IMG/VR virus record: IMGVR_UViG_3300046472_000374 | Origin: a virus | Reading direction: 5' to 3' (one strand) | DNA length: 64,000 nt | Part shown: positions 1 to 64,000 of the stretch, one piece after another | Layout of the letters: the number at the start of each line of letters is the position of its first letter | Position numbering within the stretch: the stretch's first letter is position 1 | Made by a program: the position numbers and the translations under genes | Notes under the pieces: generated by a model | What the model was told of the DNA's origin: nothing | The model's database searches: none | What the model saw: only the letters and a program-made list of their open reading frames with translations

Positions 1-2773
1 CGTTGATGACCGGCAGCTTCTGCGTCAGGATGTCGTACGCGATCCCGTCCTTGCCCATGGCCGAAATGAAGTGTTCGAAGGCCGTGCAACGGTCCTTGAC
101 GTCCTGCAGGATCGAGAGCTCGGCTTCCAGCTTCGCCAGGATGGTCTCCTGGCCGCCACGCTCGTGGTTCAGCTCGTTGAGCCGACCCTGCATCTTGGAG
201 CCGGACCGTTCCTCCGCCTCCTTCTCTTCGACCAGCTGCCCGATCTGTTCCTCCAGCTCCTGGTTCCGGAGGAGAGAGGCCTGCGCCTCCGCTGCCCGGT
301 CGATCTCCGCCTGGGCGTTCACCTTCTTGGCCTCGAAGTCCTTGACCTTCAGGCTCAGGTTCTCCAGCTCCAGCTTCCCGTTCTTCTGTTCGGCCAGCAA
401 CATGGCCCGACGCTGGATCTTGCTGAGCTCCTCGGTGTATTGCTTCGAGAGCGGCTCTACCTTCTTGTGCTCTTCCCGGAGGGCGGCCTCTTCCACCCGT
501 ATCTCGGCGAGGTCCTCTTCCCACGAGGGGATCTTCTTCTGGGAGTTGAAGGCGTCCACCAGGAACTTGCACTCCGGGAACTGGTCCCCGCACGGGACTT
601 CCTTCAGGAGCGGGAGCTTCTTCTTGTGGAGCTGGAGGGTCTGCTCTGCCTTCTCACGTCGGCTCACGACCGGCTGCAGCTCGTTCCTGATGTCCAAGTA
701 GCGGTCCGAGGCCGCCTTGAGCTCCGCCAGGTTCGTGACCTCCACGATCTTGGACAGTCTGGTCTCGTAGTCCAGCAGCTCGGCCTGCTTGGCCGAGATC
801 TTCTCGCGGAGCAGCACCAGGCTCCCGTTGGCCGCCTTGATCTTGGCCTGCGCCTGCGCGAGCGTCTCTGGGTGTAGGTCCACCTTCACCTTTTGGGAAC
901 TGAGAGACACTACCTGGTCGTTCAGGGCCTTCTGCTGAGCCTTGGACTTCTCCATCTCCAGTTCCAGCAAGGTGATCTCACCAGAAATGGTGGCCGCCCG
1001 GGAACGGTACTTGGCGACGTGCTCCTGCACCCCGGAGTCTTCCAGGTTGCCGAGCTTGGTGTACCACTCACGGGAGTCGTCCTTCGCCTTGAGACCCTTC
1101 AGCTCGAAGATGTCCAGGTCGAGGAACTTGTAGAGGATCTTCTTCCGGTCCGTCTCCTTGCAGTTGATGATGTCCATCGTGTTGACCTGCGAGGTCAGGC
1201 TGGTCAACATGAAGTCGTCATAGTTTCCGAGACGCTGGCGGATGTTCCGCTCCGTTCCCGGACGCAGGTCGGCGTTCAGGGACTCCTTCACGCCCTGTGG
1301 ATCGGTGACGTAGAAGTCGCAGGACGTCTTGCCCCACTCCTTCTCGTCCCCGTTGAACTTCATCTTACCGTACTTGACGCGGTCGATCTTCCGCTCGATG
1401 CTGTAGTTCTTGTCCTCCGCCGTGATGTCGGCAACCATGGACGCCACGTCCTTGTTGTCATTGATCATGTGGAGGTTCTTCGAGACGTTCTTCGTGACCT
1501 TGTCGTACAATGCCTCCATGATGACGTCGATGAAGGAGGACTTGCCCTTGCTGTTCTCGGCGAAGATGCCCGTCAGGCCCTTGATGTTGTTGAAGTCCAC
1601 GACGTTGTTCTCGCCGTAATTGAACATGTTGGACCAGAGGATCGCGTTGAGTCGCCAGGAGATGTTCCGAGCGCACTCGTCCTCCTGCTCGAAGCTCACC
1701 TGGTACTTCCGGTTGAGCTCCAGGCAGAGCTCTATGTGCTTTTCGCCGATCCCATGGCGCTTCAGCCAGTCCCTCAGGAGCCGTTCCTGGACCGCAAGCT
1801 GACGGAGGTTCTCCGTCCCGATCATCTTCTTGCCGACTTTCGTCTGGTCCATGGCCACATGGCCAGCTGAAAGGGTGATGACGTCGTGCGGGTTGTACCG
1901 CTTCCGGACCTGGCGCTCGATCTCCTTCTGTTCCACCAGGGTGAGCTGGCGGGGAGGGCTGACTCGGATCCTAGCGTTGGCCTCCAGCTCGATCTCGGGG
2001 AGCTTCAGCTCCTCGTCGAGCTTGACCGTGTAGAACTTCCTGGCTCCGGACAGGAAGACCGGGAAGGTCTTGTGGTTGTCCTTGTCCTCGATGTCCCAGA
2101 CCAGGAAACCCTTGTTGATGTCCTCACCGAAGTTCTGCTGGATGAGAGAGCCGGCGTAGCCAACCCGCTTCTCCTGGTCCATGAACTGCTGCTTGTGGAT
2201 GTCTCCCATGAGCACGTAGTCCAGACCCTCGAAGATCGAGAGGTCGTGTTCCGTGTGGGTCATCCGCCAGTTCGAGTCCGTGAGACAGCGAGCGATCGAC
2301 CCGTGGAACAGGCCGATGTTCGTGCGCTCCTTATACTTGGCCCACTGCTCGGGGGTCGGGTAGTTCTCTGAGTCACCGATGCCGAAGACCCAGAAGTTGA
2401 ATGGGTCGTCCTCGTGCTTTAGCTGGACCTCGACGAGTCCGCTCTTCTTGTGGAGGTGGACGCGTTCGTCTCCGATGGAGTCCACGATCGGGGTGATCGC
2501 GTCCTGCCGGTCGGAGTTCATGAGGTTGAGGTCATGGTTGCCGAGGATGATGTGGTACGGCGCAATCTCGATGACCTTTCGGATGTGCTCCGAGGTCATC
2601 TCTACGAACTCCGGTGAGATCTGTGTCTTGGTGTGGGCAGTGTCTCCTGTGTTCACCACCAGGTCGGGCTTGAGTTCTTCGAGCTTCTTGTACAGGTTGT
2701 CGAACACACGACGGTAGTCCTGGTGGAACTTCAGGTTCCGGATGTGGACGTCGCTGATGTGGGCGATTCTCAA
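1..2773 (-). CDS. Fused SbcD/Mre11 nuclease - SbcC/Rad50 ATPase (gp47-gp46-like), 3' end runs off window
   Basis: TTG start at 2773 overlaps the primase TGA. Manual translation gives phosphoesterase motifs (IAHISDVHI, VNTGD, ILGNHD, LFHG, MGDIH, YAGS), then with no stop from 2773 to ~1500 the Rad50-type N-terminus (WRLNAILWSNMFNYGENNVVDF...GIFAENSKGKSS) and a coiled coil. Absent from the ORF track, consistent with no stop inside the window. Confidence 0.9.
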   Translation of the reverse strand, partial: MRIAHISDVHIRNLKFHQDYRRVFDNLYKKLEELKPDLVVNTGDTAHTKTQISPEFVEMTSEHIRKVIEIAPYHIILGNHDLNLMNSDRQDAITPIVDSIGDERVHLHKKSGLVEVQLKHEDDPFNFWVFGIGDSENYPTPEQWAKYKERTNIGLFHGSIARCLTDSNWRMTHTEHDLSIFEGLDYVLMGDIHKQQFMDQEKRVGYAGSLIQQNFGEDINKGFLVWDIEDKDNHKTFPVFLSGARKFYTVKLDEELKLPEIELEANARIRVSPPRQLTLVEQKEIERQVRKRYNPHDVITLSAGHVAMDQTKVGKKMIGTENLRQLAVQERLLRDWLKRHGIGEKHIELCLELNRKYQVSFEQEDECARNISWRLNAILWSNMFNYGENNVVDFNNIKGLTGIFAENSKGKSSFIDVIMEALYDKVTKNVSKNLHMINDNKDVASMVADITAEDKNYSIERKIDRVKYGKMKFNGDEKEWGKTSCDFYVTDPQGVKESLNADLRPGTERNIRQRLGNYDDFMLTSLTSQVNTMDIINCKETDRKKILYKFLDLDIFELKGLKAKDDSREWYTKLGNLEDSGVQEHVAKYRSRAATISGEITLLELEMEKSKAQQKALNDQVVSLSSQKVKVDLHPETLAQAQAKIKAANGSLVLLREKISAKQAELLDYETRLSKIVEVTNLAELKAASDRYLDIRNELQPVVSRREKAEQTLQLHKKKLPLLKEVPCGDQFPECKFLVDAFNSQKKIPSWEEDLAEIRVEEAALREEHKKVEPLSKQYTEELSKIQRRAMLLAEQKNGKLELENLSLKVKDFEAKKVNAQAEIDRAAEAQASLLRNQELEEQIGQLVEEKEAEERSGSKMQGRLNELNHERGGQETILAKLEAELSILQDVKDRCTAFEHFISAMGKDGIAYDILTQKLPVIN

Positions 2774-3735
2774 GCCATCACCCTCATCTTCAGGATATCG
2801 AGCTCATTCCTGACGAGCATGGCGGACTTCTTCCGCTCTTGAAATTCTGTCTTGGTCATGGCTCCAAGGTCCTTCTTCCCTCGGGTGCTGATGTAGCGGC
2901 ACCCGATTCCGTATGAGAGGAAAAGTTCTATGTACTGCAGCTGACGCTTGAAGGCGTCCGCGTCCATGGCAAAATAGACGTCCACCCCGCTGAGGACGAT
3001 CTTCCGGACGAGCGACTCCGGCAAGATGGTTCCCTGGAGGATCGTCGCGTTGTCAGATGCGACGAAGGCGTCGAACGGACCTTCAGTGACGACAACAGGT
3101 TGGGTCCAGTCGACTAGGTAGTCGTTCCAAACGATGTCCTTGCACTGGTGCATCGGATACGGCTTGTAGCGATAGGGCTCATGGTCATAGAATGTCCGGC
3201 CCACGCAGAAGTTCAGCTCGCCGTACTCGTCGAAGCTTGGGATGATGATGCGTCCCGCCATTTCCCCATTCTCACAGTAGCCCAGCTTCCACCGGAGCAC
3301 GTCGGAGAGGTCCAGGCCCCTCCGCCCCATGTAGGCCATGGCCTGCTTGTAGTAGGGGCTTCTGGAGGTCACTGAGAGGGACTTGAACTCCGGTGGGAGA
3401 GCCGGAGGGTCGTACACCTTCTCCGGTACGTCGATGACCATACACCGGCGAGAACCGACGCGGGTGTCCTCCATCTCCTCGAGATATTCCTGGGAGGCCT
3501 TGGTCTTGCCACGGACCGTGAGGAGCCGATAGATGTTCCGGCCCTTGAACCCGCAGCTCCAGCAATTGAACCAGTCTGTCTTCAGGTTCACACTGAGCTG
3601 GCCCATCGGCCTATTTCGCGGATTCCCGTGTCCGATCGGAGGATCCGGACAGAAGAATACCACCTCGTCGCCCTTGACCTCTCCCTCTTGACGGAGGGCG
3701 GTCCTCAGGGCGGCGAGCTTAACTTCTTGGCGCAT
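2770..3735 (-). CDS. DNA primase (Zn finger + TOPRIM)
   Basis: FFCP...H and FNCWSCG zinc-binding motifs; GRIIIP..D..G....VGR; VVVTEGPFDA and FAMDAD TOPRIM motifs. Start placed at MRQEV (3735) rather than 3825. Confidence 0.85.
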   Translation of the reverse strand: MRQEVKLAALRTALRQEGEVKGDEVVFFCPDPPIGHGNPRNRPMGQLSVNLKTDWFNCWSCGFKGRNIYRLLTVRGKTKASQEYLEEMEDTRVGSRRCMVIDVPEKVYDPPALPPEFKSLSVTSRSPYYKQAMAYMGRRGLDLSDVLRWKLGYCENGEMAGRIIIPSFDEYGELNFCVGRTFYDHEPYRYKPYPMHQCKDIVWNDYLVDWTQPVVVTEGPFDAFVASDNATILQGTILPESLVRKIVLSGVDVYFAMDADAFKRQLQYIELFLSYGIGCRYISTRGKKDLGAMTKTEFQERKKSAMLVRNELDILKMRVMA

Positions 3736-4306
3736 GCTGACAGAATTTCTTCCTGAGCAGGTAGCCCGCTCTAGCAGTAATGTAGGCGTCTGCCATATCA
3801 TAGCAATATGGCTGGGGATTGTCATTCCGGTTCAGTTCGATGGGGAAGTCCTTCTCGTGAGCCCGCACCCAGTTCAGGGTGAGCTCCTTCTTGTCCCCGC
3901 CCTTGGGGATGATCAGTCCCTGGGTCTTCATGTTCGCCTTGACGGTCGACGGGTGGATCGCGCCGATGTGACCAACCCCCCGCCACTGGCACCAGATCAT
4001 CCAGCACACCATGGCGTTGAACGCGGCCAGGCGCATGATGGTTCCGGCGTTCGATCCCCCGCCAGAGAAACCGGCGAGCTTGTCTTCCACGAAGTGGCAG
4101 TCGCCCTCCGGGTCCGAGTACTTGTCGAACATCTCCTCGACGAACTCTCGCACCCGATCCGCCTTGTAGTTCAGGACCGAGGCCTTGTCGTCGAACACGT
4201 CGTCCGCCTTGCGGAGGTCGCAGTGATGAGACGAGACCCACTTCCCCGCGTTGGTGAACGCGGAGAATCCGACGATAGCCGTAGACACATCCCACCCGTA
4301 TATCAC
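3719..4306 (-). CDS. RuvC-like Holliday junction resolvase
   Basis: IYGWDVS, FVED, HPSTVK, KKE and DMADA match the RNase H-fold RuvC acidic-residue layout; next to primase. Confidence 0.7.
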   Translation of the reverse strand: MIYGWDVSTAIVGFSAFTNAGKWVSSHHCDLRKADDVFDDKASVLNYKADRVREFVEEMFDKYSDPEGDCHFVEDKLAGFSGGGSNAGTIMRLAAFNAMVCWMIWCQWRGVGHIGAIHPSTVKANMKTQGLIIPKGGDKKELTLNWVRAHEKDFPIELNRNDNPQPYCYDMADAYITARAGYLLRKKFCQHAPRS

Positions 4307-4310
4307 GGGA

Positions 4311-4317
4311 TAAATAG
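4311..4317 (-). promoter_or_regulatory. Putative late-promoter motif CTATTTA upstream of resolvase
   Basis: Coding-strand CTATTTAT 3 nt before the GTG start; the same heptamer recurs before other genes. Confidence 0.5.
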
Positions 4318-4331
4318 TGTTCTCTGTTGGT

Positions 4332-6161
4332 CTAAAAGTCCATACGTAGGCGAATGAGGAGCTTGTCCTTTTCGCGCTTACGGATGGGAGAGGCGAGCTT
4401 GGCGACGGCGACGAGCTTGTGGTCCTCGTTGTAGATTCCGACCGCGGAGATCCAGGTGGTCGGAGGAGAGTTCTTCACCATGTGCTTGTTGTAAAACTGG
4501 CTCTTCGGGTCCATGTTGAGAGAGCTGAACGTCGGGTTGTTGGACCCGTTCGCCTTGCCCGCTCCGATCCTGCACTGGAAGACCTTGGTGGTCAGCTTCT
4601 CCTGGCCGGAGAACGCGATCTGGAGGGTGTCCGGGAACGCGAGGCTGGCGTCTCGACCGATGGCTCCGAAGTCGAAGAAGCTGGGGTCCGTGATGACGAT
4701 CAGGCCCTCGTTGTAGAACACGTTGCCGACCTTGTTCCACCTCAGGCCGGTGAAGTTCTCTCCAGAGACCTGCCGGGTCATAGAGCCGGAGACGTACAGG
4801 CGACCATGCCCGTCGTCCTGGACCACGCGCTGGATGCCCTTGTTCATGTAGGCGTTGCAGACCATGTACACCGAACCGGTGGCGATCTGTCTGCCGTAGA
4901 ACATGGACGGGACGTGGACGATCCTGAAGAAGTCCACCTCGTCATCGATTCTGGTCAGGGTCCCGATGGAGTTGGGATTGTCCACCGGCTGCCAGGTCGG
5001 TGAGACCGGGAGGGCGATGTTGAAGTTGTGGAAGTCCCCATGCAACGGGCTGGCTCCGAACCCGTAGTCGAAGGCGCCCGATCCCTGGACGTACGGGTGG
5101 GCGTGCCCCTGCGGTCCGTCGTTGAACCTGGCGTAGTGGACGAAGGTCGGATCCGAACCGGAGGTGAGGTTCACCTGGTTCCAGGTCCCAGAGACCTGCG
5201 CCTGGGTCAGGGCCCGGCTCCAGATCCTCGAGTCGTAGATGTACCCGAAGTAGGAGTTGAACGGGAAGAGGGTCGAGGCCGTGAAGGAGGATGTCCCCAC
5301 GCCGGTGACCGACGAGCTGGTGATCAGCTCAGACCCCACCACGAGGAACCCCGATGCTGTCAGAGGAACCGCGAGCGTACCCGTATAGGCGTACGTACCC
5401 GCGCTACCGGTGTTGATGTAGAAGGACGCCGAGGACCCGTTGGCCACGAACAGGCAGTCTGCCCATACGCCACGTTGAAGCGCCACGGAGGAGGTCAGGA
5501 TGGTCGCCCCGTCCGAGAAGGCCAGCTGGCCGGTGGAGCCGGTGATGTAGAACTTGAAGCGTCCCTTCTGGGACTGGAGGACAAAGTCGTTGCTGCCGGT
5601 CACGTGCATCGGCTTCGCCTGGACCTCCAGGGTGAAGCTTGAGCTGACCGTCGGCAGGAGGCTGCCGGAGAACGTGACGAACGATCCTGTGCGGGGAAGG
5701 GTCTGCCAGAAGAACAACGAGTAGAAGTCGTAGGACCCCGTGAAGTACTGGCTGTTGACCCGCGAGTAGTAGTCGAAGAGTCCGACGACCGGGTTGAAGT
5801 GCTCTTGGTACCAGTCGTCGCTGGTGATCAGGAAGTCTGCCGCGCCAGCGACCCCTCCGACGTCCGTGTTGCGGGCCTTGACGAAGTGGACGGAGCCGGT
5901 GGACGGGTAGCTGCCGGAGACGAAGATGACCTTGTCGATCGAGTTGGTGTCGACCGGGTCGAGGGGGTAGAGGTTGATGCCGGAGGGAGCGCCGTTGTAG
6001 ACGTCAGTACGGGCGCGCACGCCTTCGTACAGGCTCAGTGAGCTGGACGGTCCGATGTTGCCGTGCCAGCCCGCCGAGCCCGAAGCAAGGACGATCCTGG
6101 GGGTGGTTGTTACGACCGCCCAAAGGATGTCCTTCTCTTCGAACTTGAAGTAGACGCTCAC
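4332..6161 (-). CDS. Putative baseplate/virion protein with LamG domain
   Basis: LamG-like core (GYIYDSRIWSRALTQAQV); C-terminus TWISAVGIYNEDHKLVAVAKLASPIRK paralogous to the next gene; 12 [ST]GS motifs. Confidence 0.6.
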   Translation of the reverse strand: MSVYFKFEEKDILWAVVTTTPRIVLASGSAGWHGNIGPSSSLSLYEGVRARTDVYNGAPSGINLYPLDPVDTNSIDKVIFVSGSYPSTGSVHFVKARNTDVGGVAGAADFLITSDDWYQEHFNPVVGLFDYYSRVNSQYFTGSYDFYSLFFWQTLPRTGSFVTFSGSLLPTVSSSFTLEVQAKPMHVTGSNDFVLQSQKGRFKFYITGSTGQLAFSDGATILTSSVALQRGVWADCLFVANGSSASFYINTGSAGTYAYTGTLAVPLTASGFLVVGSELITSSSVTGVGTSSFTASTLFPFNSYFGYIYDSRIWSRALTQAQVSGTWNQVNLTSGSDPTFVHYARFNDGPQGHAHPYVQGSGAFDYGFGASPLHGDFHNFNIALPVSPTWQPVDNPNSIGTLTRIDDEVDFFRIVHVPSMFYGRQIATGSVYMVCNAYMNKGIQRVVQDDGHGRLYVSGSMTRQVSGENFTGLRWNKVGNVFYNEGLIVITDPSFFDFGAIGRDASLAFPDTLQIAFSGQEKLTTKVFQCRIGAGKANGSNNPTFSSLNMDPKSQFYNKHMVKNSPPTTWISAVGIYNEDHKLVAVAKLASPIRKREKDKLLIRLRMDF

Positions 6162-6179
6162 CCGGGAGCCCTCCCGGGC

Positions 6180-7175
6180 TTAATAGTCCAGCCGGATGCG
6201 GAAGATGCCCTCGTTGTCCGGGGACTTCGTGATGGGCTTGTTGACCTTCGCCGCCGCCAGCAGGTTGTCGTTCGAGTCGTACAGACCGATCGTCGTGATG
6301 TACGTCCTGGTCTGCAGGATGTTCGAACCCGACGTGACTCGGATACGCTGGTTGTCGTCCACGAAGGTGGGGTTGGAGGAGTAGTTGAACTCCGTGTTCT
6401 CTGCGCGGCAGAAGTACGCCGTGCTGAACAGGTTGGTCTGGTTGTGGAAGTTGATCTTGTCGATCACCTTGCGGAACCCGTCGACCAGCTGGTTGATCGA
6501 GGACGACGCCTCGGCCTGGTTCAGGTTGACGGTGCCGGACCACGTCTGCGACGCCGGGTAGGTGCCGTCCGGGATGATGATGACGCCGGCGTTGTACCAC
6601 ACCTGGCCGACTTCGGAGCCGGTGGCGTTGTACTTCAGCGGGGCGTAGTCTCCGCCCGGTCCCTGCTTGAAGCTGGTGGCCGCGCCGTCGTCCGAGCCGG
6701 AGAACTGTCCGGGGACGGCGGTCGTGTTGAACACCAGCGAGGTCGCGCCCTTCTTGATCTCGTCCTTCGAGATGTTGCGCTTCACCATGATGAAGAAGCA
6801 CTCGGGCTGGGTCGTGTTGTTGATGACGAACTGCGCGTTCGGATCACCGAGCAGCGTGCTGGCCATCATGCGGTAGATCTTGATCTTCTCGTTCTGGGAC
6901 GAAGAGACCGTGACCGGCAAGTTGAACAGCGAGCTGGTGTGGTAGCCGTACGTGAAGTCCATCAGGGCGGTGGACAGCGACGAGGTCGGGCTGGAGTCGT
7001 AGACCGACTCCCAGTACCCGCCGAGGTCTGTTCCCGCCGAGGCGGACGCGATGTTCGTGAAGAACTTCACGTTTAGGTCGTTGGCATAGATCGACGACGA
7101 GACCGAGACCACCTCGTTGATTGCCGAGATGACGGAGGCGACGTCGTGTGCCAGATCGAATGTCTTAAAGCTCAC
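6180..7175 (-). CDS. Putative baseplate/virion structural protein
   Basis: C-terminus YITTIGLYDSNDNLLAAAKVNKPITK..RIRLDY resembles the C-terminal half of tail-collar/baseplate domains; structural context. Confidence 0.55.
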   Translation of the reverse strand: MSFKTFDLAHDVASVISAINEVVSVSSSIYANDLNVKFFTNIASASAGTDLGGYWESVYDSSPTSSLSTALMDFTYGYHTSSLFNLPVTVSSSQNEKIKIYRMMASTLLGDPNAQFVINNTTQPECFFIMVKRNISKDEIKKGATSLVFNTTAVPGQFSGSDDGAATSFKQGPGGDYAPLKYNATGSEVGQVWYNAGVIIIPDGTYPASQTWSGTVNLNQAEASSSINQLVDGFRKVIDKINFHNQTNLFSTAYFCRAENTEFNYSSNPTFVDDNQRIRVTSGSNILQTRTYITTIGLYDSNDNLLAAAKVNKPITKSPDNEGIFRIRLDY

Positions 7176-7187
7176 TGGGTCTTCTCC

Positions 7188-7904
7188 TTACGAAGTCGCG
7201 AACTCGACCACCGAGACCGGGACTCGGACCGAGAGGCCCGACTGCTGTCCGGTGACGACGACCGTGGTGTTGATGGTTCGGGGCTTCGCGACCTGGGCGC
7301 CGACCATCGTGTCGAAGATCTCGGTGGTCAGAGTCTGGACACGGAGGTTGAACGTGCACTGGGTGCCGCCGGCGGCGGTCTGGATCCCCGAGTCGGCCGG
7401 AACGATGTACTTCGCCGTGCCGAAGGGAGTGATCGAGACCGGGATCTGGTCGGAGACGAAGATGATGTCGTTGTCCAGCTCCACGGAGTAGTTCACGTCC
7501 ACGATCTCGGCCGGGAGGATCGTCTGGCTTCGGGCGATCTGCTGACTGACGATGACCGAGACGCCACCGCCGACCGAGTCCGTCTGCTCCTTGAGGGTGA
7601 CGGAAGACGGCTTCGACTGCATCTCGGGGAGGTACTGGAGCCGGGCGTTCCGGATGGTCACCAGCGGGTACTTCAGAGCGAAGTTCTCGTTGGTGAATGC
7701 CTCGAAGACGGGGGTGTCCAAGATCTTACGATCCTTGGAATCCGAGCCGGTCAGCTCGTTCCAGAAGCGGTAGTCGATCTCGTCATCTCCGCACCTCCAA
7801 CGCACGATCGCGAAGCTGCCGTCGTTTCGGGCAAGCTTCTCTCGACCGAGGTCTGTGAGGACCGCGTCGATGAAGATCTCTCCACTGTTGTCCTGAAATC
7901 CCAT
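7188..7904 (-). CDS. Putative baseplate/tail-collar protein
   Basis: N-terminus DAVLTDLGREKLARNDGSF....DDEIDY is paralogous to 16114-16800 and resembles the P2 gpH-type N-terminus; AGGAGA SD. Confidence 0.55.
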   Translation of the reverse strand: MGFQDNSGEIFIDAVLTDLGREKLARNDGSFAIVRWRCGDDEIDYRFWNELTGSDSKDRKILDTPVFEAFTNENFALKYPLVTIRNARLQYLPEMQSKPSSVTLKEQTDSVGGGVSVIVSQQIARSQTILPAEIVDVNYSVELDNDIIFVSDQIPVSITPFGTAKYIVPADSGIQTAAGGTQCTFNLRVQTLTTEIFDTMVGAQVAKPRTINTTVVVTGQQSGLSVRVPVSVVEFATS

Positions 7905-7918
7905 CTCTTTTTCTCCTA

Positions 7919-7947
7919 GGGCTGAGATTAAGTATTCTTCTCAGCCC
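7919..7947. promoter_or_regulatory. Perfect 9-bp inverted repeat with AT-rich loop
   Basis: GGGCTGAGA-TTAAGTATTCT-TCTCAGCCC in the 57-nt intergenic gap; no U-tract follows on either strand. Confidence 0.55.
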
Positions 7948-7961
7948 AAAATCGACTAAGA

Positions 7962-10421
7962 CTACTTGATACCCTGCGGCATAAACACCTTCTTCGCCGT
8001 AGCCTTCAGGGACGAAGCGGTCTTCGGAAGGTTCTGGTTCGGGATCCAGTCCCGGAAGACTGGCGGCGGGGTCGGGTTCTTGCCCACCGGCTGCGGTCTG
8101 GCGGTCGGCATCTTCATGGAAGGTACCACCACCGCCACCTTCTGGTTCTCTACCCGGGTCTTCTGGTTGTTGTAGACCAGCTGGATCGGGTAGGTCTTGA
8201 TCTCCCCCGTGTCCAGAGACTCCAGACGTACGTAGTACTGCGAGTTGTCCAGGGCGATGTTACCGTTGGCCTCTCGGCCCGCGAAAGTGAAGGGAGCGTC
8301 GTTCGGGACAACCGTCTCCGTGTAGAACCTCCGGAACGGGTAGGTGGCGAACGCACCGTGAAGCTCCAGCTTCACTCCAGCCTGGCTCACGAAATCGACC
8401 CCATACTCACCATAGGTGTTGTAGTCCTGGTTCAGGCGGGTCGCCAGTTGGTCTGAGAGGGGGCTGTATTCGTTGTGCCTGGTGAAGGTCTGGGCCGCGT
8501 ACACGTACCGGATGTGGTTCTTCTGGAAGAAGTCCACGTCCGTGTCGTAGAAGAGGACGTTCTCCGGTCCCCACTTGCTCCCGATCTCCATCCAGCCCGT
8601 CAGGTCCGACCCGTTCTGGTCCTGGAGCTTCCTGAAGAGGCGCATGTAGTAGATGTCCCGCTGCTGGTTCAGGGGGAGCTTGAAGTTCACCACGATCTGC
8701 TTCCGGGCGGAGTCCGGGCGGACCGTCATCTCGTCCGGAGGAGAGGGAGCGACGGTGTCCATGACGATGCCGTACGCCCAGGTCTTGCTCCATTCCCCGT
8801 TGAAATAGGAGCTGCGGTACGGGGCGAGGGCCTGCGTCTGGCTGGTGTGGCCTGAGAACAAGGTCGGTTCCGGTCCCATGACGCCCATGTAGCTCGGACG
8901 GGTCCAGCGGAGGATGGCCCGGATACGGTAGCGGTAGACCTGCGCGTACTTGATCTTCGAATCGATGTACGTGTTGAGGTCGATGTGGGGAAGGTCGATC
9001 GTCTCCTTCAGGACGAAGGCCCCGCTCGAGTTCCGCTCGTACTTCTCCAGGACGTAACCCACGTACTCGATGTGGGAGAGGCCCGGCGGGGACGCGAATC
9101 CCGGGATCTCGATCTGCCGTGGGTGGTTCTGAAGGCCGGAAGCGTGGAGGACCTCCAGGTTCGGGAGGAACTGGGCCAGCGCCACGGCGTTCTCCGCGTG
9201 CTCCGGGGTCTGCATGGTGTTGATCTTCTCCGGCTGGAGGAGACCACCGATGCTCGGCATGATGAACTTGGCCCGGATCTGGGTGGAGGTGTCCACCGGG
9301 ATCTGGATTTCGGGCGCCTGGATCTTCTGCAGGTGTTCCAGGATCGGGTCCACAGCGATGGCCATGGACTCTCCGGAGCTGGCGGTCCTCGCCTTGAACC
9401 CCAGCGGCGGGCTGGAGGCGTGGACACCCTGGATGAACATGAAACCACCCTGGGTCGGGGGCTTTTCGATCGAGAACTTCCCCGAGAACAGGTTGGTCTT
9501 GTCGTCCGTCTTGCCCGCCGAGATGGCTTCGTTGTTCACACGGCCAGCGTACATGACACCGTTGGTCAGCGAGTGGATGTTGGCCTTCATCTCTTCGAAG
9601 GAGATGCCGGCAAAGTCAGGGTGCTGGAGGAACGTGTCCTCGTCCAGGTAGGCGTAGGGCTCCGTAGAGACCACCGGATGGCTGATCCCCGAGGTGTTGC
9701 TCGGCATGTCCACGACGGCGTGGATGGTACCGGGGCTGATGTGCCCGTTCGCCAGGCTCTGCTTGATGAGAGCGAAGTCGTTCAGGTGTTGCGGGGTGAA
9801 CTTGATGCCCTTGGTGGTGACCGCGGTCGGACGACGCAGTTCCGTCCCGAACTGGATGGGCTTGGTGTCGTCCCGCTTGTTGGTCGCCGGCTTGACGGCG
9901 TACTGCTTCGCCAGGTCAGGAGCCGAGTTCCACACGATGCGGTTGAACCGAGGGATGTCTTCCATCTTCCGGTCGCCGACGGCCTGGGTGTCGTCGTTCA
10001 GCTCATCCGGGACCCAGAAGTTGTAGGTCGGGAAGACCTCGATGTCGAAATCATGATAGATCGTCTCGAAGGTCGCCGGACCGGACTCCATGGAGACCAG
10101 CTCTGGCTGTACCGCCGGAGTGGTCGTGATGAACGACGGGGCTCCCGGTCCGATCTGGCTGGGGCTCGATGAGAGCGGGGCGGGAAGACGCGGCGGCGGG
10201 GAGAAGACGGTGATCGGGCTCGGAAGCGACGGGAACACCTTGTTGATCATGCTCGGGATTCCCATGTTCCCGAGCACGGGCGTGGCGACGTGATCGACCG
10301 TGATGGTCGCGTTCGAAGTCCCGAAGAGCGGACTTCCTTGGATGACGGCGGACGAAGCCTGCCCCTCGACATCGAAGGGATGGCTGAACAGTCCGAGTCC
10401 TGAGAATAGCTTGAGCGCCAT
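7962..10421 (-). CDS. Large putative virion protein with FN3-like repeats
   Basis: YRYRIRAILRW, PSPPDEMTV and YVYAAQT FN3-type strands; Pro-rich termini; structural block. Confidence 0.5.
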   Translation of the reverse strand: MALKLFSGLGLFSHPFDVEGQASSAVIQGSPLFGTSNATITVDHVATPVLGNMGIPSMINKVFPSLPSPITVFSPPPRLPAPLSSSPSQIGPGAPSFITTTPAVQPELVSMESGPATFETIYHDFDIEVFPTYNFWVPDELNDDTQAVGDRKMEDIPRFNRIVWNSAPDLAKQYAVKPATNKRDDTKPIQFGTELRRPTAVTTKGIKFTPQHLNDFALIKQSLANGHISPGTIHAVVDMPSNTSGISHPVVSTEPYAYLDEDTFLQHPDFAGISFEEMKANIHSLTNGVMYAGRVNNEAISAGKTDDKTNLFSGKFSIEKPPTQGGFMFIQGVHASSPPLGFKARTASSGESMAIAVDPILEHLQKIQAPEIQIPVDTSTQIRAKFIMPSIGGLLQPEKINTMQTPEHAENAVALAQFLPNLEVLHASGLQNHPRQIEIPGFASPPGLSHIEYVGYVLEKYERNSSGAFVLKETIDLPHIDLNTYIDSKIKYAQVYRYRIRAILRWTRPSYMGVMGPEPTLFSGHTSQTQALAPYRSSYFNGEWSKTWAYGIVMDTVAPSPPDEMTVRPDSARKQIVVNFKLPLNQQRDIYYMRLFRKLQDQNGSDLTGWMEIGSKWGPENVLFYDTDVDFFQKNHIRYVYAAQTFTRHNEYSPLSDQLATRLNQDYNTYGEYGVDFVSQAGVKLELHGAFATYPFRRFYTETVVPNDAPFTFAGREANGNIALDNSQYYVRLESLDTGEIKTYPIQLVYNNQKTRVENQKVAVVVPSMKMPTARPQPVGKNPTPPPVFRDWIPNQNLPKTASSLKATAKKVFMPQGIK

Positions 10422-10424
10422 GTC

Positions 10425-12728
10425 TTATCTCAACAGCTTGTTGCGAATGCCGACCGGGACGGTGGTGTTGTCATCACGGTTGGCAAGCGGAGCTTGGCGT
10501 GGGGGTGCGACCGGGATACCCGCCACCCGCGAAGGCGGCACGAACACCGTGGCCGGAGGAGGCGGCGGAACGTAGACGAACTGCGGGGGAGGAGCCGGCT
10601 GGGTGACTCCCTGCGCCGTCGTGTCTCCGCCGCCACGGTTCGGACCTTCGTCAGCGAACAGCCTGATCGTCCTGGTCAGGTCGCTGAGACCGTCGTAGGT
10701 CGTGAGGTCGATGATGCCGTTCTGGCTGGCCGGCAGCTGGTTCAGGTACTGGACGTCTCCCTGGGTGACCGTGTCATTGGTGACGTTTGGGTCCGGGACG
10801 TTGATCTCCTGCGGGGTGGCGTGGACGTTCCCTCCCGTCCCACCGGCGTGGCCCAGTCGTAGACCAGTGATGGAAGAACGATCGGTCGCCAGTCCCTTGT
10901 TGTTGAGCAGGGCCGGAAGGTTGGTCCCCAGGGTCTTGAGGTCCAGTGTCGCCGTCTCCGGATCGACCGCGGCGATGATGCCGCTCAGCAGCGGGCTGGT
11001 CCCGACGTTCAGGGTGCCGGCGCGGTTCAGTCCGGCGGGGTTCGGCTGCTCCGTCCCCTCGAAGTAGTAGAGGATGCCGGTCTCGTGGAGGATCTCGGCG
11101 ATGGTCTGGCTCACGCCGAAGTTGTTCACGCTGTCCGTGACGGCCTTGACGACGTCGTTCACGTTCTTTGGGGTCACGAAGAGACCGCGGTCCATGAAGT
11201 CCAGGAGGTGCGACAGGCGCGCGCCCAGGTACGAGAACCGACGGGTGTCCAGGTTGGAGTCGTTCCGGTTGACCGAGGCCCGTCCGTTGACGGCCGCGAG
11301 GATCCAGTCGAACTGGCTGTTCCCGAAGAGCTGCAACGAGATGATCGGCCACGGGTTGATGTCGTCCGTGTTGGGCGATCCGTAGTACTGCTGGGCCAGC
11401 TGGGCAAGGGTCGACTGCACCTTGGACCGGGCCGTGTTGGCCAGGGTCGTCGGGTTGGTCGGAACCTGGAAGAGCTGGTCCTTGGCGTCGTTCTGGATCT
11501 GGTATGCCTGCACCGTGTAGAGGTAGTACTGGTCCGGCGAGCAGGAGTTGTCCAGGTACGCCCAGACCTGGGTGTCGTCGATGGTGTCGTAGAAGGTCAG
11601 GATGTGCGCGTTCAGGTAGTCCCGCAGGTGGTCCATGGACATCTGCAGGTCCTTGTTGCTCACCTGGATGGAACGCTCGGTGTTGTCGAACACCCCGCGA
11701 CGCTTCAGGATGTAGCCACTGGCGTCCGGGATCTTCTTCCACCCGATGACCATGCCCTGGAGCTCGTCACCCGGCTGGAAGTCCGCCGTGAAGACGACCT
11801 TGGGCTGACGCTTCCTGAAGTCGAAGGCCGAGAGCAGCTCCAGGTCCTTCTGGGCCCGGATCTCGTCGGCCGATGGGAGGAACCTCATCAGGTCGGTGGC
11901 TGGGTTGCCGCCCGAGCCGTACCCGTCCATCGAAAGGGTGAAGGAATTGATCTGGGCGGCCACGTTCGTGACCTTCGTGAGGTCCAGCTTTCCCTGGGAC
12001 TGGGCGGTCAGGAGGTCCACATAGGCCCCGATGTTGAAGACCAGAGTGTCTGCGTCGGTCGAGGTGATGCTCAGGCCCAGGCCGGAGTTTCCGACCCGCT
12101 TGGCGTTGGCCTCACGGGCCGCCTGGATGTTCGAGATGAGCACGAACGGGTTGTCCGGCGGCTGCAGTCCCTGGTTGGAAGCCTGGGCGATGAAGGCGGA
12201 CGTCCGGTTGATGAAGTCAAAGACGTTGTTCCGGGCCTGCATGGACGCGTTGCGGACGGCGACGCTGTCGCTCGTGTCGGTCGGAGTGATCAGGGAGTAG
12301 GAAGGCGCAGCCACGTTCACGTACGGGAACACCATCCCGGGGGAAGTCGGCAGCGCACGCTGGACAGAGATGGCCGGTTGGACCGTGTGAATCGGAGAAA
12401 GGGCCACCATCGCCAGGGTCTTTTGGGCCACTCCCGAAGGCACTCCGAGGAGGGCGGCGACCTTGTTGCACTTGTCCAGGTAATCCTGCCCTATCGATGC
12501 CGGAGGGGTTCCCATCACATCGGCGAAGTCCCAGATGGTCTTCTGGTTGGCCGTGAGGTTGGGAGGGACGATCGGCGGCTGGATGATGACCTGGTGCGAC
12601 ACCGGAGGAGGAGGCACGAGGACCGAGTGGTTCGGAGGCGCAGGAGTAGGCCGGGGCGCAGCAGGCTGGCGGACGCCCGTGGGCGGTCCGACGACGACTC
12701 CTCTAGATCCTCCTCCGAGATTGATCAT
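10425..12728 (-). CDS. Large putative virion protein, Pro-rich termini, one FN3-like segment
   Basis: 767-aa ORF coupled to neighbours; GWKKIPDASGY...YYLYTVQAY. Confidence 0.5.
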   Translation of the reverse strand: MINLGGGSRGVVVGPPTGVRQPAAPRPTPAPPNHSVLVPPPPVSHQVIIQPPIVPPNLTANQKTIWDFADVMGTPPASIGQDYLDKCNKVAALLGVPSGVAQKTLAMVALSPIHTVQPAISVQRALPTSPGMVFPYVNVAAPSYSLITPTDTSDSVAVRNASMQARNNVFDFINRTSAFIAQASNQGLQPPDNPFVLISNIQAAREANAKRVGNSGLGLSITSTDADTLVFNIGAYVDLLTAQSQGKLDLTKVTNVAAQINSFTLSMDGYGSGGNPATDLMRFLPSADEIRAQKDLELLSAFDFRKRQPKVVFTADFQPGDELQGMVIGWKKIPDASGYILKRRGVFDNTERSIQVSNKDLQMSMDHLRDYLNAHILTFYDTIDDTQVWAYLDNSCSPDQYYLYTVQAYQIQNDAKDQLFQVPTNPTTLANTARSKVQSTLAQLAQQYYGSPNTDDINPWPIISLQLFGNSQFDWILAAVNGRASVNRNDSNLDTRRFSYLGARLSHLLDFMDRGLFVTPKNVNDVVKAVTDSVNNFGVSQTIAEILHETGILYYFEGTEQPNPAGLNRAGTLNVGTSPLLSGIIAAVDPETATLDLKTLGTNLPALLNNKGLATDRSSITGLRLGHAGGTGGNVHATPQEINVPDPNVTNDTVTQGDVQYLNQLPASQNGIIDLTTYDGLSDLTRTIRLFADEGPNRGGGDTTAQGVTQPAPPPQFVYVPPPPPATVFVPPSRVAGIPVAPPRQAPLANRDDNTTVPVGIRNKLLR

Positions 12729-15700
12729 TTAGAAGAACCTCCGGCTGAGCGTCGAAAGGAAGACCTTGGACGACAGGGCGGACGGGGCCGGCGGAGGCGA
12801 GACCTTTCGGATCGCCGCCGGAGGCGGGGCAGGAATGGAACGCACGGGCGCACGAAGCGCGATGGCCGCCGGAGGCGGGATCGAACGGACGGTCAAGGAC
12901 GTCGGACGGATCGCGATGTTCGGGACGAGGACGTTGACCTTGGAGATCATAGGATCGGGAGTGGCGGACAGGGTGACCTTCTCCTGCGGAGTCAGGATGA
13001 CGTCGATCTTCTTCTCAAAAGAATCGTCCGTCACCTTGATGGCCCGGTAGACCCAGTCGGACGTCTGGCCACCAGCGACCGAGACCGAACGGATCCGATA
13101 GAAGTAGGTGTTCCCGAAGTCGACCGACTGGTCGATGTAGTGGTGCTGGCCAGACAACAGACCCTGGGACCCGGCTCCTCCGAGGAAGCCAGCCTGGGCG
13201 GCGTCATCGTCGGTCCGCTCCCGGAACCGGCTGGACTCCGAGTAGACCGTCCGGAACGGGTTGTACTCGAGGTTGGCGAAGTCGGAGGCATTCAAGTTGT
13301 TCAGCTTGGCGGCGGCCACATTGTTCACGACGGCCCGCTCGATCTCCCAGCGATCGACGACTCCCGAGGCCGTGGAAGTGTCCCAGTTCAGGGCCACGTA
13401 AAACGGACGGGACTTGCTGTCGGTCGGCTTCACGCGAAAGTTCAGGACCGAGCTCACCGGCACCGAGGCGTTGATGACGATGACGTCGCTGAAGTTCGAG
13501 GTGAAGTTTCCCGACTGGAACGCCTGCACCCGGTAGGCATAGGACTCGTTCTGGACGATCTGCGGGGGTGACTGGGGATCGGGAACAAGCATGCTGGCGA
13601 TCGAGGCTGACTGCTGGGTGCCGATCTGCCTGAGGTAATTCTGCTCCGCAAAGCCCGTGGGGGTCACCAGCGCCACCGGAGTCTGGTAGGCGATGCTCTG
13701 GATGGGCGGGGCGGCCGCATCGAAAAAGTTCTTGTTCGAGACCATCGGGAAGTTGTACCAGTTGTCATCACCGACGTGCCGGCGCTGGACCTGATAGAGG
13801 GTCCGCGACGCGGTCTCAAGCAGCTGTTCCTGGTTTCCGACCAGGTCTTCGGCCGAGATGTCGATGTTTCCGTCCTGCCACGTGAGCGAGATGCCGGTGA
13901 CCTGGCTGCCCGAGTTCTGGGTGGTGGCCTGCAGGTTCTGCGGCTCGTAGACGGCGGCCGCCACGGCCACGAACAGGGACGGCGAGATGGCGGTGGGGGT
14001 CACGTTGCCGAACTTGTCCATGCCATGGAGCCGGTACTGGTACGTGTGCTCGGTCACGACGGCGGCGTCCTGGAAGACGATCTGCTCCTGGTGGTTCTCG
14101 AAGAGACCGTTCCAAAGCTTCTTGCGGTCCGGGTCGTATCCGAAGCGGACGTCGTCGAAACGGTGACCGGCACGAAGGTGGTCTGTCAGACCGAGCTTGA
14201 TGTGCTCGATCTGTCCGGGCGGGACGAAGGCCGACTGTCCCAGGCTGGTGTCACGACGGGCCAGGAAGAGCCGTGTCACCCGGGTATCCTCACACTGGAA
14301 TGTGAGCTTGATCTGGCCGGTGAAGGCGTCCAGCTCTGCCAGGAGGTGCGGGGTCGCGAGGTCCACGTGCTTCTCGTTCTCTGGCCAGAAGATCTGGAAC
14401 TCCTTGGGCGCCTCGCTCTTGTTTCCGAAGATGTCGACCGAGAAGACCCGGTAGACGTACTTGTGTCCGGGCTTGGTGTCGCGGTCGTAGAACACCCCGC
14501 CGACATTCGTCCTGTTCAGGGCCTCGCCCACCTGGGTGAAGCCGTTCGGCAGGGGCGGGCGGGTATCCTCGCTGAGGTGGTAACCCTTGGTACCGTTCAG
14601 GACGGTGATCTTCCGGTTGCCCGTGTTCGGGATGCCGGTCAGCTCCTTGCGGTAGATCTCGAACTTCTCCACCAGGAGGTCGTCCACCGACACGTTGATG
14701 GAGATGGCGTTGCCGAGGATGAAGCCGCCGGCCTTCGTGGGGGCCTGCGGGATGCGAAGACCGTCCACATTGATCTGCACGATCTTGGAGCGGGTGCTCT
14801 CCGCCATGTTGTTGTCCACCGTCACGATGTAGTAGCGGTAGGACTTGGCGTAGTGGATGGTGTAGTCTTCGAAGGTGTACTCGACCGTGTCACCGATCAG
14901 CCGTCCCGACAGCTTGTCAGGAGACATGAAGGCGATCTCCTTGAACTCCAGCTTGTTCGCCTGGTCGATGATGAAGTTGCTGGTGCTCTGCTGGGCGAAG
15001 TTGGTCCGGTTGTTCCGGAGCGCCTGCTTACCGAGCTTGGAGGCGTTGGCGATGATGGCGGCGGAACCGACCTGCACGCCCTTCGGGGCCAGGGTGGCCG
15101 CCAGGTGCGGGTTCTGCAGCTGCAGGTTCCGGAGCGAGTTCAGGTTGACGCTCACGGACTTGTCCAGGCTCTTGAAGCTGGACGGGTCGATGAACGGTGC
15201 CAGGTCCGCGTCGCCCACTTCGGAGTTCGGACGGTCTTGCGCCGAGTGGTGATCGGTGGCGGTGAGCCGTTCGTCCTGCGACTGCACCCGGAGGTTCCGG
15301 AGCGGGTCGGTCGGGTTGAGGGCCGAGAGGGCGTTGTCGATGGACATGTCCGACAGCTGCCGCTCGTACTGCCCGATGTAGTCCTGGTTCTTGGCCCGAC
15401 TACGGAGCGGGTGGGCGCAGAGCCTCTCGATGGCGTTCACCGAGAGACGGGCCGGAGTCCGCTGGAAGAAGTCCGGGTTGTCCACGGTCGCGCGGAAGAT
15501 GCGGATCGCCTTGAGGGAACCGTCGGCCACCGTGCCCTGAGGAACCGTGAACTGGACCGTCGCGAAGAACAGATCCAGGACGCCCTTGTACACGTTCATC
15601 TCCACCGTGATGTGGTCGATGTCCGCGACGGACGTGTTGACGGACTTCCCGTGCCCCTTCAGAGAGACCGGGAGGAAGTTGTTGACAGAGTGCTGCACCA

Positions 15701-16127
15701 GGTCGGCGGTGTGGGCCAACAGGCGCTTCTGGATGGAGTTTACCGGGTGGGTGCCCAGGGCAGACCCGATGTCCTTGGCGAAGGCTCCCTGCTGGACCTT
15801 CAGGTCATGATCGTCGAAGGCCGGGATACGAGCACTGTTCGGCTGACCGTTGGGGGAGATCCCCTGCAGCTGGGCGCGCATGGCCTGCAGCTGGGCCAAA
15901 CCGAGCGCTCCCGCCTGGGCCACGACCATGGCGGTCGTCTTCAGACCGGAGGCGTGATCGACGATATGTTCGGCGTTCGAGGTAATGTTCCCGTCCTGGG
16001 AGTCATTGTTCTCGAACTGGTCCTTGCTCGTGAACTTGCGCGCGGACGAGCCGTTCGTCATCGATTCACGGGTCTTCCCGTGGACGTTGATCCCGGTCCT
16101 GAAGCCTGTAGACTTACTTACCGCCAC
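12729..16127 (-). CDS. Large putative virion protein with multiple FN3-like repeats
   Basis: Repeated YRYYIVTVD, YVYRVFSVDIFGNKS, YQYRLHGMDKFGN, YAYRVQAF, YFYRIRSVS; GTG start. Confidence 0.55.
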   Translation of the reverse strand: MAVSKSTGFRTGINVHGKTRESMTNGSSARKFTSKDQFENNDSQDGNITSNAEHIVDHASGLKTTAMVVAQAGALGLAQLQAMRAQLQGISPNGQPNSARIPAFDDHDLKVQQGAFAKDIGSALGTHPVNSIQKRLLAHTADLVQHSVNNFLPVSLKGHGKSVNTSVADIDHITVEMNVYKGVLDLFFATVQFTVPQGTVADGSLKAIRIFRATVDNPDFFQRTPARLSVNAIERLCAHPLRSRAKNQDYIGQYERQLSDMSIDNALSALNPTDPLRNLRVQSQDERLTATDHHSAQDRPNSEVGDADLAPFIDPSSFKSLDKSVSVNLNSLRNLQLQNPHLAATLAPKGVQVGSAAIIANASKLGKQALRNNRTNFAQQSTSNFIIDQANKLEFKEIAFMSPDKLSGRLIGDTVEYTFEDYTIHYAKSYRYYIVTVDNNMAESTRSKIVQINVDGLRIPQAPTKAGGFILGNAISINVSVDDLLVEKFEIYRKELTGIPNTGNRKITVLNGTKGYHLSEDTRPPLPNGFTQVGEALNRTNVGGVFYDRDTKPGHKYVYRVFSVDIFGNKSEAPKEFQIFWPENEKHVDLATPHLLAELDAFTGQIKLTFQCEDTRVTRLFLARRDTSLGQSAFVPPGQIEHIKLGLTDHLRAGHRFDDVRFGYDPDRKKLWNGLFENHQEQIVFQDAAVVTEHTYQYRLHGMDKFGNVTPTAISPSLFVAVAAAVYEPQNLQATTQNSGSQVTGISLTWQDGNIDISAEDLVGNQEQLLETASRTLYQVQRRHVGDDNWYNFPMVSNKNFFDAAAPPIQSIAYQTPVALVTPTGFAEQNYLRQIGTQQSASIASMLVPDPQSPPQIVQNESYAYRVQAFQSGNFTSNFSDVIVINASVPVSSVLNFRVKPTDSKSRPFYVALNWDTSTASGVVDRWEIERAVVNNVAAAKLNNLNASDFANLEYNPFRTVYSESSRFRERTDDDAAQAGFLGGAGSQGLLSGQHHYIDQSVDFGNTYFYRIRSVSVAGGQTSDWVYRAIKVTDDSFEKKIDVILTPQEKVTLSATPDPMISKVNVLVPNIAIRPTSLTVRSIPPPAAIALRAPVRSIPAPPPAAIRKVSPPPAPSALSSKVFLSTLSRRFF

Positions 16128-16800
16128 GCGCCTTTACCTTCGGCCTGGTGCCGACATAGAAAATCAGATCATTGTTGAAGGCCATGTCGTTGTTCGTGTC
16201 CCGACGATCCTTCACTTCCACGATGCCCTCGCTTCCCGTCCTGAAGACCCGGACGAGGACACCTTCCTGGTGTTGCTTGTCCGGGGCCACCTCGAGGGGA
16301 AGGAGCTCCATGAGGAAGCGGGTGTCCTGCGAATCGTACCGGTCGTACCCGTGGTCGATCGGTCCCTGCTGCTGCACGATGTTGCCGTACTGGTCCGTCT
16401 TCGTATAGAGGATCTGGTGCTTCTGCTGCTTGATCTCCAGGTTCGACGGGCCGTGCGGGGCGTCCGAGGCCGTCAGCCTGGGAAGGTACTGGGCACCCTG
16501 CCTCATCGTGAACAACGGACGGTGGACGTTCGTGAAATCCGACCCGCTCATGTTGAACCCGGTCCGGTATCCAGAGACCGCCTCTCGGACGGGCTGGATC
16601 TCGATCAGGTCGTTCTTCGTCCCCGAAAGGGCCTGGGCCGACAACGATCCGCTCTGACTGACGTAGGGATCGTAGTCCACTTCGTCGTCGAACAGGGCAA
16701 AATAGACGAACTGGAGCTGACCCTGGGAGAGAAGCTTCTTCCCTTCCATTGTCAGGACCATGTCTACGACCCGAGTGTTCTTGTCGAGGAATCCGGCCAT
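16114..16800 (-). CDS. Putative baseplate/tail-collar protein (paralog of 7188-7904)
   Basis: MAGFLDKNTRVVDMVLTMEGKKLLSQG...FALFDDEVDY. Confidence 0.55.
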   Translation of the reverse strand: MAGFLDKNTRVVDMVLTMEGKKLLSQGQLQFVYFALFDDEVDYDPYVSQSGSLSAQALSGTKNDLIEIQPVREAVSGYRTGFNMSGSDFTNVHRPLFTMRQGAQYLPRLTASDAPHGPSNLEIKQQKHQILYTKTDQYGNIVQQQGPIDHGYDRYDSQDTRFLMELLPLEVAPDKQHQEGVLVRVFRTGSEGIVEVKDRRDTNNDMAFNNDLIFYVGTRPKVKARGGK

Positions 16801-16810
16801 CTTATCCTTC

Positions 16811-16817
16811 TAAATAG
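16811..16817 (-). promoter_or_regulatory. Putative late-promoter motif CTATTTAG
   Basis: CTATTTAGAAGGATAAG-ATG directly upstream of 16800. Confidence 0.55.
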
Positions 16818-16830
16818 GCCTACCCTCGGT

Positions 16831-19356
16831 TTATTCGAGCGTAGACTTTCTGATGTTGAGCAACTTGAAGGAGAGAGCCGAGCTCATCTTCGCCGCTCCT
16901 CCCAGTCGGGTCACGGTGTCCTTCAGGGTGTGGGCCTGCGGGATGGCCGGACGGGGGTTGATGATCGAGGAAATGATTGACTTCGTTGGCAAATCCTGGG
17001 TATTGAAGAACTGGAAGGCCGGCGCGATACCCGATCCAGACGAGATCGGGATGAAAGGCGTCCCGGTGTCATTGTTCAGGTAGCTGTAGATCGCGTGGGC
17101 CGTTCCAGAACCCGGGCCGAGAGAAGCCGAGGCGAAGAGCATGTCGGCCAGGGCGCCCGTCAACCGGGTGAAGACCGCGAAGTTCGGGTCCGAACCGGTG
17201 TTGTCCGTGATCCCGATCGACCGTCCGTACTCCGGATCCTGCTGGACGAAGATGTAGTTGATGCCGATGTCCCACTGGGCGGAACCAGACATGATCTGGA
17301 CGCGCCTGTTCCCGTCCCGCTGGGGGACATAGGACGGCTTCTTGTACTTCCGGGTCCGGCTGTGGATGAAGCTGACCGGCGGCTGTCCCTGGTCGATGAT
17401 GAACTCCAGGCGGAACTGCCGGAACCAGATGCCGGCCCGCTGGTTGGCGATCATGCCCAGGCCCGGGTCGAAGTCTGCCGACATGCCGATCATCAGCTGC
17501 CACTTGCCGTTGATCTCCGTACCGCGCAGACCGGGACGGAATCCGACGATCTTGGCGTGCTGGGGCGGCAGCGTCGGGAAGATCGGCTGGGGGAACTGGG
17601 TGAAGCCACCGACCGTGGCCGCCTTGATTCCGCCGTAGGGCTCGTCGTACATCTTCTGAACATACAGGTCGTCCAGGACGTTGTACACGGGCCGGATGTT
17701 GGCCGGGCCGAGGTTCGAACCAGTGGTCGTCGGGAACTCTCCCGGACCGGGCTGCAGGTTTCCGGAGGTCAGCCATCCCAGCGGCGGAGGTCCGGCGAGC
17801 CAGGCATTCGTTCCACGGCCGGAGGACAGCGATCCCAACGGGATGCGACCGTCATAGAACCACGGGAAACCGAAACCTCCGGGGGTCGGATTGTAGTCGC
17901 TATAGGTCGAACCCAGACCGATGGGTCCGAGGGCGGCGGTCGCCTGGGCCAGAGCCTGTGAGTTCGGGGAGTTGTACCACAGCGATCTCGCGGCAGTCGA
18001 TCCCGAGTACGGGAAGGCCGAGGCACTCAGGGTGTAACCATAGAGGTTCCCGCCCGTGTTGGCGTTGAACGGTCCGGGGTTCGGGAACAGCGGGCTTAGG
18101 TCGCGCGGGTTCGGGATCGGCGAACCGTCCCAGAAGACCGTACGCATGTCGATGTCGCTGTCCCACTCTGCGTACATGGGATTGAACCCGTTCGGATAGC
18201 CACCGCCGGGAAGATTCAGCAGGTAGAGGGTTCCTGAGTTGACGTCTCCGTAGGGGACGAGATCTGTCGACTGCGGCGGGGACAGAGGAAGCGATCCGGC
18301 AGGACCTCCCGCCTGGTTCGACAGGGACATCGCCAGGTCGTCTTCGACAGAGTGTCCCGCCCACAGGAGGTACGAGTTCTTCAGGAGCTCGGGCACCCGC
18401 TGGTACTTGTCTCCGAAGACGTTGACTCCGATCGTGCCGGTGGTGTACCACTGTGGGTGGTTGCCGTCGATCCCGGACTGGAGCTCCGGCGGACGCTTCT
18501 GGAAGTTCGCCACGTTGGGAGAGTTCCAGAGGGGGTGGGCATAGGGGAAGGTCACGTTGGGGGATCGGAGCGCAACCTGGATGCCGCCGAGGCCACCCCT
18601 GTAGTAGGCGGAGGACGTCACGGCCACGCCGCCGAAGGCAGAGCCGGTGAGGCTGCCGGTGCCGTTCGCACCGCGGACGTCATGGACGAATTCCACCCAG
18701 ACGCGGATGTCTCGGATCTTGCCACGGTCCGGGATGTCGATCGTGAAGATCGCCGGGTTCCAGTAGCTGTTGTTTCGGTAGCTTCCTGAGACGGGATCGA
18801 AGACGCCGCGGGGTGCTCCGATCTCCTGTTGGCTCGGGTAGCGCTCGAGGACGACCGGGTCGACCGGAAGGTCGATCGATGCCGAGAGCTTGTAGACCTT
18901 GTAGACCAGCTGCTGCTGCTTCGAGTAGTAGGCCGAAGCGGAGGCCGGCACAGGTCCGGTCTCCAACGGGAGGTTTCCCGACAGGAAGTTGTTGAGCCGG
19001 CTGACCTCTGAGTGGGAAGAGCTGAGGGCGGCGATATGGAACGCGTGCTTCTTCCCGATGTGGTACTGGGTCCAGCTCGGGGGAGTGGCGATCTCGTGCT
19101 CGTAGACGGTCGGGTCGGGGATCCTGCCCCAGGTGCCCGAAAGCGTCTTGTTGGGACCTTCTCCGGTCTCGAACTTGAAGGCGGCTCCGACCAGGTCCCG
19201 ATTGTAGAGGGAGATCTGGCGGCCACGGCGGATGTTCAGGCTGCCCGTGATCACGCCGAGCTTTCCCGTCTTGTAGGTCGTAGACTGGGCGCCGTGGACG
19301 GGCGGGGGCGTGTAGAGTGCTCCGCTTAGATCAAAGAATCCGAAGATGCGAGACAT
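16831..19356 (-). CDS. Putative virion protein with proprotein-convertase P-domain-like fold
   Basis: FTIDIPDRGKIRDIRVWVEFVH...IQVALRSP ... GTEINGKWQLMI...FRLEF matches P-domain strands, interrupted by a long insert. Confidence 0.55.
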   Translation of the reverse strand: MSRIFGFFDLSGALYTPPPVHGAQSTTYKTGKLGVITGSLNIRRGRQISLYNRDLVGAAFKFETGEGPNKTLSGTWGRIPDPTVYEHEIATPPSWTQYHIGKKHAFHIAALSSSHSEVSRLNNFLSGNLPLETGPVPASASAYYSKQQQLVYKVYKLSASIDLPVDPVVLERYPSQQEIGAPRGVFDPVSGSYRNNSYWNPAIFTIDIPDRGKIRDIRVWVEFVHDVRGANGTGSLTGSAFGGVAVTSSAYYRGGLGGIQVALRSPNVTFPYAHPLWNSPNVANFQKRPPELQSGIDGNHPQWYTTGTIGVNVFGDKYQRVPELLKNSYLLWAGHSVEDDLAMSLSNQAGGPAGSLPLSPPQSTDLVPYGDVNSGTLYLLNLPGGGYPNGFNPMYAEWDSDIDMRTVFWDGSPIPNPRDLSPLFPNPGPFNANTGGNLYGYTLSASAFPYSGSTAARSLWYNSPNSQALAQATAALGPIGLGSTYSDYNPTPGGFGFPWFYDGRIPLGSLSSGRGTNAWLAGPPPLGWLTSGNLQPGPGEFPTTTGSNLGPANIRPVYNVLDDLYVQKMYDEPYGGIKAATVGGFTQFPQPIFPTLPPQHAKIVGFRPGLRGTEINGKWQLMIGMSADFDPGLGMIANQRAGIWFRQFRLEFIIDQGQPPVSFIHSRTRKYKKPSYVPQRDGNRRVQIMSGSAQWDIGINYIFVQQDPEYGRSIGITDNTGSDPNFAVFTRLTGALADMLFASASLGPGSGTAHAIYSYLNNDTGTPFIPISSGSGIAPAFQFFNTQDLPTKSIISSIINPRPAIPQAHTLKDTVTRLGGAAKMSSALSFKLLNIRKSTLE

Positions 19357-19361
19357 CGGTC

Positions 19362-19368
19362 TAAATAG
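19362..19368 (-). promoter_or_regulatory. Putative late-promoter motif CTATTTAG
   Basis: CTATTTAGACCG-ATG upstream of 19356. Confidence 0.55.
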
Positions 19369-19371
19369 GCC

Positions 19372-21123
19372 TCACCCGTTAGTCTGGAAGACCTGACTTC
19401 CAGCCAGGGCGTTCGGACGGGACCCGGTCGTCTCTCCGGAAGGCATCATGAAGACCCACGGGGACTGGCTGGTGTCGAGGTTCAGGTTGAAGATTCTGGC
19501 GCGGGCCGACGGCTGCTGCATGTGGGTGACCTCGTGCCACCCGCGATGCTCGTAGTCGAAGATCTCCGCCCCGCTCAGGTAGGTCTCGTCGTTGAACCCT
19601 CCGGCCACCAGGACCCGGCCTTCGGCGGCGTCGTGTCTCAGGGCGATCATGGAGAAGTGAGTGCGGGCCTTCCGCATCTGACCAGCCTGCGACCAAGAAC
19701 CAGACCCGTAGATGAGCGGCTGGGACCAGGTGAACGAACCGGTGATGTAACGTCCACCGTCCGAACCGGTGAAGCTTCCGAGATGGGTAGAGATCGATCC
19801 GCTCCAGCCGACGTCCGGTCCGACTCCCGGTCCGGGATTGAACACCTCGGCATCGGGAATGGCTGCTCGGGCGCCGTACTGCGATGCCACCTGCCACGGC
19901 AGACGTCCAGCGAGGTTCGACTCCGGCCCCCCATTACCTCCTGCCACCAGCACCTTCCCATCATCCAGAAGGATCGCACGGTGGCCAGAGCGTGCGAAGG
20001 ACATGGACGGCTCAACCACCCAGCTCCCGTTCGATCCGGGGAGCGAGATGTTGCTCGGGACGAACCGGAGGGCATGGGCATAGGGTTGCAGGGTGAGCGG
20101 ATCATGACCTCCGAGGAGGAGGACGGTCCCGTCGTTCAGCTTCGTGAGCGAGTAGCCTTCCCGGTTGAACGGGTAGAGCGGGATACCGGCCGAGCCGGTC
20201 CAGTATTCGACCCGCGGATTGGCGTAGACACCGCCGGTCCCCGACGGGATGAAGAGCTCCGAACCCGTGAACTGGCTCGTTCCGGAAAGAAGACCGCATC
20301 CACCGGGAGCGAAGATGCGTCCGTCGTTCAGGGCGATCATGCTGAACTCGTAGCGGGGGCAGAGGGCCGAGCTGAGGAACGGCGTCGGGAACCAGACGCT
20401 CGCCGTCTGGCTGTAGTGGAACGAGGCGGTCGAATCTGCCGCCGAGCTTCCCGATCCACCGAGGACGAGGACGTCTCCGTTCGGCAGGAGCGCCATCGCC
20501 CCGTAGGACTTCGGTCCCGGCATCGGAGGGATGTTGATCCAGAGGCTCGAACCCGTGTTGTAGATCTCAGAGCCCGATGACGGGGTACCCGTCGCGTCGA
20601 GACCGCCGGCCTTGAAGATGTAGTTGCTGCCCGTCAGCTGCAGGGCCATGTACCGGCTGACCGGGAACATGACATTCTGGAGCGGGGCATTGTTCCAGAA
20701 CCCGTCATCGATGGTGACGAACTGGAATCCGGGCGGGTACTGTCCCACTCCGGGGGTGATCGGGTTGCCGAAACGGTCCGACCCGTTGATCTCGAAGTGG
20801 CGGACGGCGGCCGGAACGGGCCGGAAGTTTGCACGACGGCGGCTCTGCACCACTCCGCTCTTGTCGCTGAACATGTCCACGTGACCCATCGCGCCGATGA
20901 CGGTGCTGACGTGGAAGACCTGCCCCTTGCCGTTCAGCTGCTGGGCGTTGGTCGACTTGCCACCCGGGACGTTGGCGAACCGGATGCCCGAACCGAACTG
21001 CTTCTTCCTCGGATCGTTGAACGACGGCAGCGCCACCGTCGGCGGACCCGGGTTGAACGGGGGCGGCGGGGCGCTTCCCGTCGGTACCGGGATCGGCCAG
21101 CTGTATGAGGTAGGAAGTCCCAT
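19372..21123 (-). CDS. Kelch-repeat (galactose-oxidase-type beta-propeller) protein
   Basis: Repeats MALLPNGDVLVLGG, LNDGRIFAPGG, LNDGTVLLLGG, LLDDGKVLVAGG, EGRVLVAGG with R..H motifs. Confidence 0.8.
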   Translation of the reverse strand: MGLPTSYSWPIPVPTGSAPPPPFNPGPPTVALPSFNDPRKKQFGSGIRFANVPGGKSTNAQQLNGKGQVFHVSTVIGAMGHVDMFSDKSGVVQSRRRANFRPVPAAVRHFEINGSDRFGNPITPGVGQYPPGFQFVTIDDGFWNNAPLQNVMFPVSRYMALQLTGSNYIFKAGGLDATGTPSSGSEIYNTGSSLWINIPPMPGPKSYGAMALLPNGDVLVLGGSGSSAADSTASFHYSQTASVWFPTPFLSSALCPRYEFSMIALNDGRIFAPGGCGLLSGTSQFTGSELFIPSGTGGVYANPRVEYWTGSAGIPLYPFNREGYSLTKLNDGTVLLLGGHDPLTLQPYAHALRFVPSNISLPGSNGSWVVEPSMSFARSGHRAILLDDGKVLVAGGNGGPESNLAGRLPWQVASQYGARAAIPDAEVFNPGPGVGPDVGWSGSISTHLGSFTGSDGGRYITGSFTWSQPLIYGSGSWSQAGQMRKARTHFSMIALRHDAAEGRVLVAGGFNDETYLSGAEIFDYEHRGWHEVTHMQQPSARARIFNLNLDTSQSPWVFMMPSGETTGSRPNALAGSQVFQTNG

Positions 21124-21132
21124 CGTCTATAA

Positions 21133-24100
21133 CTAGGTGTTCTCGCTGCCCGACGAGAAGGCGATCGGGGTCAAAGTAACCGAGGTCGGCCAACCACCAT
21201 CTCGCAGCAGGGTGAAGTGGAATCCACCGGAGATCGGGGTGATCGTGTTGTGGACGTTCGAGTACTGGGCGTTGAAGTTCACACTGTTGTACACGAGCTC
21301 CTGGACCGGCTGACCGACGAAGTTCGCCAGGATGGCCGCGTAGACGGGAGCGATGCCGTTGGCGTCGACCACGTCGAACGACAGGATCGTTCCGGAAGTG
21401 ATGGAGATTCCGACACCCGGGTTGAAGTTCTGGATGACCGGGGCGGGAGGAGTCGGAGGCCCGCCCCCTCCTCCGCCGCCGCCACCGGACCCCGAACCGA
21501 TGTTCCAGAGGTACTGAACGTTCTGCTGGCTATCGAGGAAGCCGGCTCCCTGAATCGCCTGCAGACGGAATGGGGTAACGAGATCGAACAGCTGCTCGGC
21601 ACCAAAGAACCCGGGAGCTCCTTCCTGGACGGGAGACAGGAGCGGCCACATCAGGTCGCCGATGTATCCTGGGCTCGGCAGGGTCCCGATGGATCCCGTG
21701 TAGAAATTGGAGGGGACATTCAGGCTCGGCCACATGAAGTCTTCGGCACCGCCACCGAAAGGGAACCCCTCGTTCAGAGCAAAGTTGGAGTAGAAATAAG
21801 ACTCGGTGGCACCGTTGCTGGGGATCAGACCCGTAGAGTAGTGGTTCGCCACCTGAGTTGGCGTCAGGGCGTACGGGTAGACAGCGACTTCATCGAAGGT
21901 TCCCGAGAACGGTCCGGTGGCATCGAATGCCTGCCAACCAGTCGGGATCTTCTGGATGTTGTTCGACAAGATGCTGACACCGTCTCGATAGATGATTCCC
22001 GTGCCCGTCTGGTTTCCGGCGTCCTGGAACGTGAAGCAGTAGTGGTGAGCCTTCGATGGCGTCGAAACAACCGGTTCGACGAAGTTGTTGATGACCATCG
22101 AGTTAGCAGCATCTGTTCCGACAGTCACCTGCCCATCCGCGCGAGTGATGTTGTAGAGGAACTGTCCCTGCGAAAAACCGAAACGGTATGACGGGAAGTT
22201 GACGCGATCCGGCACGACCAGCGGGATCACGTCTCGGCGAGCCCACCATTCAACAGAGAAGCTCGTGATGGCATTCGGAGCAGATCCCGACCCGATCCCG
22301 GCGGCGCACGGGGCCGCAAGTCCCGCTGGGTCACCGGTATGCGCGATGAATGGAGTCGGGGCGTCACTGGCAATGTTTGTCATCGCCAGGTTCGCCGGCT
22401 GTCCGAAGGCAGGAGGACGGATCAGTCCCGGCTGTTGCCAGAGCAAGTTCGGCATTCCGATGAAGACAGACCCGGTGAACCCGTGGTTCGACCAGTCGGC
22501 GACCGTAGAAGGTCCTCCGCTACCAGAGAACTGGGTGAAGTACGTCGCATTTCGGACGATGTTGGCGATGCGGACGTCATCGACCAGTCCATGAAGGTTG
22601 TCGCTCGGCGAACTCTGAACTGAGCTGATCGGGTTTCCGCCACCGACTCGGTACGGACCGTGTGCGCTGTAGTCGATGGCGCCACCGCCGGCGACGGTTC
22701 CTTGGGGAGCCGGTGCACCGTTCCCGTACAGGGTCAAGGTAGTGCCGTCATACGTCAGACCGATGTGGCACCACTGCCTGAGCGGGATGACGAAGTTCGA
22801 TTCGACGCCGTGAGACGTTCCGGCGACAGAGACTTGCCCGAAGAGTCGACCGGTCGCGTCGTTCAAAACCTGGAGGTTCCACGTCCAGAAAGGAGCCGCC
22901 CAGACAGAAGAGTCTGGCCGGTAGGCCTTTCCAAGGATCGAAGCGAAGTTTCCGAATCCTCCTCCGAAGTTGAAGCCGTAGTCAAAGAGATAGACCCAGC
23001 ATCCGGCGGTGATGTTGGCGTTCTCTGAGATGTTTGTCCCGGTCGGACCCGTGTCGAGATAGTACGGGGAGTTCTGAGGTCCAGGGAATGCGACCGCGCC
23101 ACTGAAGATTCCCAGGGTCGAAGTGACCGCCGTGACAGTCGGAGGAGGGTTCAGGGGGAGGCTGCTTCCGTTTCCCGTGCTCAGGTACGGAGCCGCTGCC
23201 TCGTCGAACCTCCAGTAGATGACGTCGTTCGCGTCGGTGGCGACGTAGTTCGGAAGGTGGTACGATCCCGAGCCGTCGTCCAGTCTCCAGAAGAGATTCG
23301 GTTGGTCCGCGATGACGAGCGCGTGATACGGGTCCGAGGCAGTCACGAAGGTCACTGCGGCCGATCCGGTCGCCGACTGGCCGTCCGGATTCACGATCGT
23401 CACGTCGGCCGGTCCCAGGGTTCCCGTCGGAGCGTAGAACAGCAGTTGGCTTCCGCTCGAACTCGGGATGGCGACCGAAGCAAACTGGCGCTTGCCCGAG
23501 TTGTTTCCGACGATGAGATTACGAGACGGGTTCTGGTCTACAGGGCCGTTGAACGGCTGACACTGCACCCCGCTGACATAGACCTTCGTGTTGGGCTGGA
23601 AGTTGCTGCCCGACAGCAGGACGTAGGACCCACCAGTATTGAAGATCTTGTTGCCCGTCCCGTAGACGGAGCCGCTGAAAGCCAGCGCTCCAGAGATCGA
23701 CGGAGCGGGAAGGGACGCGGTTCCCAGACCATAGAGGTAGTGCGCGTAGATCTCATCGTAGAACAACGCGTTGTTGTAGACCGCCACTTCGTCGTACTCA
23801 CCCGCCCAGGAACCAGAACCGACCGCGAAGCCGTTCGCGCCCCAGGCGACCGACGGCTGCATCTTCTTCCAAGCAATGATCTTGCCGTTCTTCGCGATGT
23901 ACCCGTAAGTGGAGTCATAGGTGAAGACATAGTGGGCCGCCTGTCCCAGCTGGAAGAACCCTTGCTGGAGATCACGTGCCGTGAACATGTCCTTGCTGTT
24001 GATGCCGCAGAAAGCCTCGCCAGAACCGGAGCACATGCCCGCAAAGAACTTGGTGAAGCCCGTTCCGATCGTGTTGTTGATGTCACTGCCCGTCGGGAAT

Positions 24101-25128
24101 GCCGACGGCTTCTGCCACCACTCGACGCTGAACTGACCGGCACCGAGGCCGGTGGAAGCCGGGGTGAGAATGTAGGGGGAGTTTCCGGCCAAGGTACCAC
24201 TGATGCCACCGTCGGTGTCCCTGCCGTCCACCAGGCTGGGCTGCTGGAACATCACCCCATTGGCTCCACCCACCAATGTACCGGGGAACCCGTTCGTCTG
24301 AGAGTGGTCCTTGATGTTGGGGCTCGAACCGGACGCGTCACCCAGACGATAGTAGACAGTCGGGTTGGAGAGCTGGATGACGCTTTCATATCTCCCGTAG
24401 ACCTGCGTTCCCGAGATCCCGACCTGGTAGTGGTTCTGGATCTGGGCGTCCGTCAGGACGGTCTTGTAGATGGAGAAGTTGTCGAACGTCGCGTTCCAGG
24501 CGTTGCTGTTGGTCGAATTGAGACCCATCCAGCCGTTGAAACCACCCGCCGGATAGGTTGACCACTGGGTCGGCGGGGACATCGTCTTCTCTGCGATCTT
24601 GACCCCGTTCCGGTACATACGAGCCATCGCGCCGTCGTATGTGAAGGACATGAGGTAGGTACCGCCGACACGGAACTGCGCGCAGTCAATAGGAGTGAAG
24701 CGTTCGCTGATCTGGATGCCGCAGTACATTCCCCCGTTCGCGTCATTGTGACAGGTGAAGTACCCCCAGTTGGCGAAACCGACGAAGTTGTTGAAGTTGG
24801 AAAAAGAGACCGGCTTGTACCACCATTCGACCGAGAACGTCGGGTTGGCCGGACTGATGTCGAACGAGCCCGTGAACTTGTCTCGAGGATTGAGGATGAG
24901 CGCGGGGGAGGTGGAGTTCGCGAAGAACGCTCCCGAAGGAACGCCCGTGTAGTACTCGTTCCACGTGAGAGACCCGGTCGTGCCAATGGCGGCAGTTCCA
25001 TACAGGGTCCCGGTCATCCCGTTGTTGGATGAGTCCGAGATGTGTGCCGGATCCACAAGACCGGTCTCGTCGAGCCTCCAGAAGAGGATCGGACCGTCGC
25101 CGAGTACTGTATCCTTGTAGGAGAGCAC
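21133..25128 (-). CDS. Multi-LamG + IPT/TIG domain putative tail/baseplate appendage protein
   Basis: Four LamG-type units (FWRLDE...DNFSIY; YYRLGD...DEVAVY; FWRLDD...DEVAVY; YWRFDE...DDVRI) and an IPT-like segment (LSGSNFQPNTKVYV...DVTIVNPDG); GTG start with AGGAGG SD. Confidence 0.75.
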   Translation of the reverse strand: MLSYKDTVLGDGPILFWRLDETGLVDPAHISDSSNNGMTGTLYGTAAIGTTGSLTWNEYYTGVPSGAFFANSTSPALILNPRDKFTGSFDISPANPTFSVEWWYKPVSFSNFNNFVGFANWGYFTCHNDANGGMYCGIQISERFTPIDCAQFRVGGTYLMSFTYDGAMARMYRNGVKIAEKTMSPPTQWSTYPAGGFNGWMGLNSTNSNAWNATFDNFSIYKTVLTDAQIQNHYQVGISGTQVYGRYESVIQLSNPTVYYRLGDASGSSPNIKDHSQTNGFPGTLVGGANGVMFQQPSLVDGRDTDGGISGTLAGNSPYILTPASTGLGAGQFSVEWWQKPSAFPTGSDINNTIGTGFTKFFAGMCSGSGEAFCGINSKDMFTARDLQQGFFQLGQAAHYVFTYDSTYGYIAKNGKIIAWKKMQPSVAWGANGFAVGSGSWAGEYDEVAVYNNALFYDEIYAHYLYGLGTASLPAPSISGALAFSGSVYGTGNKIFNTGGSYVLLSGSNFQPNTKVYVSGVQCQPFNGPVDQNPSRNLIVGNNSGKRQFASVAIPSSSGSQLLFYAPTGTLGPADVTIVNPDGQSATGSAAVTFVTASDPYHALVIADQPNLFWRLDDGSGSYHLPNYVATDANDVIYWRFDEAAAPYLSTGNGSSLPLNPPPTVTAVTSTLGIFSGAVAFPGPQNSPYYLDTGPTGTNISENANITAGCWVYLFDYGFNFGGGFGNFASILGKAYRPDSSVWAAPFWTWNLQVLNDATGRLFGQVSVAGTSHGVESNFVIPLRQWCHIGLTYDGTTLTLYGNGAPAPQGTVAGGGAIDYSAHGPYRVGGGNPISSVQSSPSDNLHGLVDDVRIANIVRNATYFTQFSGSGGPSTVADWSNHGFTGSVFIGMPNLLWQQPGLIRPPAFGQPANLAMTNIASDAPTPFIAHTGDPAGLAAPCAAGIGSGSAPNAITSFSVEWWARRDVIPLVVPDRVNFPSYRFGFSQGQFLYNITRADGQVTVGTDAANSMVINNFVEPVVSTPSKAHHYCFTFQDAGNQTGTGIIYRDGVSILSNNIQKIPTGWQAFDATGPFSGTFDEVAVYPYALTPTQVANHYSTGLIPSNGATESYFYSNFALNEGFPFGGGAEDFMWPSLNVPSNFYTGSIGTLPSPGYIGDLMWPLLSPVQEGAPGFFGAEQLFDLVTPFRLQAIQGAGFLDSQQNVQYLWNIGSGSGGGGGGGGGPPTPPAPVIQNFNPGVGISITSGTILSFDVVDANGIAPVYAAILANFVGQPVQELVYNSVNFNAQYSNVHNTITPISGGFHFTLLRDGGWPTSVTLTPIAFSSGSENT

Positions 25129-25143
25129 CTACGCCTCCTTTCC

Positions 25144-26295
25144 TTAGATCACCGGGACCGATGATCCGTCCCAGGGAAGACTGACGAGCGCCGCGATGAT
25201 CCTGTCACGGGAAAATCCCGGCTGAGAGATGCTCAGGGTGTCGCTGGTCTGTCTGGTGGTAGAGTTCCAACGGACGAGAGAGCTGATCCCCTTGTACCCG
25301 GTCAGACCGCCATCGCTGGCGTTTCTGGTGTACACGACAGGAATGAGGTCATCGGCGAAGGTTATGTGGTTCCCTCCCATGGAACCAGGCAGAGCCGCCG
25401 TCTCGACAGTCCATGGGATGAGCGCCTGAAGTCTGGTGAACGCCTGATTGGTCTGTCCCTTTCGCATCCAGCCACTGGGATTGTTCGAGCTGTTGTTACT
25501 GGCGGCGGACCAGTTGTTGTTTCCGTTGTTGAAACACCAAGCTCCGCCGCTGTTTTCTTGGTACGTGATGAACGGGTCCAGGTCCTGCGGCGCGGCGGTG
25601 CCGACCTCCATCGCGTCGAACATGAACGCGAAGTTGATCGGAAAACCGGTGAAGTTCATGCCCGTGGTGTTGCCACCCTGGTTCGCTCCGAACATGAGCC
25701 ACGAGAACGGAGAATCCGGGATGCTTCCCGACGGTCCCGTCCCGTCGTCCGCCATACAGTGGCAGCGGACCGCCCCTTCCCAGGCTCCACCGTTGTTGAA
25801 GCAGTTCGCGAACGTCGGGACCGTGTCTGTACCACCGCCGAAGAGGATCACCTCATCGTTGACGGCGGGGTTGATCGAAGGAGTGGCGGTCACGGAACCC
25901 GTCGAACCGGGAACCGGGTAGTACCCACCGCTCAAGGAGTACTTGACACGCCACTGCGTACGGGTGCTCACGTTGCTCTGCTGGAACGTAAACTGACGGG
26001 TGCCACCGTAAGGAAGACCGCGACTCAGGCTGCTCGTCGGTTGCTGCATGAGGATCCAGGCGTCGGGATTGTTGGCGCTTCCGACTACACCGGCGGTAGA
26101 GTTCGGGATTCCGGCCGAGCTCGTGGAGAACCCGAGGAAACCCTGGCCAGGAGACCCGTGGGTCGTCCCGCCGCCGACAGCACCGTCAGACCAGGACAGG
26201 ACCGTCCAGCCCGCGGAGACCATGACCTGCCAGAGCTGCATCATGCATCCGACCCAGTTGGCCGGAGTTTGATTTAGATTGAAGAAGAACGCCAT
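25144..26295 (-). CDS. Putative virion appendage protein, paralog 3 of 3
   Basis: Shares AGW....WSDG, QWRVKYS, DDLxP, GYKG and RDR...PWDG with the two upstream genes. Confidence 0.6.
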   Translation of the reverse strand: MAFFFNLNQTPANWVGCMMQLWQVMVSAGWTVLSWSDGAVGGGTTHGSPGQGFLGFSTSSAGIPNSTAGVVGSANNPDAWILMQQPTSSLSRGLPYGGTRQFTFQQSNVSTRTQWRVKYSLSGGYYPVPGSTGSVTATPSINPAVNDEVILFGGGTDTVPTFANCFNNGGAWEGAVRCHCMADDGTGPSGSIPDSPFSWLMFGANQGGNTTGMNFTGFPINFAFMFDAMEVGTAAPQDLDPFITYQENSGGAWCFNNGNNNWSAASNNSSNNPSGWMRKGQTNQAFTRLQALIPWTVETAALPGSMGGNHITFADDLIPVVYTRNASDGGLTGYKGISSLVRWNSTTRQTSDTLSISQPGFSRDRIIAALVSLPWDGSSVPVI

Positions 26296-26304
26296 CTCTA
26301 TCTC

Positions 26305-27414
26305 CTAGACCAGCGGCAATGACCCGTCCCACGGGACTGTGACCGTGTTGGCGACGAGTCTGTCTCTGTTTGAATTGACAGACATCGAGGTCCCGGTCGT
26401 CTTGATGCTCGAGGTGTACCGCAAGAGGCTGCTCAGTCCCTTGTATCCGCCGAATCCCCCGACACTTGCCCCGCGGGCCATAATCACGGGAAGCAAGTCG
26501 TCTTCGTTCGAATTTATGTTGGCGCCGGTCTGCTGGGGATACGAGTTGGGAAATCCGTTGTTGCTGTTTCCTCGGGTATAGTAGACTCCCGCCAGACCCG
26601 TGAACTGTGCGCCCTGCAGGTGGAGCCTGAACCAGCACTGCGCTACACCATTAGCATTGGCGGCCCTGCCGAAAAACTGCTGGGCAGTGTAAGGATTCAG
26701 GACCGAGTTGTTGATGGCCGTGCTCATCCGGCGAAAGACGAAAGGATCGATATCTCCAGCGGGAGCGCTGCCGGAAATCATCGGATCCATCATGTGCTCG
26801 GTCTCAGTACCTGCCGAGGCTCCTGCGGTCCACGTAATCAGGTAGAATCCGTAGGGATACGAGTTCGAACCACTGACAAAGAACCCGTCATCCGCCATGA
26901 CGTTCAAACGAGAACCGCCGTTCGTGCCGGCTCCGAAAACCTGGTCGAACGTCGGAGAAGCGTCGGAACCACCACCGGCGATGTAAGCCTCGTCTCCGAT
27001 TCCCGCATTGATGACGGGGGTGTTCGTCGCGGTTCCGGCCACAGACGGGGCCGTGTAACCACCGCTGAACGAGTACTTGATACGCCATTGCTGGTTGTTG
27101 ACGGCGCTACGTTGCCAGACGAGCTGCCTGGTCCCGGCGTAGTTTCCTCCGACCGTCAGGGCACCGCTCGAAGGCGGCTGCTGCATGACCATCCAGGCAC
27201 GAGTGTTGTCGACCCCGTTGGTGCCGCCGCCGGCAGTCGTGAATCCGATGGCTCCCGAAGAATACGGGTATGCATTCGCGATCGGGGTGTTGTGCGGGGT
27301 GGTTCCGTCCGACCAAGCGATCGTCTGCCAACCCGCGCTGGCAAGGGTCTGCCAGAACCGGAACATGCAGTCTGCCCAGCTGCTAGGAGTCGAATTTGTA
27401 TTGAAATGCTGCAT
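26305..27414 (-). CDS. Putative virion appendage protein, paralog 2 of 3
   Basis: Same conserved blocks; SD-like GGGAGA/AGGAGA between copies. Confidence 0.6.
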   Translation of the reverse strand: MQHFNTNSTPSSWADCMFRFWQTLASAGWQTIAWSDGTTPHNTPIANAYPYSSGAIGFTTAGGGTNGVDNTRAWMVMQQPPSSGALTVGGNYAGTRQLVWQRSAVNNQQWRIKYSFSGGYTAPSVAGTATNTPVINAGIGDEAYIAGGGSDASPTFDQVFGAGTNGGSRLNVMADDGFFVSGSNSYPYGFYLITWTAGASAGTETEHMMDPMISGSAPAGDIDPFVFRRMSTAINNSVLNPYTAQQFFGRAANANGVAQCWFRLHLQGAQFTGLAGVYYTRGNSNNGFPNSYPQQTGANINSNEDDLLPVIMARGASVGGFGGYKGLSSLLRYTSSIKTTGTSMSVNSNRDRLVANTVTVPWDGSLPLV

Positions 27415-27423
27415 GGTCTCTCC

Positions 27424-28605
27424 CTAGAGCGTCGGAACCGAAGCATCCCACGGGACGCTGACGGATCCAAAGATGATTCGGTCTCTGACCGTCGCCTGCG
27501 CCTGGGTGTCTCCCGTCGCACGCACCGCCGAGTTCCACTTCATCATCGAACCGACACCCTTGTATCCTCCGGGTCCCGAGCCGAACGCGGGAGGACGTCC
27601 GTAGGCCATGGGGAACAGGTCGTCATCCGAGTTGACTGGGTTCGTCGACATGGGGTTTCCAGTGACCGAGCTTCCGGGGACAGACACGGTAGCCCCCAGA
27701 CCGCTATTCCAGTATATGAAAATCTGCGGCATCAGCTTCTGCACTGCTGCCGACGACTGTCCGTACTTGTACCAGGCGAATGCACCAGTGACGTTGTTGT
27801 TACCTCCCGTGATCCATGCACAGCCTGGGTTACTGGTCGAAAGAAAGAGCGAACCGTTGAGGGTTCCAGGGCTGACAGAGCTGCAACCAACAACGAAGGG
27901 ATCGATTTCTCCGGGAGCAGTCGAACCAGCTGTCATCGGTTCGAAGATGAACGCCATCGATGGGGGGAAACCCGCGCCGGCGTTCCAGGCGACAGCATAG
28001 ATCGCGAACGGACTGGTCTCGAATGCCAGACCGTCGTTGGCCATGACGTTGAATCGACTGGTACCACGTTGGGGAGCGCCAGCACCGAACAATGTCTGAA
28101 AAGTCGGGGCAGCATCCGAACCGCCGCCGCAGATGGTCGCGTCGTCCTGGACCACGCTCGCAAAAAGACTCGGGGTGTGAGTCGCGTCGCTCGCGAACTG
28201 GTACTGAGAAACGTGGCTGACTCCAGCGAGCGGACCGACCGAGTACTTGATCCTCCAGAGGGTGTCGTTCGTGCCGCGCTGGAAGACGAGCATGCGGTTT
28301 CCAGCATATGCTCCGACAGAACCCGTCCCCTTCGGCTGGCGCATGACCCACCAGCTGTTGTTGTTGTCCATCCCGTTGGCACCGGTGTTTCCGGTGTTCG
28401 AGAAGGTTCCGGTCAGCGGGAAGACAGGATCGGGAGATCCTGGACCGGCCTGATACGGTCCGGGGATCGTCCCGGTGTTGTGGACAGTGGTCCCGTCCGA
28501 CCAGGCCATGATGCTCCAGCCCGCGGCAGACATCACGTTCAGCAGATTGTACATGCAGAACGCGTACGTCGACGGAGTCTGGTTTGTGATGAACTGGTTA
28601 GCCAT
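27424..28605 (-). CDS. Putative virion appendage protein, paralog 1 of 3
   Basis: Same conserved blocks; CTATTTAG at 28634-28640 upstream. Confidence 0.6.
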   Translation of the reverse strand: MANQFITNQTPSTYAFCMYNLLNVMSAAGWSIMAWSDGTTVHNTGTIPGPYQAGPGSPDPVFPLTGTFSNTGNTGANGMDNNNSWWVMRQPKGTGSVGAYAGNRMLVFQRGTNDTLWRIKYSVGPLAGVSHVSQYQFASDATHTPSLFASVVQDDATICGGGSDAAPTFQTLFGAGAPQRGTSRFNVMANDGLAFETSPFAIYAVAWNAGAGFPPSMAFIFEPMTAGSTAPGEIDPFVVGCSSVSPGTLNGSLFLSTSNPGCAWITGGNNNVTGAFAWYKYGQSSAAVQKLMPQIFIYWNSGLGATVSVPGSSVTGNPMSTNPVNSDDDLFPMAYGRPPAFGSGPGGYKGVGSMMKWNSAVRATGDTQAQATVRDRIIFGSVSVPWDASVPTL

Positions 28606-28656
28606 TCTTTCTAAGTTCCCTTGACCTCAGGTCTAAATAGATACCGAGACCGCTTT

Positions 28657-29649
28657 TCAGACGGTGAAGAGGAACACCGACCCCGTATTAGCATTCGAGC
28701 CGACACCGCCACCGCCGTTCGAAGGTCCTCCGAGTCCGGCATTGGCCTGATAGACCAACGATCCCGTGGTTCTGGATGACACGACAATGACGACTCCGCC
28801 GCCTCCACCTCCGCCACCGCCGGTAACGCCGCCGGCCTGACCGGCTCCCCCGTTTCCACCGTTCGCCTGGAAGGTCCCGGTCACGTGGATTTCGTAGGCG
28901 TTCGGGTACGGGATCTGGAGCGGAGCGATCGGACCGACGCTCTGGCTGACGAAGATGCCCGTGTTCCAGACGAAAGAACCCGTCGGGACCATCAGGATAG
29001 AACCAGACGGGACGGCCGAGATGATCTCTCGAACGGCCACCATCAGGGTCCCTCCGGCGCCGCCGCCACCCCCTCCGACCTGAACCGCGCCGGCTCCTCC
29101 ACCTGCTCCACCACCGGCACCGCCAGCGATCCCGTAGGCTCCCGCCTGACCGAACATGTAGCCCGTCAGAGCGGAGAAGAAGTTGTGGTTAGATCCAGAA
29201 GTGGGCTGGACCGGGGCAGCGATCCCGGCCGCGCCGGCCGTGGTGCCACCGCCTGCTCCACCTTGTCCACCGGTCCCTCCGAAGGACGCGGAGAGCGTGG
29301 ATGGGGGGAAACCAGGTTGGCCGTTGCCGACGCTACCGGTGCCCCCGTTGCCTCCAGCGGGGAGCGATCCCAGGCCAGGAGCCACGCCGGCAGCCGGAGT
29401 CGCCCCGGGAGTCCCTGAGCAGTCCAGCGTCCCCGAGGTGATGAAGTACATTCTCGTAGACACGAACAGCTTGAACGAGTTCAGGAAGATCTGCGGGAGC
29501 TGAGCCACGCCGCCGACCACCGAAGAGCTCATCCAGACGTTGTTGTAGTAGGTGTCCCGGTGGAGGACGAGCGTCCCCGTGACGACGATGTCGCCGTCCG
29601 TTCCGTCACCGTAGAATGCGTCGATTACGCCTGGTCCGCGAAGTCCCAT
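28657..29649 (-). CDS. Glycine-rich putative fibre protein (paralog B)
   Basis: IDAFYGDGTDGDI N-terminus, poly-Gly blocks GGGGGAGG, C-terminal GSVFLF. Confidence 0.6.
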   Translation of the reverse strand: MGLRGPGVIDAFYGDGTDGDIVVTGTLVLHRDTYYNNVWMSSSVVGGVAQLPQIFLNSFKLFVSTRMYFITSGTLDCSGTPGATPAAGVAPGLGSLPAGGNGGTGSVGNGQPGFPPSTLSASFGGTGGQGGAGGGTTAGAAGIAAPVQPTSGSNHNFFSALTGYMFGQAGAYGIAGGAGGGAGGGAGAVQVGGGGGGAGGTLMVAVREIISAVPSGSILMVPTGSFVWNTGIFVSQSVGPIAPLQIPYPNAYEIHVTGTFQANGGNGGAGQAGGVTGGGGGGGGGVVIVVSSRTTGSLVYQANAGLGGPSNGGGGVGSNANTGSVFLFTV

Positions 29650-29652
29650 GTT

Positions 29653-30657
29653 TTAGATCCTATACGTGAAGAAGGAACCGGCTGAGCCCGAGTTCGGTGG
29701 TGTCACCGATCCCGAGAAACCGATCCCGGGCGCCCCGCCCGAAATGTCTATCTGGTCCTTCAGGCTGTTCCGGAGGAGGAGCGACGAGTAGACCAACATG
29801 GCAAACCCGCCACCGCCGCCGCCACCGCCTGCTCCACGCGAGAAGCTGTTTCCTCCGCTGCCGCCCCTGGCCGTCACCTTCCCCAGGAAGATGAGATCAC
29901 GAGCCGCGATGTAGACCACTCCACCACCGCCACCGCCCCAGCCTGAACGCGGACGGACACCGATCGATCCAGAATTTCCACACGCTCCGGCGCCGCCACC
30001 GCCGCCACCCGCAAACGGGACAAACGAACCGGTCGCCCCCGAAGGGAGTCCCATGTTCCCACAGGTCATGGAGGCGAAGAAGTCATGGAGGCCGCTGAGC
30101 GTCGCAGTCTGGACAGAACCAGAAGAACCGGTCGCGCCCGTGTAGGTCGTCAGAGCTCCTGAAAGGAAGGCCTGTGCGTCGCCTCCACGTCCACCCGCTC
30201 CACCAAGGAAGTAGAACGGGTTGGTCGGCTGATCGACCGCCGGGACCAGCGTGCCCACCGCTCCACCATCGTGCAGCAGAGATCCGGACGGGAAGCCGCC
30301 GTTGTACATGCCAGCTCCACCACGCCCACCTCCGCCGGTCGATCCCAGGGGACCTCCAGGGGTACCCGCGGGAACGGAGGAGCTGACTTCAGCGGTCGAA
30401 CCGTTGGAGTTGCGGGCGTTGGAACCGTCGTTGGAGACGGTGGCCAGCGAGAACTGGTCTCCCAGGATGAAACACTGGCGACGGCACCTGATCTTGAAAC
30501 CGTTGGAAAAGATACGGACACCCTTGCCGATGGTCAGGATGTCGTAATTGACGTCTCGGATGAGGACCGTGTCGGAAGTCAGAGACACGACGCCGTCCGT
30601 ACCGTCTCCGTAGACGGCATCGAACATTCCGGTGTTGTTTCCGCGGAAGGCCGGCAC
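29653..30657 (-). CDS. Glycine-rich putative fibre protein (paralog A)
   Basis: FDAVYGDGTDGVV N-terminus, poly-Gly blocks, C-terminal GSFFTY; GTG start. Confidence 0.6.
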   Translation of the reverse strand: MPAFRGNNTGMFDAVYGDGTDGVVSLTSDTVLIRDVNYDILTIGKGVRIFSNGFKIRCRRQCFILGDQFSLATVSNDGSNARNSNGSTAEVSSSVPAGTPGGPLGSTGGGGRGGAGMYNGGFPSGSLLHDGGAVGTLVPAVDQPTNPFYFLGGAGGRGGDAQAFLSGALTTYTGATGSSGSVQTATLSGLHDFFASMTCGNMGLPSGATGSFVPFAGGGGGGAGACGNSGSIGVRPRSGWGGGGGGVVYIAARDLIFLGKVTARGGSGGNSFSRGAGGGGGGGGFAMLVYSSLLLRNSLKDQIDISGGAPGIGFSGSVTPPNSGSAGSFFTYRI

Positions 30658-30658
30658 C

Positions 30659-31090
30659 TTAGGTCACCTTGAAGCTGTGCGTGTAGACAGGATCATGACC
30701 GGTGGCGTCGATGCGCAGGCAGAAGTTTCCTGTCCCGCGCACGTAGAGCCCGTCGATCTGGGTCTGTCCGTTGATCAGCTTCCTCTTGGGGTTTCCCATC
30801 ATCATGGGCAGCGGCGCGTTCCGCAAATCTTCGTGGCAGAGGGTGACGGTCAGGTCGTCGTCCGCGTCCACCACGGCGTCGAAGAGCCCGCGCTTCACCA
30901 CGTAGAGGGTGGTGATGGGGCTCATGTGCTGGATGTTGAGCGGCTGGTTCTCGAGGTGCACCCATTCCCGCTCGACGCCCATGGCGTCCATCCAGCAGTC
31001 GACACAACCGTGGGCGCGAGGTCCGGGCTCCTGTCCGTCCAGGGCCTCCCCGAGCTTCGTTCCACAGTCAGTGCAGGTGACGTCCACCAT
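30659..31090 (-). CDS. Hypothetical protein with two CxxC motifs
   Basis: CTDC and CVDC; fills the gap exactly between coupled genes. Confidence 0.5.
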   Translation of the reverse strand: MVDVTCTDCGTKLGEALDGQEPGPRAHGCVDCWMDAMGVEREWVHLENQPLNIQHMSPITTLYVVKRGLFDAVVDADDDLTVTLCHEDLRNAPLPMMMGNPKRKLINGQTQIDGLYVRGTGNFCLRIDATGHDPVYTHSFKVT

Positions 31091-31091
31091 G

Positions 31092-31649
31092 TTAGATCGC
31101 CGGGCTCTCCGCGATGATCGTTTCCGTACCGTCGATGGACCACCTGATGACGAGCTGCGAGCGGTTCACGGCGGGAGATTGCCCCGTTGGCTGTCCGTTG
31201 TTCTTCAGATAGACGATCGCTCCGCCGGACGAGCCGAACGGGAATCCCGGCGTGGTGCTGGGGTTCGATCCGGTCGGCAACACGATCTCGGAGTACTGCT
31301 GGTAGAGGACGTTCGCGGCGGCGGCGGCGATGACGAAGTCACCCGGCGTCGCCCCGCCGAAGGTGCCCTTGTGCTGGATGATGGCGCCGTCCTGGCGGAG
31401 GAAAATGAAGTCCTTCGTGATGTCCGCGCCCGTGGGAAGAGATCCCGAGGGAAGCCGGGTGCCAAACCCGAAGAAGTTTCCTGACGTGATCGCGAAGCGG
31501 ATGTCGGTGAGCGCCTGGCTCACGACGTTGTAGTCCACCGCATCTACGAACTTGGTCGGATCTCCGCCCACAGGGATGGGCGTCCCGTCTGTCTTCGGGA
31601 AGTTCAGCGACCCCGAGTTGGTTGTTCCGTCGTAGACCCAGTTGCTCAT
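31092..31649 (-). CDS. Putative fibre/appendage protein
   Basis: FPKTDG...VDAVDYN.....L.DI resembles fibre N-terminal attachment segments; CTAGTTATA motif upstream. Confidence 0.45.
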   Translation of the reverse strand: MSNWVYDGTTNSGSLNFPKTDGTPIPVGGDPTKFVDAVDYNVVSQALTDIRFAITSGNFFGFGTRLPSGSLPTGADITKDFIFLRQDGAIIQHKGTFGGATPGDFVIAAAAANVLYQQYSEIVLPTGSNPSTTPGFPFGSSGGAIVYLKNNGQPTGQSPAVNRSQLVIRWSIDGTETIIAESPAI

Positions 31650-31672
31650 CTTCTAGATTCTCCGTCTTATAA

Positions 31673-34600
31673 CTAGGTGCGCACGTAGACTGTGATCACG
31701 CCTTCCGGGATGAAGGGCACGGTCTGACGTCTATAATTCCACTGGAGCTTCGGCCTCTCCAGCATGTGGCTCTCCACCACGAACTCGTCTCCAAGGAAGA
31801 TCGAGCGGGCCGGCAGAAGACGCTGCACCATCGTGATGAAGCTTCTGTCGAAGAACTCCAGCATGTCCGCGAAGACCCTGAAGTTCAGCCGTCCCTGGAG
31901 CCGCTTGAAGTACTGCCGGCGGATGACCTCTATGTCTTGGTACGTCGCCCGGTAACGATTGGCCGGCAAGCCAATGGCATTGTTGAAGTTGTCCATGGTC
32001 GAGATCGCCTGGGAGATGTCCTCGTTCAGGGCGTCAATCATGTTGAACTCCAGGGCCAGCGCCTGGTTGTCGTAGGTCACGTCTGCCGGCTTCACTTCCG
32101 AGCTCTGCAGGATGCGGATCTTGTCCTCGTTCCAGCTGAAGTCGGGGGAGGCGATGTAGTTGTAATCCAAGAGGAACTTCTCGAATGGGGCACGGAGGGG
32201 AGAGAAGCCGGCTCCCGAACCTGTGATGCCGTTCTGCGAGATGTCCTGGAAGATGTTCTGGCCCGAGATCGTTCCCCCGATCGAGGCGCTGGCGTTGTCG
32301 TTCAGGCGCCAGTGGAGGGCCAATGCCCCCATGTCGTTGGGGTAGTCGACTCCGTAGCTCTGGAAGTTCAGGGTGTGATCGAAGATCTCCGTCTTCGTCA
32401 GGTCCTTGTTCCAGACACGGGCTTCCTGCATCCACCCCTGGGCCTTGAGATTGTTGGCGGCTCCGACCACGAGCTGCCAGATGGAGCTTCCTGAAGACTC
32501 CGGCGCCGACAGGGTGGCCGACAGGTTGACGTCGACCTCGTCGTAGTTCAGGCGGTGAAGGCGAAGGTTCAGCGTCCCCGACAGGGAGTTCCGGTGGACC
32601 GAGACATTGTACCACTGCTCATTGAAGAGCGGGATGTTCGGGATGCTGAGTAGCCCCTCGCTTCCTGTCAGGAACAGGGAGCCTGTCTCGCTGCCCACGA
32701 ACGGCGTCGTCCAGTAGACCTGGTACGCCAGCTGCTGTGAACCAGTCGGGACGAGGATGCCACCGCTCGAAGAAAGAGCGGTCTGATAGAGAGCGAAGAG
32801 CGATCCGGTCGTGATCAGCGGGGTCAGCTCGGTGCTGGTCGACAGCGGGAAGGAGAACCTCACCTCTGCCGAGAGGGCCGAACCCGTGAACGGGACGGAG
32901 GTCACCGAACCCGTCAGCGATCCGGAGCCGTGGCTACCAGAGAAGACCATGGCATACACGCTCTTGTCGGCGTGGATGCGGCTGGTCTGGATGCCGACGT
33001 TCGGCTTGTAGCCGTACTCCTTCAGGCGAACGAAGTTCTTGTTCACGCCGTAGATGCGGAAGAACGACTCAACGCTCTCCCGTGTACCCTTGCTCTTGTA
33101 GAGGTACATCAGGTTGACGAGGGTACGCTTCCAGAACTCGTTCTTGATCTGGTAGAGCTTGACGTCCAGCTCCTTGTTCGCGTCCTGGTTCGCCAGGACG
33201 TTCTTGCCAAGGAGGTACTGGAACGCATCCGCGCTGAGGAAGTTCCCGGTGAACTCCCAGCCGAAGAACTTGGCGATGTCGGCGAGCAGAGCGTCCGGGG
33301 TCTGGTTGAACTGGGTGTAGTTCGCCCGGAGGACCTTCGTGAACTGGTCGATCTTCACCTTGATCTGGTCGAAGTTGCGAGCCAGGATGTAGAGGAAGTT
33401 CTGGAGGACCTGCGTGTTCTCCAGGTTCTCGAGGTTCAGGAAGTTCTCGGGGACGAGCCGAGTGATGATGTTGTCACTGACCCGGTCAAACGCGCTTCCC
33501 GAAGCCTGCTGGGTGGTGATGAGGGTCTGCACCTCGGGCGAATTGAAGTACGACGAGAGCATGAGGCTCGGCTGAGCGTAGGGGATCAAGGATCCGGACC
33601 CGCGCAAGCCGGTCCAGTAGTTCATGATGCGTCCATTGATCCGGTGACCCGAGAAGTCGAGCACCAGCGGGTCGTTCCCGTCGTCCGGGTTGATGGACCC
33701 CGACTCGTTGAAGTGCCAGCAACCCATCAGGTTGTTCTGGGCATGGGCCTGGATGTTGTACGTGCCGGTGAAATCCGCCAGCTGCAAGGCCGAACGCCAC
33801 ACCCTCACCTCATCGAGGGCACCGGAGATGAGTGCCGTCACCTTCCCGGATAGGGTACCACTGCCAATATAGGCCTGGGCATTGGCGATGTTTATGGGGC
33901 CTCCGATGAGGCTGGAGGCGGAGGCGATCGCGGTCGGGAAGATGTTCGCCGAACCGGTGTAGGCCACGAGGACCGGGAAATTCGTGTTGGTCCGGTCATA
34001 GACGAAGGCGTAGTAGGTCGTCTGTCCGTCCGTCCTCGGGGCGGAGACCTCGGAGGTCACGGAGCCCGAGACCATCCGGAAGGTCATGTTGCTGCCCGAG
34101 GCGTAGACGGTGTAGCCGTCTCCCGTGGCGCCCACCTTCTGGATGACGACCATCGCGGCCGAGTTCGTGAAGGCGCCCGAAAGGTTGCACCAGAACTCCA
34201 CCGCCAATGAACCCGTTCCCGGGCTCAGGATGCCGGCCTGCTGGGTGGTTCCCGCCCGTGTGTCTCCGTAGATCTGACCGAGGTCGACGATGGAGATGAA
34301 GGAGGAGGAGATCGCGGAATTGAACCTGAGGTGCCCGGTGTTCTTCGGCCAGACGCTGGAGAGGTACCTCTGGTACGGGTCCAGGTCGAACGTGAACGTG
34401 TCGATGACGTCGATGCTGGCGTCGTAGGGGTACTCGTTCAGGATCTTCTCGGCGGTGAGGTTGAAGTAGTCGAGGGCCGAATTGAAGAAGACGAAGTTCT
34501 TGAAATCGGAGTAGTCGATCTTGGACTCTGCCACCTGAAACTGGCGGAGCTTGCCGATGATGTAGTTCTGCTCTTCCGGCTTGACCGAGATGGTCGCAAG

Positions 34601-34678
34601 GCTCTGCGCAGTACCGGCGACGACCTCGCCGGGCTTCTTCATCTGGTCATCGAAAAGTGAGAAGAGCTTGCTAGCCAT
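31673..34678 (-). CDS. Baseplate wedge protein (P2 gpI/T4 gp7-like) with two LamG domains
   Basis: LLADIAKFFGWE...YLYKSKGTRESVESFFRIYG gpI-type motif; two LamG units (LDEVRVW; MQEARVW); 17 [ST]GS. Confidence 0.7.
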   Translation of the reverse strand: MASKLFSLFDDQMKKPGEVVAGTAQSLATISVKPEEQNYIIGKLRQFQVAESKIDYSDFKNFVFFNSALDYFNLTAEKILNEYPYDASIDVIDTFTFDLDPYQRYLSSVWPKNTGHLRFNSAISSSFISIVDLGQIYGDTRAGTTQQAGILSPGTGSLAVEFWCNLSGAFTNSAAMVVIQKVGATGDGYTVYASGSNMTFRMVSGSVTSEVSAPRTDGQTTYYAFVYDRTNTNFPVLVAYTGSANIFPTAIASASSLIGGPINIANAQAYIGSGTLSGKVTALISGALDEVRVWRSALQLADFTGTYNIQAHAQNNLMGCWHFNESGSINPDDGNDPLVLDFSGHRINGRIMNYWTGLRGSGSLIPYAQPSLMLSSYFNSPEVQTLITTQQASGSAFDRVSDNIITRLVPENFLNLENLENTQVLQNFLYILARNFDQIKVKIDQFTKVLRANYTQFNQTPDALLADIAKFFGWEFTGNFLSADAFQYLLGKNVLANQDANKELDVKLYQIKNEFWKRTLVNLMYLYKSKGTRESVESFFRIYGVNKNFVRLKEYGYKPNVGIQTSRIHADKSVYAMVFSGSHGSGSLTGSVTSVPFTGSALSAEVRFSFPLSTSTELTPLITTGSLFALYQTALSSSGGILVPTGSQQLAYQVYWTTPFVGSETGSLFLTGSEGLLSIPNIPLFNEQWYNVSVHRNSLSGTLNLRLHRLNYDEVDVNLSATLSAPESSGSSIWQLVVGAANNLKAQGWMQEARVWNKDLTKTEIFDHTLNFQSYGVDYPNDMGALALHWRLNDNASASIGGTISGQNIFQDISQNGITGSGAGFSPLRAPFEKFLLDYNYIASPDFSWNEDKIRILQSSEVKPADVTYDNQALALEFNMIDALNEDISQAISTMDNFNNAIGLPANRYRATYQDIEVIRRQYFKRLQGRLNFRVFADMLEFFDRSFITMVQRLLPARSIFLGDEFVVESHMLERPKLQWNYRRQTVPFIPEGVITVYVRT

Positions 34679-34853
34679 TCATCTCCGCGTCGCAGAATCG
34701 GACGTACTCTTCTGCAAGAGCCTCGTACGTTTCATCGTCCCCGTCCTGTGCCAGACGGACGAGCGCTTCCTCGTACTTCTTGCGGGTCGAGAACCTGAAC
34801 TCCGGTGTCTTTTGGTCCTGGTCTTCCATCTCTAGAGCTTGCATTGTCCTCAC
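34671..34853 (-). CDS. Small acidic hypothetical protein
   Basis: 60-aa ORF overlapping both neighbours by a few bases. Confidence 0.4.
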   Translation of the reverse strand: MRTMQALEMEDQDQKTPEFRFSTRKKYEEALVRLAQDGDDETYEALAEEYVRFCDAEMNG

Positions 34854-36256
34854 GTTATCCTGAACTTGAATCCCCGGTCGATGATCTGCTTCCGACCGTC
34901 TTGATCAAATAGGAAGACAACGCGATAGACCTGCCCCGGTGCGAGGCAACTCATGAAGAACGAGAAGTAGTTTCCGTTCCCATCGTAGCTGAGACGGGTC
35001 CAGTCGGTCCCGCCCTGGTACGATCCCGTGCCGAAAGGCACGACCTGCTCCTTCGTCCGATCGTTGTCGATCCTGTAGTAGCCGCGGTTGATGATGGTCC
35101 CCACCGGCGAGACCGACCCGGTATTCACGACGGCCGGGTTGTAGTCGAACGGACGGACGAAGACCCGCAGCTCGGGATCTTCATCGACCGAGTACTCATT
35201 CTTGAGGTTCGGCATGTCCACTTCGAACCGGCCCGTAGACAACGTGGGCTGGGCGAAGTTGTCTGTCGGCATGAAGTTGCCGGTCATGTAGGCCCGGTTG
35301 CCGAGGAACCAGATGTCCGAGAACACCGATCCCGAGTAGGAGCCGGTCGGCAGCAACATGCTGCAGCTGTAGATTCCAGGCTGACCGGTCCAGCTTGCGG
35401 AAGCGACCAACAACGTCCCGCTCAGATCCTCGATGCGGACGGTCAGGCAGTCCGGACCGGACGTGATCCCCGGGATGTTGACCGGCTGGCCGCGCACCTC
35501 GTTGTAGAGGTAGAGCGTGCCGGAGTTGTCGAACACGAAGTTCGAACGGTCGTCCCTGATGGAGTCGTCCCAACGCGCCTCGAGGTACGGGCGACGGTCC
35601 AGGAAGTTGGTGGACCGACCGTGGAACTTCTTGACGAAGTAGTCAAACGGGTCTACCTCCTGCGAGGATGACACACGAAGCAGGAACCCGTTGTTCCCAT
35701 TGGTCGGATTGAGCGGAAGCGGGTTGATGCCCAACCAGCGTTCTACCTGGGTGGAGACATCCGCATCGACGTTCTCCGGTCCTTGGTCGACGTGGAAGGT
35801 GTCGATCAGTCCGGTCTCCACGTCGCCGCCGGGAGTGGTCCAGTAGGTGGTCTTCTTGGCCTGCACCCAGTTCGCCTGTCCGAGGTCGAGGAAAGTCTCC
35901 TCGTCGAAGCCCGGACCCTCGTCCCAGGCGGTCGTCACCGAGAGAATCTCGATGTCGTAGCTGGAAGGCAGGGTCTCGGCGTGGCGAGCATCCTTCAGAT
36001 TCAGCCGCCACATCGGGTGTTCCGGAGCCTGCAACGATGCGGTCAGGTCCTGGAAGGCTCCCAGGTCGAACTGCATCAGGATGTGACCGAGACTCGAGCT
36101 CCCGTTCCATCCGAGAGCGCCGGAGACTCCAGCCTTCTTGAAGAGGTCGAGGATCTCGCTGGCGCCGAAGTTGGAGCCGGTGACCGGGACAGTCGGGAAC
36201 TGGCGGACCAGGTTGGTGATCCACGTGTCCTTCTGTGGGAAGATTCTGAAGATCAT
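34850..36256 (-). CDS. Putative baseplate/virion structural protein
   Basis: Start moved to MIFRIFPQKDTWITN (TAATG overlap with upstream stop); NFGASEIL, FHGRST..RPYLEARWDD. Confidence 0.6.
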   Translation of the reverse strand: MIFRIFPQKDTWITNLVRQFPTVPVTGSNFGASEILDLFKKAGVSGALGWNGSSSLGHILMQFDLGAFQDLTASLQAPEHPMWRLNLKDARHAETLPSSYDIEILSVTTAWDEGPGFDEETFLDLGQANWVQAKKTTYWTTPGGDVETGLIDTFHVDQGPENVDADVSTQVERWLGINPLPLNPTNGNNGFLLRVSSSQEVDPFDYFVKKFHGRSTNFLDRRPYLEARWDDSIRDDRSNFVFDNSGTLYLYNEVRGQPVNIPGITSGPDCLTVRIEDLSGTLLVASASWTGQPGIYSCSMLLPTGSYSGSVFSDIWFLGNRAYMTGNFMPTDNFAQPTLSTGRFEVDMPNLKNEYSVDEDPELRVFVRPFDYNPAVVNTGSVSPVGTIINRGYYRIDNDRTKEQVVPFGTGSYQGGTDWTRLSYDGNGNYFSFFMSCLAPGQVYRVVFLFDQDGRKQIIDRGFKFRIT

Positions 36257-38124
36257 TACTGCGACACTCCCTGGATGTCCACCATCGGGTACTTCACCTC
36301 GAAGATCGAGTCCTGCGGGCAGTAGATGATCTCGTTCTGACGCTGGTGAGAGACGTCGAACCTCGTGGTGGAGTAGGGCAGGGTGATCTGACTGCCCGGC
36401 AGCGGAGCGTTTCCGATCACGTTGGTGAAGGTCAGCTCGTACACCGAGATGACTCCCTGGACCGCCTGCAGGTTGGCCGACAGCTCGGAGACCACGATGG
36501 GGTGACCGATCTGCTGCGAGTCGATGTCGAAGTAGTCCTGCACCACCGCGAGGCACTTGGCCAGCACCTCGGTCCGGTTCACCTTCGGGGAGACGGTCAC
36601 GCCGAACTTCACCCGCAGGTTGATGATCTTGGCGTCCAGGATGTTGATCCCGTCCGTGATCATCCGATACGGAGTCAGGTAGGTAGCGATGTTCGCCTTC
36701 AGGTTGGCGGACGCCAGCTGCAGGTGGTTGTCCGCGTCACGCGCCAGGACGTGAACGTCGATGGCGAGCGGGTTGATGCTGTCCCGGCGGACGTACACCT
36801 TGTCCGGCTTGCCGAACTTGGCCGGCAGGGTCAGGATGCGGGCGATATAGTCTTCCCTGGTGACGACGCGGTTCTGCGCCGCGAAGAAGGCGGCCGAGTT
36901 CGCCTTGACCTCTCCGATGGTCTCCTCCGGAGATCCACCGTCCGTCTTCTGGACGTTGATGCACTCCAGCGACTGGACCACGGCGCCCTTCTTGGTGGCG
37001 TCCAACGAGGTGGTCGAGAAGTCCAGCTCGGCGTTCGTGACCGTCTTGATGCTGCCGGCGATCACGTTCGTCTGCGGTCCGCCACCCACTCTATAGGAGA
37101 CGGTGAGCGTCGTGTTGTACGGGCTGAGTCCCAGAGTCTGGGTCTTCAGGAAGTTCTGCGGGTCGATCGCGAAGGAGGCGAAGGTCCGACGACCGGCCAG
37201 CGGTAGGGCGTAGTCGGCCAGGTTCGGGATGAGCTCGTCGTCGAAGTTGACGCCGTCACCCGAGCCGAAGATCAGGGAGGTGGTGCTGTCCGTCGGGTCT
37301 CGGTCGGTGACGTACCGACGGGGGACGGTAACCAGCTTGAGCAGGTAGGGCACGTCCGTGTTGTCGGTCAGGTCCGAGTTCACGTCGGCGTCGAACACCG
37401 CTTCCTGGGCCAGGTAGTCCACCTCGGTCCAGGGGTTCCCCTCGGAGTCATAGACAGAGAGGACCTCGATCACGTCCGGGTTGCTGAGCTTGATCTGGAG
37501 GAACTGCTCGAAGTTGGTGATCTTGAAGGTCTCGACGATCGTCTGACCGGCCGTGATCTCCATGTCCTTGCGGATGGCGTAGTGGGTCGGGAGTCCGGTC
37601 GCCGAGTCGAACTGGGAGCCGGTAACGAGACGGGGGTAGTCCGGGCTGGAGGCGCTGAAGACCACATCGTCCAGCGTCTCGAAGATGGTGTTGCTCGGTC
37701 CCTGGACCTGGGCACCGGCTCGGAGGATCGGGGCGAACGAGTCATCCGGGATGGACTGGCCGTTGACGGTGATGGCCGGGACCTCGACGAAGAACGTCTC
37801 CTTGCCTCGAGCGGCGCGCTTTCCCTGCGGACGGTAGCCGAGGGACTTGGCGAACGACACGACGTTCTCGATCTGCTGGGCCGACTCCTGCTTCACTTCC
37901 TCGAACTGCATGTCCTGGTAGAGCGAGAGGATGTCCCCGATGAACGCCTGGAGTTCCAGGATCGCCATACCGGGCGATGACTCGTTGTAGTCCTGGAAGA
38001 CGCCCGAGTGGTGCGCCTGCGAGAACTGCATGAGGTCGCGCTTGAACCCCTGGAAGTCCTTGTTCAGGTACTTGACAGTCTGGTCCTTGGTGAAGGCGGT
38101 CTTGTTCTGCTTCGGTGCCGGCAT
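36256..38124 (-). CDS. Baseplate wedge subunit (T4 gp6 / baseplate J-like)
   Basis: YLNKDFQGFKRDL, GMAILEL.AFIGDILSLY.D, AKSLGYRP, GGSPEET..EVK.N....FAAQNRVVTREDY. Confidence 0.85.
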   Translation of the reverse strand: MPAPKQNKTAFTKDQTVKYLNKDFQGFKRDLMQFSQAHHSGVFQDYNESSPGMAILELQAFIGDILSLYQDMQFEEVKQESAQQIENVVSFAKSLGYRPQGKRAARGKETFFVEVPAITVNGQSIPDDSFAPILRAGAQVQGPSNTIFETLDDVVFSASSPDYPRLVTGSQFDSATGLPTHYAIRKDMEITAGQTIVETFKITNFEQFLQIKLSNPDVIEVLSVYDSEGNPWTEVDYLAQEAVFDADVNSDLTDNTDVPYLLKLVTVPRRYVTDRDPTDSTTSLIFGSGDGVNFDDELIPNLADYALPLAGRRTFASFAIDPQNFLKTQTLGLSPYNTTLTVSYRVGGGPQTNVIAGSIKTVTNAELDFSTTSLDATKKGAVVQSLECINVQKTDGGSPEETIGEVKANSAAFFAAQNRVVTREDYIARILTLPAKFGKPDKVYVRRDSINPLAIDVHVLARDADNHLQLASANLKANIATYLTPYRMITDGINILDAKIINLRVKFGVTVSPKVNRTEVLAKCLAVVQDYFDIDSQQIGHPIVVSELSANLQAVQGVISVYELTFTNVIGNAPLPGSQITLPYSTTRFDVSHQRQNEIIYCPQDSIFEVKYPMVDIQGVSQ

Positions 38125-38129
38125 CTACT

Positions 38130-38537
38130 TTACCCTCCCCCGGGGCCGGGGACGACTTGGAACAGAGACGCCACGTTGGTCGGCTTGCTGACCAGGAAGA
38201 ACTTCATGGCGACCCCCACCCCGTTGGCTGGGACTCTCGAATCATCCTCGTGGAACGTGATCACCAGGTCCTGGAGCCTGACGAAAGGAAGCCACTTCTG
38301 GAGCTGGTCCACCACCCGGTCGGACATCTTCTGACGGAGCACGTCGTTCTTCAAGGGCTCGAAGAGGAACTCCACGAAGTTGCAGCCGAGGTGGAAATGC
38401 ATGGGCCTATCGCCCCAGTTCGTGACCAGGAGCGACTTGATGTTCTGCTTGGCCGCTTCTACCTCGTCGTCCGTGAAGGCGAGAACGCCCAGCGAACCGG
38501 TAGACTGCGTGAAGGGAACTGTCAATCCAATAGGCAT
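38130..38537 (-). CDS. Baseplate wedge subunit (T4 gp25-like)
   Basis: KQNIKSLLVTNWGDRPMHFHLGCN...LFEP; start placed at MPIGL (38537). Confidence 0.85.
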   Translation of the reverse strand: MPIGLTVPFTQSTGSLGVLAFTDDEVEAAKQNIKSLLVTNWGDRPMHFHLGCNFVEFLFEPLKNDVLRQKMSDRVVDQLQKWLPFVRLQDLVITFHEDDSRVPANGVGVAMKFFLVSKPTNVASLFQVVPGPGGG

Positions 38538-38544
38538 CTTAGTC

Positions 38545-39063
38545 TTAAGCCGGTACACCCGTTGCCAGCGGCAGCGTCGTCGGAGTTGGCGACGGTGGGA
38601 CTGGCACCAGAATGTAGATCAGCTGGTTTGTAGCTTTAAATAGAACGCCCGCAATCTTATCTGCCACATCGTCCAAAGAAGGTTCCTGTCCCTTCTTCGC
38701 GAAGTCCAGCATGATCTGGGCCATGTCGGCTGGTATCGTGGCTCCAGCGGTGGCGGAGGTGGGACCCATGAGCCCCGAGGTGGTGGCCGGGACGGTGACC
38801 GTAGAACCTGTCCAGTAGGAAATGAAGCCCGGTCCCCACCCCGCGAACATCGGAGCGGAGAGAGCGGACTTCAGAGCGGACTTCTGGACGACTGGGCTGA
38901 AGGCCTTGAGGGGAAGCATTGCCCAATCGTCGTAGGCAGTTGCCAGGGCGTCGCAGGACTCGTCGTTCGGAACGGGAGCCGTCGAGCTCTTGTCCTTGGA
39001 ATCCTTGAGCTTTTGGAGGGCATCCTTGATCTTGGACTTGAGATCTGCCTGTACGTACGGCAT
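38545..39063 (-). CDS. Hypothetical baseplate-module protein
   Basis: 172-aa ORF between spike and gp25-like genes; LATAYDDW motif. Confidence 0.5.
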   Translation of the reverse strand: MPYVQADLKSKIKDALQKLKDSKDKSSTAPVPNDESCDALATAYDDWAMLPLKAFSPVVQKSALKSALSAPMFAGWGPGFISYWTGSTVTVPATTSGLMGPTSATAGATIPADMAQIMLDFAKKGQEPSLDDVADKIAGVLFKATNQLIYILVPVPPSPTPTTLPLATGVPA

Positions 39064-39833
39064 TAGGGAATCACGATCTCTGGCTTGTTGGAAGCTCCCG
39101 TCGAGGCAAGTTGGTCCTTCTGGGGCTTCAGTGGCTCGAGCGGAGGACCAGAAGGACCGACGCCGGTCGGATGCTTGTGGTTGTCGAACTTGTCGAGGAA
39201 AGCCTCGGCCTGAAGGATGTGGTTGGCGGCGCCCTCGGACAGCTCGATCTTGCCAGACTTGTCCACGTCGATGGTGACCTTCTTCCCGCCGCCGTCGATG
39301 ACGACCTTGGCGGCAGAGCCGATCTTCATCGTGGTCTTGTCCTTCTCGACCTTGATGTAGTTCTTTCCGTCCGCGATGCTGATGATGGCCGAGTCCTTGT
39401 CGACGAACACGAAGTTCGTGCTGTCCTCGATCACGATCATGGCGTTCTTGCGGAACATGACCCGGACGTTGTCGGACTTCATGACGCCAGCCGGGACGTC
39501 GTTGTCCTTGGGGACCTTGGCGTCGCCCTTGGTGGAGATGTTCAGGTTGTCGTCGAGCTTGGTCTTCATGGCCAAGTACAGGAACGACATGTCCTTGGAG
39601 AAGTCCGGATCCCCGTTCTTGTCCTTGCGACCGGCGACCAGGTGGGCCACTCCGGTGCCCTTCCCCTTTCCGCCATCGTCGACGGTTCCAAGCCCGTCGT
39701 CGACCGTGGCCGGACCGTTCTTGGCACGATCGCGACCGAGGATCAGTGAACTGTTGTTGGAACCGTGGACGGCGTAGTCACCGACACGGACCTGAAACGG
39801 AGGGACGTCCTCCTCGACCATGTCGTAGGACAT
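39063..39833 (-). CDS. Central spike C-terminal part (gp5/gpV-like beta-helix with HxH tip)
   Basis: Repetitive beta-strand segment (VIIEDSTNFVFVDKDSAIISIADGKNYIKVEK) ending FDNHKHPTGVGPSGPP. Confidence 0.7.
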   Translation of the reverse strand: MSYDMVEEDVPPFQVRVGDYAVHGSNNSSLILGRDRAKNGPATVDDGLGTVDDGGKGKGTGVAHLVAGRKDKNGDPDFSKDMSFLYLAMKTKLDDNLNISTKGDAKVPKDNDVPAGVMKSDNVRVMFRKNAMIVIEDSTNFVFVDKDSAIISIADGKNYIKVEKDKTTMKIGSAAKVVIDGGGKKVTIDVDKSGKIELSEGAANHILQAEAFLDKFDNHKHPTGVGPSGPPLEPLKPQKDQLASTGASNKPEIVIP

Positions 39834-40483
39834 TAGCCCCCGCCCTTGGTGTCATCGAACTTGTCGGCGAGGCGACCGTCCTTGATCCCGGACATACTGG
39901 CCTCGAGCTCGGTGTTGTACTTCGGACCGTCTCCGCTGCCTGCTCCCGCCGTGTCGTCGAACTTGGAGGCCAGTGTGTCATCGTCGTCCGTCTTGTAGGT
40001 GGACTGGCCGGACTTGAAGTTGACACCCTCGTGCCCCGGCATCTTGCCCACCCACAGGCCGTGTGTCATGTCACGGTCCTCAAACAGGACGTACACATGC
40101 TCACCGGGCTTGATGGGGACGCTGACGTGTTCCGGGAAAAAGGGCCAGAACACTCGGAGGTTCTGATCTGAGAAGAACTGGTCTCGACCGCCTGTCAGCA
40201 GCCTGGCCTTGATGGAGTTCTTGGGATTGAGCGGGCCGACCTGTGCCTTGACGTCGACCGACTGACCGTTGGGAAGGACGTGCTTGACCTTGTCGTTGTT
40301 GCCTGGCTGCGGACTCTCGAGCTTGCCGCCTACCACATCGACGGCAACGACGAGCGCACGATACAGGACCGGTGCGGCCTCGCCGTGTTCCACCAGCTCG
40401 CCACGCATGTACTTCTGCAGGAGCTCTGCGAGAAATACTTCCGGGCGCCGGTAGTAGTCATTATACTGTGGTTGACGTGGCAT
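39833..40483 (-). CDS. Spike/hub N-terminal OB-fold-like protein (gp5-N-like)
   Basis: SIKARLL...WPFFP...VPIKPGEHVYVLFED, typical of gp5/gpV OB folds; adjacent to spike gene. Confidence 0.6.
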   Translation of the reverse strand: MPRQPQYNDYYRRPEVFLAELLQKYMRGELVEHGEAAPVLYRALVVAVDVVGGKLESPQPGNNDKVKHVLPNGQSVDVKAQVGPLNPKNSIKARLLTGGRDQFFSDQNLRVFWPFFPEHVSVPIKPGEHVYVLFEDRDMTHGLWVGKMPGHEGVNFKSGQSTYKTDDDDTLASKFDDTAGAGSGDGPKYNTELEASMSGIKDGRLADKFDDTKGGG

Positions 40484-40670
40484 CCTTTCCGGGATCGAGA
40501 TCGATCCCCCTCTTCTTCATTTCCTCGACGACCGTCGCAGCCTCGAAGCGATCGTCCGAGATCTTCTTGAGCATGGGCGCGACGTACTTGAGATTGTAGT
40601 CCAGGCGCTTCAGGAGCGCGTCCAGGCGCACCCTCAGTTCGTCGTCACTTGTCTTGCTGAAATCCGCCAT
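40461..40670 (-). CDS. Small coiled-coil hypothetical protein
   Basis: 69-aa ORF coupled to neighbours. Confidence 0.5.
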   Translation of the reverse strand: MADFSKTSDDELRVRLDALLKRLDYNLKYVAPMLKKISDDRFEAATVVEEMKKRGIDLDPGKDATSTTV

Positions 40671-41002
40671 CAGTTGCTCCCGTCGTCTTCCGCTTCCTCT
40701 CCTTCGATCTCATCGAACATGGTGTCCGCCTCGTCCTCGTCGAAGCCCTCACCCTTTCCCTTGGTGACGGACTCCTTCTTGGCACGTAGCTTCGCCAGCT
40801 CGATGAGCAGGGAGTTGTTCTTGGTGAGTTCGCCCGTGAGCCGGGCGAAGGATTCTGCGAGGGCGATCTTGGCGAGTGGGTCGACGTCTTCGCCGACAGA
40901 GATGGCCTTGTTCAGGAGTTCGGTGAACTCCTTGATCTTGGCACGATCCTCCCCTAGGTTGCCGTGCGCCTCGTCGATGAGATCTTCGGATTGCTTTGAC
41001 AC
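40670..41002 (-). CDS. Helical hypothetical protein (possible gp16-like small terminase)
   Basis: Two-helix pattern ending LTKNNSLLIELAKL with acidic tail; similarity to T4 gp16 judged only by eye. Confidence 0.4.
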   Translation of the reverse strand: MSKQSEDLIDEAHGNLGEDRAKIKEFTELLNKAISVGEDVDPLAKIALAESFARLTGELTKNNSLLIELAKLRAKKESVTKGKGEGFDEDEADTMFDEIEGEEAEDDGSN

Positions 41003-41679
41003 TCTTCACTTTCTCCGGTAGACAAGTACCTGTCCTTCCACTCGTTGAACAGGCCCTTGATCTTCTTCAGGTTCACCACGACCTGCTTGGTGTTCAGCCC
41101 GGTCATCTCCCGGAGGTACAGGTAGACGGCCTTCTTGTTGTAAATAGTGACTAGATCTGAGTTTCGCATGAGGAAGATGACTGCTTCGAGAACCTGGGTC
41201 TCGGTCTTCTTCGTAAGCTTCTTCCTCCAGGACTCCAACTCCTTGTAGAAGGCGACCCAGAACTCACGTTCCTCGACCTTGTCCTCGTGGGGAGAGAGAG
41301 TGAAGTTGGGGTCGGAGCGGACCATCTCGTGGTCGAGATCATAGTACAGGTCCGACTCGAGCCGGTTGCGCTTGTTCTTCTCACGGGTCTTCTGGATGAA
41401 CCAGTTCTTCGCGATGACGTTGAAGTACGAGAATCCCTTGGTCCCCTTGTTCGGATCGAACTTCGGGATCATCTCGTACAGGTTCGCCAGGCAGTCCTTC
41501 TTCAAGGTCTCGACGTCGTCGATGCTGAAGAAGCCGTACACGTAGATCAGGTTCTCCACCAGCTTCTCGAAAGCCGGGCGGATGTGTACGTCGAAGACCT
41601 CGTGCTTCTCCTCGACCACCGTCGAATTGATGAACTTCGCGAGGTACTCGTCCGTCTGCTTCGTGAAATACTGGGCCAT
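40954..41679 (-). CDS. Phage sigma factor, T4 gp55-like (putative late sigma)
   Basis: LKKDCLANLYEMIPKFDPNKGTKGFSYFNVIAKNWFIQ resembles sigma region 2 of gp55-like factors; C-terminal HTH-like YLYLREMTGLNTKQV. Confidence 0.7.
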   Translation of the reverse strand: MAQYFTKQTDEYLAKFINSTVVEEKHEVFDVHIRPAFEKLVENLIYVYGFFSIDDVETLKKDCLANLYEMIPKFDPNKGTKGFSYFNVIAKNWFIQKTREKNKRNRLESDLYYDLDHEMVRSDPNFTLSPHEDKVEEREFWVAFYKELESWRKKLTKKTETQVLEAVIFLMRNSDLVTIYNKKAVYLYLREMTGLNTKQVVVNLKKIKGLFNEWKDRYLSTGESEECQSNPKISSTRRTAT

Positions 41680-41690
41680 CGTGGACCTTT

Positions 41691-42020
41691 CTAGCCTACC
41701 GCTACGGGTGGCTTCGGAACCGTGAGCTTTCGGACCTTCGTCCCTGTAAGTTCTTCGAAGCGACTGAGGTACTCGTCGAGCCGTGCCGACATGGTCGCCA
41801 TGTTCTTGTTGGCGTCCATGATCTCTGGCGCGTTGGACAGCACCGGAGTGTTGGTCAGCTCATCGAAGTACCTGACGTTGGTCTCCACGTCGTCGACCAG
41901 GTAGTTCACCAGATCGTCGAACTGGAGGAGCTTCTGGCTCGCTCGGACCAGAAGCCAGGACGCGACGGCACCGTATGCAACCGCGAGTCCCAACAGGATT
42001 CCCAAAACTACACCGATCAT
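41691..42020 (-). CDS. Membrane-anchored coiled-coil hypothetical protein
   Basis: N-terminal hydrophobic helix MIGVVLGILLGLAVAYGAVASWLLV; ATGA overlap with the upstream gene. Confidence 0.55.
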   Translation of the reverse strand: MIGVVLGILLGLAVAYGAVASWLLVRASQKLLQFDDLVNYLVDDVETNVRYFDELTNTPVLSNAPEIMDANKNMATMSARLDEYLSRFEELTGTKVRKLTVPKPPVAVG

Positions 42021-42208
42021 CTGCCTCTTCCTTTCGAGTACCCGTCCTTGGCCCACCCGCCGCCCTGGAGGGCGAAGGAGGTGGACTGGATCACGCGGTA
42101 CATGTTCTCCCCGCATGAAGGACAAGGGTACCCCGGCTTGTCCTTGATGGACTGGACGACCTCCATCGTCTGTTGACAGGGGTCACAGCCGTAGATGTAC
42201 GTGGGCAT
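42017..42208 (-). CDS. FmdB-family zinc-ribbon protein
   Basis: MPTYIYGCDPC...CPSCG...F..QGGGWAKDGY matches the MPxYxYxC..C / CP.CG family pattern. Confidence 0.85.
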   Translation of the reverse strand: MPTYIYGCDPCQQTMEVVQSIKDKPGYPCPSCGENMYRVIQSTSFALQGGGWAKDGYSKGRGR

Positions 42209-42393
42209 CAGTAGAGGTCCGGGTCGGAGTCCCTACGATCCACGTACGCCTGGGTCAGCTCGATCGTGCCGTCCGACGGATCGTCGAGCTCGATGTCCCG
42301 AAGCTGCTGGGAGATGTCGATCCCCTGCGTCAGTCCCCGCTGGACGATCGCCACGATCTCCACCAGGACCGTCTTTCCAAGTTTCAGCGCCAT
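42208..42393 (-). CDS. Small hypothetical protein
   Basis: 61 aa; AAGGAGGAG SD and TGTGATATAAT upstream. Confidence 0.6.
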   Translation of the reverse strand: MALKLGKTVLVEIVAIVQRGLTQGIDISQQLRDIELDDPSDGTIELTQAYVDRRDSDPDLY

Positions 42394-42413
42394 GTACTCC
42401 TCCTTACAGTTCC

Positions 42414-42424
42414 ATTATATCACA
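42414..42424 (-). promoter_or_regulatory. Sigma70-type extended -10 promoter TGTGATATAAT
   Basis: Perfect TGn-TATAAT 20 nt before ATG 42393, overlapping the upstream TGA stop. Confidence 0.65.
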
Positions 42425-43346
42425 GGTAGGCGACAGATGTACCAAACTTTTGGACCACCTGCGCTGCTGCCGAGTTCGCAAACTTCACTGCCGATCGGAC
42501 GTCCCGAGTCTTCAGCGCACAGAAGGCCATGGCGGCCGTGTGGGTGTCCCCACAGCCGGTCACATCCTTGACCATCGCTTGAATCACTGGGAACTCCTCG
42601 GAGTGATTCACGTAGGAATCCCCGATGATCCTACCAGGGGCCAGGTCCGCCTTCACCGTCTTGGCGTGGTCACACATGATGAGGGTCGCACCCTCACTAC
42701 CGCGGGTGACCACCACGTACTGGAAGAACTCGGTGAAGTTGGTGTAGAGCTTGCTGGAGACCTGGGAGGAGTACTCCTTCTCGTTCACCTTCAGGATGTT
42801 GATCCCGTCGAAGATCCGGAGGTCCTCTCGCTTGGAGTCCACGATCGTCATGGGCGCCAGCTTCCTGAAAACCTCCATGACCTTCGGGGTGATGGTCCCC
42901 TTGTCGTAGTCGGAGAAGATGACGCAGTCGAAGCTCTGCTCCCAGTAGTCCATCATCATCTCGAAGAACTCTACCTCGGGCTGGTCGAACTTCCTGAAGT
43001 TGTCGAGACGCATGACGAAGTTGTTGTTCTCGTCCACGAACCGACGCTTGACCATCGTCTCATGCCCAAGCATCCGGTCGTGCTTGATCCCAAGCTCGCG
43101 CAGACGATGGATGACCACCAACGATCCGCAGATGCCGGCGAGGTGCACTTCCACTTCCGCTCCTCCGAGCGCCTTCAGGTTGTGAGCCACGTTGGCCGCC
43201 CCACCGAGACGGTACTCCTGGCGCAGCTCATCCCAGACGGGGATCTTGGCCTCCTCGGCCTGTCGCACCGTCTTGACGTACGTGTACTGGTCGAGCATGA
43301 TGTCCCCGACCACGAGAACCTTGTAGACCTTGTCAGGAGATTCCAC
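42420..43346 (-). CDS. PfkB sugar kinase, HldE/RfaE domain I-like (kinase 1)
   Basis: VLVVGDIMLD, RLGGAANVAHNL, SDYDKG, VTRGSEG, DVTGCGDT. Confidence 0.9.
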   Translation of the reverse strand: MESPDKVYKVLVVGDIMLDQYTYVKTVRQAEEAKIPVWDELRQEYRLGGAANVAHNLKALGGAEVEVHLAGICGSLVVIHRLRELGIKHDRMLGHETMVKRRFVDENNNFVMRLDNFRKFDQPEVEFFEMMMDYWEQSFDCVIFSDYDKGTITPKVMEVFRKLAPMTIVDSKREDLRIFDGINILKVNEKEYSSQVSSKLYTNFTEFFQYVVVTRGSEGATLIMCDHAKTVKADLAPGRIIGDSYVNHSEEFPVIQAMVKDVTGCGDTHTAAMAFCALKTRDVRSAVKFANSAAAQVVQKFGTSVAYL

Positions 43347-43824
43347 GGATCTTCTCCACGATGTTGGAGGTCGAGTTGCCGTCCAGGAACGGACAGGTCA
43401 CGACCAGGGCGAGATCAGAGCCTACCACCGTCTTGGGATCATAGTCTCCACCCTTGACGATCACATGCGGCTGCAGCGCTCTGATGAGCTCGTAGGGTGT
43501 GTCTTCCTCGAACGTAATGACGTGGTCGACCATCCTGAGATGGATGAGCAGGAGGGCGCGGGTGTGCTCATCCTGGATCGGGCGGTCCTGTCCCTTCAGG
43601 CGCTTGATCCCCTCGTCGGAGTTCAGACCTACCACCACGGTTCCCCGGGCTCCCGCCACGCTCCTGGCGTAGTTCAGGACGTCGAGGTGCCCACGGTGGA
43701 GGAGGTCGAAGCAGCCGTTGGTGAAGACGATTCGATCGTACCCCGTCTCGGGAAACAGGTACAGCCCGGCCTCCCTGATGGACCGGGCGAACCGTTCGTA
43801 TGTCTCAGACGCCTGCGAATTCAT
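43333..43824 (-). CDS. Heptose-1-phosphate nucleotidyltransferase, HldE/RfaE domain II-like
   Basis: VFTNGCFDLLHRGH, VVGLNSDE.IKRLKG..RPI, KGGDY, FLDGNSTS. Confidence 0.92.
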   Translation of the reverse strand: MNSQASETYERFARSIREAGLYLFPETGYDRIVFTNGCFDLLHRGHLDVLNYARSVAGARGTVVVGLNSDEGIKRLKGQDRPIQDEHTRALLLIHLRMVDHVITFEEDTPYELIRALQPHVIVKGGDYDPKTVVGSDLALVVTCPFLDGNSTSNIVEKIRGIS

Positions 43825-44152
43825 CCGGCCTCAGACTCCTGTCGTCGACGTACCTGTCACCCGGGGGCTTCCCGAAGATCAGCTCGTGGAACCACACTCC
43901 GTTGTCGATCAGCCAGTCCCGAGTCTTTTCTTCGTAGAGCTCGATGATCTTCTTCACGTCACCGTTGTGGGTTCGCATTCCACGAGCCGTGTGAATGGTG
44001 ACGTGCCACCCCTCGTCATAGCAGCGGTTGACCCGGGCGATGACGTCCTTCTTCGGCTGGGCGGTCCAATAGGCGTCACCCCCTGCGGTCTGTTCGCAGA
44101 GGGTGCCGTCGAGGTCCATCACCAGACGTCGGTCGTGAAAGGGATCATTCAT
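43805..44152 (-). CDS. Small HAD phosphatase (capsule-biosynthesis phosphatase type)
   Basis: MDLDGT, HTARG, FGKP...YVDD. Confidence 0.85.
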   Translation of the reverse strand: MNDPFHDRRLVMDLDGTLCEQTAGGDAYWTAQPKKDVIARVNRCYDEGWHVTIHTARGMRTHNGDVKKIIELYEEKTRDWLIDNGVWFHELIFGKPPGDRYVDDRSLRPDEFAGV

Positions 44153-45092
44153 CGATGACCGCACGATCCTTCATCTTCTCCCAGTCGTGGTCCTCCCGGA
44201 TCTCGTTGTTCCGGTCGATCACGGCGGTGAAGAGCTTCTCGGGAACGCCCTGCTGACGGCAGACGTTCCGGAGGTTGTTGATGTCCTTCGGGAAGCAGTG
44301 GCCTCCCGCGCCCAGAGAACCGTCGTGACCGGGGACGTAGGTGTGACTCACCCCGATCCGGAAGTCCAGCGTCGCCAGGGTGCGGACCTCCTCGTAGTCG
44401 ATGCCCATCTTCTGGCAGAGCTGGTACATCTCGTTGCAGAAGAGGACCTTCGTCATCAGGATGCCGTTGGTGAAGAGCTTCGCCATCTCGGCTTCCTTCG
44501 ACTCGCAGCCGACGATGACGACCTGGTTCATGAGGATCTTCTCGTAGAGCCGAGCCTCGAAGAACTTGAAGGCGACGCGCCCGTCCTCCGTGTCACCACC
44601 CAGGAGGACGCGGTTCGTGTTCTCGAAGTCGGCCACCGAGTTCTTCTCCGTGAGGAACTCGGGAGAGAAGAGCAGCCTGATCGGCATCTTCTTCCGCATC
44701 TCGTCGGTGAAGCCCGGATAGACCGTGCTCTTGACGACGACGACGAATGAGCTCGGGCTTCTTCCCTGACGCTCTGCCTCGTTCAAGATGTCCTTGAGCA
44801 CCGACTCCACGATGCCCGTGTGGCAGGAGCCGTCCTTGCGCATCGGGGTGGGCACGCAGACGAAGATGATCTCCGCCTTCCCGACCACGTCGGCCAGGGT
44901 GTCCATCTCGGGCTTGGCCTTGTCGAAGACCTTGACGTCGAAGAGCTGCGCGGGGTTCCCCTTCTCGTCCGTCTTCCAGCGGAAGAACTGCTCGACGGCG
45001 CGCCCGACGTACCCATAGCCAACCACTCCGACCGTTCCCTTGGTGGAATCGAACTTGGCTACGAAATCGGTAGCGTTGATGTCAATGCTCAT
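44145..45092 (-). CDS. UDP-glucose/GDP-mannose 6-dehydrogenase family, lacking C-terminal domain
   Basis: GVVGYGYVG, FVCVPTP, KSTVYPG, SPEFL, GGHCFPKD; ends ~30 aa after the catalytic Cys. Confidence 0.85.
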   Translation of the reverse strand: MSIDINATDFVAKFDSTKGTVGVVGYGYVGRAVEQFFRWKTDEKGNPAQLFDVKVFDKAKPEMDTLADVVGKAEIIFVCVPTPMRKDGSCHTGIVESVLKDILNEAERQGRSPSSFVVVVKSTVYPGFTDEMRKKMPIRLLFSPEFLTEKNSVADFENTNRVLLGGDTEDGRVAFKFFEARLYEKILMNQVVIVGCESKEAEMAKLFTNGILMTKVLFCNEMYQLCQKMGIDYEEVRTLATLDFRIGVSHTYVPGHDGSLGAGGHCFPKDINNLRNVCRQQGVPEKLFTAVIDRNNEIREDHDWEKMKDRAVIDE

Positions 45093-45094
45093 GC

Positions 45095-46120
45095 CTACTC
45101 TCCCTTGAACCTTTGATTGAATCTTTCCGCTTGGACCTGCCAGCTTTCCGAAACCGCCTGGTCCACCGCGTTCCTACAGATCTGAGAAGCCGCCGGGGTG
45201 CCGACCAGCTCTACTATCTTGTCGATCCATTGGTTGACAGGCCGCATGACGCCCGTCTCCATGTCTCTGACGTACTCTGAGGGGGTGCCCATGCCCGGTG
45301 GATAGAGGACCAGGCTGCCGGCGGCCTGCGCCTGGCGAGCGGCTCGTGAACTCGGCTCTTGGAAGGTCGACGAGTACGGCAGGATGCCCGTCTCATTGAA
45401 AAGCTTCCAGAGTTCCGGTCCGTTGCTCACGTTTCCGTGCCAGACGATCGACGGATGGACGATCGGGGACATGTTGGTGTAGTCCGGATGGCAGACGTGA
45501 AGCTTGAACCGACGGTCCCTGGCGTGCAGTTTCACGGCCAATTGCACCGCCCCGATCAGCCCGCGGCCCGGATCCGAGCTCCAGAGCATGGCGTGGGGGT
45601 CCTTGGAGGGCGACGGATGGTAGATCTCCGGGTCCACGCCGAAGGTTAGCTCCGTTTCGATCAGGTTCAGGCACTGGGAAGGGTCCAGACCGAGCTCTAC
45701 ACCGACCTGGTTCGCGTGCCAGCCCTTGTAGCAGATGATCTTCTTCAGCTTCCCCGAAGAGAGAGCCGCCCGGACGTCCCGCTTCCAGTCTTCTGGGTAG
45801 GTGTGGTCACAGGTGTGGAGGACATTGATGGCGTCCTTGTGGTAGAGCTCCGGAAAGAACTTCCGCCAGTGTACCACCACGTCGTAGCGGTGATGGTCGT
45901 GGCCGCCCATGTAGCTCAGCTCGGCGTCGTTGCGGAACTTGCCGCCAGACAGAAACTCCTCGGAGGCTCCGATGTAGTTCGTGGTCGTGACCGTGACGTC
46001 GTTCCCACCAAGCTCCGCGTAGTAGAACGGGATCTCCAGGTGGTACTTGTTGAACATGCGGACGTAGCCAGCTCCGAGCTTCTGGTAGTCCCGCTTGACC
46101 CCGACGAACGCGATCTTCAC
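45095..46120 (-). CDS. Glycosyltransferase, GT-B/GT4-like (divergent)
   Basis: FGVDPEIYHP, WSSDPGRGL, QEPSSRAARQAQAAGSLVLY resembles the E-x7-E GT4 segment. Confidence 0.65.
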   Translation of the reverse strand: MKIAFVGVKRDYQKLGAGYVRMFNKYHLEIPFYYAELGGNDVTVTTTNYIGASEEFLSGGKFRNDAELSYMGGHDHHRYDVVVHWRKFFPELYHKDAINVLHTCDHTYPEDWKRDVRAALSSGKLKKIICYKGWHANQVGVELGLDPSQCLNLIETELTFGVDPEIYHPSPSKDPHAMLWSSDPGRGLIGAVQLAVKLHARDRRFKLHVCHPDYTNMSPIVHPSIVWHGNVSNGPELWKLFNETGILPYSSTFQEPSSRAARQAQAAGSLVLYPPGMGTPSEYVRDMETGVMRPVNQWIDKIVELVGTPAASQICRNAVDQAVSESWQVQAERFNQRFKGE

Positions 46121-46722
46121 TGGTCACCCCAGGTCAGTTCAGCCTTGGTGGCTCTGAGCTTGATGTTCCAGTTCGCCTGCTGGTGATCGTGTTCCAGGGC
46201 GTGGATGTTGGCGAAACCGTTCTTCTCCAGGAGCCTGCCCAACACCTCCTCGGTGAAGGCGGTGTAGTGCCAGTTCCCTTGGACGTCCTGCCCCCCATAG
46301 AGCCTATGGATGGCGGCGTCCTGGATGTCTGCGATGCTCTGGCCACACTTCGAGCACCCATGGCCGTCCGACCCCAGCATCCAGTTGCCACACCGGTTGC
46401 ACTGGTAGTCCAGACCGTCGTCGTCCAGCACGGCGTAGGCGCAGTGTTGGAAGTCCGGCACCTGGATGTCCACCGTCCCGCCGGGAAGCAGGACTCGCCA
46501 GACTTCCTGCAGGATCTTCTCCGTCTGCTTGTACGGGAAGTGTTCGAGGAAGTCCAACATGAGGATCTCCTCGGCCGACTCATCCTCCCACGGCCAAGGC
46601 AGCTTGGACAGGTCCGTCAGCAGGAACCCGACGTCGGCCGGGATCCACTTCGGACCCAGGAAGTCAACATTGAGATATCCGGGCCGGAGGTCCGACCCGC
46701 ATCCGAGATTGAGCTTCATCAC
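46117..46722 (-). CDS. Class I SAM methyltransferase (type 11-like)
   Basis: KLNLGCG, YLNVD, LPWPWEDES, FLEHF, WRVLLPGG..DIQVPD. Confidence 0.85.
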   Translation of the reverse strand: MMKLNLGCGSDLRPGYLNVDFLGPKWIPADVGFLLTDLSKLPWPWEDESAEEILMLDFLEHFPYKQTEKILQEVWRVLLPGGTVDIQVPDFQHCAYAVLDDDGLDYQCNRCGNWMLGSDGHGCSKCGQSIADIQDAAIHRLYGGQDVQGNWHYTAFTEEVLGRLLEKNGFANIHALEHDHQQANWNIKLRATKAELTWGDQ

Positions 46723-47609
46723 AGGCTCCTGATGAAATCGACCATCTGCTGGGCGCGATGCTCCGGCTTGTGGCCGGCCATCATCTCACCGTAGAGGTCA
46801 TGGGCCAGCTGCTGACGGTGGCCCGGGTCGGCGAGCAGGTAGCGGACCTGGTCCTGGAGGTCCTGCTCGCTGGAGAAGAACCAGAAGCTCTTGATCCCGT
46901 CTCGAGCAGTCTCGTTTGAAACGACGTTCGACAGGACGCAGGAGCGTGTCATGCCCGCCTCGAAGTGTCGGCACTGGTAGCCGTAGCCGAAACCGAACTC
47001 CTGCCCCACGTCGGTCGCGTGGTTCAGGATGATCTTCGAGCGGTTGTACATCAGGTTCAGTTGCTCGATGTCGTAGATCGCACCGTGGAAGAAGGTGTGC
47101 ACTCCCGGCATGTTGTTGACGATCTGGCACATCCTGACCCGGCTCTTGTGGTTGGCACCTGGTGTCAGGCTTCCAATGAAGCAGACGTCGATGTCCTTCT
47201 CTACCTGAGGGAGCGGGCGGTAGAGCGTGTCATCTGCCGTCAGGAGCAAACGCTCCGCCTTCTTGTACCCGTACTCCCGGGCCAGCTGGGCGCCGTCTTC
47301 GTCGAACGTGAAGGCGAAGTCACAGTACTTCCGCATGTCCAGCATCATCTGCTTGATGTGCGGGAAGCGAAGATCGTCGGGCTGGTAGACGATCTTCTTG
47401 CCCTTGGTGATGGCCAGGTCATGCCAGTAGCCCTGCATGGTCTTGAAGACCACCGTGGCGTCGGCGTCGTAGTCCCAGACCTGACCGGGCTGGCTGTCGT
47501 CGATGACATTCACCAGGTGCTCGCCGAGACGGTCGAAGCCTTTCTTGAAGGCGATCTCCGTCCCGAACGGGGCGTTCCTGATGAATGCTCCGACGAGGTT
47601 GATACGCAT
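46719..47609 (-). CDS. Glycosyltransferase, CgeB/Glyco_trans_1_2-like
   Basis: DIDVCFIGS, YNRSKIILN, RHFEAGMT, ADPGHRQQLA. Confidence 0.75.
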   Translation of the reverse strand: MRINLVGAFIRNAPFGTEIAFKKGFDRLGEHLVNVIDDSQPGQVWDYDADATVVFKTMQGYWHDLAITKGKKIVYQPDDLRFPHIKQMMLDMRKYCDFAFTFDEDGAQLAREYGYKKAERLLLTADDTLYRPLPQVEKDIDVCFIGSLTPGANHKSRVRMCQIVNNMPGVHTFFHGAIYDIEQLNLMYNRSKIILNHATDVGQEFGFGYGYQCRHFEAGMTRSCVLSNVVSNETARDGIKSFWFFSSEQDLQDQVRYLLADPGHRQQLAHDLYGEMMAGHKPEHRAQQMVDFIRSL

Positions 47610-47813
47610 CTACTCGTCCTGGGTGCTCACGTAGCCGAGGACCTTGAGGACGCGCTGGCTAAGCTTCTTGAACTGCTCATCGATCAGCGCGTCTTCCTTC
47701 TCGGTCCGACCCTCGTCACCCTCGACGGAGCCGATGTTGAGGACAGCGTCGACCAGGACTTCCTTCGCCAGATCCTTGGGAGAGCACTTCTCGCCCTTCT
47801 TGTTCTTGATCAT
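47610..47813 (-). CDS. Small hypothetical protein
   Basis: MIKNKKGEK... 67 aa with GGGGGA SD, fills the gap exactly. Confidence 0.5.
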   Translation of the reverse strand: MIKNKKGEKCSPKDLAKEVLVDAVLNIGSVEGDEGRTEKEDALIDEQFKKLSQRVLKVLGYVSTQDE

Positions 47814-47814
47814 T

Positions 47815-48186
47815 TCAGTTCCCCTTTTCGACTCGGTATGAGTCGGATTCTTCGTGCATGGTGCTGAACTCGAACAGGTCCGACTCCTCGATGGCGCCGA
47901 TCTGGTGGACCAGACCACGGTCGATGAGGATGGACTCACCCGGCAGGAGGTCGACGTAGTACGGCGCCCCCTTCTCCGGGTCAATCAGTTTCAGACGGAC
48001 GTGTCCCTTCTGCAAGTACATCGTCTCCATCTTGTTCATGTGGAAGTGCAGGCTGCAGCACTTGTCCTTGTAGATGTGGAGGAGCTTGCCACAGTACTCC
48101 GGCTCGTTCTCGATCCAGAGCTCGTAGCCCCACCCGCGCTCGACGCGCTTGATGTCGGACGCGGTCCTCTTCTTTACTTCAGCCAT
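47815..48186 (-). CDS. Cupin, sugar-phosphate isomerase/epimerase-like
   Basis: RGWGYELWI...CCSLHFH..KMET.Y...HQIGA...EFST cupin metal motifs; start MAEVKK at 48186. Confidence 0.8.
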   Translation of the reverse strand: MAEVKKRTASDIKRVERGWGYELWIENEPEYCGKLLHIYKDKCCSLHFHMNKMETMYLQKGHVRLKLIDPEKGAPYYVDLLPGESILIDRGLVHQIGAIEESDLFEFSTMHEESDSYRVEKGN

Positions 48187-48887
48187 GAGTCGATGTCCTC
48201 CTGGAATTGCTTGACCGCCTTGTCCGTCTGGGGATGGGCGATCACCTGCTTGATGATCGACAGGGAAGCCGTCACGATGTCCGCCCCGTTCAGCCAGCAG
48301 TCCTGCAGGTCTTCCGGCTTCCGGATGCTGCCACAGATGATACGGCAGTTTCGGTTCAGATCGTTGGCGAACAGGCTCAGCTCCATGTCGGCGTCCAGAT
48401 CCCCGTCCTTCATCCGATTGTAGAAGAACGAGACGATGGGAGCGCCGGCATCGTGGGCCAGCTTCGCCTGAAGGGCTGTCATGGCCGCGGTGGCGTTCAC
48501 CTTGACCCCGTCGTCGCCAAGTCTCGAGATCACCTCGAGTGACTCGAAGAGGATCGGGATCTTGACGTGCAGCTGCACCTTGTCGTACTTCCCGAGGGCG
48601 TCCCGAAGACGGTGCGCCTGATCGTACATCTCCTGGGGATCGAGGGTGATGACCTCGACCGAGAGGTGCTTCCTGGCCCGCGCACGAGTCTGGAAGACCT
48701 GGCAGACGTCGTCCAGTCGCTTGACGTAGTGGTCCCACTTCTCCTTCGAGAAGCGAGGTTCCAGCGAGACGACCTTGGTCTCCTTGGCCATGAGTGACGG
48801 GTTGGTCGTCACACCGGCCACGGCGTCCGTCCGGACCGCGAGGGAGATGTCGTCCAGGTTCGCGCTGTCGAGGAAGAGCTCTTTCAT
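48174..48887 (-). CDS. tal: Transaldolase (small TalC/FSA subfamily)
   Basis: LFLDSAN, GVTTNPSL, SVEV, VKIP (Schiff-base Lys), VNAT, VSFFYNR, GSIR. Confidence 0.9.
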   Translation of the reverse strand: MKELFLDSANLDDISLAVRTDAVAGVTTNPSLMAKETKVVSLEPRFSKEKWDHYVKRLDDVCQVFQTRARARKHLSVEVITLDPQEMYDQAHRLRDALGKYDKVQLHVKIPILFESLEVISRLGDDGVKVNATAAMTALQAKLAHDAGAPIVSFFYNRMKDGDLDADMELSLFANDLNRNCRIICGSIRKPEDLQDCWLNGADIVTASLSIIKQVIAHPQTDKAVKQFQEDIDSWLK

Positions 48888-49804
48888 GGGCGCTCCTTGG
48901 GAACGATCGTCCCCTTATAAGTAGTGCTCAGGCCGGCCCACCTGTTGGCGAAGTCGAGGTCTTCCGACACGGCGTAGGCGGCCAGGAAAGCGTCCCCGGC
49001 CCCGCAGGTGTCCACGGCCCGGACATCGTATGCTTCCGACTCGTGGTACTCGTCCGAGTCCTTGAACATGGTGGCCGAACCGTGGTGTCCCAGCTTCAGG
49101 GTGATCCCAGAGTGGAGGCGTTCCTTGGCCCGTTGGACACGGTCCACGATGCAGTCCACCTCACGGGGACGACCGACCACGGCCTCCAGCTCCTTGAGGT
49201 TCAGGAACATCATGTCGGCGCCGGCGTAGTTGCTGTGGTTGCTTTCCTTCTGGGAGACCTGGCTGTCCACGAAGAGCTTCCCGCCGTAGCGTTCCTTCTT
49301 CTGCCGGATGAGGTCCATCAGGCTGTAGTCCATCGTCCCGTGGCGGTTGTCGCAGACCACCACGGCGTCAGCCACGTTGCGGGCCTGGACATAGGCGTCG
49401 GCCATGATCTGCTTCAGGTCCTGGGAGTAGTACGCCTCGTTCCGAACGTCGTACTGCACCATCTTGTAGTCGTCGACGTAGAACCGACGCTTCTCCGTCC
49501 ACTTCCATCCCTTGCCCACGATCGGGCTGTAGTCGAGCCGGTTGAGCTCGTCCTGGGTGGGGGCGTCAGTGGACTCCACCAGCCGGGTCCAGAGGCTCTC
49601 GTCGCCGCCGACAGTCAGGAGCCGGACGTTGGCACCCAACCTGAGGAGATGTCTGACGACGAGGGCCGCACCTCCGATGAAGCGTTCCGTTCGCTCGTAG
49701 TCGGCCACGATGGTCGGAGTCTCAGCGGAGACACCGAGCTTCTTTCCGTGGGTGTACTCGTCGAGGATCACGTCCCCGACCACCAGGATGTTCTTATTCG
49801 TCAC
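48884..49804 (-). CDS. PfkB sugar kinase, HldE/RfaE domain I-like (kinase 2)
   Basis: ILVVGDVILDEY...VSAETP, GGAALV, TEKRRF, KLGHHG, DTCGAGDAF; GTG start at 49804. Confidence 0.85.
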   Translation of the reverse strand: MTNKNILVVGDVILDEYTHGKKLGVSAETPTIVADYERTERFIGGAALVVRHLLRLGANVRLLTVGGDESLWTRLVESTDAPTQDELNRLDYSPIVGKGWKWTEKRRFYVDDYKMVQYDVRNEAYYSQDLKQIMADAYVQARNVADAVVVCDNRHGTMDYSLMDLIRQKKERYGGKLFVDSQVSQKESNHSNYAGADMMFLNLKELEAVVGRPREVDCIVDRVQRAKERLHSGITLKLGHHGSATMFKDSDEYHESEAYDVRAVDTCGAGDAFLAAYAVSEDLDFANRWAGLSTTYKGTIVPKERP

Positions 49805-50243
49805 CGAGGTACCCCAGCTTCTCCACCCTGGCGATGTGACGGCCTTCCTCGAAGGCGGTCTCCAGGAAGGTGTGGATGAGCTCGTCCATGGAACCCAGGG
49901 GAGTGCGCCACTGGCCGAGGACGAGGACATTGCAGTCGTTGTGCTGGCGCATGAGCTCGGCCGTGGCGCGATCCGTCGCCAGGCCGGCGCGGATGGAACG
50001 GAACCGGTTGGCGGCGATCAGCATGCCCGTCCCCGTACCGCAGATCAGGATTCCGGTGGCGTCGTCCTTCATGACGCCCTTGCACAGCTTCTCGGCGATG
50101 TCCGTGTAGTCGACCTTGTGCTCGTAGTCGTCCCCGTTGACGTCGCACACGCAGTAGCCAGCGGCCAGCAGGAGCTTCATGATGTAGCCCCGGGCCGCGT
50201 TCCCGTTGTGGTCTGAACCGAGGTAGATGGTGTTACTGTCCAT
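49794..50243 (-). CDS. rpiB: Ribose-5-phosphate isomerase B
   Basis: GSDHNG, VDY, GILICGTGTGM.IAANR, HNDCNVLVLG, GRH..RV. Confidence 0.92.
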   Translation of the reverse strand: MDSNTIYLGSDHNGNAARGYIMKLLLAAGYCVCDVNGDDYEHKVDYTDIAEKLCKGVMKDDATGILICGTGTGMLIAANRFRSIRAGLATDRATAELMRQHNDCNVLVLGQWRTPLGSMDELIHTFLETAFEEGRHIARVEKLGYLGDE

Positions 50244-50877
50244 AGGTCGTGTTGTACCTTTTGTGCCAGGCCTTGACATCTTCGCCGTGCATCAGGCGAC
50301 AGTTGCCACCGTTGAGGGTGTGGGCGATGTAGTTCTTCTGAGCGATGTTCTCCAAGGCGGCCGCCAGCTCCACAGCCTTGTTTGGAGTGTCGCCGAAGGT
50401 CAGGACACCGTGCTGGTAGAGCAGCACCGCCTTCTCATCCGGATCCAAGAGCAGCTCGTCTCCCCACCGGTCGATGTCCGGCCTTCCGGTCGTCCGGATG
50501 TCGTGACCGAAGTAGTCGGCATGCTCCGTGCACCTGACCTCGAGGTCCCTACCCGAGATGGCGTAGCCGACGGCGTAGGGCGAGTGGGTGTGGCAGATGG
50601 AGTGGACGTGAGGATATTTCCGATAAATCGCCAGGTGATGGGGAAGGTCCACGGAGGGCTTCCGCTTGCCCATCAGGATCTCGCCGTCTGAGATCGCCAC
50701 GCAGACGACGTCTTCGACCTGGATCTGCTCGTACGGCATGCCGCTCGGCTTGATGCAGACGACTCCACCGGGAGCCAGCACGGAGAGGTTCCCGTGGGTG
50801 TCCCGGATCACGTCATTCATCTTGGCCATCCTGCGCAGCCCGCTGACGAGGGCCGCTACGAACACAGAGGTAGTCAC
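50233..50877 (-). CDS. Class II aldolase / L-ribulose-5-phosphate 4-epimerase (AraD/FucA family)
   Basis: GNLS, IKPSG, KPS.D..HH..IY, ICHTHSPYA, HG..TFG; GTGA-coupled start at 50877. Confidence 0.88.
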   Translation of the reverse strand: MTTSVFVAALVSGLRRMAKMNDVIRDTHGNLSVLAPGGVVCIKPSGMPYEQIQVEDVVCVAISDGEILMGKRKPSVDLPHHLAIYRKYPHVHSICHTHSPYAVGYAISGRDLEVRCTEHADYFGHDIRTTGRPDIDRWGDELLLDPDEKAVLLYQHGVLTFGDTPNKAVELAAALENIAQKNYIAHTLNGGNCRLMHGEDVKAWHKRYNTTYGQ

Positions 50878-51779
50878 AGCAGCTCCTTGATCTTGGTAAA
50901 TACTTCCTCCACCGTGATGGGGGTATCTATGCCCTCTACGACCCGATACTCCTGACACCAGGGATGTGCCTTGACGGAGGAGTTCCACATCTTGAAGATC
51001 CCCACGACCTTCTTGTCTTGGGCTGCCGCCACGTGCATCATGCCGGTGTCATTCCCGACGTACATGTGACAGGAGTTCACGACCTCTAGAGAATGGATCA
51101 GGTTCGTCGGGATGAGCTGGAGACGGAGGTCGTCCACCATCTTCATGATCGGCATGATGGAAAGCTGGATGTCGGCCATGTCACCCGTGGTCACGATCTC
51201 GCAGTCTGGAATCTCCGCCAGGATCCGCTTGCAGAGCTCAGCGTAGTTCTCATTCCCCCAGTGCTTCACCTTCCAGAATCCGGCGGCGTCCTTCTTGTAC
51301 CCGACCCCGAGGTAGATCCTGAACTTGGCGTTCGGGGGAGGGAGCCACTTCGGCATGAACGAGCAGTCCGGGGTCACGTGGTTGTAGCCCATGACCCGGG
51401 CGTTCTCCATCTGGTACTCGACCTCGTGCTTCTTCCAGGAAACAAGACCAGTGGTGGAGGGATCTGGTCTGGTCCTGCCGTCCATCATCTGGAAGGCGTG
51501 ATAGTGGGTCCCGTTGTGCCAGCGGCCGTCGAAGGGGATCGACATGATCGCCATCTTGTACATCGGGTCTTCCACGGGTTGCGCCCGATCCACCCAGATG
51601 TTTTTGATGCAGCGGTAATGGGTCTTCAAGGACCGCAGCACTTCCAGGGCGCCGACGTCATCCCGTGTGCTGCCGACCAGGACGTCGAGCTCACAGCCGA
51701 TGTGGTGGAGCGCCTTGATGGCCGGGACCGCCATGACGGCGTTTCCGAGCCCAAAGACCTTCCCGAAGAGGGTCCTCAC
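50874..51779 (-). CDS. GT9 (heptosyltransferase-family) glycosyltransferase
   Basis: GLGNAVMAVPAIKAL, KHW....Y.EL, YVGNDTGMMHVAAA; GTGA-coupled start at 51779. Confidence 0.85.
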   Translation of the reverse strand: MRTLFGKVFGLGNAVMAVPAIKALHHIGCELDVLVGSTRDDVGALEVLRSLKTHYRCIKNIWVDRAQPVEDPMYKMAIMSIPFDGRWHNGTHYHAFQMMDGRTRPDPSTTGLVSWKKHEVEYQMENARVMGYNHVTPDCSFMPKWLPPPNAKFRIYLGVGYKKDAAGFWKVKHWGNENYAELCKRILAEIPDCEIVTTGDMADIQLSIMPIMKMVDDLRLQLIPTNLIHSLEVVNSCHMYVGNDTGMMHVAAAQDKKVVGIFKMWNSSVKAHPWCQEYRVVEGIDTPITVEEVFTKIKELL

Positions 51780-52819
51780 TTGAGCACCGCGTACATCTGG
51801 AGCATGCGAGCCCGAAGGGTGTGATGAGCCATGGCGTGAGAGTGTCCCTGCCAGGCGATCCACTGGGCCCGCTTCTCCGACTCCAGGGCGAACTCGATCT
51901 GCTCGTCCAGCCGCTTCAGGTCCTTGAAGTAGAGACAGTGTCTCCGGTCGAGGAACGGTTCGATCTGGACGGCGCCGGAGTCCTGGGTCAGCATCAGGCT
52001 GCCGACGTAGGGGATCTCGTAGAACCGCAGGGTCTTCCCGTTCTCGGCCGCTCCCCTGAGGTTGAGGCAGATCCGGGACTGGGCCATCACGTCGAAGTAC
52101 ACGTTCTTGCGGACGTAGGCCCGCATCGTGTTCGGCTCACGTTCCAGATCGATCTTCAGCCGGAGGTGTCCCCACTTCGAGAGGACGTGATCGATGATCC
52201 TGGCCCGATCGGGATGGCTGTTGTAGCCCTGAAAGGAGATGTCGTACTTCTTCTCCTGGGTCCGGTGCGGCGTCCAGTACTGGTCGAAATTGATGCACCA
52301 GTTGTAGACATGGGCCTTGGGGATGCTGTCGTACTCCGGACGCCAGTTGTCGAGGAACATGGCCTCGAGCCTGGTGCCGTAGCGGGCGGCCACGAACTCG
52401 GGGCTCCTGTTCCAGAACCTGTCGTGACCGGCCACCACGACCACGGGGACATCGTAGAAGTTCGCCCGAAGCTTCATGTAGAGGGCGTAGGTCTCGTCCC
52501 GTTCGTCCAGGAAGATCCGCTTGATGTTCCCCCGGCTCAGCTCGTCTCGGAGCTCTTCTTCAGAGTACATCGAGACCCGCTTGTTCTCGGGGGTGAACCC
52601 GAGCATCCCGCGCTCCCGTCCCCAGTCCTTCTCCGGATCTCCCGTGAAGGTGAGGTCCCACCGGTGCTTCCAGTGGTATGGGTGGTCGATGACCTTGGCC
52701 GGACCGAGCAGCTGCACATGTCCGGCGAACAACAGGTCCTGTCCCCAGTCGCTGCCCTCCCGGGCGTCGATGAGCAGGGTCTTCCGTTCGTTCTCGGGTA
52801 GCGGCAGCTTGGGGATCAT
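51776..52819 (-). CDS. Glycosyltransferase, CgeB/Glyco_trans_1_2-like
   Basis: KYDISFQG, YFDVMAQSRICLN, RFYEIPYVGSLMLT, IAWQGH. Confidence 0.75.
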   Translation of the reverse strand: MIPKLPLPENERKTLLIDAREGSDWGQDLLFAGHVQLLGPAKVIDHPYHWKHRWDLTFTGDPEKDWGRERGMLGFTPENKRVSMYSEEELRDELSRGNIKRIFLDERDETYALYMKLRANFYDVPVVVVAGHDRFWNRSPEFVAARYGTRLEAMFLDNWRPEYDSIPKAHVYNWCINFDQYWTPHRTQEKKYDISFQGYNSHPDRARIIDHVLSKWGHLRLKIDLEREPNTMRAYVRKNVYFDVMAQSRICLNLRGAAENGKTLRFYEIPYVGSLMLTQDSGAVQIEPFLDRRHCLYFKDLKRLDEQIEFALESEKRAQWIAWQGHSHAMAHHTLRARMLQMYAVLK

Positions 52820-53376
52820 TTTCCGACCAACGCGACCAGCTCCCCGGCATTCTCCTGGCCGGGATCGAAGAAGGTCTTGAGGGTCATCCCCAGCTCGAAG
52901 ATGTGGTCCTTGGTCACGTAGTTCCGATGGACCTCGTTGGGGTTCCCGTCTTCTTCACCCTGCGGCCACGAGCCCCATGGGCAGCAGTAGACGAGCGCCT
53001 TGCCGGCGTAGTCCAGGAGCTTGGGGGTGCACTCCTTGAGCTCTTCCCAGGTCACGTGCTCGGGACCGTGGTCCCAGAAGATGACGTCCCAGAACCCCTT
53101 GACCAGAGCGGAACCCGGGTCACGAGCGTCACCAGCGATGACGGAGTCTACCTGGTAGCGACCGTTCCAGACGGCGTGCTCCAGGTCCGAGATGTTCTTC
53201 GGGAAGATCTCCAGCACTCCCAGCGGACCTCCGAGCTGCTTTGCCATGTAGTCATGCCACCACGGCTTGCAGTCATGGCGCCAGCCGACGTAGAGCATCG
53301 ACTTGCATCCCGCCTTCTGCAGGAGAGGGATGACATTTGATTCGAAAAAGTCGAACGCGACCTTGTTGTGGGGCAT
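52816..53376 (-). CDS. Putative class I SAM methyltransferase (divergent)
   Basis: MLYVGW, GVLEI, GDARD, WDVIFWDHGPEH; TGATG-coupled start at 53376. Confidence 0.6.
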   Translation of the reverse strand: MPHNKVAFDFFESNVIPLLQKAGCKSMLYVGWRHDCKPWWHDYMAKQLGGPLGVLEIFPKNISDLEHAVWNGRYQVDSVIAGDARDPGSALVKGFWDVIFWDHGPEHVTWEELKECTPKLLDYAGKALVYCCPWGSWPQGEEDGNPNEVHRNYVTKDHIFELGMTLKTFFDPGQENAGELVALVGK

Positions 53377-53978
53377 CAGTCCTCCGTCTTCCTCAGAGCC
53401 GCGGTGTCCTGTAGCTCGTGTGGAGGGACGTAGAACCTGTCCACGATCTCCATGTTGCGTTCCTTGATGGCCTTCTCGTAGGCCTGCAGGATGCACTCCT
53501 CGTAGAGGTCATCGAAGATGATGTATCCGCCCTTCTTCACGAAGCGGTAGTAGAGATCGAAGTCTCCCCACACCGCCTCGAACGGATGATGGCAACCGTC
53601 GATGACGAGGATGTCGGCCTGTCGGCCGGCCAGGTGCCTCTCCACGCTCTCGATGACGTCTGGCCACATGGAGCACCCGACGACGAGCTCGATCGGAAAA
53701 TCCTGTGTCCGACGCCTGAACAGGTTGATCTTGTCCTGGTTGGGGGAAAGATCCTGTACGACGTCCCCACGCTTCCGGCTGTCGATGTCCGGACGGTCGG
53801 CGACCATCGGATCGACGCAGATGACCTTGGAGCAGAAACCGGCATAGCGCTGGGTTCCCTGCCCGTCGGCGCATCCGATCTCGATGACGAGAGGACGGCG
53901 CCTGTTCTCTTGGTTGCAGCGGGAGATGCACTCCATCACCATCCCACAGACCCTGCAATAGATGTTTGGTTCGATCAT
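53376..53978 (-). CDS. Class I SAM methyltransferase (Methyltransf_24-like, possible sugar O-methyltransferase)
   Basis: VIEIGCADG, CVDP, DILVIDGCHH, VKKGGYIIFDD. Confidence 0.8.
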   Translation of the reverse strand: MIEPNIYCRVCGMVMECISRCNQENRRRPLVIEIGCADGQGTQRYAGFCSKVICVDPMVADRPDIDSRKRGDVVQDLSPNQDKINLFRRRTQDFPIELVVGCSMWPDVIESVERHLAGRQADILVIDGCHHPFEAVWGDFDLYYRFVKKGGYIIFDDLYEECILQAYEKAIKERNMEIVDRFYVPPHELQDTAALRKTED

Positions 53979-53985
53979 GTGTCCC

Positions 53986-54654
53986 CTACATTATACCACA
54001 GATTTTGGAAAGGAACAGGTCCAAGTGCTCGAAGCCGATATTTTTTTCCCACGTCCAGTGGAGACCGATCACGAGCGGACCATGTGAATTATATGGGTTT
54101 TCACGTGCTTTAGATTCCGAGATGATGGCGTTGACCGACCCTCCGGCCATCATCTCGTCCGACCTGCCATAGTAGGGAGGGAAGCTGGGGAACGTCTGCA
54201 GCCCGTTCTCGCAGGCGTACATGGCCACGTCGAAGTCCGTCCCCGGTCCCGAGTGGAGCATCGTGAACCCCGCCTTGAGGAGGGCATTCACCGTCTTTCG
54301 GTCGATGACATTGTGCGGCGGGATGTAGGCGTGCACCGGCTTCCCCGTCTCCTCCTCCAGGATGGCCTTCTCGTTGCGGAGGATGGCGTACACCTCCGCC
54401 TCGGTCTGGTGGTCCCTGAACTCGTTCGGGAAGCGCTCGTCGTGGTTCACGCCGTGCATGGCCACCCGGATGTTCGGCTGTTGGCCGAGCCACCGGAGAG
54501 CCTCGTCTGAACTGTAGACCGGGATGACTCCCAGGTCGTAGCTCAGGCTGTACTTCGACATGACCTGGTGGAACTCCTTGAAGGTCTCCAGGTTGTGCCG
54601 GTAGAACTCGTTGGGCTTGGTGCCCGGGAAGTCATCAACCCGAAAGAGGGTCAT
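53986..54654 (-). CDS. Polysaccharide deacetylase-like (CE4/NodB fold)
   Basis: FRVDD, GVIP, AMHGVNH, YIPPHN. Confidence 0.75.
   Translation of the reverse strand: MTLFRVDDFPGTKPNEFYRHNLETFKEFHQVMSKYSLSYDLGVIPVYSSDEALRWLGQQPNIRVAMHGVNHDERFPNEFRDHQTEAEVYAILRNEKAILEEETGKPVHAYIPPHNVIDRKTVNALLKAGFTMLHSGPGTDFDVAMYACENGLQTFPSFPPYYGRSDEMMAGGSVNAIISESKARENPYNSHGPLVIGLHWTWEKNIGFEHLDLFLSKICGIM
53990..54000 (-). promoter_or_regulatory. Sigma70-type extended -10 promoter TGTGGTATAAT
   Basis: TGn-TATAAT 11 nt before ATG 53978. Confidence 0.6.
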
Positions 54655-55654
54655 AGCCGAACTCCTGCGTCAGGTAGTTCAGCCAGTTCTGGCGGAAGAC
54701 TTCCACCGAGAAGCGAGCAGCGAACTCCCTGGCCTTCTCCCCCATGGTCGGACCGAGGATGACGTGCTCCAGGCAGGAGCGGGTCCCGTTGAGGGTGTAT
54801 TCCTTGTCGTAGCCCTTGCGGTCGAGGATGCGTCCGAAGTCTCCCTGGAGCCCTTCCTCGAGAGCCTGGTACATCAGGCCCACGTTGTAGCTGACGATGG
54901 GAACTCCCGAGGCCAGCGTCTCCAGGACGAAGTAGCTGTTCCCCTCGTGGGCTGAAGGGTGGACGACCAGGTCGGCCTGGGAGAGGGCCGGATACTTGGG
55001 CAGCCCGAAGTAGGCCGGTGCCTCGTCCAGGAGGAGGATGGTCGCGTCGATGTTCCGACCGAGGTACTCGATGTGAGATGAGCCCTTGTTGGCCGTCGTG
55101 GTCCCGTGGATGATGATGGGACGGTCACGCTTCTTCCGGTCCGTCGTGGGGACAAACCTCTTCATATCGATCCCGTTGTTGATGACCGGGAAGTCGAAGC
55201 CCCACTGGAGCTTGCACTGGTTGGCGATGAAGTCGGACACGGCCACGATCTTTCCGCCACGCTCGACCATCTTCTTCCGATAGTCCAGTTGGACGGCGGC
55301 ATGCAGCGGGAACTCCGGCGCGACTCCGTTTGCCACGTCGTCTGCCGTGGTGTGGCTCCAGTTGCCGTGGGCCACGCTGACCACGTTCTTGTGGTCCTCC
55401 AGGCCCAGACCCCAGAAGCCGTCGGCGATAACGATGTCGTCCGGCTTGATCCGCTTGGTGGCCTTGAGCCAGCCGTTGAGGGCACGTGCCTTGTCCCACT
55501 CATGGATGTTGGCGTCCGGTCGACGGAGCTCCTTCAGCATGTCGAACCAGGAGTAGTGCTTACTTTTGGGAAGAGCATACATGAGGTCGCGGTTGAAACG
55601 AGGAACGCCACCACCGGCGCCGATCTGGGTGTAGGACACGAGGATTACGTTCAT
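54635..55654 (-). CDS. GT4 glycosyltransferase
   Basis: GGVPRF, VAVSDF, VINNGID, HPSAHEGNSYFVLETLASGVPIV. Confidence 0.88.
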   Translation of the reverse strand: MNVILVSYTQIGAGGGVPRFNRDLMYALPKSKHYSWFDMLKELRRPDANIHEWDKARALNGWLKATKRIKPDDIVIADGFWGLGLEDHKNVVSVAHGNWSHTTADDVANGVAPEFPLHAAVQLDYRKKMVERGGKIVAVSDFIANQCKLQWGFDFPVINNGIDMKRFVPTTDRKKRDRPIIIHGTTTANKGSSHIEYLGRNIDATILLLDEAPAYFGLPKYPALSQADLVVHPSAHEGNSYFVLETLASGVPIVSYNVGLMYQALEEGLQGDFGRILDRKGYDKEYTLNGTRSCLEHVILGPTMGEKAREFAARFSVEVFRQNWLNYLTQEFGYDPLSG

Positions 55655-56415
55655 CCGAGTTCCCTTCTGACGTTGAGCTTGTCCGAGTCTGACTCGGGCA
55701 TCTCACGTCCGTTCTGGAGCCAAGTGCTCTTGTCGTAGCCTGCGTGCACCATCATACCAGGAAACACCAGGTTGGTGCGCCCAGTCTTGCAGACAGAGTT
55801 TGGGTGATTGCGGATGAACCACCAGTCGACTCCCGATCCCATGCCGTCGTTGGGCTTGGCCCGCACTCGGCTGGTCTCCCAGTCGAGTCGGGGGATCGGG
55901 AACATGCTCATCCAGTATTCTCTACGGGCGAACATGTTGGCCGCCCGGATCCAGTCCTTGAGGATCATGCCGTTCCCGATGTCTTTCCGGACGACGTGCT
56001 CGATGGACTCGATCCCGGAGGCGAAGCCGAGCTTGTACTGCTTCTCGAAGAGGAGGAAGAACTTGGCCATCTTCGGGAGCCAGCCCTTGGTGACCAGCAC
56101 ATCGTCTTGGATGTAGCAGACGAACGCCGCCACCTGAGCCTTGTCGCCGTGGGTCGGGTGGGCGTACCACTCGTTCAGGGCGTTGATGTGGGCCAAGGCC
56201 TGGTTGATGGATGGACCCAGCCCCAGGTTCTCGGTGTGGATCAGGGTGTGGTCGGGGAGGGTCCGGAGGAGCGGGGCGACGGAAGAACCGTCGACGACGA
56301 GGTGGAGGCGGTACTGGTCTCGCTCAGTGTTCTCAGCGATGGCCTTCAGGCACTTTTCGAGGAGGTCCGTCCGACCGGGCTTGTGGGTGACGAAGATGTC
56401 CGCGATGAGGGCCAT
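55651..56415 (-). CDS. GT2 (GT-A) glycosyltransferase
   Basis: R..LLEKCL, HLVVDGS, ENLGLG..IN.AL, YIQDD. Confidence 0.8.
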   Translation of the reverse strand: MALIADIFVTHKPGRTDLLEKCLKAIAENTERDQYRLHLVVDGSSVAPLLRTLPDHTLIHTENLGLGPSINQALAHINALNEWYAHPTHGDKAQVAAFVCYIQDDVLVTKGWLPKMAKFFLLFEKQYKLGFASGIESIEHVVRKDIGNGMILKDWIRAANMFARREYWMSMFPIPRLDWETSRVRAKPNDGMGSGVDWWFIRNHPNSVCKTGRTNLVFPGMMVHAGYDKSTWLQNGREMPESDSDKLNVRRELG

Positions 56416-56424
56416 ACACTAACT

Positions 56425-56435
56425 ATTATATCACA
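56425..56435 (-). promoter_or_regulatory. Sigma70-type extended -10 promoter TGTGATATAAT
   Basis: Identical 11-mer to 42414-42424; 9 nt before ATG 56415. Confidence 0.6.
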
Positions 56436-59400
56436 CTTCCATCCTGGCGATCCACTCTTTCATCACGGCAGGATTTGAACGCTTCAGCTCGAAGACCGGC
56501 GCCTTCTGGTGCTCTCCGCCCTGGGCCTTCATCTCGGCCGCCTTCTTCAGGACGTCTTCCTCGGTCTTCACCTCGGGAAAGCGGGGCTGCGGCGCCGGAT
56601 CGTTGTAGAGGTTGCTCCAGCACTTGTCCCAGAAGTCCCGGAAGTTCCGGATCTTGCGGGGGATGTCCGCCCACGAGTAGTGGTAGACTGACGGGAGCTC
56701 TCCATAGATCTGGTTCATCTTCTCGCCAAAGGCCTCCGGGTTGGAACGACGGAGCATCTCCATACCCTTGTCGTAGAAGCCGATGTGCGGGACGAAGTCG
56801 TAGTTCATCATGTCGATGTACTCGCAACCGTCCGACATGCCCTTCCGGGCGAAGGTCTTGCCGGTCTTCTCGTCCACCACCCGAGCGTCCTTGAAGATGC
56901 CGTGGGTGATGTTGAAGACGTTCCGGCTGAGGCGCCACTTCCAGGTGTGACGGTCCGTGCGACAGTGCTTGCTGTCGCCCCAGAGCTCCACCACCGGAAG
57001 GTGGACCAGGCTGACTTCCTTCGGGAAGCGCTTGACGAGCGCCCTGACCTTGTCGTAGTCTTCCTCGTGGACGACCTCGTCGCAGTCCTGCTGCCAGAGG
57101 AAGTCCCCGGTGCAGAGGGCCCGACCGAACGCCTTCTGCTGTCCGTCCATTCCCGGCTCTTCCCAGTCCCACGGGCGGACCGAGACCTCGAGCCGCGGCT
57201 CTTCCTTCGCCCAGGCCTGGAGCTTCTCCAGGGTCTCGTCCTGGGATCCACCGTCCACCACGACCACCTGGTCGCAGAAGCCGAGCATGGACTGGATGGA
57301 CTCCTTCCACGGGTACCCCTGCTTGCTGGGGTTCAGGATGTGGGTGTAGCCGCTGATGGTCGGGCGGTACTCCTTGTAGTCCGTCATCTTCTCCATGATG
57401 ACCGAGGAGTTGGAGTGCATCGCGATGACGCGAAGAGTCTCCTCCACGACCTTCTTCGGAGAGATCTCGTTGACGCAGGGATGGTCCTTGTCCACCGAGC
57501 AGGTGTACTTGTAGCAGGCCCGGTCGCAGGAATAGCGGTCCGGCGTGTCCAGCAGGACGGCCAGCTTCTTCTTGTTGACCGGACCCGTGGACGTGGCGTA
57601 GGAGCTCCCGTAGAGGGAGACCTGTGGAACGTCCAGACCGTCCGCCAGGTGGGACGTGACCGAGTCGATGCTGAGGAGGAGCTTGGCGCCCTTGACCACG
57701 GAGGCCAGCTGGTTGTAGCTGGTCTTGCCACGGAAGTCGACGACGTCCTTGTACTCCGGATCGTCCGGCATTCCGACCTGGACGACCGGAAGTCCCGTCA
57801 TGGCCCGCAGGTTGCTGATGACCTCCTGCCAGTGCAGGTAGTTCCGTGCCTCCCACTGTCCCTTACCCGATCCGGGGTTGAGGACGATGTACTCCTCGGG
57901 GAGCCCGTCGACCTTGTCCAGGGCGATCCGGTACTCTCCGAACTCCACGTCGCAGAGGTGCGCCATCTCGTTTCCGAGGAGGCGTCCCTTGCCACGCTTG
58001 ACCCAGTTGGCCGCCGTGGTCTGGATGGCCAGGTTGGGTGTGAAGACGTCGTCGAAGACCTGCTCGCAGAGCGGGACGTTCTGCATCCAGCCCTCGAACT
58101 GGACGCCCTGGTCGATGTCCGGGTTGTCCCGGATGATCGAGGCGTACTGCTCGTTCGTGGCGAAGAAGATCTTGTGTTCCGGGAACTTCTTCCGGAGGGA
58201 GTTCACGACCGCCGTGGAGATGTAGACGTCCCCGGCCGACATGGGCATCGTGTAGAGGAGGGTCTTCTTCCCGTCCCCCGAGAAGCGCTTCTTGAGGAGA
58301 GCGACCGCCTCCGCCTCCGAGCGGGGGTTCTGGGCGGTGTGGAGCTTCAGGAACTCCCCGATGGACTGGTAGAGCGTGTAGCCGGTCTTCTGCTCGGAGA
58401 AGTTCTCGGCCACGTGCTTGGCCAGTTCGGCCGCCCACTCCTTCGGCTTCTCGTAGCTGAGGGTCAGCTTCTTCAGCTTCAGCTTTACGTCGTCTTCCTT
58501 GGGGTTGGCCCACTGGCTCCCCTTCTCCATGACGCCGTTCCAGATGCAGGACTCGGGGATCTCCTTGAGCTCGTACTCCAGGGGAACGAACTTCTTCCGT
58601 CCGTCGATCTGGAGGAAGTCCAGGTGACCCGACCAGGCGGTGGCCACGACCGGCAGGCCGCAGGCGGCGGCCTCCAGGAGCGGCAATCCGAAGCCCTCTC
58701 CGTGGGTCAGGGACACCAGCGCCTTGACCTGGGGATGCTTATACAGGCCCGCCATCTCGGCATCACTCAGACGTCCGTGGATGAGCTGGATGCGGGGGAA
58801 CTTCTCGCATCCGACCAGCTTCTTGATCTCCTTGAGCCGGTGGACCATCGTGTCGTAGTCCATGAGGGACCCGTTGACGATGCCCGCCTTCAGGACCAGA
58901 CCCACATTCGGGTCATCCTTGAAGCGCTCGCAGAACCACTTGACGAGGTTGCCGAGGTTCTTCCGGTCCTCGCCCAGCGGCTTGTCCAGCCCCAGCCCCA
59001 CGAAGAGGTAGTTGAAGGGTGCGTCGAGCTCGAACTTCCGGACGTCCTCGGGGACGGGATCCGTGTTGTAGTACCGGACGTCCACGCCCTCGTGGCAGAC
59101 CGCCAGGGGCTTGGTGACCCTGAGCTGTCCTTCGGGGGTGTTGTACCCCACGTTGAGCATGGTGTTCTTGGAATGCTCCGAGGGGACGACGATGAGGTCG
59201 ATCTTCTCGTTGATCTTCTTGATCCACTCCGGGGAGACGCGGTCGACCTCGATGCCGGCCGTGATGCCGATGTTCACCCGGGCCATCTTCTCGAACTCGT
59301 TCGGGATGGTGACCTGGACGGACACGTCGTACTGCGTGTTCCCCTGGGCCTTCTCCATCTCGTACTTGACGATGAGGTCCTTGATCTTGGCGAAGAACGG

Positions 59401-59556
59401 GGTCTGGTCGAGGATATACGAGGTATTGCCCCAGTTGCAGGCCATCACACTGACGTCGTACTCCCCGCAGGCCAGGAGGGCCTTGAGTACCTGTCGGGAG
59501 TGGACACCGTAGCCCGAGGCCGTGAGGACCGGGGCGCGGAGGAGGAGCTTGAGCAT
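56431..59556 (-). CDS. Three-domain glycosyltransferase fusion GT4-GT9-GT2
   Basis: GT4: SGYG, GEGFGLPLLEAAACGLPVV. GT9: AGDVYISTAVVNSLRKKFP, SIDSVTSHLA..LDVPQVSLYG. GT2: DQVVVVDGGSQDET, WQQDCDE. Confidence 0.88.
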   Translation of the reverse strand: MLKLLLRAPVLTASGYGVHSRQVLKALLACGEYDVSVMACNWGNTSYILDQTPFFAKIKDLIVKYEMEKAQGNTQYDVSVQVTIPNEFEKMARVNIGITAGIEVDRVSPEWIKKINEKIDLIVVPSEHSKNTMLNVGYNTPEGQLRVTKPLAVCHEGVDVRYYNTDPVPEDVRKFELDAPFNYLFVGLGLDKPLGEDRKNLGNLVKWFCERFKDDPNVGLVLKAGIVNGSLMDYDTMVHRLKEIKKLVGCEKFPRIQLIHGRLSDAEMAGLYKHPQVKALVSLTHGEGFGLPLLEAAACGLPVVATAWSGHLDFLQIDGRKKFVPLEYELKEIPESCIWNGVMEKGSQWANPKEDDVKLKLKKLTLSYEKPKEWAAELAKHVAENFSEQKTGYTLYQSIGEFLKLHTAQNPRSEAEAVALLKKRFSGDGKKTLLYTMPMSAGDVYISTAVVNSLRKKFPEHKIFFATNEQYASIIRDNPDIDQGVQFEGWMQNVPLCEQVFDDVFTPNLAIQTTAANWVKRGKGRLLGNEMAHLCDVEFGEYRIALDKVDGLPEEYIVLNPGSGKGQWEARNYLHWQEVISNLRAMTGLPVVQVGMPDDPEYKDVVDFRGKTSYNQLASVVKGAKLLLSIDSVTSHLADGLDVPQVSLYGSSYATSTGPVNKKKLAVLLDTPDRYSCDRACYKYTCSVDKDHPCVNEISPKKVVEETLRVIAMHSNSSVIMEKMTDYKEYRPTISGYTHILNPSKQGYPWKESIQSMLGFCDQVVVVDGGSQDETLEKLQAWAKEEPRLEVSVRPWDWEEPGMDGQQKAFGRALCTGDFLWQQDCDEVVHEEDYDKVRALVKRFPKEVSLVHLPVVELWGDSKHCRTDRHTWKWRLSRNVFNITHGIFKDARVVDEKTGKTFARKGMSDGCEYIDMMNYDFVPHIGFYDKGMEMLRRSNPEAFGEKMNQIYGELPSVYHYSWADIPRKIRNFRDFWDKCWSNLYNDPAPQPRFPEVKTEEDVLKKAAEMKAQGGEHQKAPVFELKRSNPAVMKEWIARMEV

Positions 59557-59566
59557 CGGATGCCTT

Positions 59567-60505
59567 TCAGCGAGCCAGGATGATGCTGGGTTGGTTTCGC
59601 TTCTCGTAGAGGTCCAGGACCTCCAGACCCTGCTTCAGACTGAGCTGGGGATTCCACCCCAGGACGTCCCGGGCCTTGCTGTTGTCGGCCAGGGTGACCA
59701 TCGCCTCGGCCGGACGGTCGGGGATGTAGGTCTTCTCGCCGCCGACCATGTCGGCTACCTGGTTGATCGAGTAGTTCACGCCGGTCCCGATGTTGAACAC
59801 ACCGGTCGCGTTGCGGTTCATGGCTGCCAGCATGTTGGCCCGGACCACGTCGCCGACGAAGGTGAAGTCCCGGCGCTTCTCGCCGGTCCCCACGACCGTC
59901 AGCGGCAGGCCTTCCCGCAGCTGCTTCCTGAAGATGGCGATGACGGTGGCGTACGAGCCCTCTTCCTGGTGGCGGGGGCCGTAGACGTTGAAGTAGCGGA
60001 GGGCCACAGTGGAGAGCCCGTAGAGTTTGGTGTAGACCTCACAAACGTCCTCACCGAACTTCTTCCCCAGGGCGTAGGGGTTGAGGCAGTCGGAAGGCAT
60101 CGTCTCCTTGAGGGGAGGCTTGTTCTTCAGACCGTAGCAGCTGGAGCTGGCCGAGTAGACGACCCGCTTGACCCCGCCCTGACGGCAGGCCTCGAGGACG
60201 TTGGCCGACCCCATGCAGTTCTGGCTGAACGCCAGAAGGGGGTCGGTGATGCTCGGCTGGATCCGGCTCATGGCCGCCAGGTGGAACACCCAGTCCTTGT
60301 GGTCCACCACCCGCCGAACCATGTCGAAGTCCCGGATGTCTCCCCGGACGACCTCGAGTCTGGGCTCGTCTTTCCAACGGTAGAGGTTCTCGATCTTCCC
60401 TTCCGAGAAGTTGTCGAGGACCATGACCTCGTGTCCCTGCACCAGGAGCTCGTCGACCAGGTGCGACCCGATGAAACCCGCTCCTCCGAGAACTGCAACC
60501 GGCAT
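59567..60505 (-). CDS. NAD-dependent NDP-sugar epimerase/dehydratase (extended SDR)
   Basis: GGAGFIGSH, HLAA, SSSCYG, YALGK (YxxxK), LRYFNVYGP, RDFTFV; start MPVAV at 60505 with AGGAGA SD. Confidence 0.92.
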   Translation of the reverse strand: MPVAVLGGAGFIGSHLVDELLVQGHEVMVLDNFSEGKIENLYRWKDEPRLEVVRGDIRDFDMVRRVVDHKDWVFHLAAMSRIQPSITDPLLAFSQNCMGSANVLEACRQGGVKRVVYSASSSCYGLKNKPPLKETMPSDCLNPYALGKKFGEDVCEVYTKLYGLSTVALRYFNVYGPRHQEEGSYATVIAIFRKQLREGLPLTVVGTGEKRRDFTFVGDVVRANMLAAMNRNATGVFNIGTGVNYSINQVADMVGGEKTYIPDRPAEAMVTLADNSKARDVLGWNPQLSLKQGLEVLDLYEKRNQPSIILAR

Positions 60506-60513
60506 GTCTTCTC

Positions 60514-61836
60514 CTAGACTGAGGCCAGGCGGACGTTCTGACGTCCGCGCCCCTTGTAAATATTGATCTGACCTTCCAGGACCTTGTCCCAGTCGTCGAT
60601 CATCTTTTGCTCGCCGAAGTTCTCGGCGACCCACTGACGAGCCTCGAGACCGAGAGCCCTCCGTTTCTGCCTTCCCATCTCGTAGAGCCGGACGAGGCCG
60701 GAGACCACGTCGTCGTGGTTCACCTTGTCGTCGTAGATGTAGGGGATCGGCTGGCTGCCCGTGCAGGAGCGGGAGGCCGTGAAGACGGGGCTGCCCCACC
60801 ACTTACCCTTGCCGGCGCGGTACATCTTTTTGGCATGGGCCGTGAGCTTCTCCTGGTCACGAAAGTCCTTGAGATCCTTCCACCAGTCGCCCATCTGGTA
60901 CTGGAGACCACCTGTCATGTGGACGATGATGGGGGTCCCTGAGGAGAGAGACTCCAGGGTGCCCAGACCGAACCCCTCGTTGGAGGCGATGTTGATCGTG
61001 GCGTCGCAGACGTTGAGGAGCATGTTCAGCTTGGCCGGTTCGATTCGGGCCTCGCTGATGATGAGGTTGTTGTCGATGTTGAACCGTTCGGCTACCGCCG
61101 AGATGTCCTGCCCTTCGGGATCGTGCACGTTGGTGTGCATGAAGAGGGCGACGTTCTGCTTGCCCACCTTCTCGGCGAACTTGGCGAAGGTGGCCACCAC
61201 GTCTCCGGTCTGCTTCCGGCGGGCGTTGCGGTTGTTCCAGAAGAGGATGAACTTCTTGTCCGCGTGGGGACCGAGATGCTCCCGCTTGAACTTCTGGATC
61301 TCTTCCTCGTCGAGAGGCTTGAAGTTGTCCATGGAGACCGAGTGGGGGATGTAGCTGCAGCGCTCGTACCCCATGTCATCCAGGAGGCCCTTCGTCTTCA
61401 TCGACAGGGCCACAATGTGGTCGGTCGACTCGTACAGGACCTTGTTGAACTTCGGGGTCGGATCGTTGTCCCAGACGTGCCAGTAGACGATCGGGCACTC
61501 GGCGCGGACCTCGTCCTCGATCTCCCAGAGCCACATAAAGAAGCGTGGATCGGTGAAGATGAAGACCGCGTCCGGACGTTCGGCCATGATCATCTGCCGG
61601 ATCGTGTTCTTGTCGCCGTGGCCCTCGACCGGGAAGATGATCCAGTCGTCCCCGAACTTGTCGGGAGCCACCTTCTGCGGTCTCATGTCGGGGTGCTTGA
61701 TCGCGCCACCGAGACAGATGAACTTGTACTTTCCGGTGGCGAGCAGCCCCTCGATGAGGTACTTCGCCTGGGTGCCGACACCCGAGGGAACGAGGGGGTG
61801 ATCGGAAAGAAAGAGGATCTTGCGCTTCTCGGCCAT
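60514..61836 (-). CDS. GT4 glycosyltransferase
   Basis: SGVGTQ, YIPHSV, NRNARRK, EGFGLGTLESLSSGTPII. Confidence 0.88.
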   Translation of the reverse strand: MAEKRKILFLSDHPLVPSGVGTQAKYLIEGLLATGKYKFICLGGAIKHPDMRPQKVAPDKFGDDWIIFPVEGHGDKNTIRQMIMAERPDAVFIFTDPRFFMWLWEIEDEVRAECPIVYWHVWDNDPTPKFNKVLYESTDHIVALSMKTKGLLDDMGYERCSYIPHSVSMDNFKPLDEEEIQKFKREHLGPHADKKFILFWNNRNARRKQTGDVVATFAKFAEKVGKQNVALFMHTNVHDPEGQDISAVAERFNIDNNLIISEARIEPAKLNMLLNVCDATINIASNEGFGLGTLESLSSGTPIIVHMTGGLQYQMGDWWKDLKDFRDQEKLTAHAKKMYRAGKGKWWGSPVFTASRSCTGSQPIPYIYDDKVNHDDVVSGLVRLYEMGRQKRRALGLEARQWVAENFGEQKMIDDWDKVLEGQINIYKGRGRQNVRLASV

Positions 61837-61843
61837 GTGTTAC

Positions 61844-62791
61844 CTAGGCTTTCGGGGGTGGCACAGGGGCGTCACAGTGCTCAGTCCCCAGGTATGGGCA
61901 ACGTTCGTTCCAGTCGTCGATGCAGTTCTTGTGGTTCTTGATGAGGGTGCCGGCGTCGAACCTCTTCTTCAGCTGGGTGATGTCCTTGTTTAGAGACTCC
62001 ACCGCCCTGCCGACGGAGACAGGACCCGCTGAGATGGGGAGGAATTCGATCGGCTTCACCAGCTCCTTCGATCCCCTGGACACGGGACGTGGAGCCCTGA
62101 GGAGGAGGACGAAGGCGGTACGGACGTTGGCGGGATCCAGCCCGTGCTTCTTGCAGAAGAAATGCTTGTAGAGCAGGATCTGGTAGTGGAGCTCGAGATC
62201 CGTCTTCTTGTCCATCGGCCAGCCCCAGCCCGCGGTCTTGAAGTCGATGATGTACAGGATGGTCTCGCCGCGCTTCGACTTGGTCTTGACCACCATGTCG
62301 ATGTAGCCCTTGAACTTGATGTCCAGACCGTCGGTCCGGGCGATGGGCTCCTCGAGCTTGTACTCGTTCCAGAGCACCTGGGCCGTGGCCAGTTCCTCAC
62401 ACTCGTGGAACCGTCTCAGGACCCGCTCACCGGCCTCCAGGAAGGTCTCGGGGCGGAGGGCGGACTTGTTCGGCTTCCCGTTCTCGTCGTGGGTCGGGGT
62501 CCAGAGACGGACCTGTTCCTTCTCCTGGTACTTGAGGACGTTGGACCAGAACAGCCACTCGAACTTCTTCTTGAAGTAGAAGACGGCGATCTCGATGTCG
62601 GTGATGATGGGGTTGCGAGCGTGGCAGAGCTCGATGGTCTCGTGCAGGGCTGTCCCGAAGTCCATGTAGATCCCATAGACCTTGTGGTACAGCTTGTCGA
62701 TGGAGTTGAGCTTCCACCGCCACTGGCAGTGGTTGCGAGCTTCCATCCAGCCCGAGTAGCTGATCTTCTTGGGGAACTCTACGTCAGACAG
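61844..62791 (-). CDS. PD-(D/E)XK (RecB/Cas4-like) nuclease, probable CTG start
   Basis: ISYS...C..RWKL, FGTALHE.IE, GYIDMV, IIDFKT, QILLY, C...CPY....C; SD GGGAGG 5 nt before an in-frame CTG at 62791. Confidence 0.8.
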   Translation of the reverse strand: MSDVEFPKKISYSGWMEARNHCQWRWKLNSIDKLYHKVYGIYMDFGTALHETIELCHARNPIITDIEIAVFYFKKKFEWLFWSNVLKYQEKEQVRLWTPTHDENGKPNKSALRPETFLEAGERVLRRFHECEELATAQVLWNEYKLEEPIARTDGLDIKFKGYIDMVVKTKSKRGETILYIIDFKTAGWGWPMDKKTDLELHYQILLYKHFFCKKHGLDPANVRTAFVLLLRAPRPVSRGSKELVKPIEFLPISAGPVSVGRAVESLNKDITQLKKRFDAGTLIKNHKNCIDDWNERCPYLGTEHCDAPVPPPKA

Positions 62792-62792
62792 G

Positions 62793-63143
62793 TTAGCCTC
62801 CCGTCTTTGTGATTACAACGACGGTGGCGTTCGGATCGAGCGATCCCGTCTGGAGATTCTGCAGGGTGCTGCGCCAGAGAACATCGTAGCTCTGGCCGTC
62901 GATGGCGACGTGGTTCGGGTTGGCCGACAGCAGGAGGGCGGCGTTGGAAGCCTTCTTCTCCGTATCGGCCAGCTTCTTCTTCAGGTCGGTGATCTGACCG
63001 TTGGAAGCCGAGAGCGCCTGGTGGTGGAAGGCCAACGATCCCGACAGTCTCTGCCGGTCCGCCCTCAGGGAGGCGATGGTCGCCTGCAGCACGGCCGGAT
63101 CTAGACTTCCCGAACCGAGACTTCCGGAACCGTGCGTTGGCAT
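62793..63143 (-). CDS. Small coiled-coil protein, paralog B
   Basis: C-terminal HVAIDGQSYDVLWRST...VVVITKTGG shared with the upstream gene. Confidence 0.65.
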   Translation of the reverse strand: MPTHGSGSLGSGSLDPAVLQATIASLRADRQRLSGSLAFHHQALSASNGQITDLKKKLADTEKKASNAALLLSANPNHVAIDGQSYDVLWRSTLQNLQTGSLDPNATVVVITKTGG

Positions 63144-63146
63144 GCC

Positions 63147-63530
63147 TTACCCTCCGGACTTGACGATGACGACCGCGGTCTGGTCCTCGTGGACGTTCCG
63201 CTTCTGGTAGCCCTCGACAGCCAGGTCTCTCACTGTCGATCTCCAGATTATATCATACTTCCCACCGTCGATGAACACATGATTGCCATCGCAGAGCGGG
63301 AGACCCGCATCCTTGTCCTCGGAGGCCTTGAGCTTCGCCTTCAGCTCCTTGACGTCCGACTTCCAGCCGTTCTTGGCGGCCTTCAGCGAGTTGTCCGAAG
63401 CTGCGAGCTTCGAAGTGGCGTCTTCCAGCGCTGCCTGCAGTTCGGCGACCTGGGCCTGAAGGGCGGTCTTCTCGGGATCTGCCTCGGGTACGCTCGCGTC
63501 CGCGGGAGCAGCAGTCTGATCTTCAGCCAT
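63147..63530 (-). CDS. Small coiled-coil protein, paralog A
   Basis: C-terminal HVFIDGGKYDIIWRST...AVVIVKSGG. Confidence 0.65.
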   Translation of the reverse strand: MAEDQTAAPADASVPEADPEKTALQAQVAELQAALEDATSKLAASDNSLKAAKNGWKSDVKELKAKLKASEDKDAGLPLCDGNHVFIDGGKYDIIWRSTVRDLAVEGYQKRNVHEDQTAVVIVKSGG

Positions 63531-63714
63531 CTTCCTCTTTCTCCTCTACTCTCTTCTCTAGAAGAAGTAGTATAAAGCTATATAGCTTAAAGGCTATAGT
63601 AGCTGTAGGCGCCTACAGTTTCTTATAAGTAGAGACTCTCACGCTTTCTGACCAAATCTAGTTGTCGTGTGATAGGTATCTTGTACCCAGTCCACCTGAA
63701 AGGAGGTGACTTTC

Positions 63715-63867
63715 ATGCAAATGTTGACGCTAGCAGTACTACTAGGCCTTGCCGCGGGCGCGGCCTACCTCGGAGGTTCCAGACTCTGGGGATGGCTGAA
63801 GGGAGCGGAGGAGAAGGTCGTCGAGGAAGCGAAGAAGGTCGAGGAAGAGGTGAAGAGCAAGCTCTGA
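63715..63867 (+). CDS. 50-aa membrane-anchored peptide (below ORF-track cutoff)
   Basis: AAAGGAGGTGA SD 5 nt before ATG; MQMLTLAVLLGLAAGAAYLGGSRLWGWLKGAEEKVVEEAKKVEEEVKSKL; followed by a terminator. Confidence 0.75.
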   Translation: MQMLTLAVLLGLAAGAAYLGGSRLWGWLKGAEEKVVEEAKKVEEEVKSKL

Positions 63868-63884
63868 TCCGATCCCTGAAACAG

Positions 63885-63929
63885 AAAAAGCCCCTGAGAG
63901 AGAGTGATCTCCTCAGGGGCTTTTGTTTT
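63885..63929. terminator. Bidirectional intrinsic terminator
   Basis: AAAAAGCCCCTGAG-A-GAGA-GTGA-TCTC-CTCAGGGGCTTTTGTTTT: long stem, GNRA loop, A/T tracts on both sides, between convergent genes. Confidence 0.85.
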
Positions 63930-64000
63930 GGTAGCGCGTAGGGGTTTTGATCCCCTTCCTTCAGGTTGAGAACCTGACAACCTAGCCAGTAGTCGAACGC
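63929..64000 (-). tRNA. tRNA-Glu(CUC), first ~3 nt outside window, encoded CCA
   Basis: Reverse complement folds as ...GCGT UC GACU ACUGGCUA GGUU G UCAGG UU-CUC-AA CCUGA AGGA AGGGG AUCAAAA CCCCU ACGCGCU A CCA. Confidence 0.88.

Follow-up and report, generated by a model that had tools for sequence, protein, structure and literature searches.

Why do so many virion proteins of one phage carry the tripeptide [ST]-G-S? The question arises from a 64,000-nt stretch of viral DNA (IMGVR_UViG_3300046472_000374, analyzed at full length and called the window), which covers about one third of a genome estimated at 200 kb (CheckV estimates). An earlier note on this DNA had interpreted the motif as an acceptor site for O-glycosylation by the adjacent heptose/glycosyltransferase (GT) system. 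This interpretation is partly supported. [ST]GS is a short linear motif that selection maintains on outer baseplate and fibre proteins throughout a very large aquatic myovirus clade, to which this phage belongs. An O-glycosylation sequon is, tentatively, the leading reading of it, and a structural turn motif is the main rival.

The enrichment of [ST]GS is confirmed. The expectation was calculated from within-protein shuffles (2000 per protein), and in 14 virion proteins pooled (7486 aa) 99 motifs were found versus about 14 expected. TGS contributed 50 (6.4 expected, z 17) and SGS 49 (7.9 expected, z 15); the two rank first and second among all tripeptides of these proteins, and the next real outliers have z values of about 6–8. 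The recount reproduced the seven counts of the earlier note exactly (Table 1), and in all seven proteins the observed number was reached by none of the shuffles, the expectation being 1.1–2.5 per protein. The enrichment therefore persisted in the composition-shuffle check that the note had proposed, which rules out amino acid composition as the cause. Five further proteins were enriched or borderline, including the 331-aa, 228-aa and 185-aa proteins and the protein adjoining the gp6-like wedge. The recount also agreed for the 1041-aa GT fusion and for the three large proteins used as internal negative controls, for which homologues or family matches were looked for and none were found. For the glycan enzymes, where a single motif had been reported, two were present (in 50874–51863 and in GT440).

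Table 1. Coordinates of the features discussed, with numbers of [ST]GS motifs observed and expected
Feature	Position	Strand	Remarks
609-aa LamG protein	4332..6161	-	12 motifs vs 1.2 expected
331-aa protein	6180..7175	-	3 motifs vs 0.5 expected
Three large lineage-specific proteins (819, 767, 1132 aa)	7962..16127	-	0, 0, 1 motifs
228-aa protein	16114..16800	-	3 motifs vs 0.12 expected
841-aa virion protein	16831..19356	-	9 motifs vs 1.25 expected; no Pfam or PHROG match
583-aa Kelch beta-propeller protein	19372..21123	-	12 motifs vs 1.3 expected
1331-aa protein, four Laminin_G_3 stretches	21133..25128	-	17 motifs vs 2.5 expected
Three ~380-aa proteins	25144..28605	-	2, 2, 1 motifs, chance level
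Two Gly-rich proteins, ~330 aa (28657..29649 and 29653..30657)	28657..30657	-	6 and 7 motifs vs 1.1 and 1.6 expected
185-aa protein	31092..31649	-	3 motifs vs 0.36 expected
1001-aa peripheral baseplate protein, two LamG/pentraxin-like jelly rolls	31673..34678	-	17 motifs vs 1.1 expected
Protein adjoining gp6-like wedge	34850..36556	-	5 motifs vs 0.6 expected
gp6-like baseplate wedge protein	36256..38124	-	phrog_219, E 2.7e-23; 1 motif, no enrichment
Lineage-specific glycan genes	44145..56415	-	UGDH-like, methyltransferase, several GTs, cupin, PfkB kinase (rfaE-domain-I-like), class II aldolase/epimerase, 329-aa GT9, deacetylase, GT4, GT2
1041-aa GT4-GT9-GT2 fusion	56431..59556	-	0 motifs
GT4 part of 1041-aa fusion	58348-59556	-	clade-conserved, virus-specific glycosyltransferase
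440-aa glycosyltransferase (GT440)	60514..61836	-	syntenic partner of GT4 across the clade
PD-(D/E)XK nuclease	61844..62746	-	flanks the GT pair, in relatives as well

The motif recurs in unrelated folds, as had been stated, namely in LamG, Kelch and Gly-rich proteins and in proteins without an assigned fold. Two of the fold labels given earlier, LamG and Kelch, were recovered with Pfam, whereas "P-domain" and "FN3-like" had no Pfam match. Shared ancestry is indeed insufficient as an explanation, because common LamG descent accounts for one or two motif positions only, at which the 609-aa protein matches LamG positions of the 1001-aa protein; LamG domain duplication was rejected as the source of the motif on the same count. 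In the 1331-aa protein, the majority of motifs lie outside the aligned LamG cores. In the window, 59 distinct 9-nt codon strings encode [ST]GS, and this diversity indicates that selection acts at the protein level. Enrichment was observed at both 30% and 60% GC (60% in this phage), which, together with the codon strings, rules out a DNA-level repeat or a mutational artefact.

The tripeptide itself is narrowly defined. At position 1 only S (6.8x) or T (9.7x) is enriched, at position 2 G is far above A (2.4x), and at position 3 S is above T (about 3x). The values for DGS (0.9x), NGS (1.7x) and GGS (0.3x) rule out generic turn propensity as the sole cause. Proline never directly follows the motif (0/98), and charged residues are depleted at position -1 (0.31x), with values of 0.2–0.9x at nearby positions. 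This specificity looks sequon-like, and, as is general for sequons, [ST]GS is a short acceptor-type motif that is over-represented on its target proteins and dispensable for their fold.

The distribution among phages was analyzed with the gp6-like wedge protein as clade marker, which has 35–37% identity to its counterparts in the cultured Microcystis phage Mel-JY01, the cultured Flavobacterium phage immuto, the complete IMG/VR genome G006 and LR756508. Mel-JY01 and immuto are both motif-enriched, as are 49 of 51 related IMG/VR loci; across these 49 loci and about 150 diverged homologues, enrichment is 4–15x, and homologues with 27–58% identity contain 1478 motifs versus 249 expected (median 6.1x). 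The complete motif-rich genomes have 7 of 145, 8 of 115 and 11 of 155 enriched ORFs, and LR756508, with comparable gp6 similarity, is not enriched (1 of 327 ORFs). Only some of the outer virion proteins carry the motif, in immuto the annotated tail fibre and spike proteins among them, and it is not a feature of the enzymes, gp6, capsid, portal or tube. The Mel-JY01 capsid has one motif (0.6 expected), and the tube is not among its ORFs with at least three motifs. The non-virion proteins encoded by motif-rich genomes do not significantly avoid it (0.87–1.12 versus 1.25). Parts of some further window proteins are shared as well: the N-terminus of the 228-aa protein is common to Mel-JY01, immuto and G006, the C-terminal domain of the 331-aa protein is common to these three and LR756508, and relatives of the protein adjoining the wedge (446–461 aa) have 6–10 motifs each. 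Single motif sites are 20–66% conserved and drift to near-motifs such as SGT, SAS and SSS, and six sites are kept in 10–11 of 11 relatives; the 1001-aa protein has 2510 homologue clusters. Motif density is maintained as the sites turn over. Motif-rich phages infect cyanobacteria and Bacteroidota, and because of these hosts and the two GC contents, an enzyme acting on the motif would have to be phage-borne. In the literature searched, no SGS/TGS sequon was found to be described for a phage.

The strongest rival explanation is that the motif is purely structural, i.e., a strand-capping or type II' hairpin sequence that was inherited and spread through beta-rich tail proteins with nothing attached, for instance because proteins with it fold faster, are more soluble or assemble better. 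The classic type II' hairpin of two residues is G-[ST] (Gly at L1, Ser, Thr or Asn at L2). In the AF2 model of the 1001-aa protein (pLDDT 86; Foldseek matches to laminin LG, neurexin LNS and pentraxin), 15 of the 17 motif Gly residues are at strand ends or at most three residues away from one. Several sites have the form strand-G-S-strand, and 3–4 of 17 are two-residue hairpins, exactly so at 194–196, 204–206 and 671–673. The AF2 models place motifs in loops or turns and none in strand interiors; in the Kelch protein (pLDDT 71) every motif is in a loop or a low-confidence segment. A structural role is also favored by the six highly conserved sites, by the baseline of bacterial Kelch homologues (2.8x versus 6.4x in phage homologues) and by the motif-free lineages that retain the GT pair described below. 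A structural contribution to the motif is thus real.

Structure alone, however, leaves much of the pattern unexplained. A type II' hairpin accounts neither for the strict S/T at position 1 and the flat NGS and DGS values nor for the lineage-specific 6–15x density, and positions 1 and 3 both demand a hydroxyl. One site is helical and many are in long loops, which the hairpin does not explain either. P0248, of the same family, fold and length as the 1001-aa protein, has no motif at all, its hairpin sites being DGT and VRT, and thus the fold does not need the motif. Baseplate proteins that are no less beta-rich, from LR756508, a T4-like cyanophage and Streptomyces phage BRock, reach just 1.0–1.4x, the three large neighbouring proteins of unassigned fold are practically devoid of the motif, and the turnover of sites at constant density likewise argues against a purely structural motif. 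We regard a purely structural origin as rather unlikely.

If the motif is a sequon, which enzymes would act on it? The tie to the adjacent heptose/GT9 system did not hold. Mel-JY01, immuto and G006 are enriched yet have no GT9 and no homologue of the PfkB kinase, so that enzyme-substrate co-occurrence across genomes fails; the other lineage-specific glycan genes of the window are absent from these three as well and not common to other motif-rich phages. In addition, all of the "HldE" and GT9 matches of the window are under curated cut-offs. NCBIfam heptosyltransferase scores are 41–48 bits versus cut-offs of 135–185, and the PfkB kinase resembling rfaE domain I has 127 bits versus 345, alongside a generic SDR epimerase. 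The ADP-heptose donor pathway comprises GmhA, the HldE kinase and adenylyltransferase, GmhB and HldD; no GmhA/SIS isomerase, adenylyltransferase or HAD phosphatase match was found in the window. In a phmmer search against PDB chains, the 329-aa GT9 matched RfaF (1psw, E 1e-4) and the 1041-aa fusion matched 3tov, 2gt1 and 6dfe, with no TibC entry at E<=1.

A different gene set is common to the clade. A syntenic nuclease-GT440-GT4 module is present in every motif-rich complete or long genome, and four motif-rich lineages carry GT440 and GT4. LR756508 lacks both GT4 and motif enrichment, and GT4 is the only window protein that is clearly missing from LR756508 yet common to the others; one short N-terminal match also differs. 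Conversely, the motif-rich genomes share seven genes absent from LR756508, i.e., three GTs, PhoH and three structural or unknown ORFs. Another transferase, GT-A226, considered as a possible better correlate of the motif, follows GT4 in Mel-JY01, immuto, G006 and 32 IMG/VR loci, and has only a weak match to the GT2 domain of the window fusion (hhalign 67%). In the ESM Atlas, about 100% of the GT4 family is viral, and its Pfam GT4-type match is only generic. No similarity was detected between the GTs of the window and any O-glycosyltransferase proven to act on proteins (the PDB matches included neither TibC nor GtfA), and phage GT clusters can modify DNA or host glycans instead (PMC12619734). 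The near lack of motifs in the three large proteins at 7962–16127 also counts against a sequon.

Strict co-occurrence of GT4 and motif held in five whole-genome scans, but was broken by L233/P0248 and L234/P0251. Both are independent motif-free lineages and have an intact GT440-GT4 pair with all invariant GT4 residues kept; they form separate long branches inside motif-rich clades, and their gene order is collinear with that of motif-rich relatives. Therefore, GT4 is not sufficient, and the contrast with LR756508 represents a single event. Equal enrichment in relatives lacking a GT cluster, named earlier as an observation that would speak against glycosylation, was not seen, whereas these two lineages show the reverse, a GT pair without the motif. 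GT-A226 is absent from LR756508 and from the examined parts of L233 and L234. A screen of the motif-free lineages for an alternative enriched tripeptide revealed none, and no close relatives of LR756508 or P0251 were found in IMG/VR.

The insufficiency of GT4 would also be compatible with another factor that recognizes the motif, e.g., for phosphorylation, acylation or nucleotidylation, or a chaperone, assembly factor or protease, either phage- or host-encoded. None of the genes up to 10 kb upstream of the baseplate module sets the motif state (L233 and L239 are collinear), and such a factor could be encoded in the genome beyond the third represented by the window. However, the seven genes shared by motif-rich genomes and missing from LR756508 include no kinase, acyltransferase or protease, and the different phyla of the hosts argue against a host enzyme, so that this explanation is quite improbable. 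A direct functional surface, at which unmodified motifs make weak hydroxyl-rich contacts to host polysaccharide or water/ice-like layers, would fit their location in loops of distal, host-facing tail proteins, including the immuto tail fibre and spike, but is very improbable, as the sites are single and scattered over many folds without arrays or pockets, the same tripeptide occurs across hosts with very different envelopes, and carbohydrate-binding sites normally rely on aromatic and charged residues.

We thus favor, at somewhat less than even chances, the explanation that a cytoplasmic modification encoded by the phage uses [ST]GS as its acceptor or recognition site, with O-glycosylation of the third-position Ser as the best guess. 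The clade-conserved, virus-specific GT440 and GT4 would start the glycan on this near-invariant Ser, and enzymes specific to each lineage would extend it; here, the extenders may be the 12-kb glycan cluster and the two domains, GT9 and GT2, to which GT4 is fused. The analysis shows the enrichment of the motif, its specificity and location, its maintenance with turnover of sites and its dispensability for the fold; from these we infer that it is modified, that a sugar is attached and which enzymes are responsible. With slightly more reserve, we suggest that the aquatic myovirus clade might run its own cytoplasmic O-glycosylation with an [ST]-G-S sequon, which would place lineage-specific glycans on baseplate and fibres. 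The clade is very abundant (at least 2500 clusters of wedge proteins and at least 6400 homologues of GT4). Should [ST]GS prove to be a sequon, no acceptor motif would have been defined earlier for the glycosylation of phage virions. It would then serve as a simple signature by which glycosylated virion proteins could be predicted from metagenomic sequences, and would assign a function to a huge glycosyltransferase family known only from viruses. Glycan-coated tail machinery would then be common among aquatic phages and not a mycobacteriophage oddity, with a bearing on host recognition, protease and grazing resistance and tail protein annotation. If it is structural, it would still be an unusually sharp lineage-specific tripeptide rule, useful to folding and design studies. 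The cultured phages Mel-JY01 and immuto make the question accessible to ordinary proteomics.

Several known systems resemble the proposed one in part. Chlorovirus PBCV-1 uses virus-encoded enzymes to attach N-linked glycans to its major capsid protein at non-canonical sequons. It is likewise a virus with its own glycosylation machinery and acceptor motif, but it is a eukaryotic virus, and the linkage and the target differ. In proteoglycan xylosylation, the acceptor Ser is also beside Gly, and the UGDH-like protein and the SDR of the window could in principle provide UDP-GlcA or UDP-Xyl. However, the eukaryotic Ser-Gly acceptor needs flanking acidic residues, whereas charged residues are depleted at -1 here; the SDR has its highest score as a GalE-like protein, the UGDH-like ORF, which is short, stays under the cut-off, and both genes are absent from other motif-rich phages. 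The GtfA/GtfB system, which also involves a GT4-family enzyme, O-GlcNAcylates serine-rich-repeat adhesins in the cytoplasm at Ser in S-x-S contexts. Its substrates are long low-complexity repeats, in contrast to the isolated tripeptides in folded beta-domains found here, and GtfA had no significant match in the PDB search. In mycobacteriophages, phage-encoded GTs decorate the phages' own virion proteins, with the glycans located at the C-terminal ends of their capsid and tail-tube subunits (Freeman et al. 2023, cited in PMC12619734). The present phage belongs to another clade and has other GT families. In addition, neither capsid nor tube shows enrichment (Mel-JY01), and the putative sites are copies of one defined tripeptide, spread over baseplate and fibre proteins. 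In the case of the bacterial autotransporters AIDA-I/TibA, the modifying enzyme Aah/TibC is a cytoplasmic GT-B enzyme related to LPS heptosyltransferases, and TibC transfers heptose to many Ser residues, but not to Thr, within the short loops (NSGG, TSAA) that interrupt a beta-helix (PMC4358343). Enzymes of this type have an iron-finger insertion and form a dodecamer. The window encodes two GT9-like domains and a kinase resembling rfaE domain I, but the GT9 domains match LPS heptosyltransferases weakly, and, as the most important difference, motif-rich relatives lack any GT9 or kinase. The short-loop Ser between strands nevertheless has its parallel in the 15 of 17 sites that AF2 places at strand-loop junctions, a likeness in location only, and by this analogy TibC can be taken as a precedent for cytoplasmic O-glycosylation at strand-loop-strand sites.

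The Ser/Thr-Gly-Ser tripeptide ([ST]GS) was counted in the translated minus-strand genes of the window and compared with 2000 within-protein shuffles of each sequence. Every count of the earlier note was exact on recount, and the enrichment survived the shuffling that the note had proposed: 1.1–2.5 motifs per protein were expected by chance, and in none of the seven proteins listed as motif-rich in the note did any shuffle reach the observed number. In 14 virion proteins (7486 aa), TGS occurred 50 times versus 6.4 expected (z 17) and SGS 49 times versus 7.9 (z 15), making these the strongest outliers among all tripeptides. As 59 distinct codon strings encode the motif in the window, a DNA repeat as its source was ruled out, and the enrichment is therefore a protein-level feature. 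Three consecutive proteins (25144–28605; 383, 369, and 393 aa) lie between motif-rich genes, yet contain the motif at chance level; they have a near-identical S/G/T composition and similar size and are probably paralogues.

Motif counts of window proteins and positions of the nuclease-GT440-GT4 synteny
Feature	Coordinates	Strand	Basis
[ST]GS carrier, 12 motifs	4332-6161	-	shuffle count
Three large proteins, 0, 0 and 1 motif	7962-16127	-	shuffle count
[ST]GS carrier, 9 motifs	16831-19356	-	shuffle count
Kelch protein, 12 motifs	19372-21123	-	shuffle count
[ST]GS carrier, 17 motifs	21133-25128	-	shuffle count
[ST]GS carrier (1001-aa protein), 17 motifs	31673-34678	-	shuffle count
Two Gly-rich proteins, 6 and 7 motifs		-	shuffle count
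1041-aa GT fusion, 0 motifs	56431-59556	-	shuffle count
Nuclease-GT440-GT4, window	60514-62746		synteny
Nuclease-GT440-GT4, Mel-JY01	81375-86302		synteny
Nuclease-GT440-GT4, immuto	48110-51927		synteny
Nuclease-GT440-GT4, G006	47880-56060		synteny

The specificity of the motif was scanned one position at a time. At position 1, only S (6.8-fold) and T (9.7-fold) were enriched, with all other residues at 1.7-fold or less; at position 2, G was far ahead of A (about 2.4-fold) and S, and at position 3, S was preferred over T (about 3-fold) and A. Classic turn formers showed no enrichment (DGS 0.9-fold, NGS 1.7-fold, GGS 0.3-fold). The flanks were little constrained beyond the tripeptide itself: Pro never followed directly (0 of 98), V, L, and A were favoured at +1, and charged residues were depleted at –1 (0.31-fold).

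According to Pfam, three of the carriers have LamG domains and another has Kelch repeats, and the remaining carriers had no family match. Together with the assignment of 36256–38124 as a gp6-like baseplate wedge protein (phrog_219), this shows that the carriers are the proteins following gp6 in the baseplate/fibre module. The 568-aa ORF at 34850–36556 shares about 300 nt with the end of the gp6-like gene; because its homologues in relatives comprise only 446–461 aa, translation probably begins further downstream than the listed GTG. The 1001-aa protein was modelled with AlphaFold from a 70-sequence alignment (pLDDT 86, pTM 0.72), and the model contains two LamG/pentraxin-like jelly rolls. In 15 of its 17 motifs, the Gly is the first or last residue of a strand or at most three residues from a strand end, a position held by 32% of all residues and 45% of the other Gly. 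One motif is located in a helix and none of the 17 in a strand interior, while sites 194–196, 204–206, and 671–673 form exact two-residue hairpins. The 12 motifs of the Kelch protein all map to loops or to segments of low confidence in its model (pLDDT 71).

The 1001-aa protein has twelve examined IMG/VR relatives (42–90% identity), each of which contains 12–17 motifs. About six alignment columns retain the motif in 10–11 of 11 sequences, with S and T exchanging at position 1, and at the remaining columns it was gained and lost. An exhaustive search yielded 2510 homologue clusters, and the best 150 (27–69% identity to the query) contained 1478 motifs versus 249 expected (median 6.1-fold), with only three below 2-fold. 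Across the family, the sites of the window are exactly conserved in 20–66%, and the usual substitutes are the near-motif forms SGT, TGT, SAS, SSS, SGA, and TQS. Every major branch of the family tree shows the enrichment, and two motif-poor homologues, P0248 and P0251, form separate long branches within motif-rich groups. P0248 is full-length and has no motif at all (the hairpin sites read DGT and VRT), and therefore, the fold does not require [ST]GS.

The enrichment is clade-wide and not unique to the window. The post-gp6 proteins of the nearest cultured relatives, Microcystis phage Mel-JY01 and Flavobacterium phage immuto (gp6 34–36% identical), are similarly enriched despite a GC content of 34%. 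Of the 51 IMG/VR loci in which a gp6 homologue is followed by ORFs totalling 800 aa or more, 49 reached 3.4- to 10.9-fold. Whole-genome scans identified 11 enriched ORFs among 155 in Mel-JY01, 8 among 115 in immuto, and 7 among 145 in G006, a complete IMG/VR genome of 197 kb; these were mainly baseplate and fibre genes, together with a few other ORFs, one of them annotated as a structural protein, and capsid, portal, tube, and replication proteins were at chance level. In Mel-JY01, an 805-aa Ser-rich ORF (635–3052) has 37 motifs versus 19 expected and the adjoining annotated "structural protein" (3065–4591) 13 versus 2.5; both are far from the baseplate module, and thus carriers are not limited to baseplate genes. 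The uncultured phage LR756508 (484 kb) has an equally similar gp6, yet only 1 of 327 ORFs was enriched (genome ratio 1.4). Of the other flat controls, a T4-like cyanophage had 11 motifs versus 8.6 in its 4067-aa wedge protein, and Streptomyces phage BRock was flat. The three large consecutive proteins at 7962–16127 (819, 767, and 1132 aa) lack enrichment, Pfam or PHROG matches, and homologues in Mel-JY01, immuto, G006, or LR756508; as virion components, they may have been acquired recently or occupy a different location. The window is 60% GC, compared to 27–36% in nearly all related phages (the 51 loci, Mel-JY01, and immuto), and its phage is thus a high-GC branch of a low-GC clade; judging from the CheckV estimates for relatives, its genome would be about 200 kb long.

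The earlier note had tied the motif to the phage's own heptose/GT9 system. However, every "heptose" assignment in the 17-kb glycan cluster scored below curated cut-offs, and its lineage-specific genes have no homologue in the motif-rich Mel-JY01, immuto, or G006, so that this specific link is unsupported. The cluster also includes a short UDP-glucose-dehydrogenase-like ORF (44145–45092, 315 aa), which aligns to profile positions 71–305 of 413, matches the N-terminal and central but not the C-terminal domain, and is below the NCBIfam cut-off.

A module conserved throughout a very large clade of aquatic myoviruses consists of a PD-(D/E)XK nuclease, the 440-aa glycosyltransferase GT440 (60514–61836 in the window), and GT4, which in the lineage of the window is the first 403 residues of a GT4-GT9-GT2 fusion. 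It occurs in Mel-JY01, immuto, G006, and three long relatives from the window's own clade, and GT4 follows GT440 in all 69 IMG/VR loci with enough downstream DNA. Metagenomic homologues of GT4 number more than 6400 and are about 100% viral. The fusion recurs in three related contigs (L013, L014, L015; 56–59% identity), and in the closest stand-alone GT4 homologues, PF18922 (DUF5672) or a GT9 domain is often the fusion partner instead; the differing partners indicate swapping between lineages. LR756508, the only clade-related complete genome without enrichment, retains the nuclease and an intact 438-aa GT440 (303935–308254, L112), but neither GT4 nor GT-A is found anywhere in the genome. GT4 is the sole window protein clearly common to all motif-rich genomes and missing from LR756508, where the only other difference is a short, N-terminal match of 16114–16800. 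This contrast favours a link between GT4 and the motif. The hypothesis is weakened by two further motif-free lineages, L233 (P0248; Logan SRR33452760_7878) and L234 (P0251; SRR27362796_18177), in which GT440 and GT4 lie immediately upstream of the baseplate module and have kept all invariant residues; thus, GT4 is not sufficient. The gene order of L233 matches that of motif-rich relatives, among them L239, which lies on a 235-kb IMG/VR contig. In Mel-JY01, immuto, G006, and 32 IMG/VR loci, the gene after GT4 encodes a small GT-A enzyme, which is absent from LR756508 and the examined parts of L233 and L234 and matches the GT2 domain of the window fusion only weakly; it is a candidate correlate of the motif.

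Taken together, these features fit an enzyme recognition site better than a folding rule, because a hydroxyl is strictly needed at positions 1 and 3, generic turn formers are not favoured, the motif is found in only some of the outer virion proteins, its density is kept while sites turn over, it is dispensable for the fold, and it persists across hosts and GC contents. As the genome is rich in virus-specific GTs, recognition for O-glycosylation of outer virion proteins is the leading candidate, albeit a tentative one, and the link to the GTs is imperfect. A purely structural motif is the main rival and somewhat less likely: the G-S hairpins and the 2.8-fold enrichment of bacterial Kelch homologues (6.4-fold in phages), which makes part of the Kelch signal intrinsic to the fold, constitute a real structural contribution, but the strict hydroxyl need, the unenriched turn formers, and the motif-independent fold speak against it as the whole explanation. 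That the site serves another modification or recognition factor is improbable, and a direct binding surface very much so. The GT cluster of the window could instead modify DNA or host glycans (PMC12619734).

A literature search for the SGS/TGS motif or any defined sequon in phages found no report. The TibC/Aah systems are a precedent for O-glycosylation that is cytoplasmic, Ser-specific, and directed to strand-loop-strand sites (PMC4358343), and virion glycosylation is known from mycobacteriophages, where it affects the C-termini of capsid and tail-tube subunits (PMC12619734). If confirmed, the [ST]GS sequon would be a very widespread variant of phage virion glycosylation.

Follow-up and report, generated by a model that had tools for sequence, protein, structure and literature searches.

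An uncultured phage with a genome of roughly 205 kb carries a 19-kb glycan island at positions 42420–61836, minus strand, of the 64-kb stretch analyzed here (the window). The best, if tentative, reading of the island is a soluble assembly line in the cytoplasm for glycosylating proteins of the virion. The likeliest acceptors are baseplate and fibre proteins of the phage itself, with DNA or the host surface less likely, and a long, methylated hetero-oligosaccharide, already proposed in a first-pass annotation of this DNA, is a fair prediction for the product. The island would give the phage its own sugar activation, and its ten soluble glycosyltransferase (GT) domains and its methyltransferases would join and methylate the activated sugars.

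Layout and conservation of the island

Our gene calls place 23 genes, all in one orientation, within 42420–61836, and independent JGI gene calling on the same DNA likewise gives 23. Genes overlap or abut at 15 of the 22 junctions and the widest gap is 43 nt, bearing out the first-pass description of co-oriented, mainly coupled genes. The conserved upstream border is a PD-(D/E)XK nuclease gene (61844..62746, minus strand; Pfam PDDEXK_1), and the same border gene is kept ahead of the glycan islands of the relatives G002 and G003, Flavobacterium phage immuto and Microcystis phage Mel-JY01. Downstream, a conserved 241-aa gene (40954..41679, minus strand; 45–97% identity among relatives; Pfam Sigma70_r2 at a weak E of 0.047 only) separates the island from the baseplate genes; gp25-like and gp6-like baseplate genes follow it. 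A putative promoter motif, CTA[TGC]TTA, occurs at 63626..63632 (minus strand), upstream of the gene string running into the island, and at 48924, just upstream of g14. All ten of its copies are on the minus strand, the majority upstream of structural genes.

The island is syntenic in 15 IMG/VR contigs at 40–88% amino acid identity, and the collinear genomes that bear it span GC contents of 37%, 61% and 66%. Within the window, island and remainder have the same GC (0.610 each). To judge from the sequence, the island is an old, ameliorated resident, and its synteny across genomes of 37–66% GC implies an acceptor that suits very different hosts, as a phage protein does. In the cultured phages immuto and Mel-JY01 the equivalent position, after the nuclease, is occupied by a smaller island with orthologues of g01 and of the g03 N-terminus. 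GT9 and heptose-type genes were not found in any cultured phage.

Enzymes encoded by the island

The ten GT domains comprise four GT4-like (g01, the g03 N-terminus, g05 and g19), two GT9 (the g03 middle domain and g10, both exceeding the Pfam cut-off), two GT2 (the g03 C-terminus and g04) and two CgeB-like domains (PF13524; g09 and g17). The first island gene, g01 (60514..61836; this and all following island coordinates are on the minus strand), encodes a 440-aa retaining-type GT4 (Pfam Glycos_transf_1, 29.3 bits). Against the PDB, its AF2 model (pLDDT 94) ranks chlorovirus NY-2A B736L first (3oy2, E 9e-20) and MshA and BshA next; comparison by sequence likewise puts 3oy2 at the top, making the chlorovirus enzyme the closest PDB GT by both sequence and fold. 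A similarity search with g01 gave 237 clusters at E ≤ 1e-30. Two GTs are kept in the cultured relatives: g01, whose orthologues in immuto and Mel-JY01 are 34–35% identical, and the N-terminal GT4 of g03. The latter gene (56431..59556) encodes a single 1041-aa polypeptide with three Pfam domains, Glycos_transf_1 (residues 242–314), Glyco_transf_9 (542–677, 49.4 bits) and Glycos_transf_2 (762–856). This fusion is retained, at 1055–1099 aa, in G002, G003 and a 202,787-bp relative; in cultured phages, homologues were found for its N-terminal GT4 only.

Among the other GTs, g04 (55651..56415; 254 aa) is a GT2 of GT-A type present in all relatives (Glycos_transf_2, 25.1 bits), g05 (54635..55654; 339 aa) is a GT4 (Glyco_trans_1_4 and Glyco_transf_4), and g09 (51776..52819; 347 aa) and g17 (46719..47609; 296 aa) are CgeB-like (Glyco_trans_1_2, 54 and 47.2 bits, the latter with a weak DUF3880 match). 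The 301-aa product of g10 (50874..51779) belongs to GT9, the heptosyltransferase family (Glyco_transf_9, 51.5 bits, cut-off 22), and weakly matches WaaF (PDB 1psw). It has at least 245 metagenomic homologues, many from contigs of 180–207 kb, and none in 50,697 phage records. g19 (45095..46120; 341 aa), which is in all relatives and has no match in Pfam or NCBIfam, is a probable GT4-like enzyme by its protein-atlas features (0.98–0.99 to Glycos_transf_1 clusters, many viral).

Of the three methyltransferases, g18 (46117..46719; 200 aa) is a class I enzyme found in all relatives (Methyltransf_11, 28.3 bits). The accessory g07 (53376..53942; 188 aa), of the CmcI/rhamnosyl-O-methyltransferase type (Methyltransf_24 and RMNT_CmcI), is missing from L001, a relative at 83% identity, as well as from most other relatives. 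Also accessory, g08 (52816..53376; 186 aa) has no Pfam match and is a probable class I SAM methyltransferase by atlas features (0.95–0.97) and structure (TM 0.74–0.80 to Methyltransf_11 clusters). The 222-aa product of g06 (53986..54654) is DUF2334/polysaccharide-deacetylase-like (DUF2334 35.5, Polysacc_deac_1 24.1 bits). A 67-aa ORF of unassigned function that is specific to this phage, g16 (47610..47813; JGI call), has no homologue in any relative, L001 included.

The core gene g15 (47815..48186; 123 aa) encodes a metal-binding cupin (Lyx_isomer and Cupin_1) whose H47, H49, E54 and H94, invariant across 11 orthologues, make up a 3His-1Glu metal site. Its AF2 model (pLDDT 90.7) best matches, over the whole chain, Thermococcus phosphomannose isomerase (7zvy/7zvm, TM 0.73/0.82), with D-lyxose isomerase also among the matches, and it is predicted to be a probable aldose–ketose sugar-phosphate isomerase. 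The last island gene, also core, is g23 (42420..43346; 308 aa), an HldA-like PfkB sugar-phosphate kinase (PfkB, 79.9 bits; TIGR02198, 167.7 bits, short of the 345-bit cut-off). Next to it are g22 (43333..43824; 163 aa), an HldC-like sugar-1-phosphate nucleotidyltransferase (CTP_transf_like, 59.6 bits; TIGR02199 rfaE_dom_II, 154.6 bits versus a cut-off of 181.5), and g21 (43805..44152; 115 aa), a small HAD phosphatase (TIGR01689 'capsule biosynthesis phosphatase', 66.9 bits; best PDB match 1xpj, 61 bits). The 315-aa NDP-sugar dehydrogenase g20 (44145..45092) has the UDPG_MGDP_dh_N and central domains and lacks the usual C-terminal one (TIGR03026, 171 bits over profile positions 71–305 of 413); its counterparts in the relatives are similarly short (305–306 aa). 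g02 (59567..60505; 312 aa) is an NAD-dependent SDR sugar-nucleotide epimerase/dehydratase (Epimerase 196, GDP_Man_Dehyd 204 bits), with NCBIfam scores for GalE (168 bits), LegB (150) and HldD (134) that are all under the cut-offs. Its start codon, the ATG at 60505, has an AGGAG site, and the JGI call is also 312 aa.

An accessory cassette contains g11 (50233..50865; 210 aa), an AraD-like class II aldolase/epimerase (Aldolase_II, 127.5 bits; NCBIfam L-ribulose-5-P 4-epimerase, 148.6 bits, under the cut-off); g12 (49794..50243; 149 aa), an RpiB/LacAB sugar-phosphate isomerase (LacAB_rpiB, 136.6 bits; NCBIfam RpiB subfamily, 139.4 bits, exceeding its cut-off of 135); g13 (48884..49804; 306 aa), a PfkB kinase with HldA as best-scoring model (TIGR02198 rfaE_dom_I, 126.6 bits, below 345); and g14 (48174..48887; 237 aa), a TalC/FSA-type transaldolase or fructose-6-P aldolase (TAL_FSA, 118.9 bits; TIGR00875, 120.9 bits). 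This cassette and two of the methyltransferases are variably present between close relatives. No SIS/GmhA domain was found in G002 or G003. The activated sugars made by the island are probably seven-carbon, an assignment drawn from matches to the HldA, HldC and HldD models that stay below threshold; alternatively, the same route may yield an NDP-hexose. Pfam/NCBIfam, atlas features and structure together confirmed the first-pass inventory of GTs, methyltransferases, deacetylase, kinases, phosphatase, nucleotidyltransferase, epimerase and dehydrogenase.

Proposed assembly line and its acceptor

We propose that the island is a self-sufficient, wholly soluble glycan assembly line in the cytoplasm of the infected cell. 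Going by the family assignments, g15, a metal-dependent PMI-like cupin, would isomerise a ketose phosphate, most likely sedoheptulose-7-P to manno-heptose-7-P; g23 would put a phosphate onto the anomeric position, g21 would take off the distal phosphate and g22 would then form the NDP-sugar. g02 and g20 may modify the resulting NDP-sugar or a donor supplied by the host. The optional g11–g14 cassette would channel pentose-phosphate carbon to the precursor through TalC, RpiB, the AraD-like enzyme and a second kinase, or might instead be the source of a second sugar. From these donors the ten GT domains would build a hetero-oligosaccharide, probably started by the GT4 pair of g01 and the g03 N-terminus that is conserved across host phyla, extended by the GT9, GT2 and CgeB-like domains, and finished by the three methyltransferases and the deacetylase-like enzyme.

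The acceptor is the weakest step of this scheme; it is predicted to be phage-encoded virion protein, most plausibly the distal baseplate/fibre proteins, whose genes follow immediately downstream. An [ST]-G-S motif pervades these proteins: 95 copies were observed in the structural proteins of the window versus 14.8 expected, and one in the island enzymes versus 1.9 expected. The corresponding counts are 46 versus 10.7 in G003 and 36 versus 8.7 in the immuto fibre proteins. The motif may instead serve purely as a structural linker, and its tie to the GTs is correlative. As precedents, the chlorovirus capsid is glycosylated by soluble multi-domain GTs and methyltransferases (PMC9614988), and PMC12619734 cites mycobacteriophage virion glycosylation. 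The reported PDB neighbours of phage DNA arabinosyltransferases are likewise MshA, BshA and SPS, and the GT4 fold cannot discriminate between acceptors.

Weighing of alternative acceptors

No island protein has a membrane-helix-grade hydrophobic segment, and no polytopic membrane protein (an ORF with ≥5 hydrophobic segments) was found in the window or in two 91–96% complete relatives. The first-pass statement that a flippase, polymerase and priming transferase are missing holds across all three; the conclusion drawn from it, a cytoplasmic rather than a host acceptor, is partly supported. The usual substrates of soluble GT9 and GT4 enzymes are lipid-linked intermediates on the cytoplasmic side of the membrane, with host flippases exporting the product, so a host acceptor is conceivable without phage export genes. 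On this reading, which we consider unlikely, the island GTs would modify host lipid-linked intermediates, either lipid A-core or Und-PP-linked units, on the inner membrane's cytoplasmic side, and the altered glycan, exported by host flippases, would change receptors and block superinfection. The island and its GT4 pair persist across phages of Flavobacterium, Microcystis and further hosts of 37–66% GC with differing lipid-linked acceptors; priming transferase, ligase and flippase are all absent from two near-complete genomes; the island sits among virion genes and may be co-transcribed with them; and a 19-kb outlay on the surface of a soon-lysed cell would be of little use to a lytic phage. 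Set against this, GT9, GT4 and GT2 with an HldA/HldC-type pathway are classical LPS-core enzymes requiring no export genes of their own. LPS-type gene clusters have already been published for aquatic myophages, and comparable 'LPS-related' clusters, with rfaE, UDP-glucose dehydrogenase and GTs, close to the tail-fibre genes of pelagi- and cyanomyophages were read as modifying the host O-chain (PMC7029224).

Glycosylation of phage DNA is a live rival because all five long island-bearing relatives checked have, at a great distance from the island, a MilA-like thymidylate-synthase (ThyA) homologue specific for cytosine. In G002 and G003 its best PDB match is the CMP hydroxymethylase MilA (139 bits versus 82 for thymidylate synthase), and Asp occupies the synthase Asn177 position, at which the SPO1 dUMP hydroxymethylase retains Asn. 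This enzyme would replace dC by 5-hydroxymethyl- or 5-hydroxy-dC, to which some or all island GTs would attach the island's NDP-sugar, on the model of base glycosylation in T4, RB69/DLP3 and 5hmC-glycan clusters. Consistent with this, the Asp-bearing family co-occurs with the GT9 on contigs of 202,787, 195,088 and 140,856 bp, the homologue in G002 has a MazG-like gene some 2 kb away, and all Glycos_transf_1 and Glycos_transf_2 matches in G002 and G003 are confined to the island. The isomerase–kinase–phosphatase–nucleotidyltransferase logic also parallels the phage UDP-arabinose pathway, 1xpj being the top structural match of phage arabinose-1,5-bisphosphate phosphatases (PMC13326640), and reconstitution of heptose on 5hmC has been reported. 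The first-pass annotation saw no nucleotide hydroxymethylase or TET/JBP, and our search agrees in finding no ThyA, TET or JBP homologue within the 64-kb window of the phage's own genome; its caveat about a base-modifying enzyme elsewhere matters, given the homologue in the relatives. There the gene lies in the replication module, 80–100 kb from the island, whereas known DNA-glycan clusters place GTs beside the base-modifying enzyme. Known DNA glycans have at most three sugars, far short of ten GT domains, three methyltransferases and a deacetylase, and the near-neutral pI of the island GTs is a further, weak counterpoint. Moreover, immuto, with its syntenic island and conserved GT4 pair, has DNA with canonical dA, dC and dT plus non-glycosylated fdPreQ1 (10.1101/2023.04.13.536721) and encodes an ordinary ThyA, and Mel-JY01 carries the island yet no ThyA homologue at all, so the conserved core needs no hydroxylated pyrimidine. 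DNA hypermodification is improbable in our estimate, and immuto lends indirect support to the original preference for a virion protein rather than DNA. More doubtful still is a division of labor in which the GT4 pair serves the virion and a clade-specific heptose/GT9 module serves DNA, a small molecule or a free oligosaccharide. It would fit the modular make-up of the island, with a GT4 pair common to immuto and Mel-JY01, heptose-type and GT9 genes that were found in no cultured phage, a variable cassette and two variable methyltransferases, and the co-occurrence of the heptose/GT9 module with the ThyA homologue in one clade. A second acceptor has no positive support, however, and gene order and tight coupling across 19 kb suggest a single pathway.

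Gene content and surroundings of the island

The island comprises 23 consecutive minus-strand genes (g01–g23 in transcription order), running from 61836 to 42420 in our own gene calls, within a window of ~61% GC where nearly all genes lie on the minus strand. The same 23 genes appear in JGI's independent calls for L002, identical DNA from metagenome 3300046533; its contig, Ga0495640_0000011, measures 204,678 bp, and the window corresponds to bases 9908–73907 of it. Overlapping or abutting junctions account for 15 of the 22, and the widest gap is 43 nt. Using Pfam, NCBIfam and atlas searches, we assigned the genes, all on the minus strand, to a GT4 glycosyltransferase (GT; g01), an SDR epimerase/dehydratase (g02), a 1041-aa GT4+GT9+GT2 fusion (g03), a GT2 (g04), a GT4 (g05), a DUF2334/deacetylase-like protein (g06), a CmcI-type methyltransferase (g07, in the region 53385–53984), a methyltransferase-like protein (g08), a CgeB-like GT (g09), a GT9 (g10), an AraD-like class II aldolase/epimerase (g11), RpiB (g12), an HldA-like kinase (g13), TalC/FSA (g14), a 123-aa cupin whose reading frame was checked (g15), a 67-aa ORF (g16), a second CgeB-like GT (g17), a methyltransferase (g18, 46117–46719), a GT4-like protein (g19), a C-terminally shortened NDP-sugar dehydrogenase (g20, 44145–45092), a small HAD phosphatase (g21), an HldC-like nucleotidyltransferase (g22) and a second HldA-like kinase (g23). 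The assignments of g08 and g19 come from the atlas only. This inventory matches the list of the first-pass annotation, which confirms that observation. The C-terminal domain missing from g20 (315 aa) is the nucleotide-sugar-binding one; relatives keep the short form (305–306 aa), and it is therefore not a truncation artefact. The C-terminal half of g18 matches the phage FDXHR zinc-binding domain weakly (E 0.002).

Upstream, the island adjoins a PD-(D/E)XK nuclease gene. On its downstream side come some small genes and a conserved gene of 241 aa that weakly matches sigma region 2; baseplate genes resembling gp25 and gp6, and large fibre-like proteins, lie beyond. By baseplate protein (~35% identity), the closest cultured phages are the Microcystis phage Mel-JY01 and the Flavobacterium phage immuto, grown on Flavobacterium sp. 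LMO8, along with a 484-kb uncultured phage. All ten copies of the motif CTA[TGC]TTA in the window are on the minus strand, mostly upstream of structural genes; one copy, at 63632, lies ahead of the gene string entering the island, and another precedes TalC. This distribution weakly supports a possible co-expression of the island with the virion genes. A distinct motif, TATAAT[AG], has four minus-strand copies (56430, 53995, 42419 and 40465), each immediately ahead of the start of a gene: g04, g07, a 61-aa gene after the island and one gene further downstream.

Conservation and modularity

The island recurs in the same order at 15 IMG/VR loci (40–88% aa identity) and is also carried by a 202,787-bp ENA contig. 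For its GT9 gene, g10, metagenomes yielded at least 245 homologues, and many of these sit on 180–207-kb contigs. Two near-complete relatives, G003 (196.5 kb, 37% GC) and G002 (185.5 kb, 66% GC), were examined whole; both are collinear with the window, with the nuclease followed by the island and then by baseplate and fibre genes. In each genome compared, the GC content of the island equals that of its own genome. The island is therefore an old, ameliorated part of the phage lineage and not a recent acquisition. None of 50,697 phage records matched the island in a megablast search. Collinear genomes of this one lineage at 37%, 61% and 66% GC (G003, the window and G002) imply hosts from very different groups served by one genome plan.

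The core set consists of g01–g06, g09, g10, g15, g17–g20, g22 and g23. The AraD–RpiB–kinase–TalC cassette is found in about half of the relatives, and g07, g08 and g16 are likewise variable. L001, a relative with 83% nucleotide identity, lacks exactly this cassette (48187–50988 of the window, ~2.8 kb, replaced by ~145 bp) as well as the CmcI-type methyltransferase (53385–53984), both being clean cassette-level indels in an otherwise collinear operon. Smaller islands stand directly after the PD-(D/E)XK nuclease in immuto (~11 kb) and Mel-JY01 (~6 kb). Both phages encode full-length orthologues of g01 (34–35% identity; KNV73_gp181 in immuto) and of the N-terminal GT4 domain of g03 (34–37%), and immuto has an orthologue of the SDR. 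The g01 orthologue of Mel-JY01 (83444–84905) has been annotated as a pair of neighbouring ORFs, and its alignment likewise comes in two parts; the gene may be frameshifted or split, or the sequence may contain an error.

A putative heptose-type activation route

The HldA model TIGR02198 is the best model for both island kinases (167.7 and 126.6 bits; cut-off 345). g22 likewise scores best on the HldC model TIGR02199, which it covers whole (154.6 bits; cut-off 181.5), and the g02 SDR scores higher as GalE (168 bits) than as HldD (134.5 bits; cut-off 274.6). All HldA, HldC and HldD scores are thus under the NCBI equivalog cut-offs. No GmhB was found in the island, the g21 phosphatase matching TIGR01689 and 1xpj instead, so that neither GmhB nor HldD of the ADP-heptose pathway was recovered. 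1xpj, the best PDB match of g21, is also the nearest structural neighbour of the phage arabinose-1,5-bisphosphate phosphatases in the RB69/DLP3 study (PMC13326640). A SIS domain, as in GmhA, is absent from the island proteins, and PF13580 has no match in the whole of G002 and G003.

The only isomerase candidate in the core set is the g15 cupin, whose orthologues share an invariant His-x-His...Glu...His metal site. Its model (pLDDT 90.7) matches the ~110-aa Thermococcus phosphomannose isomerases (PMI) over the whole chain (TM 0.73/0.82) and also D-lyxose isomerases. Generic metal cupins (oxalate decarboxylase) rank first in the fold search, with sugar-phosphate isomerases only among the whole-chain matches. 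A role as an RmlC/FdtA-type enzyme acting on NDP-keto-sugars is less likely because the 3His-1Glu metal site is intact.

The combination of a PfkB kinase, a cytidylyltransferase-fold enzyme, a HAD phosphatase and two GT9 domains points to a heptose-type route, in which a sugar-omega-phosphate would be converted to the 1,omega-bisphosphate, then to the sugar-1-phosphate and finally to the NDP-sugar. Sedoheptulose-7-phosphate and fructose-6-phosphate have the same C3–C5 configuration, so a PMI-like enzyme such as g15 could plausibly make manno-heptose-7-phosphate from the former. The TalC of the cassette fits a supply of sedoheptulose-7-phosphate. An NDP-hexose is a possible alternative product of the same route. 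The kinase, phosphatase and nucleotidyltransferase chemistry is that of the ADP-L-glycero-beta-D-manno-heptose pathway (GmhA, HldE or HldA+HldC, GmhB, HldD), and the likeness to the LPS heptosyltransferase (WaaC/WaaF) system extends to the two GT9 domains and to the SDR with its additional HldD score. However, a PMI-like cupin takes the place of the GmhA/SIS isomerase, the phosphatase belongs to another small HAD family, and the lipid A–core context is lacking. Its gene set suggests that heptose-type sugar activation can start from a cupin, an entry not described before.

Glycosyltransferases

Both g10 (51.5 bits) and the middle domain of g03 (49.4 bits) exceed the cut-off of 22 for PF01075 and are assigned to GT9, the heptosyltransferase family, with donor and acceptor only predicted. 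No GT9 homologue of g10 was found in cultured phages among the 50,697 phage records. PDB sequence searches with the GT9 domains returned WaaF, WaaC and the uncharacterised GT9 3tov, all weakly; for the autotransporter heptosyltransferases (BAHT, TibC/Aah), no TibC chain appeared even at E<=1. The idea that the island GT9s are closer to TibC/Aah than to LPS heptosyltransferases is not supported by these matches.

By sequence and fold alike, the best PDB neighbour of g01 is chlorovirus B736L, and we know of no acceptor described for B736L itself. Protein, small-molecule and DNA GTs were indistinguishable in the g01 fold search; T4 beta-GT was not among the best 50 matches, which is weak evidence. 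Four core GT families are described in 'Moraphages' (PMC12619734).

G002 and G003 carry one other GT-like gene, RGP/GT75-like, beside the DNA polymerase (G003 131337–132479; G002 36103–37095). It directly follows the DNA polymerase III alpha gene, and its 380-aa product matches PF03214 ('reversibly glycosylated polypeptide'; GT75/UDP-arabinopyranose-mutase family) with 122.8 bits. A role as a DNA glycosyltransferase was considered for this gene, which may equally encode a UDP-arabinopyranose mutase; we found no literature on PF03214 RGP-like genes in phages.

Absence of export machinery

No island protein reached the membrane-helix hydropathy threshold, and all are soluble. In a crude hydropathy scan that covered all ORFs of the window, G002 and G003, no ORF had as many as five hydrophobic segments. 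Two ORFs of the window with 3–4 segments are antisense to genes and low in GC3, and were rejected as artefacts. Neither a Wzx/Wzy- or ABC-type flippase/polymerase nor a lipid-carrier priming transferase was found in these three sequences. The absence of export genes stated in the first-pass annotation was therefore borne out in the window, and the hydropathy scan extends it to the two whole relatives.

A cytosine-type ThyA homologue in the relatives

The same annotation had allowed for DNA as the acceptor if a base-modifying enzyme lay elsewhere. This is the case in G002 and G003, each with one low-scoring PF00303 match (77–106 bits), and not within the 64-kb window, where neither a ThyA homologue nor another hydroxylated-pyrimidine gene was found. 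A Tet_JBP search gave no match but lacked a positive control. With the relatives' ThyA homologue as seed, no copy from the window's contig was among the matches listed, which is uninformative either way. The best PDB match of the G003 homologue is the CMP hydroxymethylase MilA (139 bits, versus 82 for true thymidylate synthases (TS)). Asp is invariant in the family at the position of TS Asn177, where the SPO1 dUMP hydroxymethylase has Asn. According to the Asn-to-Asp rule of T4 dCMP hydroxymethylase, this Asp confers cytosine specificity, and the ThyA homologue is therefore read as cytosine-specific. It is present in all five long island-bearing relatives examined, and family members share contigs of 202,787, 195,088 and 140,856 bp with GT9. 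From its presence, the lineage is predicted to have 5-hydroxymethyl- or 5-hydroxy-cytosine in its DNA. The MilA-like ThyA homologues of RB69, DLP3 and RL38J1 make 5-hydroxy-dCMP, and GT4-like enzymes then glycosylate it (PMC13326640).

Candidate acceptors

The analysis confirms the island and finds it conserved, soluble and self-supplying. Virion-protein glycosylation is its best reading, which we adopt tentatively and with a predicted acceptor; the first-pass interpretation is partly supported, in that inventory and lack of export hold, and its virion-protein acceptor stands beside live rivals. Circumstantial pointers are the baseplate-gene neighbourhood, the soluble enzymes and the candidate acceptors themselves: certain baseplate and fibre proteins hold the [ST]-G-S tripeptide far more often than expected. 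The structural proteins of the window contain 95 such motifs against 14.8 expected (single proteins up to z=16), G003, at 37% GC, has 46 against 10.7, and the fibre proteins of immuto have 36 against 8.7, compared with 1 against 1.9 in the island enzymes; this is a correlation only. There is precedent in chlorovirus PBCV-1, where soluble cytoplasmic GTs of the virus equip a virion protein with a methylated oligosaccharide, using no ER or export machinery (PMC9614988). Like the island, that system (A064R, A111/114R, A061L; B736L/A546L) has three-domain GT polypeptides and dedicated sugar O-methyltransferases. It differs in belonging to a eukaryotic virus, with N-linked glycans, scattered genes instead of one operon, neither a heptose-type activation pathway nor GT9, and a proven acceptor, whereas that of the island is predicted. 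Virion O-glycosylation is also reported for the mycobacteriophages Che8, Corndog and Myrna (Freeman et al. 2023, PMC10527164, as cited in PMC12619734). These, too, are tailed phages with GT and methyltransferase genes beside structural genes and modify their own virion proteins. Freeman et al. (2023) are said to have reported two to four GTs and host sugar donors in the mycobacteriophage systems, whereas the island has 10 GT domains and its own sugar-nucleotide pathway; the two are likened by gene content, not by sequence. A more specific version, in which the PMI-like cupin would provide NDP-heptose independently of GmhA and the GT9s would act as protein heptosyltransferases building an O-methylated heptose oligosaccharide on [ST]-G-S serines of baseplate and fibre proteins, is doubtful. 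If true, it would represent a large, conserved tailed-phage virion-glycosylation system of giant-virus scale.

The cytosine-specific, MilA-like ThyA homologue of the relatives, with a MazG-like gene ~2 kb away in G002, raises the alternative that the island GTs decorate a modified base. All Glycos_transf_1 and Glycos_transf_2 matches of G002 and G003 are located inside the island, and heptose has been reconstituted on 5hmC from a phage cluster (10.1101/2023.12.21.572611). DNA-glycan systems (T4 a/b-GT, RB69/DLP3 arabinosyl-5hoC and the 5hmC-glycan clusters of Pyle et al.) likewise combine GT-B/GT4-like with GT-A enzymes, reach their donors by isomerase, kinase, HAD phosphatase and nucleotidyltransferase, include heptose among their reported sugars and share a MilA-like ThyA homologue with the island-bearing relatives. 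Unlike them, the island has no base-modifying gene nearby: in G002 and G003 the ThyA gene lies 80–100 kb away in the replication module, without adjoining GTs. No DNA glycan described comes close to requiring as many GT and tailoring domains as the island has. Against DNA glycosylation, moreover, in the LC-UV-MS study of immuto virion DNA (10.1101/2023.04.13.536721), dA, dC and dT were canonical, fdPreQ1 stood in for all of the dG, and the authors reported no glycosylated nucleoside; immuto carries the island core and is the sole relative with nucleoside data, standing outside the GT9 clade. Its ThyA is an ordinary one by profile (280 bits), and Mel-JY01 has no ThyA homologue, so the core is kept without any hydroxylated pyrimidine. 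We regard DNA glycosylation as unlikely. Remodelling of host surface glycans appears similarly improbable. It would be compatible with the missing export genes if host flippases exported host lipid-linked acceptors, and LPS-type clusters (rfaE, UGDH and GTs) beside the fibre genes of pelagimyophages and cyanomyophages are interpreted as host O-chain modification (PMC7029224). Those clusters, which lie in a hypervariable tail-fibre region, resemble the island in their large aquatic myophage setting, rfaE-like, UDP-glucose-dehydrogenase-like and GT genes, and position beside tail-fibre or baseplate genes. They differ in phage lineage and in being dominated by GT8, whereas GT4, GT9, GT2 and CgeB-like domains dominate the island; their function is likewise only inferred. 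A split function or another acceptor seems quite unlikely.

Among these features, LPS-type clusters in aquatic myophages and virion glycosylation in mycobacteriophages and giant viruses are already known (PMC7029224, PMC9614988 and PMC12619734). Distinctive are the scale, with 10 GT domains of which three are fused in one protein, the cupin route that dispenses with GmhA, a GT9 absent from cultured phages in the 50,697 records, and the co-resident cytosine-specific ThyA homologue of the relatives. Should the acceptor prove to be the virion, this tailed-phage lineage, widespread in aquatic and groundwater settings, would coat its host-recognition apparatus with a self-made complex glycan, bearing on host range, protease resistance and fibre-protein modelling. 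The acceptor question is testable because two cultured relatives, immuto and Mel-JY01, carry the conserved core. Whichever target the island has, modified DNA in the lineage would be relevant to sequencing and defence-evasion studies.

Further observations on ThyA loci

The ThyA homologue lies at 124648–125553 in G003 and 47405–48184 in G002, with a conserved DHHA1-domain neighbour, and its family counts over 1,500 members in metagenomes. In 33 of 80 listed loci of more distant phages, a g02-like SDR lies within 6 kb of it, which hints at sugar-nucleotide tailoring linked to base modification in those phages. The ThyA match of immuto (26905–28149) lies in a 423-aa open frame and is divided into two stretches of the profile, a pattern that points to an insertion in a thymidylate synthase of otherwise canonical type.

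What the first reader, a model, noticed from the sequence alone, without database searches (positions are those of the whole stretch)
47815..51779. GmhA-less higher-carbon sugar module: transaldolase + RpiB + class II epimerase + cupin + kinase next to a GT9
Seen: a contiguous coupled run GT9 - AraD/FucA-like - RpiB - HldE-like kinase - transaldolase - cupin, with no SIS-domain GmhA anywhere in the cluster. The transaldolase has Glu in SVEV and Phe in VSFFYNR, the transaldolase-type rather than FSA-type (Gln/Tyr) residues by eye alignment. Established: ADP-heptose synthesis uses GmhA-HldE-GmhB-HldD; lincosamide octose synthesis starts with a transaldolase (LmbR) joining a C3 unit to ribose-5-P, then isomerase, kinase, phosphatase and nucleotidyltransferase. 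Inference: RpiB/AraD-like enzymes supply a pentose-5-P acceptor, transaldolase builds a heptulose-7-P or octulose-8-P, and the cupin replaces GmhA as ketose-aldose isomerase. The product could be an unusual-stereochemistry NDP-heptose or NDP-octose, not central-carbon auxiliary metabolism.
Basis: partly seen in the sequence, partly recalled or inferred. Interest (0 to 1): 0.8.

Follow-up and report, generated by a model that had tools for sequence, protein, structure and literature searches.

The report
GmhA-less phage higher-sugar pathway
A soil phage carries a tightly packed gene set, shared with marine cyanophages, other phages and soil bacteria, that most likely builds an activated seven- or eight-carbon sugar using a mannose-phosphate-isomerase-like cupin in place of the usual first enzyme GmhA; no paper I could find describes this route.

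Summary
At 47815-51779 (minus strand) lie GT9, an AraD-like epimerase, RpiB, an HldE-type kinase, a short transaldolase and a 123-aa cupin. All junctions overlap by 4-13 nt. No SIS/GmhA gene occurs in the 64-kb window.

The run is not central-carbon auxiliary metabolism. It combines two conserved modules.

- **Cupin cassette:** cupin, kinase 2, small HAD and HldC-like nucleotidyltransferase (42420-44164), plus an SDR. The same set occurs in cyanophages P-SSM2 and S-SM2 and in at least 585 IMG/VR contigs. Cupin and GmhA never co-occurred in 168 viral loci. The cupin's best structural matches are type II phosphomannose-isomerase domains.
- **Transaldolase branch:** Tal, kinase 1, RpiB and AraD. 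It is orthologous to a compact cassette, RpiB::NT-kinase-(AraD)-cupin-Tal-HAD next to GT9. That cassette occurs in other phages and in Acidobacteriota, Verrucomicrobiota and others, whose genomes keep housekeeping Tal, usually a second RpiB and a GmhA-like gene elsewhere.

The product (an unusual heptose or an octose) remains unproven.

Earlier follow-ups of this scan reached similar readings of the same cassette on other DNA (CPR bacteria, DPANN archaea, Acidobacteria, marine viruses). Those are unchecked AI notes.

The parts
51776..52819 (-). GT1_2-type glycosyltransferase-like gene. Its stop overlaps the GT9 start by 4 nt.
   Evidence: PF13524, 54 bits; junction -4 nt
50874..51779 (-). Stand-alone GT9 (heptosyltransferase-family) glycosyltransferase, the presumed user of the activated sugar.
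   Evidence: PF01075, 51.5 bits. Syntenic GT9 genes occur in L003, L004, L007, L011 and L018.
50233..50877 (-). AraD-like class II aldolase-fold 4-epimerase, 214 aa from the GTG at 50877.
   Evidence: PF00596, 127.5 bits. Best solved relative is E. coli L-ribulose-5-P 4-epimerase 1jdi, E=3.9e-22. AraD positions N28, K42, S44, G45, S74, D76, H95, H97, D120 and H171 are invariant.
49794..50243 (-). RpiB-type sugar-phosphate isomerase, 149 aa. It is unfused here but fused to an HldC-like NT domain in relatives.
   Evidence: PRK05571, 139.4 bits against a cut-off of 135. E. coli RpiB positions D9, H10, C66, T68, H99, N100, R133, H134 and R137 are invariant. Fusions are seen in L004, L099, L102 and L221.
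48884..49804 (-). Kinase 1: a PfkB/HldE-domain-I-like anomeric sugar-phosphate kinase of the transaldolase-module clade.
   Evidence: TIGR02198, 126.6 bits, below its cut-off. It groups with the kinases of the bacterial Tal module at 90/92 support.
48174..48887 (-). Short (TalC-type) transaldolase with a modified substrate motif, VSFFYNR.
   Evidence: PF00923, 118.9 bits. 3r8r E=2e-25 versus FSA 1e-15. Module Tals share VS[FILV]F[YHFM][NCG]R where cyanophage TalC has VSPFVGR.
47815..48186 (-). 123-aa metal-site cupin resembling type II PMI domains; the proposed ketose-P to aldose-P isomerase that stands in for GmhA.
   Evidence: AF2 model pLDDT 93. The top 17 Swiss-Prot structural matches are the C-terminal PMI domain of ManC/XanB/AlgA, rmsd 1.4-2.1 A. 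H47, H49, E54, H94, K34, K52 and R118 are invariant.
47610..47813 (-). 67-aa ORF of unknown function directly after the cupin.
   Evidence: No Pfam hit. A 64-aa ORF occupies the same position in L007.
43805..44152 (-). Small HAD-IIIA phosphatase with a DLDGT motif; the presumed sugar-bisphosphate phosphatase (GmhB role).
   Evidence: TIGR01689, E=1.6e-18. It is 38-39% identical to the cyanophage proteins annotated as 'phosphoheptose isomerase'.
43333..43824 (-). HldC/HldE-domain-II-like nucleotidyltransferase.
   Evidence: TIGR02199, 154.6 bits against a cut-off of 181.5. The C-terminal FLDGNSTS resembles the heptose-NT hallmark (F/L)xxGRSTT (PMC11573728).
42420..43346 (-). Kinase 2: an HldE-domain-I-like kinase of the cupin-cassette clade shared with cyanophages.
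   Evidence: TIGR02198, 167.7 bits, below its cut-off. The clade with cyanophage kinases has 96/99 support.
44145..45092 (-). Short NDP-sugar dehydrogenase-like gene (315 aa). It keeps its place next to the HAD in related phages.
   Evidence: TIGR03026, 171 bits against a cut-off of 189.8. Synteny in L003, L004, L007, L009, L010, L011 and L018.
59567..60505 (-). SDR-type NDP-sugar epimerase/dehydratase-like enzyme (312 aa).
   Evidence: PF01370, 196 bits; GalE 168 bits; heptose_epim 134.5 bits against a cut-off of 274.6. Start codon.
56431..59556 (-). 1041-aa fusion of GT4, GT9 and GT2 domains; a second GT9 domain in the island.
   Evidence: PF00534, PF01075 and PF00535 hits. The same fusion occurs in L003 and in the 202,787-bp ENA contig that carries P0103.

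Best explanation
The six genes are the core of a phage-encoded pathway that makes a nucleotide-activated higher-carbon sugar (C7 or C8) and passes it to GT9 transferases of a 19-kb glycan island. The pathway uses no SIS-fold GmhA. It has two parts.

(a) Cupin cassette: the cupin (47815-48186), kinase 2, a small HAD and an HldC-like NT (42420-44164), plus an SDR. Proposed steps: the PMI-like metal cupin isomerises a ketose phosphate (by analogy sedoheptulose-7-P) to the aldose phosphate. The PfkB kinase then phosphorylates C1, the HAD removes the distal phosphate, the NT makes the NDP-sugar and the SDR epimerises it.

(b) Transaldolase branch: Tal, kinase 1, RpiB and the AraD-like epimerase. 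Proposed steps: AraD-like 4-epimerisation and RpiB isomerisation of a pentulose-5-P give an aldopentose-5-P acceptor. Tal adds a C3 unit from F6P or S7P to give an octulose-8-P, or a heptulose-7-P if the acceptor is erythrose-4-P. The cupin isomerises that product, kinase 1 phosphorylates it, and the shared HAD and NT finish the pathway.

What is shown here: gene content, translational coupling, conserved catalytic residues, orthology, synteny, co-occurrence, and the mutual exclusion of cupin and GmhA. What is inferred: every enzymatic activity, the order of steps and the identity of the product.

My rough split for the product of the Tal branch: octose 0.35, non-manno heptose 0.30, ordinary D-glycero-D-manno-heptose 0.20, other 0.15.
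For: Coupling and families.

Cupin as isomerase:
- The confident model is structurally closest to type II PMI domains.
- Profile matches include D-lyxose isomerase (1e-6) and archaeal cupin PMIs (8e-5).
- Orthologues reach the PF01050 gathering score: L221 25.7 and L099 24.0 against 23.6.
- In 88 cupin-centred loci, kinase occurs in 70, NT in 69, HAD in 67, SDR in 65 and GmhA in 0.
- In 80 GmhA-centred viral loci, kinase occurs in 77 and the cupin in 0.
- Caulobacter phage Cr30 has SDR-GT-kinase-GmhA and no cupin in its whole genome.
- The complete genomes of P-SSM2 and S-SM2 have the cassette and no SIS domain.
- Cyanobacterial LPS lacks heptose (PMC4390846).

Dedicated Tal branch:
- The compact cassette RpiB::NT-kinase-(AraD)-cupin-Tal-HAD lies next to GT9 in about 20 viral contigs, for example L221, and in 27 bacterial loci.
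- Five of those bacterial genomes also have a housekeeping long Tal. Four of the five have a second RpiB, and all have a GmhA-like gene.
- Kinase 1 groups with the bacterial module kinases and kinase 2 with the cyanophage kinases.
- Module Tals share a changed substrate motif.
- The fused NT is 45-57% identical to HldE NT domains.
- The AraD and RpiB active sites are intact.
Against: - No activity has been measured for any member of either module.
- The window cupin itself stays below every Pfam cut-off.
- The cupin fold is generic. The best VIA-align match is the CapF cupin domain (Z 16.6), which is an NDP-sugar epimerase.
- Cupin-linked and GmhA-linked kinases form two deep lineages. The 168 loci are therefore not independent events, and the mutual exclusion could partly reflect ancestry.
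- Compact cassettes contain both RpiB and a cupin, so which of the two is the ketose-aldose isomerase of the Tal product is open. The RpiB::NT fusion resembles the known GmhA-kinase-NT tridomain enzymes (PMC11573728).
- A dedicated RpiB that only makes ribose-5-P would be redundant in bacteria that already have one.
- The whole genome of this phage was not available, so a GmhA gene outside the window cannot be excluded.
- The host is unknown and may supply GmhA.
Confidence: 0.6

Rival explanations
1. Precursor-boosting reading. Tal, RpiB and the AraD-like enzyme act as pentose-phosphate auxiliary genes. They only raise the supply of sedoheptulose-7-P or ribose-5-P during infection for an ordinary D-glycero-D-manno-heptose pathway (cupin, kinase, HAD, NT). 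Kinase 1 would be a redundant paralogue and no unusual sugar would be made.
For: RpiB, AraD and Tal keep canonical catalytic residues. RpiB passes the RpiB subfamily cut-off. Cyanophages carry talC as a stand-alone auxiliary gene. The NT domains are close to HldE NT domains.
Against: - The same gene set is conserved in bacteria that keep a housekeeping long Tal and usually a second RpiB.
- RpiB is repeatedly fused to the NT.
- Tal sits inside the coupled operon and has a changed substrate motif. It is only about 32% identical to cyanophage TalC.
- An L-ribulose-5-P 4-epimerase has no place in S7P supply.
- Related phages replace the four genes with an SDR without losing the rest of the island.
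Confidence: 0.15
2. The cupin is not the isomerase. It would be a CapF/RmlC-like epimerase acting on an NDP-keto-sugar together with the SDR. The ketose-aldose step would be done by RpiB in this phage, or by the host's GmhA.
For: The best VIA-align match is the CapF cupin domain (Z 16.6, rmsd 2.7 A, 121 residues aligned). The cupin lies next to an SDR in cyanophages and in L007. The RpiB::NT fusion parallels the known isomerase-kinase-NT fusions (PMC11573728).
Against: - Identity to CapF is only 13%, against 16-25% identity and rmsd 1.4-2.1 A for the PMI domains.
- Orthologues pass the PF01050 cut-off.
- Most cupin cassettes have no RpiB.
- P-SSM2 and S-SM2 have no SIS domain, and cyanobacterial LPS lacks heptose (PMC4390846).
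- An epimerase should sometimes accompany GmhA, but cupin and GmhA never co-occur in 168 loci.
- The SDR is equally common beside GmhA cassettes (45 of 80).
Confidence: 0.13
3. The pathway makes an activated hexose. The cupin would be a true phosphomannose isomerase (F6P to M6P), and the kinase, HAD and NT would produce NDP-mannose without a phosphomannomutase.
For: The cupin's nearest structural relatives are PMI domains of GDP-mannose enzymes. PF01050 hits occur in orthologues.
Against: Both kinases and the NT are of the HldE type. The transferases next to the module are GT9. Other phages have GmhA in the equivalent cassette. A dedicated Tal is not needed to obtain F6P.
Confidence: 0.05

Closest known systems
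ADP-L-glycero-beta-D-manno-heptose pathway (GmhA, HldE or HldA+HldC, GmhB, HldD) with GT9 heptosyltransferases
   Same: The logic is the same: ketose-P isomerase, anomeric PfkB kinase, HAD phosphatase, cytidylyltransferase-fold NT, SDR epimerase and GT9 transferase. The kinases and NT are recognisably of the HldE type.
   Different: There is no SIS-fold GmhA; a PMI-like cupin takes its place. The phosphatase is a small TIGR01689-type HAD rather than GmhB. There are two paralogous kinases. A dedicated Tal, RpiB and AraD-like epimerase are built in. Every NCBIfam equivalog score for the pathway enzymes is below its cut-off.
Lincosamide GDP-octose pathway LmbR/LmbN/LmbP/LmbK/LmbO (from my own knowledge: Sasaki et al. 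2012, Lin et al. 2014)
   Same: A pathway-dedicated short transaldolase starts a chain of isomerase, kinase, phosphatase and NT that yields an NDP-higher sugar. An Lmb-like set (Tal, SIS, HAD, NTP_transferase, GHMP kinase) exists in the Lacunisphaera genome, which also carries the present module.
   Different: The isomerase here is a cupin (plus RpiB), not SIS. The kinase is PfkB, not GHMP, which by analogy with HldE versus HddA probably gives the beta rather than the alpha anomer. The NT has the HldC fold, not the NTP_transferase fold. The setting is a surface or virion glycan with GT9, not an antibiotic.
Cyanomyophage 'LPS/heptose' gene set T4-GC 304-308 (P-SSM2, S-SM2, S-CAM1/3, P-TIM68)
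   Same: The NT, kinase, small HAD, cupin and SDR are orthologous; the cupin is 45-53% identical. Kinase 2 falls in the same clade.
   Different: The cyanophage set is known only from annotation. Its HAD is annotated as 'phosphoheptose isomerase' and its cupin as 'cysteine dioxygenase'. The cassette has no Tal, RpiB, AraD or kinase 1, and talC lies elsewhere in those genomes.
Type II phosphomannose isomerase domain (C-terminal cupin of ManC/AlgA/XanB; PF01050) and archaeal single-domain cupin PMIs (7zvy, 7zvm)
   Same: The cupin has the same fold and a metal site of the H/Q-x-H...E...H type. These domains are its best structural matches and also appear as profile matches. The F6P to M6P reaction has the same stereochemistry as S7P to D-glycero-D-manno-heptose-7-P.
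   Different: The phage cupin is a stand-alone 123-aa protein. It is genomically tied to HldE-type enzymes, not to GDP-mannose genes. Its substrate has not been tested.
Fused NDP-heptose biosynthetic enzymes: kinase-NT and GmhA-kinase-NT (Tang et al. 2024, as summarised in PMC11573728)
   Same: An isomerase-type domain is fused to a heptose-type NT in relatives of this module (RpiB::NT). The NT carries a related C-terminal motif.
   Different: The fused isomerase domain is RpiB, not SIS. No kinase is part of the fusion. In this window RpiB is unfused.

Membership tests
Canonical ADP-heptose pathway | SIS-fold sedoheptulose-7-P isomerase GmhA | tested here: not met
   No SIS match in the window or in 7 syntenic loci at E<=10, with positive controls found. 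No PF13580 or PF01380 match in the P-SSM2 or S-SM2 genomes.
Canonical ADP-heptose pathway | HldE domain I / HldA heptose-7-P kinase (TIGR02198, cut-off 345 bits) | tested here: inconclusive
   Kinase 1 scores 126.6 bits and kinase 2 scores 167.7 bits. TIGR02198 is the best family for both, but both are below its cut-off. Both lie in a clade separate from the GmhA-linked viral kinases.
Canonical ADP-heptose pathway | HldE domain II / HldC nucleotidyltransferase (TIGR02199, cut-off 181.5 bits) | tested here: inconclusive
   154.6 bits. The motif is FLDGNSTS, against the hallmark (F/L)xxGRSTT (PMC11573728).
Canonical ADP-heptose pathway | GmhB-type HAD phosphatase | tested here: inconclusive
   The 115-aa HAD matches TIGR01689 (EcbF/BcbF) at 66.9 bits, below the 162-bit cut-off. 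No GmhB model matched.
Canonical ADP-heptose pathway | HldD ADP-heptose 6-epimerase (TIGR02197, cut-off 274.6 bits) | tested here: not met
   134.5 bits. The GalE model scores higher at 168 bits.
Canonical ADP-heptose pathway | GT9 transferase | tested here: met
   PF01075 scores 51.5 bits for the stand-alone gene and 49.4 bits in the 1041-aa fusion.
LmbR/N/P/K/O-type NDP-octose pathway | Pathway-dedicated short transaldolase | tested here: met
   PF00923, 118.9 bits, inside the coupled operon. Bacterial genomes with the module keep a separate long housekeeping Tal.
LmbR/N/P/K/O-type NDP-octose pathway | Ribose-5-P as the Tal acceptor, giving octulose-8-P | not testable with these tools
   Only indirect evidence: RpiB and AraD are co-encoded, and the Tal motif is changed.
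LmbR/N/P/K/O-type NDP-octose pathway | SIS isomerase, GHMP kinase and NTP_transferase-fold NT | tested here: not met
   The window has a cupin and RpiB, PfkB kinases and a CTP_transf_like NT instead. A true Lmb-like set is seen in L120 for comparison.
Type II phosphomannose isomerase cupin (PF01050) | Pfam gathering score of 23.6 bits | tested here: inconclusive
   The window cupin has no PF01050 hit. Orthologues score 25.7 bits (L221) and 24.0 bits (L099). Several homologues carry precomputed PF01050 hits.
Type II phosphomannose isomerase cupin (PF01050) | Cupin barrel with a His/Gln-x-His, Glu, His metal site | tested here: met
   Model pLDDT is 93. H47, H49, E54 and H94 are invariant in 30 sequences. 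The top 17 Swiss-Prot structural matches are PMI domains.
Cyanophage TalC auxiliary metabolic gene | Stand-alone short Tal with the canonical VSPFVGR motif | tested here: not met
   The window Tal is embedded in a glycan operon, has the motif VSFFYNR and is 31-33% identical to TalC.
RpiB (ribose-5-P / allose-6-P isomerase B) | Family score and the catalytic Cys66/Thr68/His99 set | tested here: met
   PRK05571 scores 139.4 against a cut-off of 135. The TIGR01120 equivalog scores 117.8, below 138.65. The catalytic and phosphate-binding residues are invariant. The substrate is untested.
AraD (L-ribulose-5-P 4-epimerase) | Zn ligands His95/His97/His171, Asp76 and the acid/base Asp120 | tested here: met
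   All are conserved in alignment A3. The best solved relative is 1jdi. NCBIfam scores are below cut-off (148.6 against 251), so it is not an equivalog. The substrate is untested.

The most novel reading that the evidence does not exclude
The transaldolase branch would make a nucleotide-activated octose. An aldopentose-5-P shaped by AraD and RpiB would be extended by Tal to an octulose-8-P, isomerised by the cupin and activated by HldE-type enzymes. GT9 enzymes would then install it in a phage-directed or bacterial surface glycan. That would be the first eight-carbon aldose pathway outside antibiotic biosynthesis, present in phages, Acidobacteriota and other phyla.
Probability: 0.3. Interest if true: 0.88.

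Novelty: new variant of a known kind. Interest (0 to 1): 0.72.

Why it matters
**A missing enzyme explained.** NDP-heptoses are core building blocks of bacterial envelopes and are innate-immune agonists. Their synthesis is taught as strictly dependent on GmhA. A cupin that replaces GmhA would be a clean case of non-orthologous enzyme displacement. It would explain how hundreds of phages, including the model cyanophages P-SSM2 and S-SM2, can encode a "heptose" pathway with no isomerase in hosts whose LPS lacks heptose. It would also correct widespread database names: "phosphoheptose isomerase" for a HAD phosphatase and "cysteine dioxygenase" for the cupin.

**A new sugar pathway.** The transaldolase/RpiB::NT branch points to an uncharacterised activated C7 or C8 sugar. 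It is used by GT9 enzymes in soil bacteria and in phages of very different lineages. This opens questions about phage-directed glycan synthesis on virions or on the host surface, and offers new enzymes for rare-sugar chemistry.

**Directly testable.** All of this can be checked with gmhA complementation and a small in-vitro reconstitution.

Tried and rejected
- **DNA similarity.** blastn of the module against cultured phages gave no match. An exact 40-mer from the cupin gene is absent from IMG/VR.
- **Whole-genome search.** No whole genome is held for the window. The long syntenic contigs L003, L004 and L007 are also not held. The refutation test "gmhA elsewhere in the genome" could therefore only be run on the window, on 7 syntenic 20-kb loci and on complete cyanophage genomes.
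- **Structural proteins.** PHROGs on the large structural proteins gave little beyond a baseplate wedge hit.
- **Cupin function from structure.** Foldseek and phmmer against the PDB returned mostly generic metal cupins such as oxalate decarboxylase and quercetinase. That could not assign a function. The Swiss-Prot AlphaFold library was more telling.
- **A GmhA candidate that was not one.** I first took the 119-aa ORF at 43805-44164 for a GmhA, because its cyanophage homologues are annotated "phosphoheptose isomerase". It is a HAD phosphatase.
- **Tal as an aldolase.** Tal being an FSA-type aldolase was rejected because it has Glu and Phe, not Gln and Tyr.
- **LmbR comparison.** LmbR itself could not be fetched. 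The Lmb-like Tal of L120 and L121 was used as a proxy instead. It also lacks the canonical Pro (VSVFAGR), which is only a weak hint.
- **Expression.** No RNA runs hold the stretch, so expression was not assessed and read laying was not used.
- **Literature.** Searches found no paper on a cupin-type heptose isomerase or on this cassette.

Full report
**Setting.** The window has about 60% GC and almost all genes lie on the minus strand. It belongs to a large myovirus. A baseplate wedge protein at 36259-38124 matches PHROG 219 and is 34-36% identical to those of Microcystis phage Mel-JY01 and Flavobacterium "immuto" phages. The same DNA is found in many soil and rhizosphere metagenomes, on contigs up to 167,879 bp. 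No whole genome is held. The finding lies inside a glycan island at about 42.4-61.8 kb that is rich in glycosyltransferases and methyltransferases.

**Observation.** On the minus strand the run reads as follows.

| Gene | Coordinates |
|---|---|
| GT1_2 | 51776-52819 |
| GT9 | 50874-51779 |
| AraD-like | 50233-50877 |
| RpiB | 49794-50243 |
| PfkB kinase 1 | 48884-49804 |
| Transaldolase | 48174-48887 |
| Cupin | 47815-48186 |

Successive genes overlap by 4, 4, 11, 11, 4 and 13 nt. Independent gene calls on other assemblies of the same phage give the same products of 214, 149, 306, 237 and 123 aa.

No GmhA is present. A profile of 83 GmhA-like sequences finds nothing at E<=10 in six frames of the window or of seven syntenic phage loci, while controls score 131-252 bits.

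The transaldolase is closer to true transaldolases (3r8r, 2e-25) than to FSA (1l6w, 1e-15). It keeps the Tal-type Glu (SVEV) and Phe (VSFFYNR), where E. coli FsaA has Gln and Tyr.

**The pathway extends beyond the stated coordinates.** tblastn with cyanophage proteins showed three more genes 4 kb downstream: a second HldE-domain-I-like kinase (42420-43346), an HldC-like nucleotidyltransferase (43333-43824) and a small protein (43805-44152). An SDR lies at 59567-60505. The cyanophage homologues of the small protein are annotated "phosphoheptose isomerase". It is in fact a HAD-IIIA phosphatase (TIGR01689, E=1.6e-18, DLDGT motif), and so are the cyanophage proteins.

**The cupin.** It has 45-53% identical homologues in cultured cyanomyophages (S-SM2, P-SSM2, P-SSM5, S-CAM1, S-CAM3, P-TIM68, Bellamy). 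There it sits within the conserved set NT (T4-GC 304), kinase (305), HAD (306), cupin (307) and SDR (308). The complete S-SM2 and P-SSM2 genomes contain no SIS domain. Cyanobacterial LPS is reported to lack heptose and Kdo (PMC4390846).

At least 585 IMG/VR stretches encode a relative of the cupin. Co-occurrence within 10 kb was as follows.

| Loci examined | Kinase | NT | Small HAD | SDR | GmhA | Cupin |
|---|---|---|---|---|---|---|
| 88 cupin-centred | 70 | 69 | 67 | 65 | 0 | 88 |
| 80 GmhA-centred viral (of 431 found) | 77 | 37 | 1 | 45 | 80 | 0 |

In the cupin-centred loci the typical order is NT-kinase-HAD-cupin. Caulobacter phage Cr30 is a cultured example of the GmhA type (SDR-GT-kinase-GmhA), and its genome has no cupin.

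The AlphaFold model is confident (pLDDT 93). Against Swiss-Prot models, the top 17 matches are all the C-terminal phosphomannose-isomerase cupin domain of ManC, XanB and AlgA (rmsd 1.4-2.1 A over 110-112 residues, 16-25% identity). Profile search of the PDB finds D-lyxose isomerase (1e-6, almost full length) and archaeal cupin PMIs (8e-5) among generic cupins. Orthologues reach the PF01050 gathering score.

H47, H49, E54 and H94 (metal site) and K34, K52 and R118 are invariant in 30 sequences. F6P to M6P has the same stereochemistry as S7P to D-glycero-D-manno-heptose-7-P (established chemistry). A PMI-like cupin is therefore a chemically natural substitute for GmhA.

The main caveats are three. 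VIA-align ranks the CapF epimerase cupin first (Z 16.6, 13% identity). The fold is generic. And cupin-linked and GmhA-linked kinases form two deep clades, so the exclusion pattern is not made of independent events.

**The transaldolase branch.** Only a subset of cupin loci carries Tal, kinase 1, RpiB and AraD: L003, L004, L011, L018 and the 202,787-bp ENA contig that carries P0103. Sister phages L007 to L010 have the same island, but with GT9-SDR-cupin instead. In L004, RpiB is fused to a cytidylyltransferase-like domain.

A scan of species genomes with a kinase-1 alignment found 27 bacterial loci. Most are Acidobacteriaceae. Others are Lacunisphaera, Armatimonadota, Proteobacteria and Longimicrobiales, plus one contig binned as Methanosarcinales. 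They carry RpiB::NT, optionally AraD, kinase, a (bi)cupin, a short Tal and a small HAD, often next to an HldC-like NT and a GT9.

Five of these genomes were searched whole. All have a long housekeeping transaldolase (about 250-320 bits). Four have a second stand-alone RpiB. All have a GmhA-like gene elsewhere, scoring 184-201 bits on TIGR00441 in three of them. The module enzymes are therefore dedicated paralogues working beside the standard routes.

A second IMG/VR scan found about 20 viral contigs with the compact cassette and no second kinase or NT. An example is L221, a 171-kb contig with 37% GC. Its operon reads GT4, a 289-aa ORF, RpiB::NT, PfkB, Aldolase_II, cupin (PF01050 25.7 bits), Tal, HAD and a GT1_2::GT9 fusion, with overlapping genes from RpiB::NT through HAD.

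A kinase tree gives three clades:
- GmhA-linked viral kinases (support 100/100).
- Kinase 1 together with the bacterial module kinases (90/92).
- Kinase 2 together with the cyanophage cassette kinases (96/99).

The RpiB::NT architecture is rare: about a dozen full-length clusters among 1.84 billion representatives. Its NT half is 45-57% identical to the NT domain of HldE-length proteins.

RpiB keeps D9, H10, C66, T68, H99, N100, R133, H134 and R137 of E. coli RpiB. The AraD-like protein keeps N28, K42, S44, G45, S74, D76, H95, H97, D120 and H171 of E. coli AraD, and its best solved relative is that epimerase. All module transaldolases have VS[FILV]F[YHFM][NCG]R where cyanophage TalC has VSPFVGR. 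The Tal of an Lmb-like cluster in the Lacunisphaera genome (Tal, HAD, SIS, NTP_transferase, then MBOAT, an unassigned ORF and a GHMP kinase) also lacks the Pro.

**Mechanism.** In the compact cassettes, one kinase, one HAD and one NT accompany Tal, RpiB, a cupin and often AraD. All of them therefore probably serve one linear pathway. The assignment that gives each enzyme its canonical chemistry is:

1. A pentulose-5-P is epimerised at C4 by AraD, where present.
2. RpiB isomerises it to an aldopentose-5-P.
3. Tal extends this by a C3 unit to an octulose-8-P.
4. The PMI-like cupin isomerises that to the aldose.
5. The PfkB kinase phosphorylates C1.
6. The HAD removes the distal phosphate.
7. The HldC-like NT activates the sugar.
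8. GT9 transfers it.

The alternative is a heptose route: E4P as acceptor, with AraD and RpiB acting on the heptulose to give a talo-, galacto- or other non-manno heptose. The alternative is favoured by the RpiB::NT fusion, by the closeness of the NT to HldE and by the GT9 context.

In this window the phage appears to run two branches. One is cupin to kinase 2, as in cyanophages. The other is Tal/RpiB/AraD to kinase 1. Both would share the cupin, the HAD and the NT, and feed two GT9 domains. All activities are inferred.

**Comparison and novelty.** The system works like the ADP-heptose pathway and like the lincosamide LmbRNPKO octose pathway. It fails membership of both on defining features: there is no SIS isomerase, and for Lmb there is also no GHMP kinase and no NTP_transferase-fold NT. 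Literature searches found no description of a cupin-type heptose isomerase or of this cassette. Cyanophage papers list the genes only by annotation (PMC7378029). The 2024 work on NDP-heptose enzymes across kingdoms assumes an isomerase step without naming a cupin (PMC11573728).

After my analysis, I found that earlier notes of this scan describe the same cassette in CPR bacteria, DPANN archaea, Acidobacteria and marine viruses, with similar readings. They are unchecked AI notes and were not used as evidence.
- The link to cultured cyanophages and their misannotations.
- The mutual-exclusion test of cupin versus GmhA.
- The two-kinase composite architecture, with its tree.
- The shared transaldolase motif.

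**Verdict.** The feature is real. It is a new variant of a known kind of pathway, with good comparative support for the cupin as a GmhA replacement. The product is unresolved.

Noticed in passing
L001:8688-9017 and 7047-7358 (S-SM2); L002:8688-9032 (P-SSM2); window 43805-44152: Cyanophage proteins annotated 'phosphoheptose isomerase' (T4-GC 306) are small HAD-IIIA phosphatases (TIGR01689), not SIS isomerases. The neighbouring cupin (T4-GC 307) is annotated 'cysteine dioxygenase' in RefSeq. Both names look wrong.
   Followed up: yes
L120:9004-15416 (Lacunisphaera genome G002, contig C29); a similar Tal-plus-SIS pair lies in L121 (G005, contig C20): This is a second, Lmb-like cluster in the same bacterial genome that carries the RpiB::NT module. 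It reads short Tal, HAD, SIS_2 isomerase, NTP_transferase, an unassigned ORF, MBOAT and GHMP kinase. It has the full enzyme logic of the lincosamide octose pathway in a non-antibiotic setting.
   Followed up: partly
window 44145-45092: This NDP-sugar dehydrogenase-like gene is only 315 aa. It matches positions 71-305 of the 413-position TIGR03026 model, so the last part of the model is not covered. It keeps its place next to HAD-NT-kinase 2 in all related GT9-type phages. Weak, unverified UGD-like tblastn hits (28-31% identity) lie about 3 kb from the module in 8 of the 27 bacterial loci. It might oxidise the higher sugar.
   Followed up: no
window 56431-59556: A 1041-aa single polypeptide carries GT4, GT9 and GT2 domains. 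The same fusion is conserved in L003 and in the 202,787-bp ENA contig that carries P0103.
   Followed up: partly
L099:10972-11805; L102:2925-3338 and 3357-4010: In bacteria the module's cupin is a bicupin of about 277 aa, or two adjacent cupin ORFs. The N-terminal barrel lacks the HxH...E metal motif. Only the C-terminal barrel resembles the phage cupin and passes PF01050.
   Followed up: partly
window 46117-46722: A methyltransferase carries a Cys-rich insert that gives a weak hit to the phage FDXHR zinc-binding domain (PF24071, 18 bits, below cut-off).
   Followed up: no
L007:7128-9417 and L008: Sister phages have an SDR between GT9 and the cupin, exactly where this phage has AraD-RpiB-kinase 1-Tal. 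This is a natural module swap that could be used to compare the glycans.
   Followed up: partly
L001:1-258 and 6376-7050 (S-SM2): The heptose-type cluster of S-SM2 also holds a protein with a transketolase central region and a class II aldolase-family protein, as annotated. This hints at another precursor-shaping variant.
   Followed up: no
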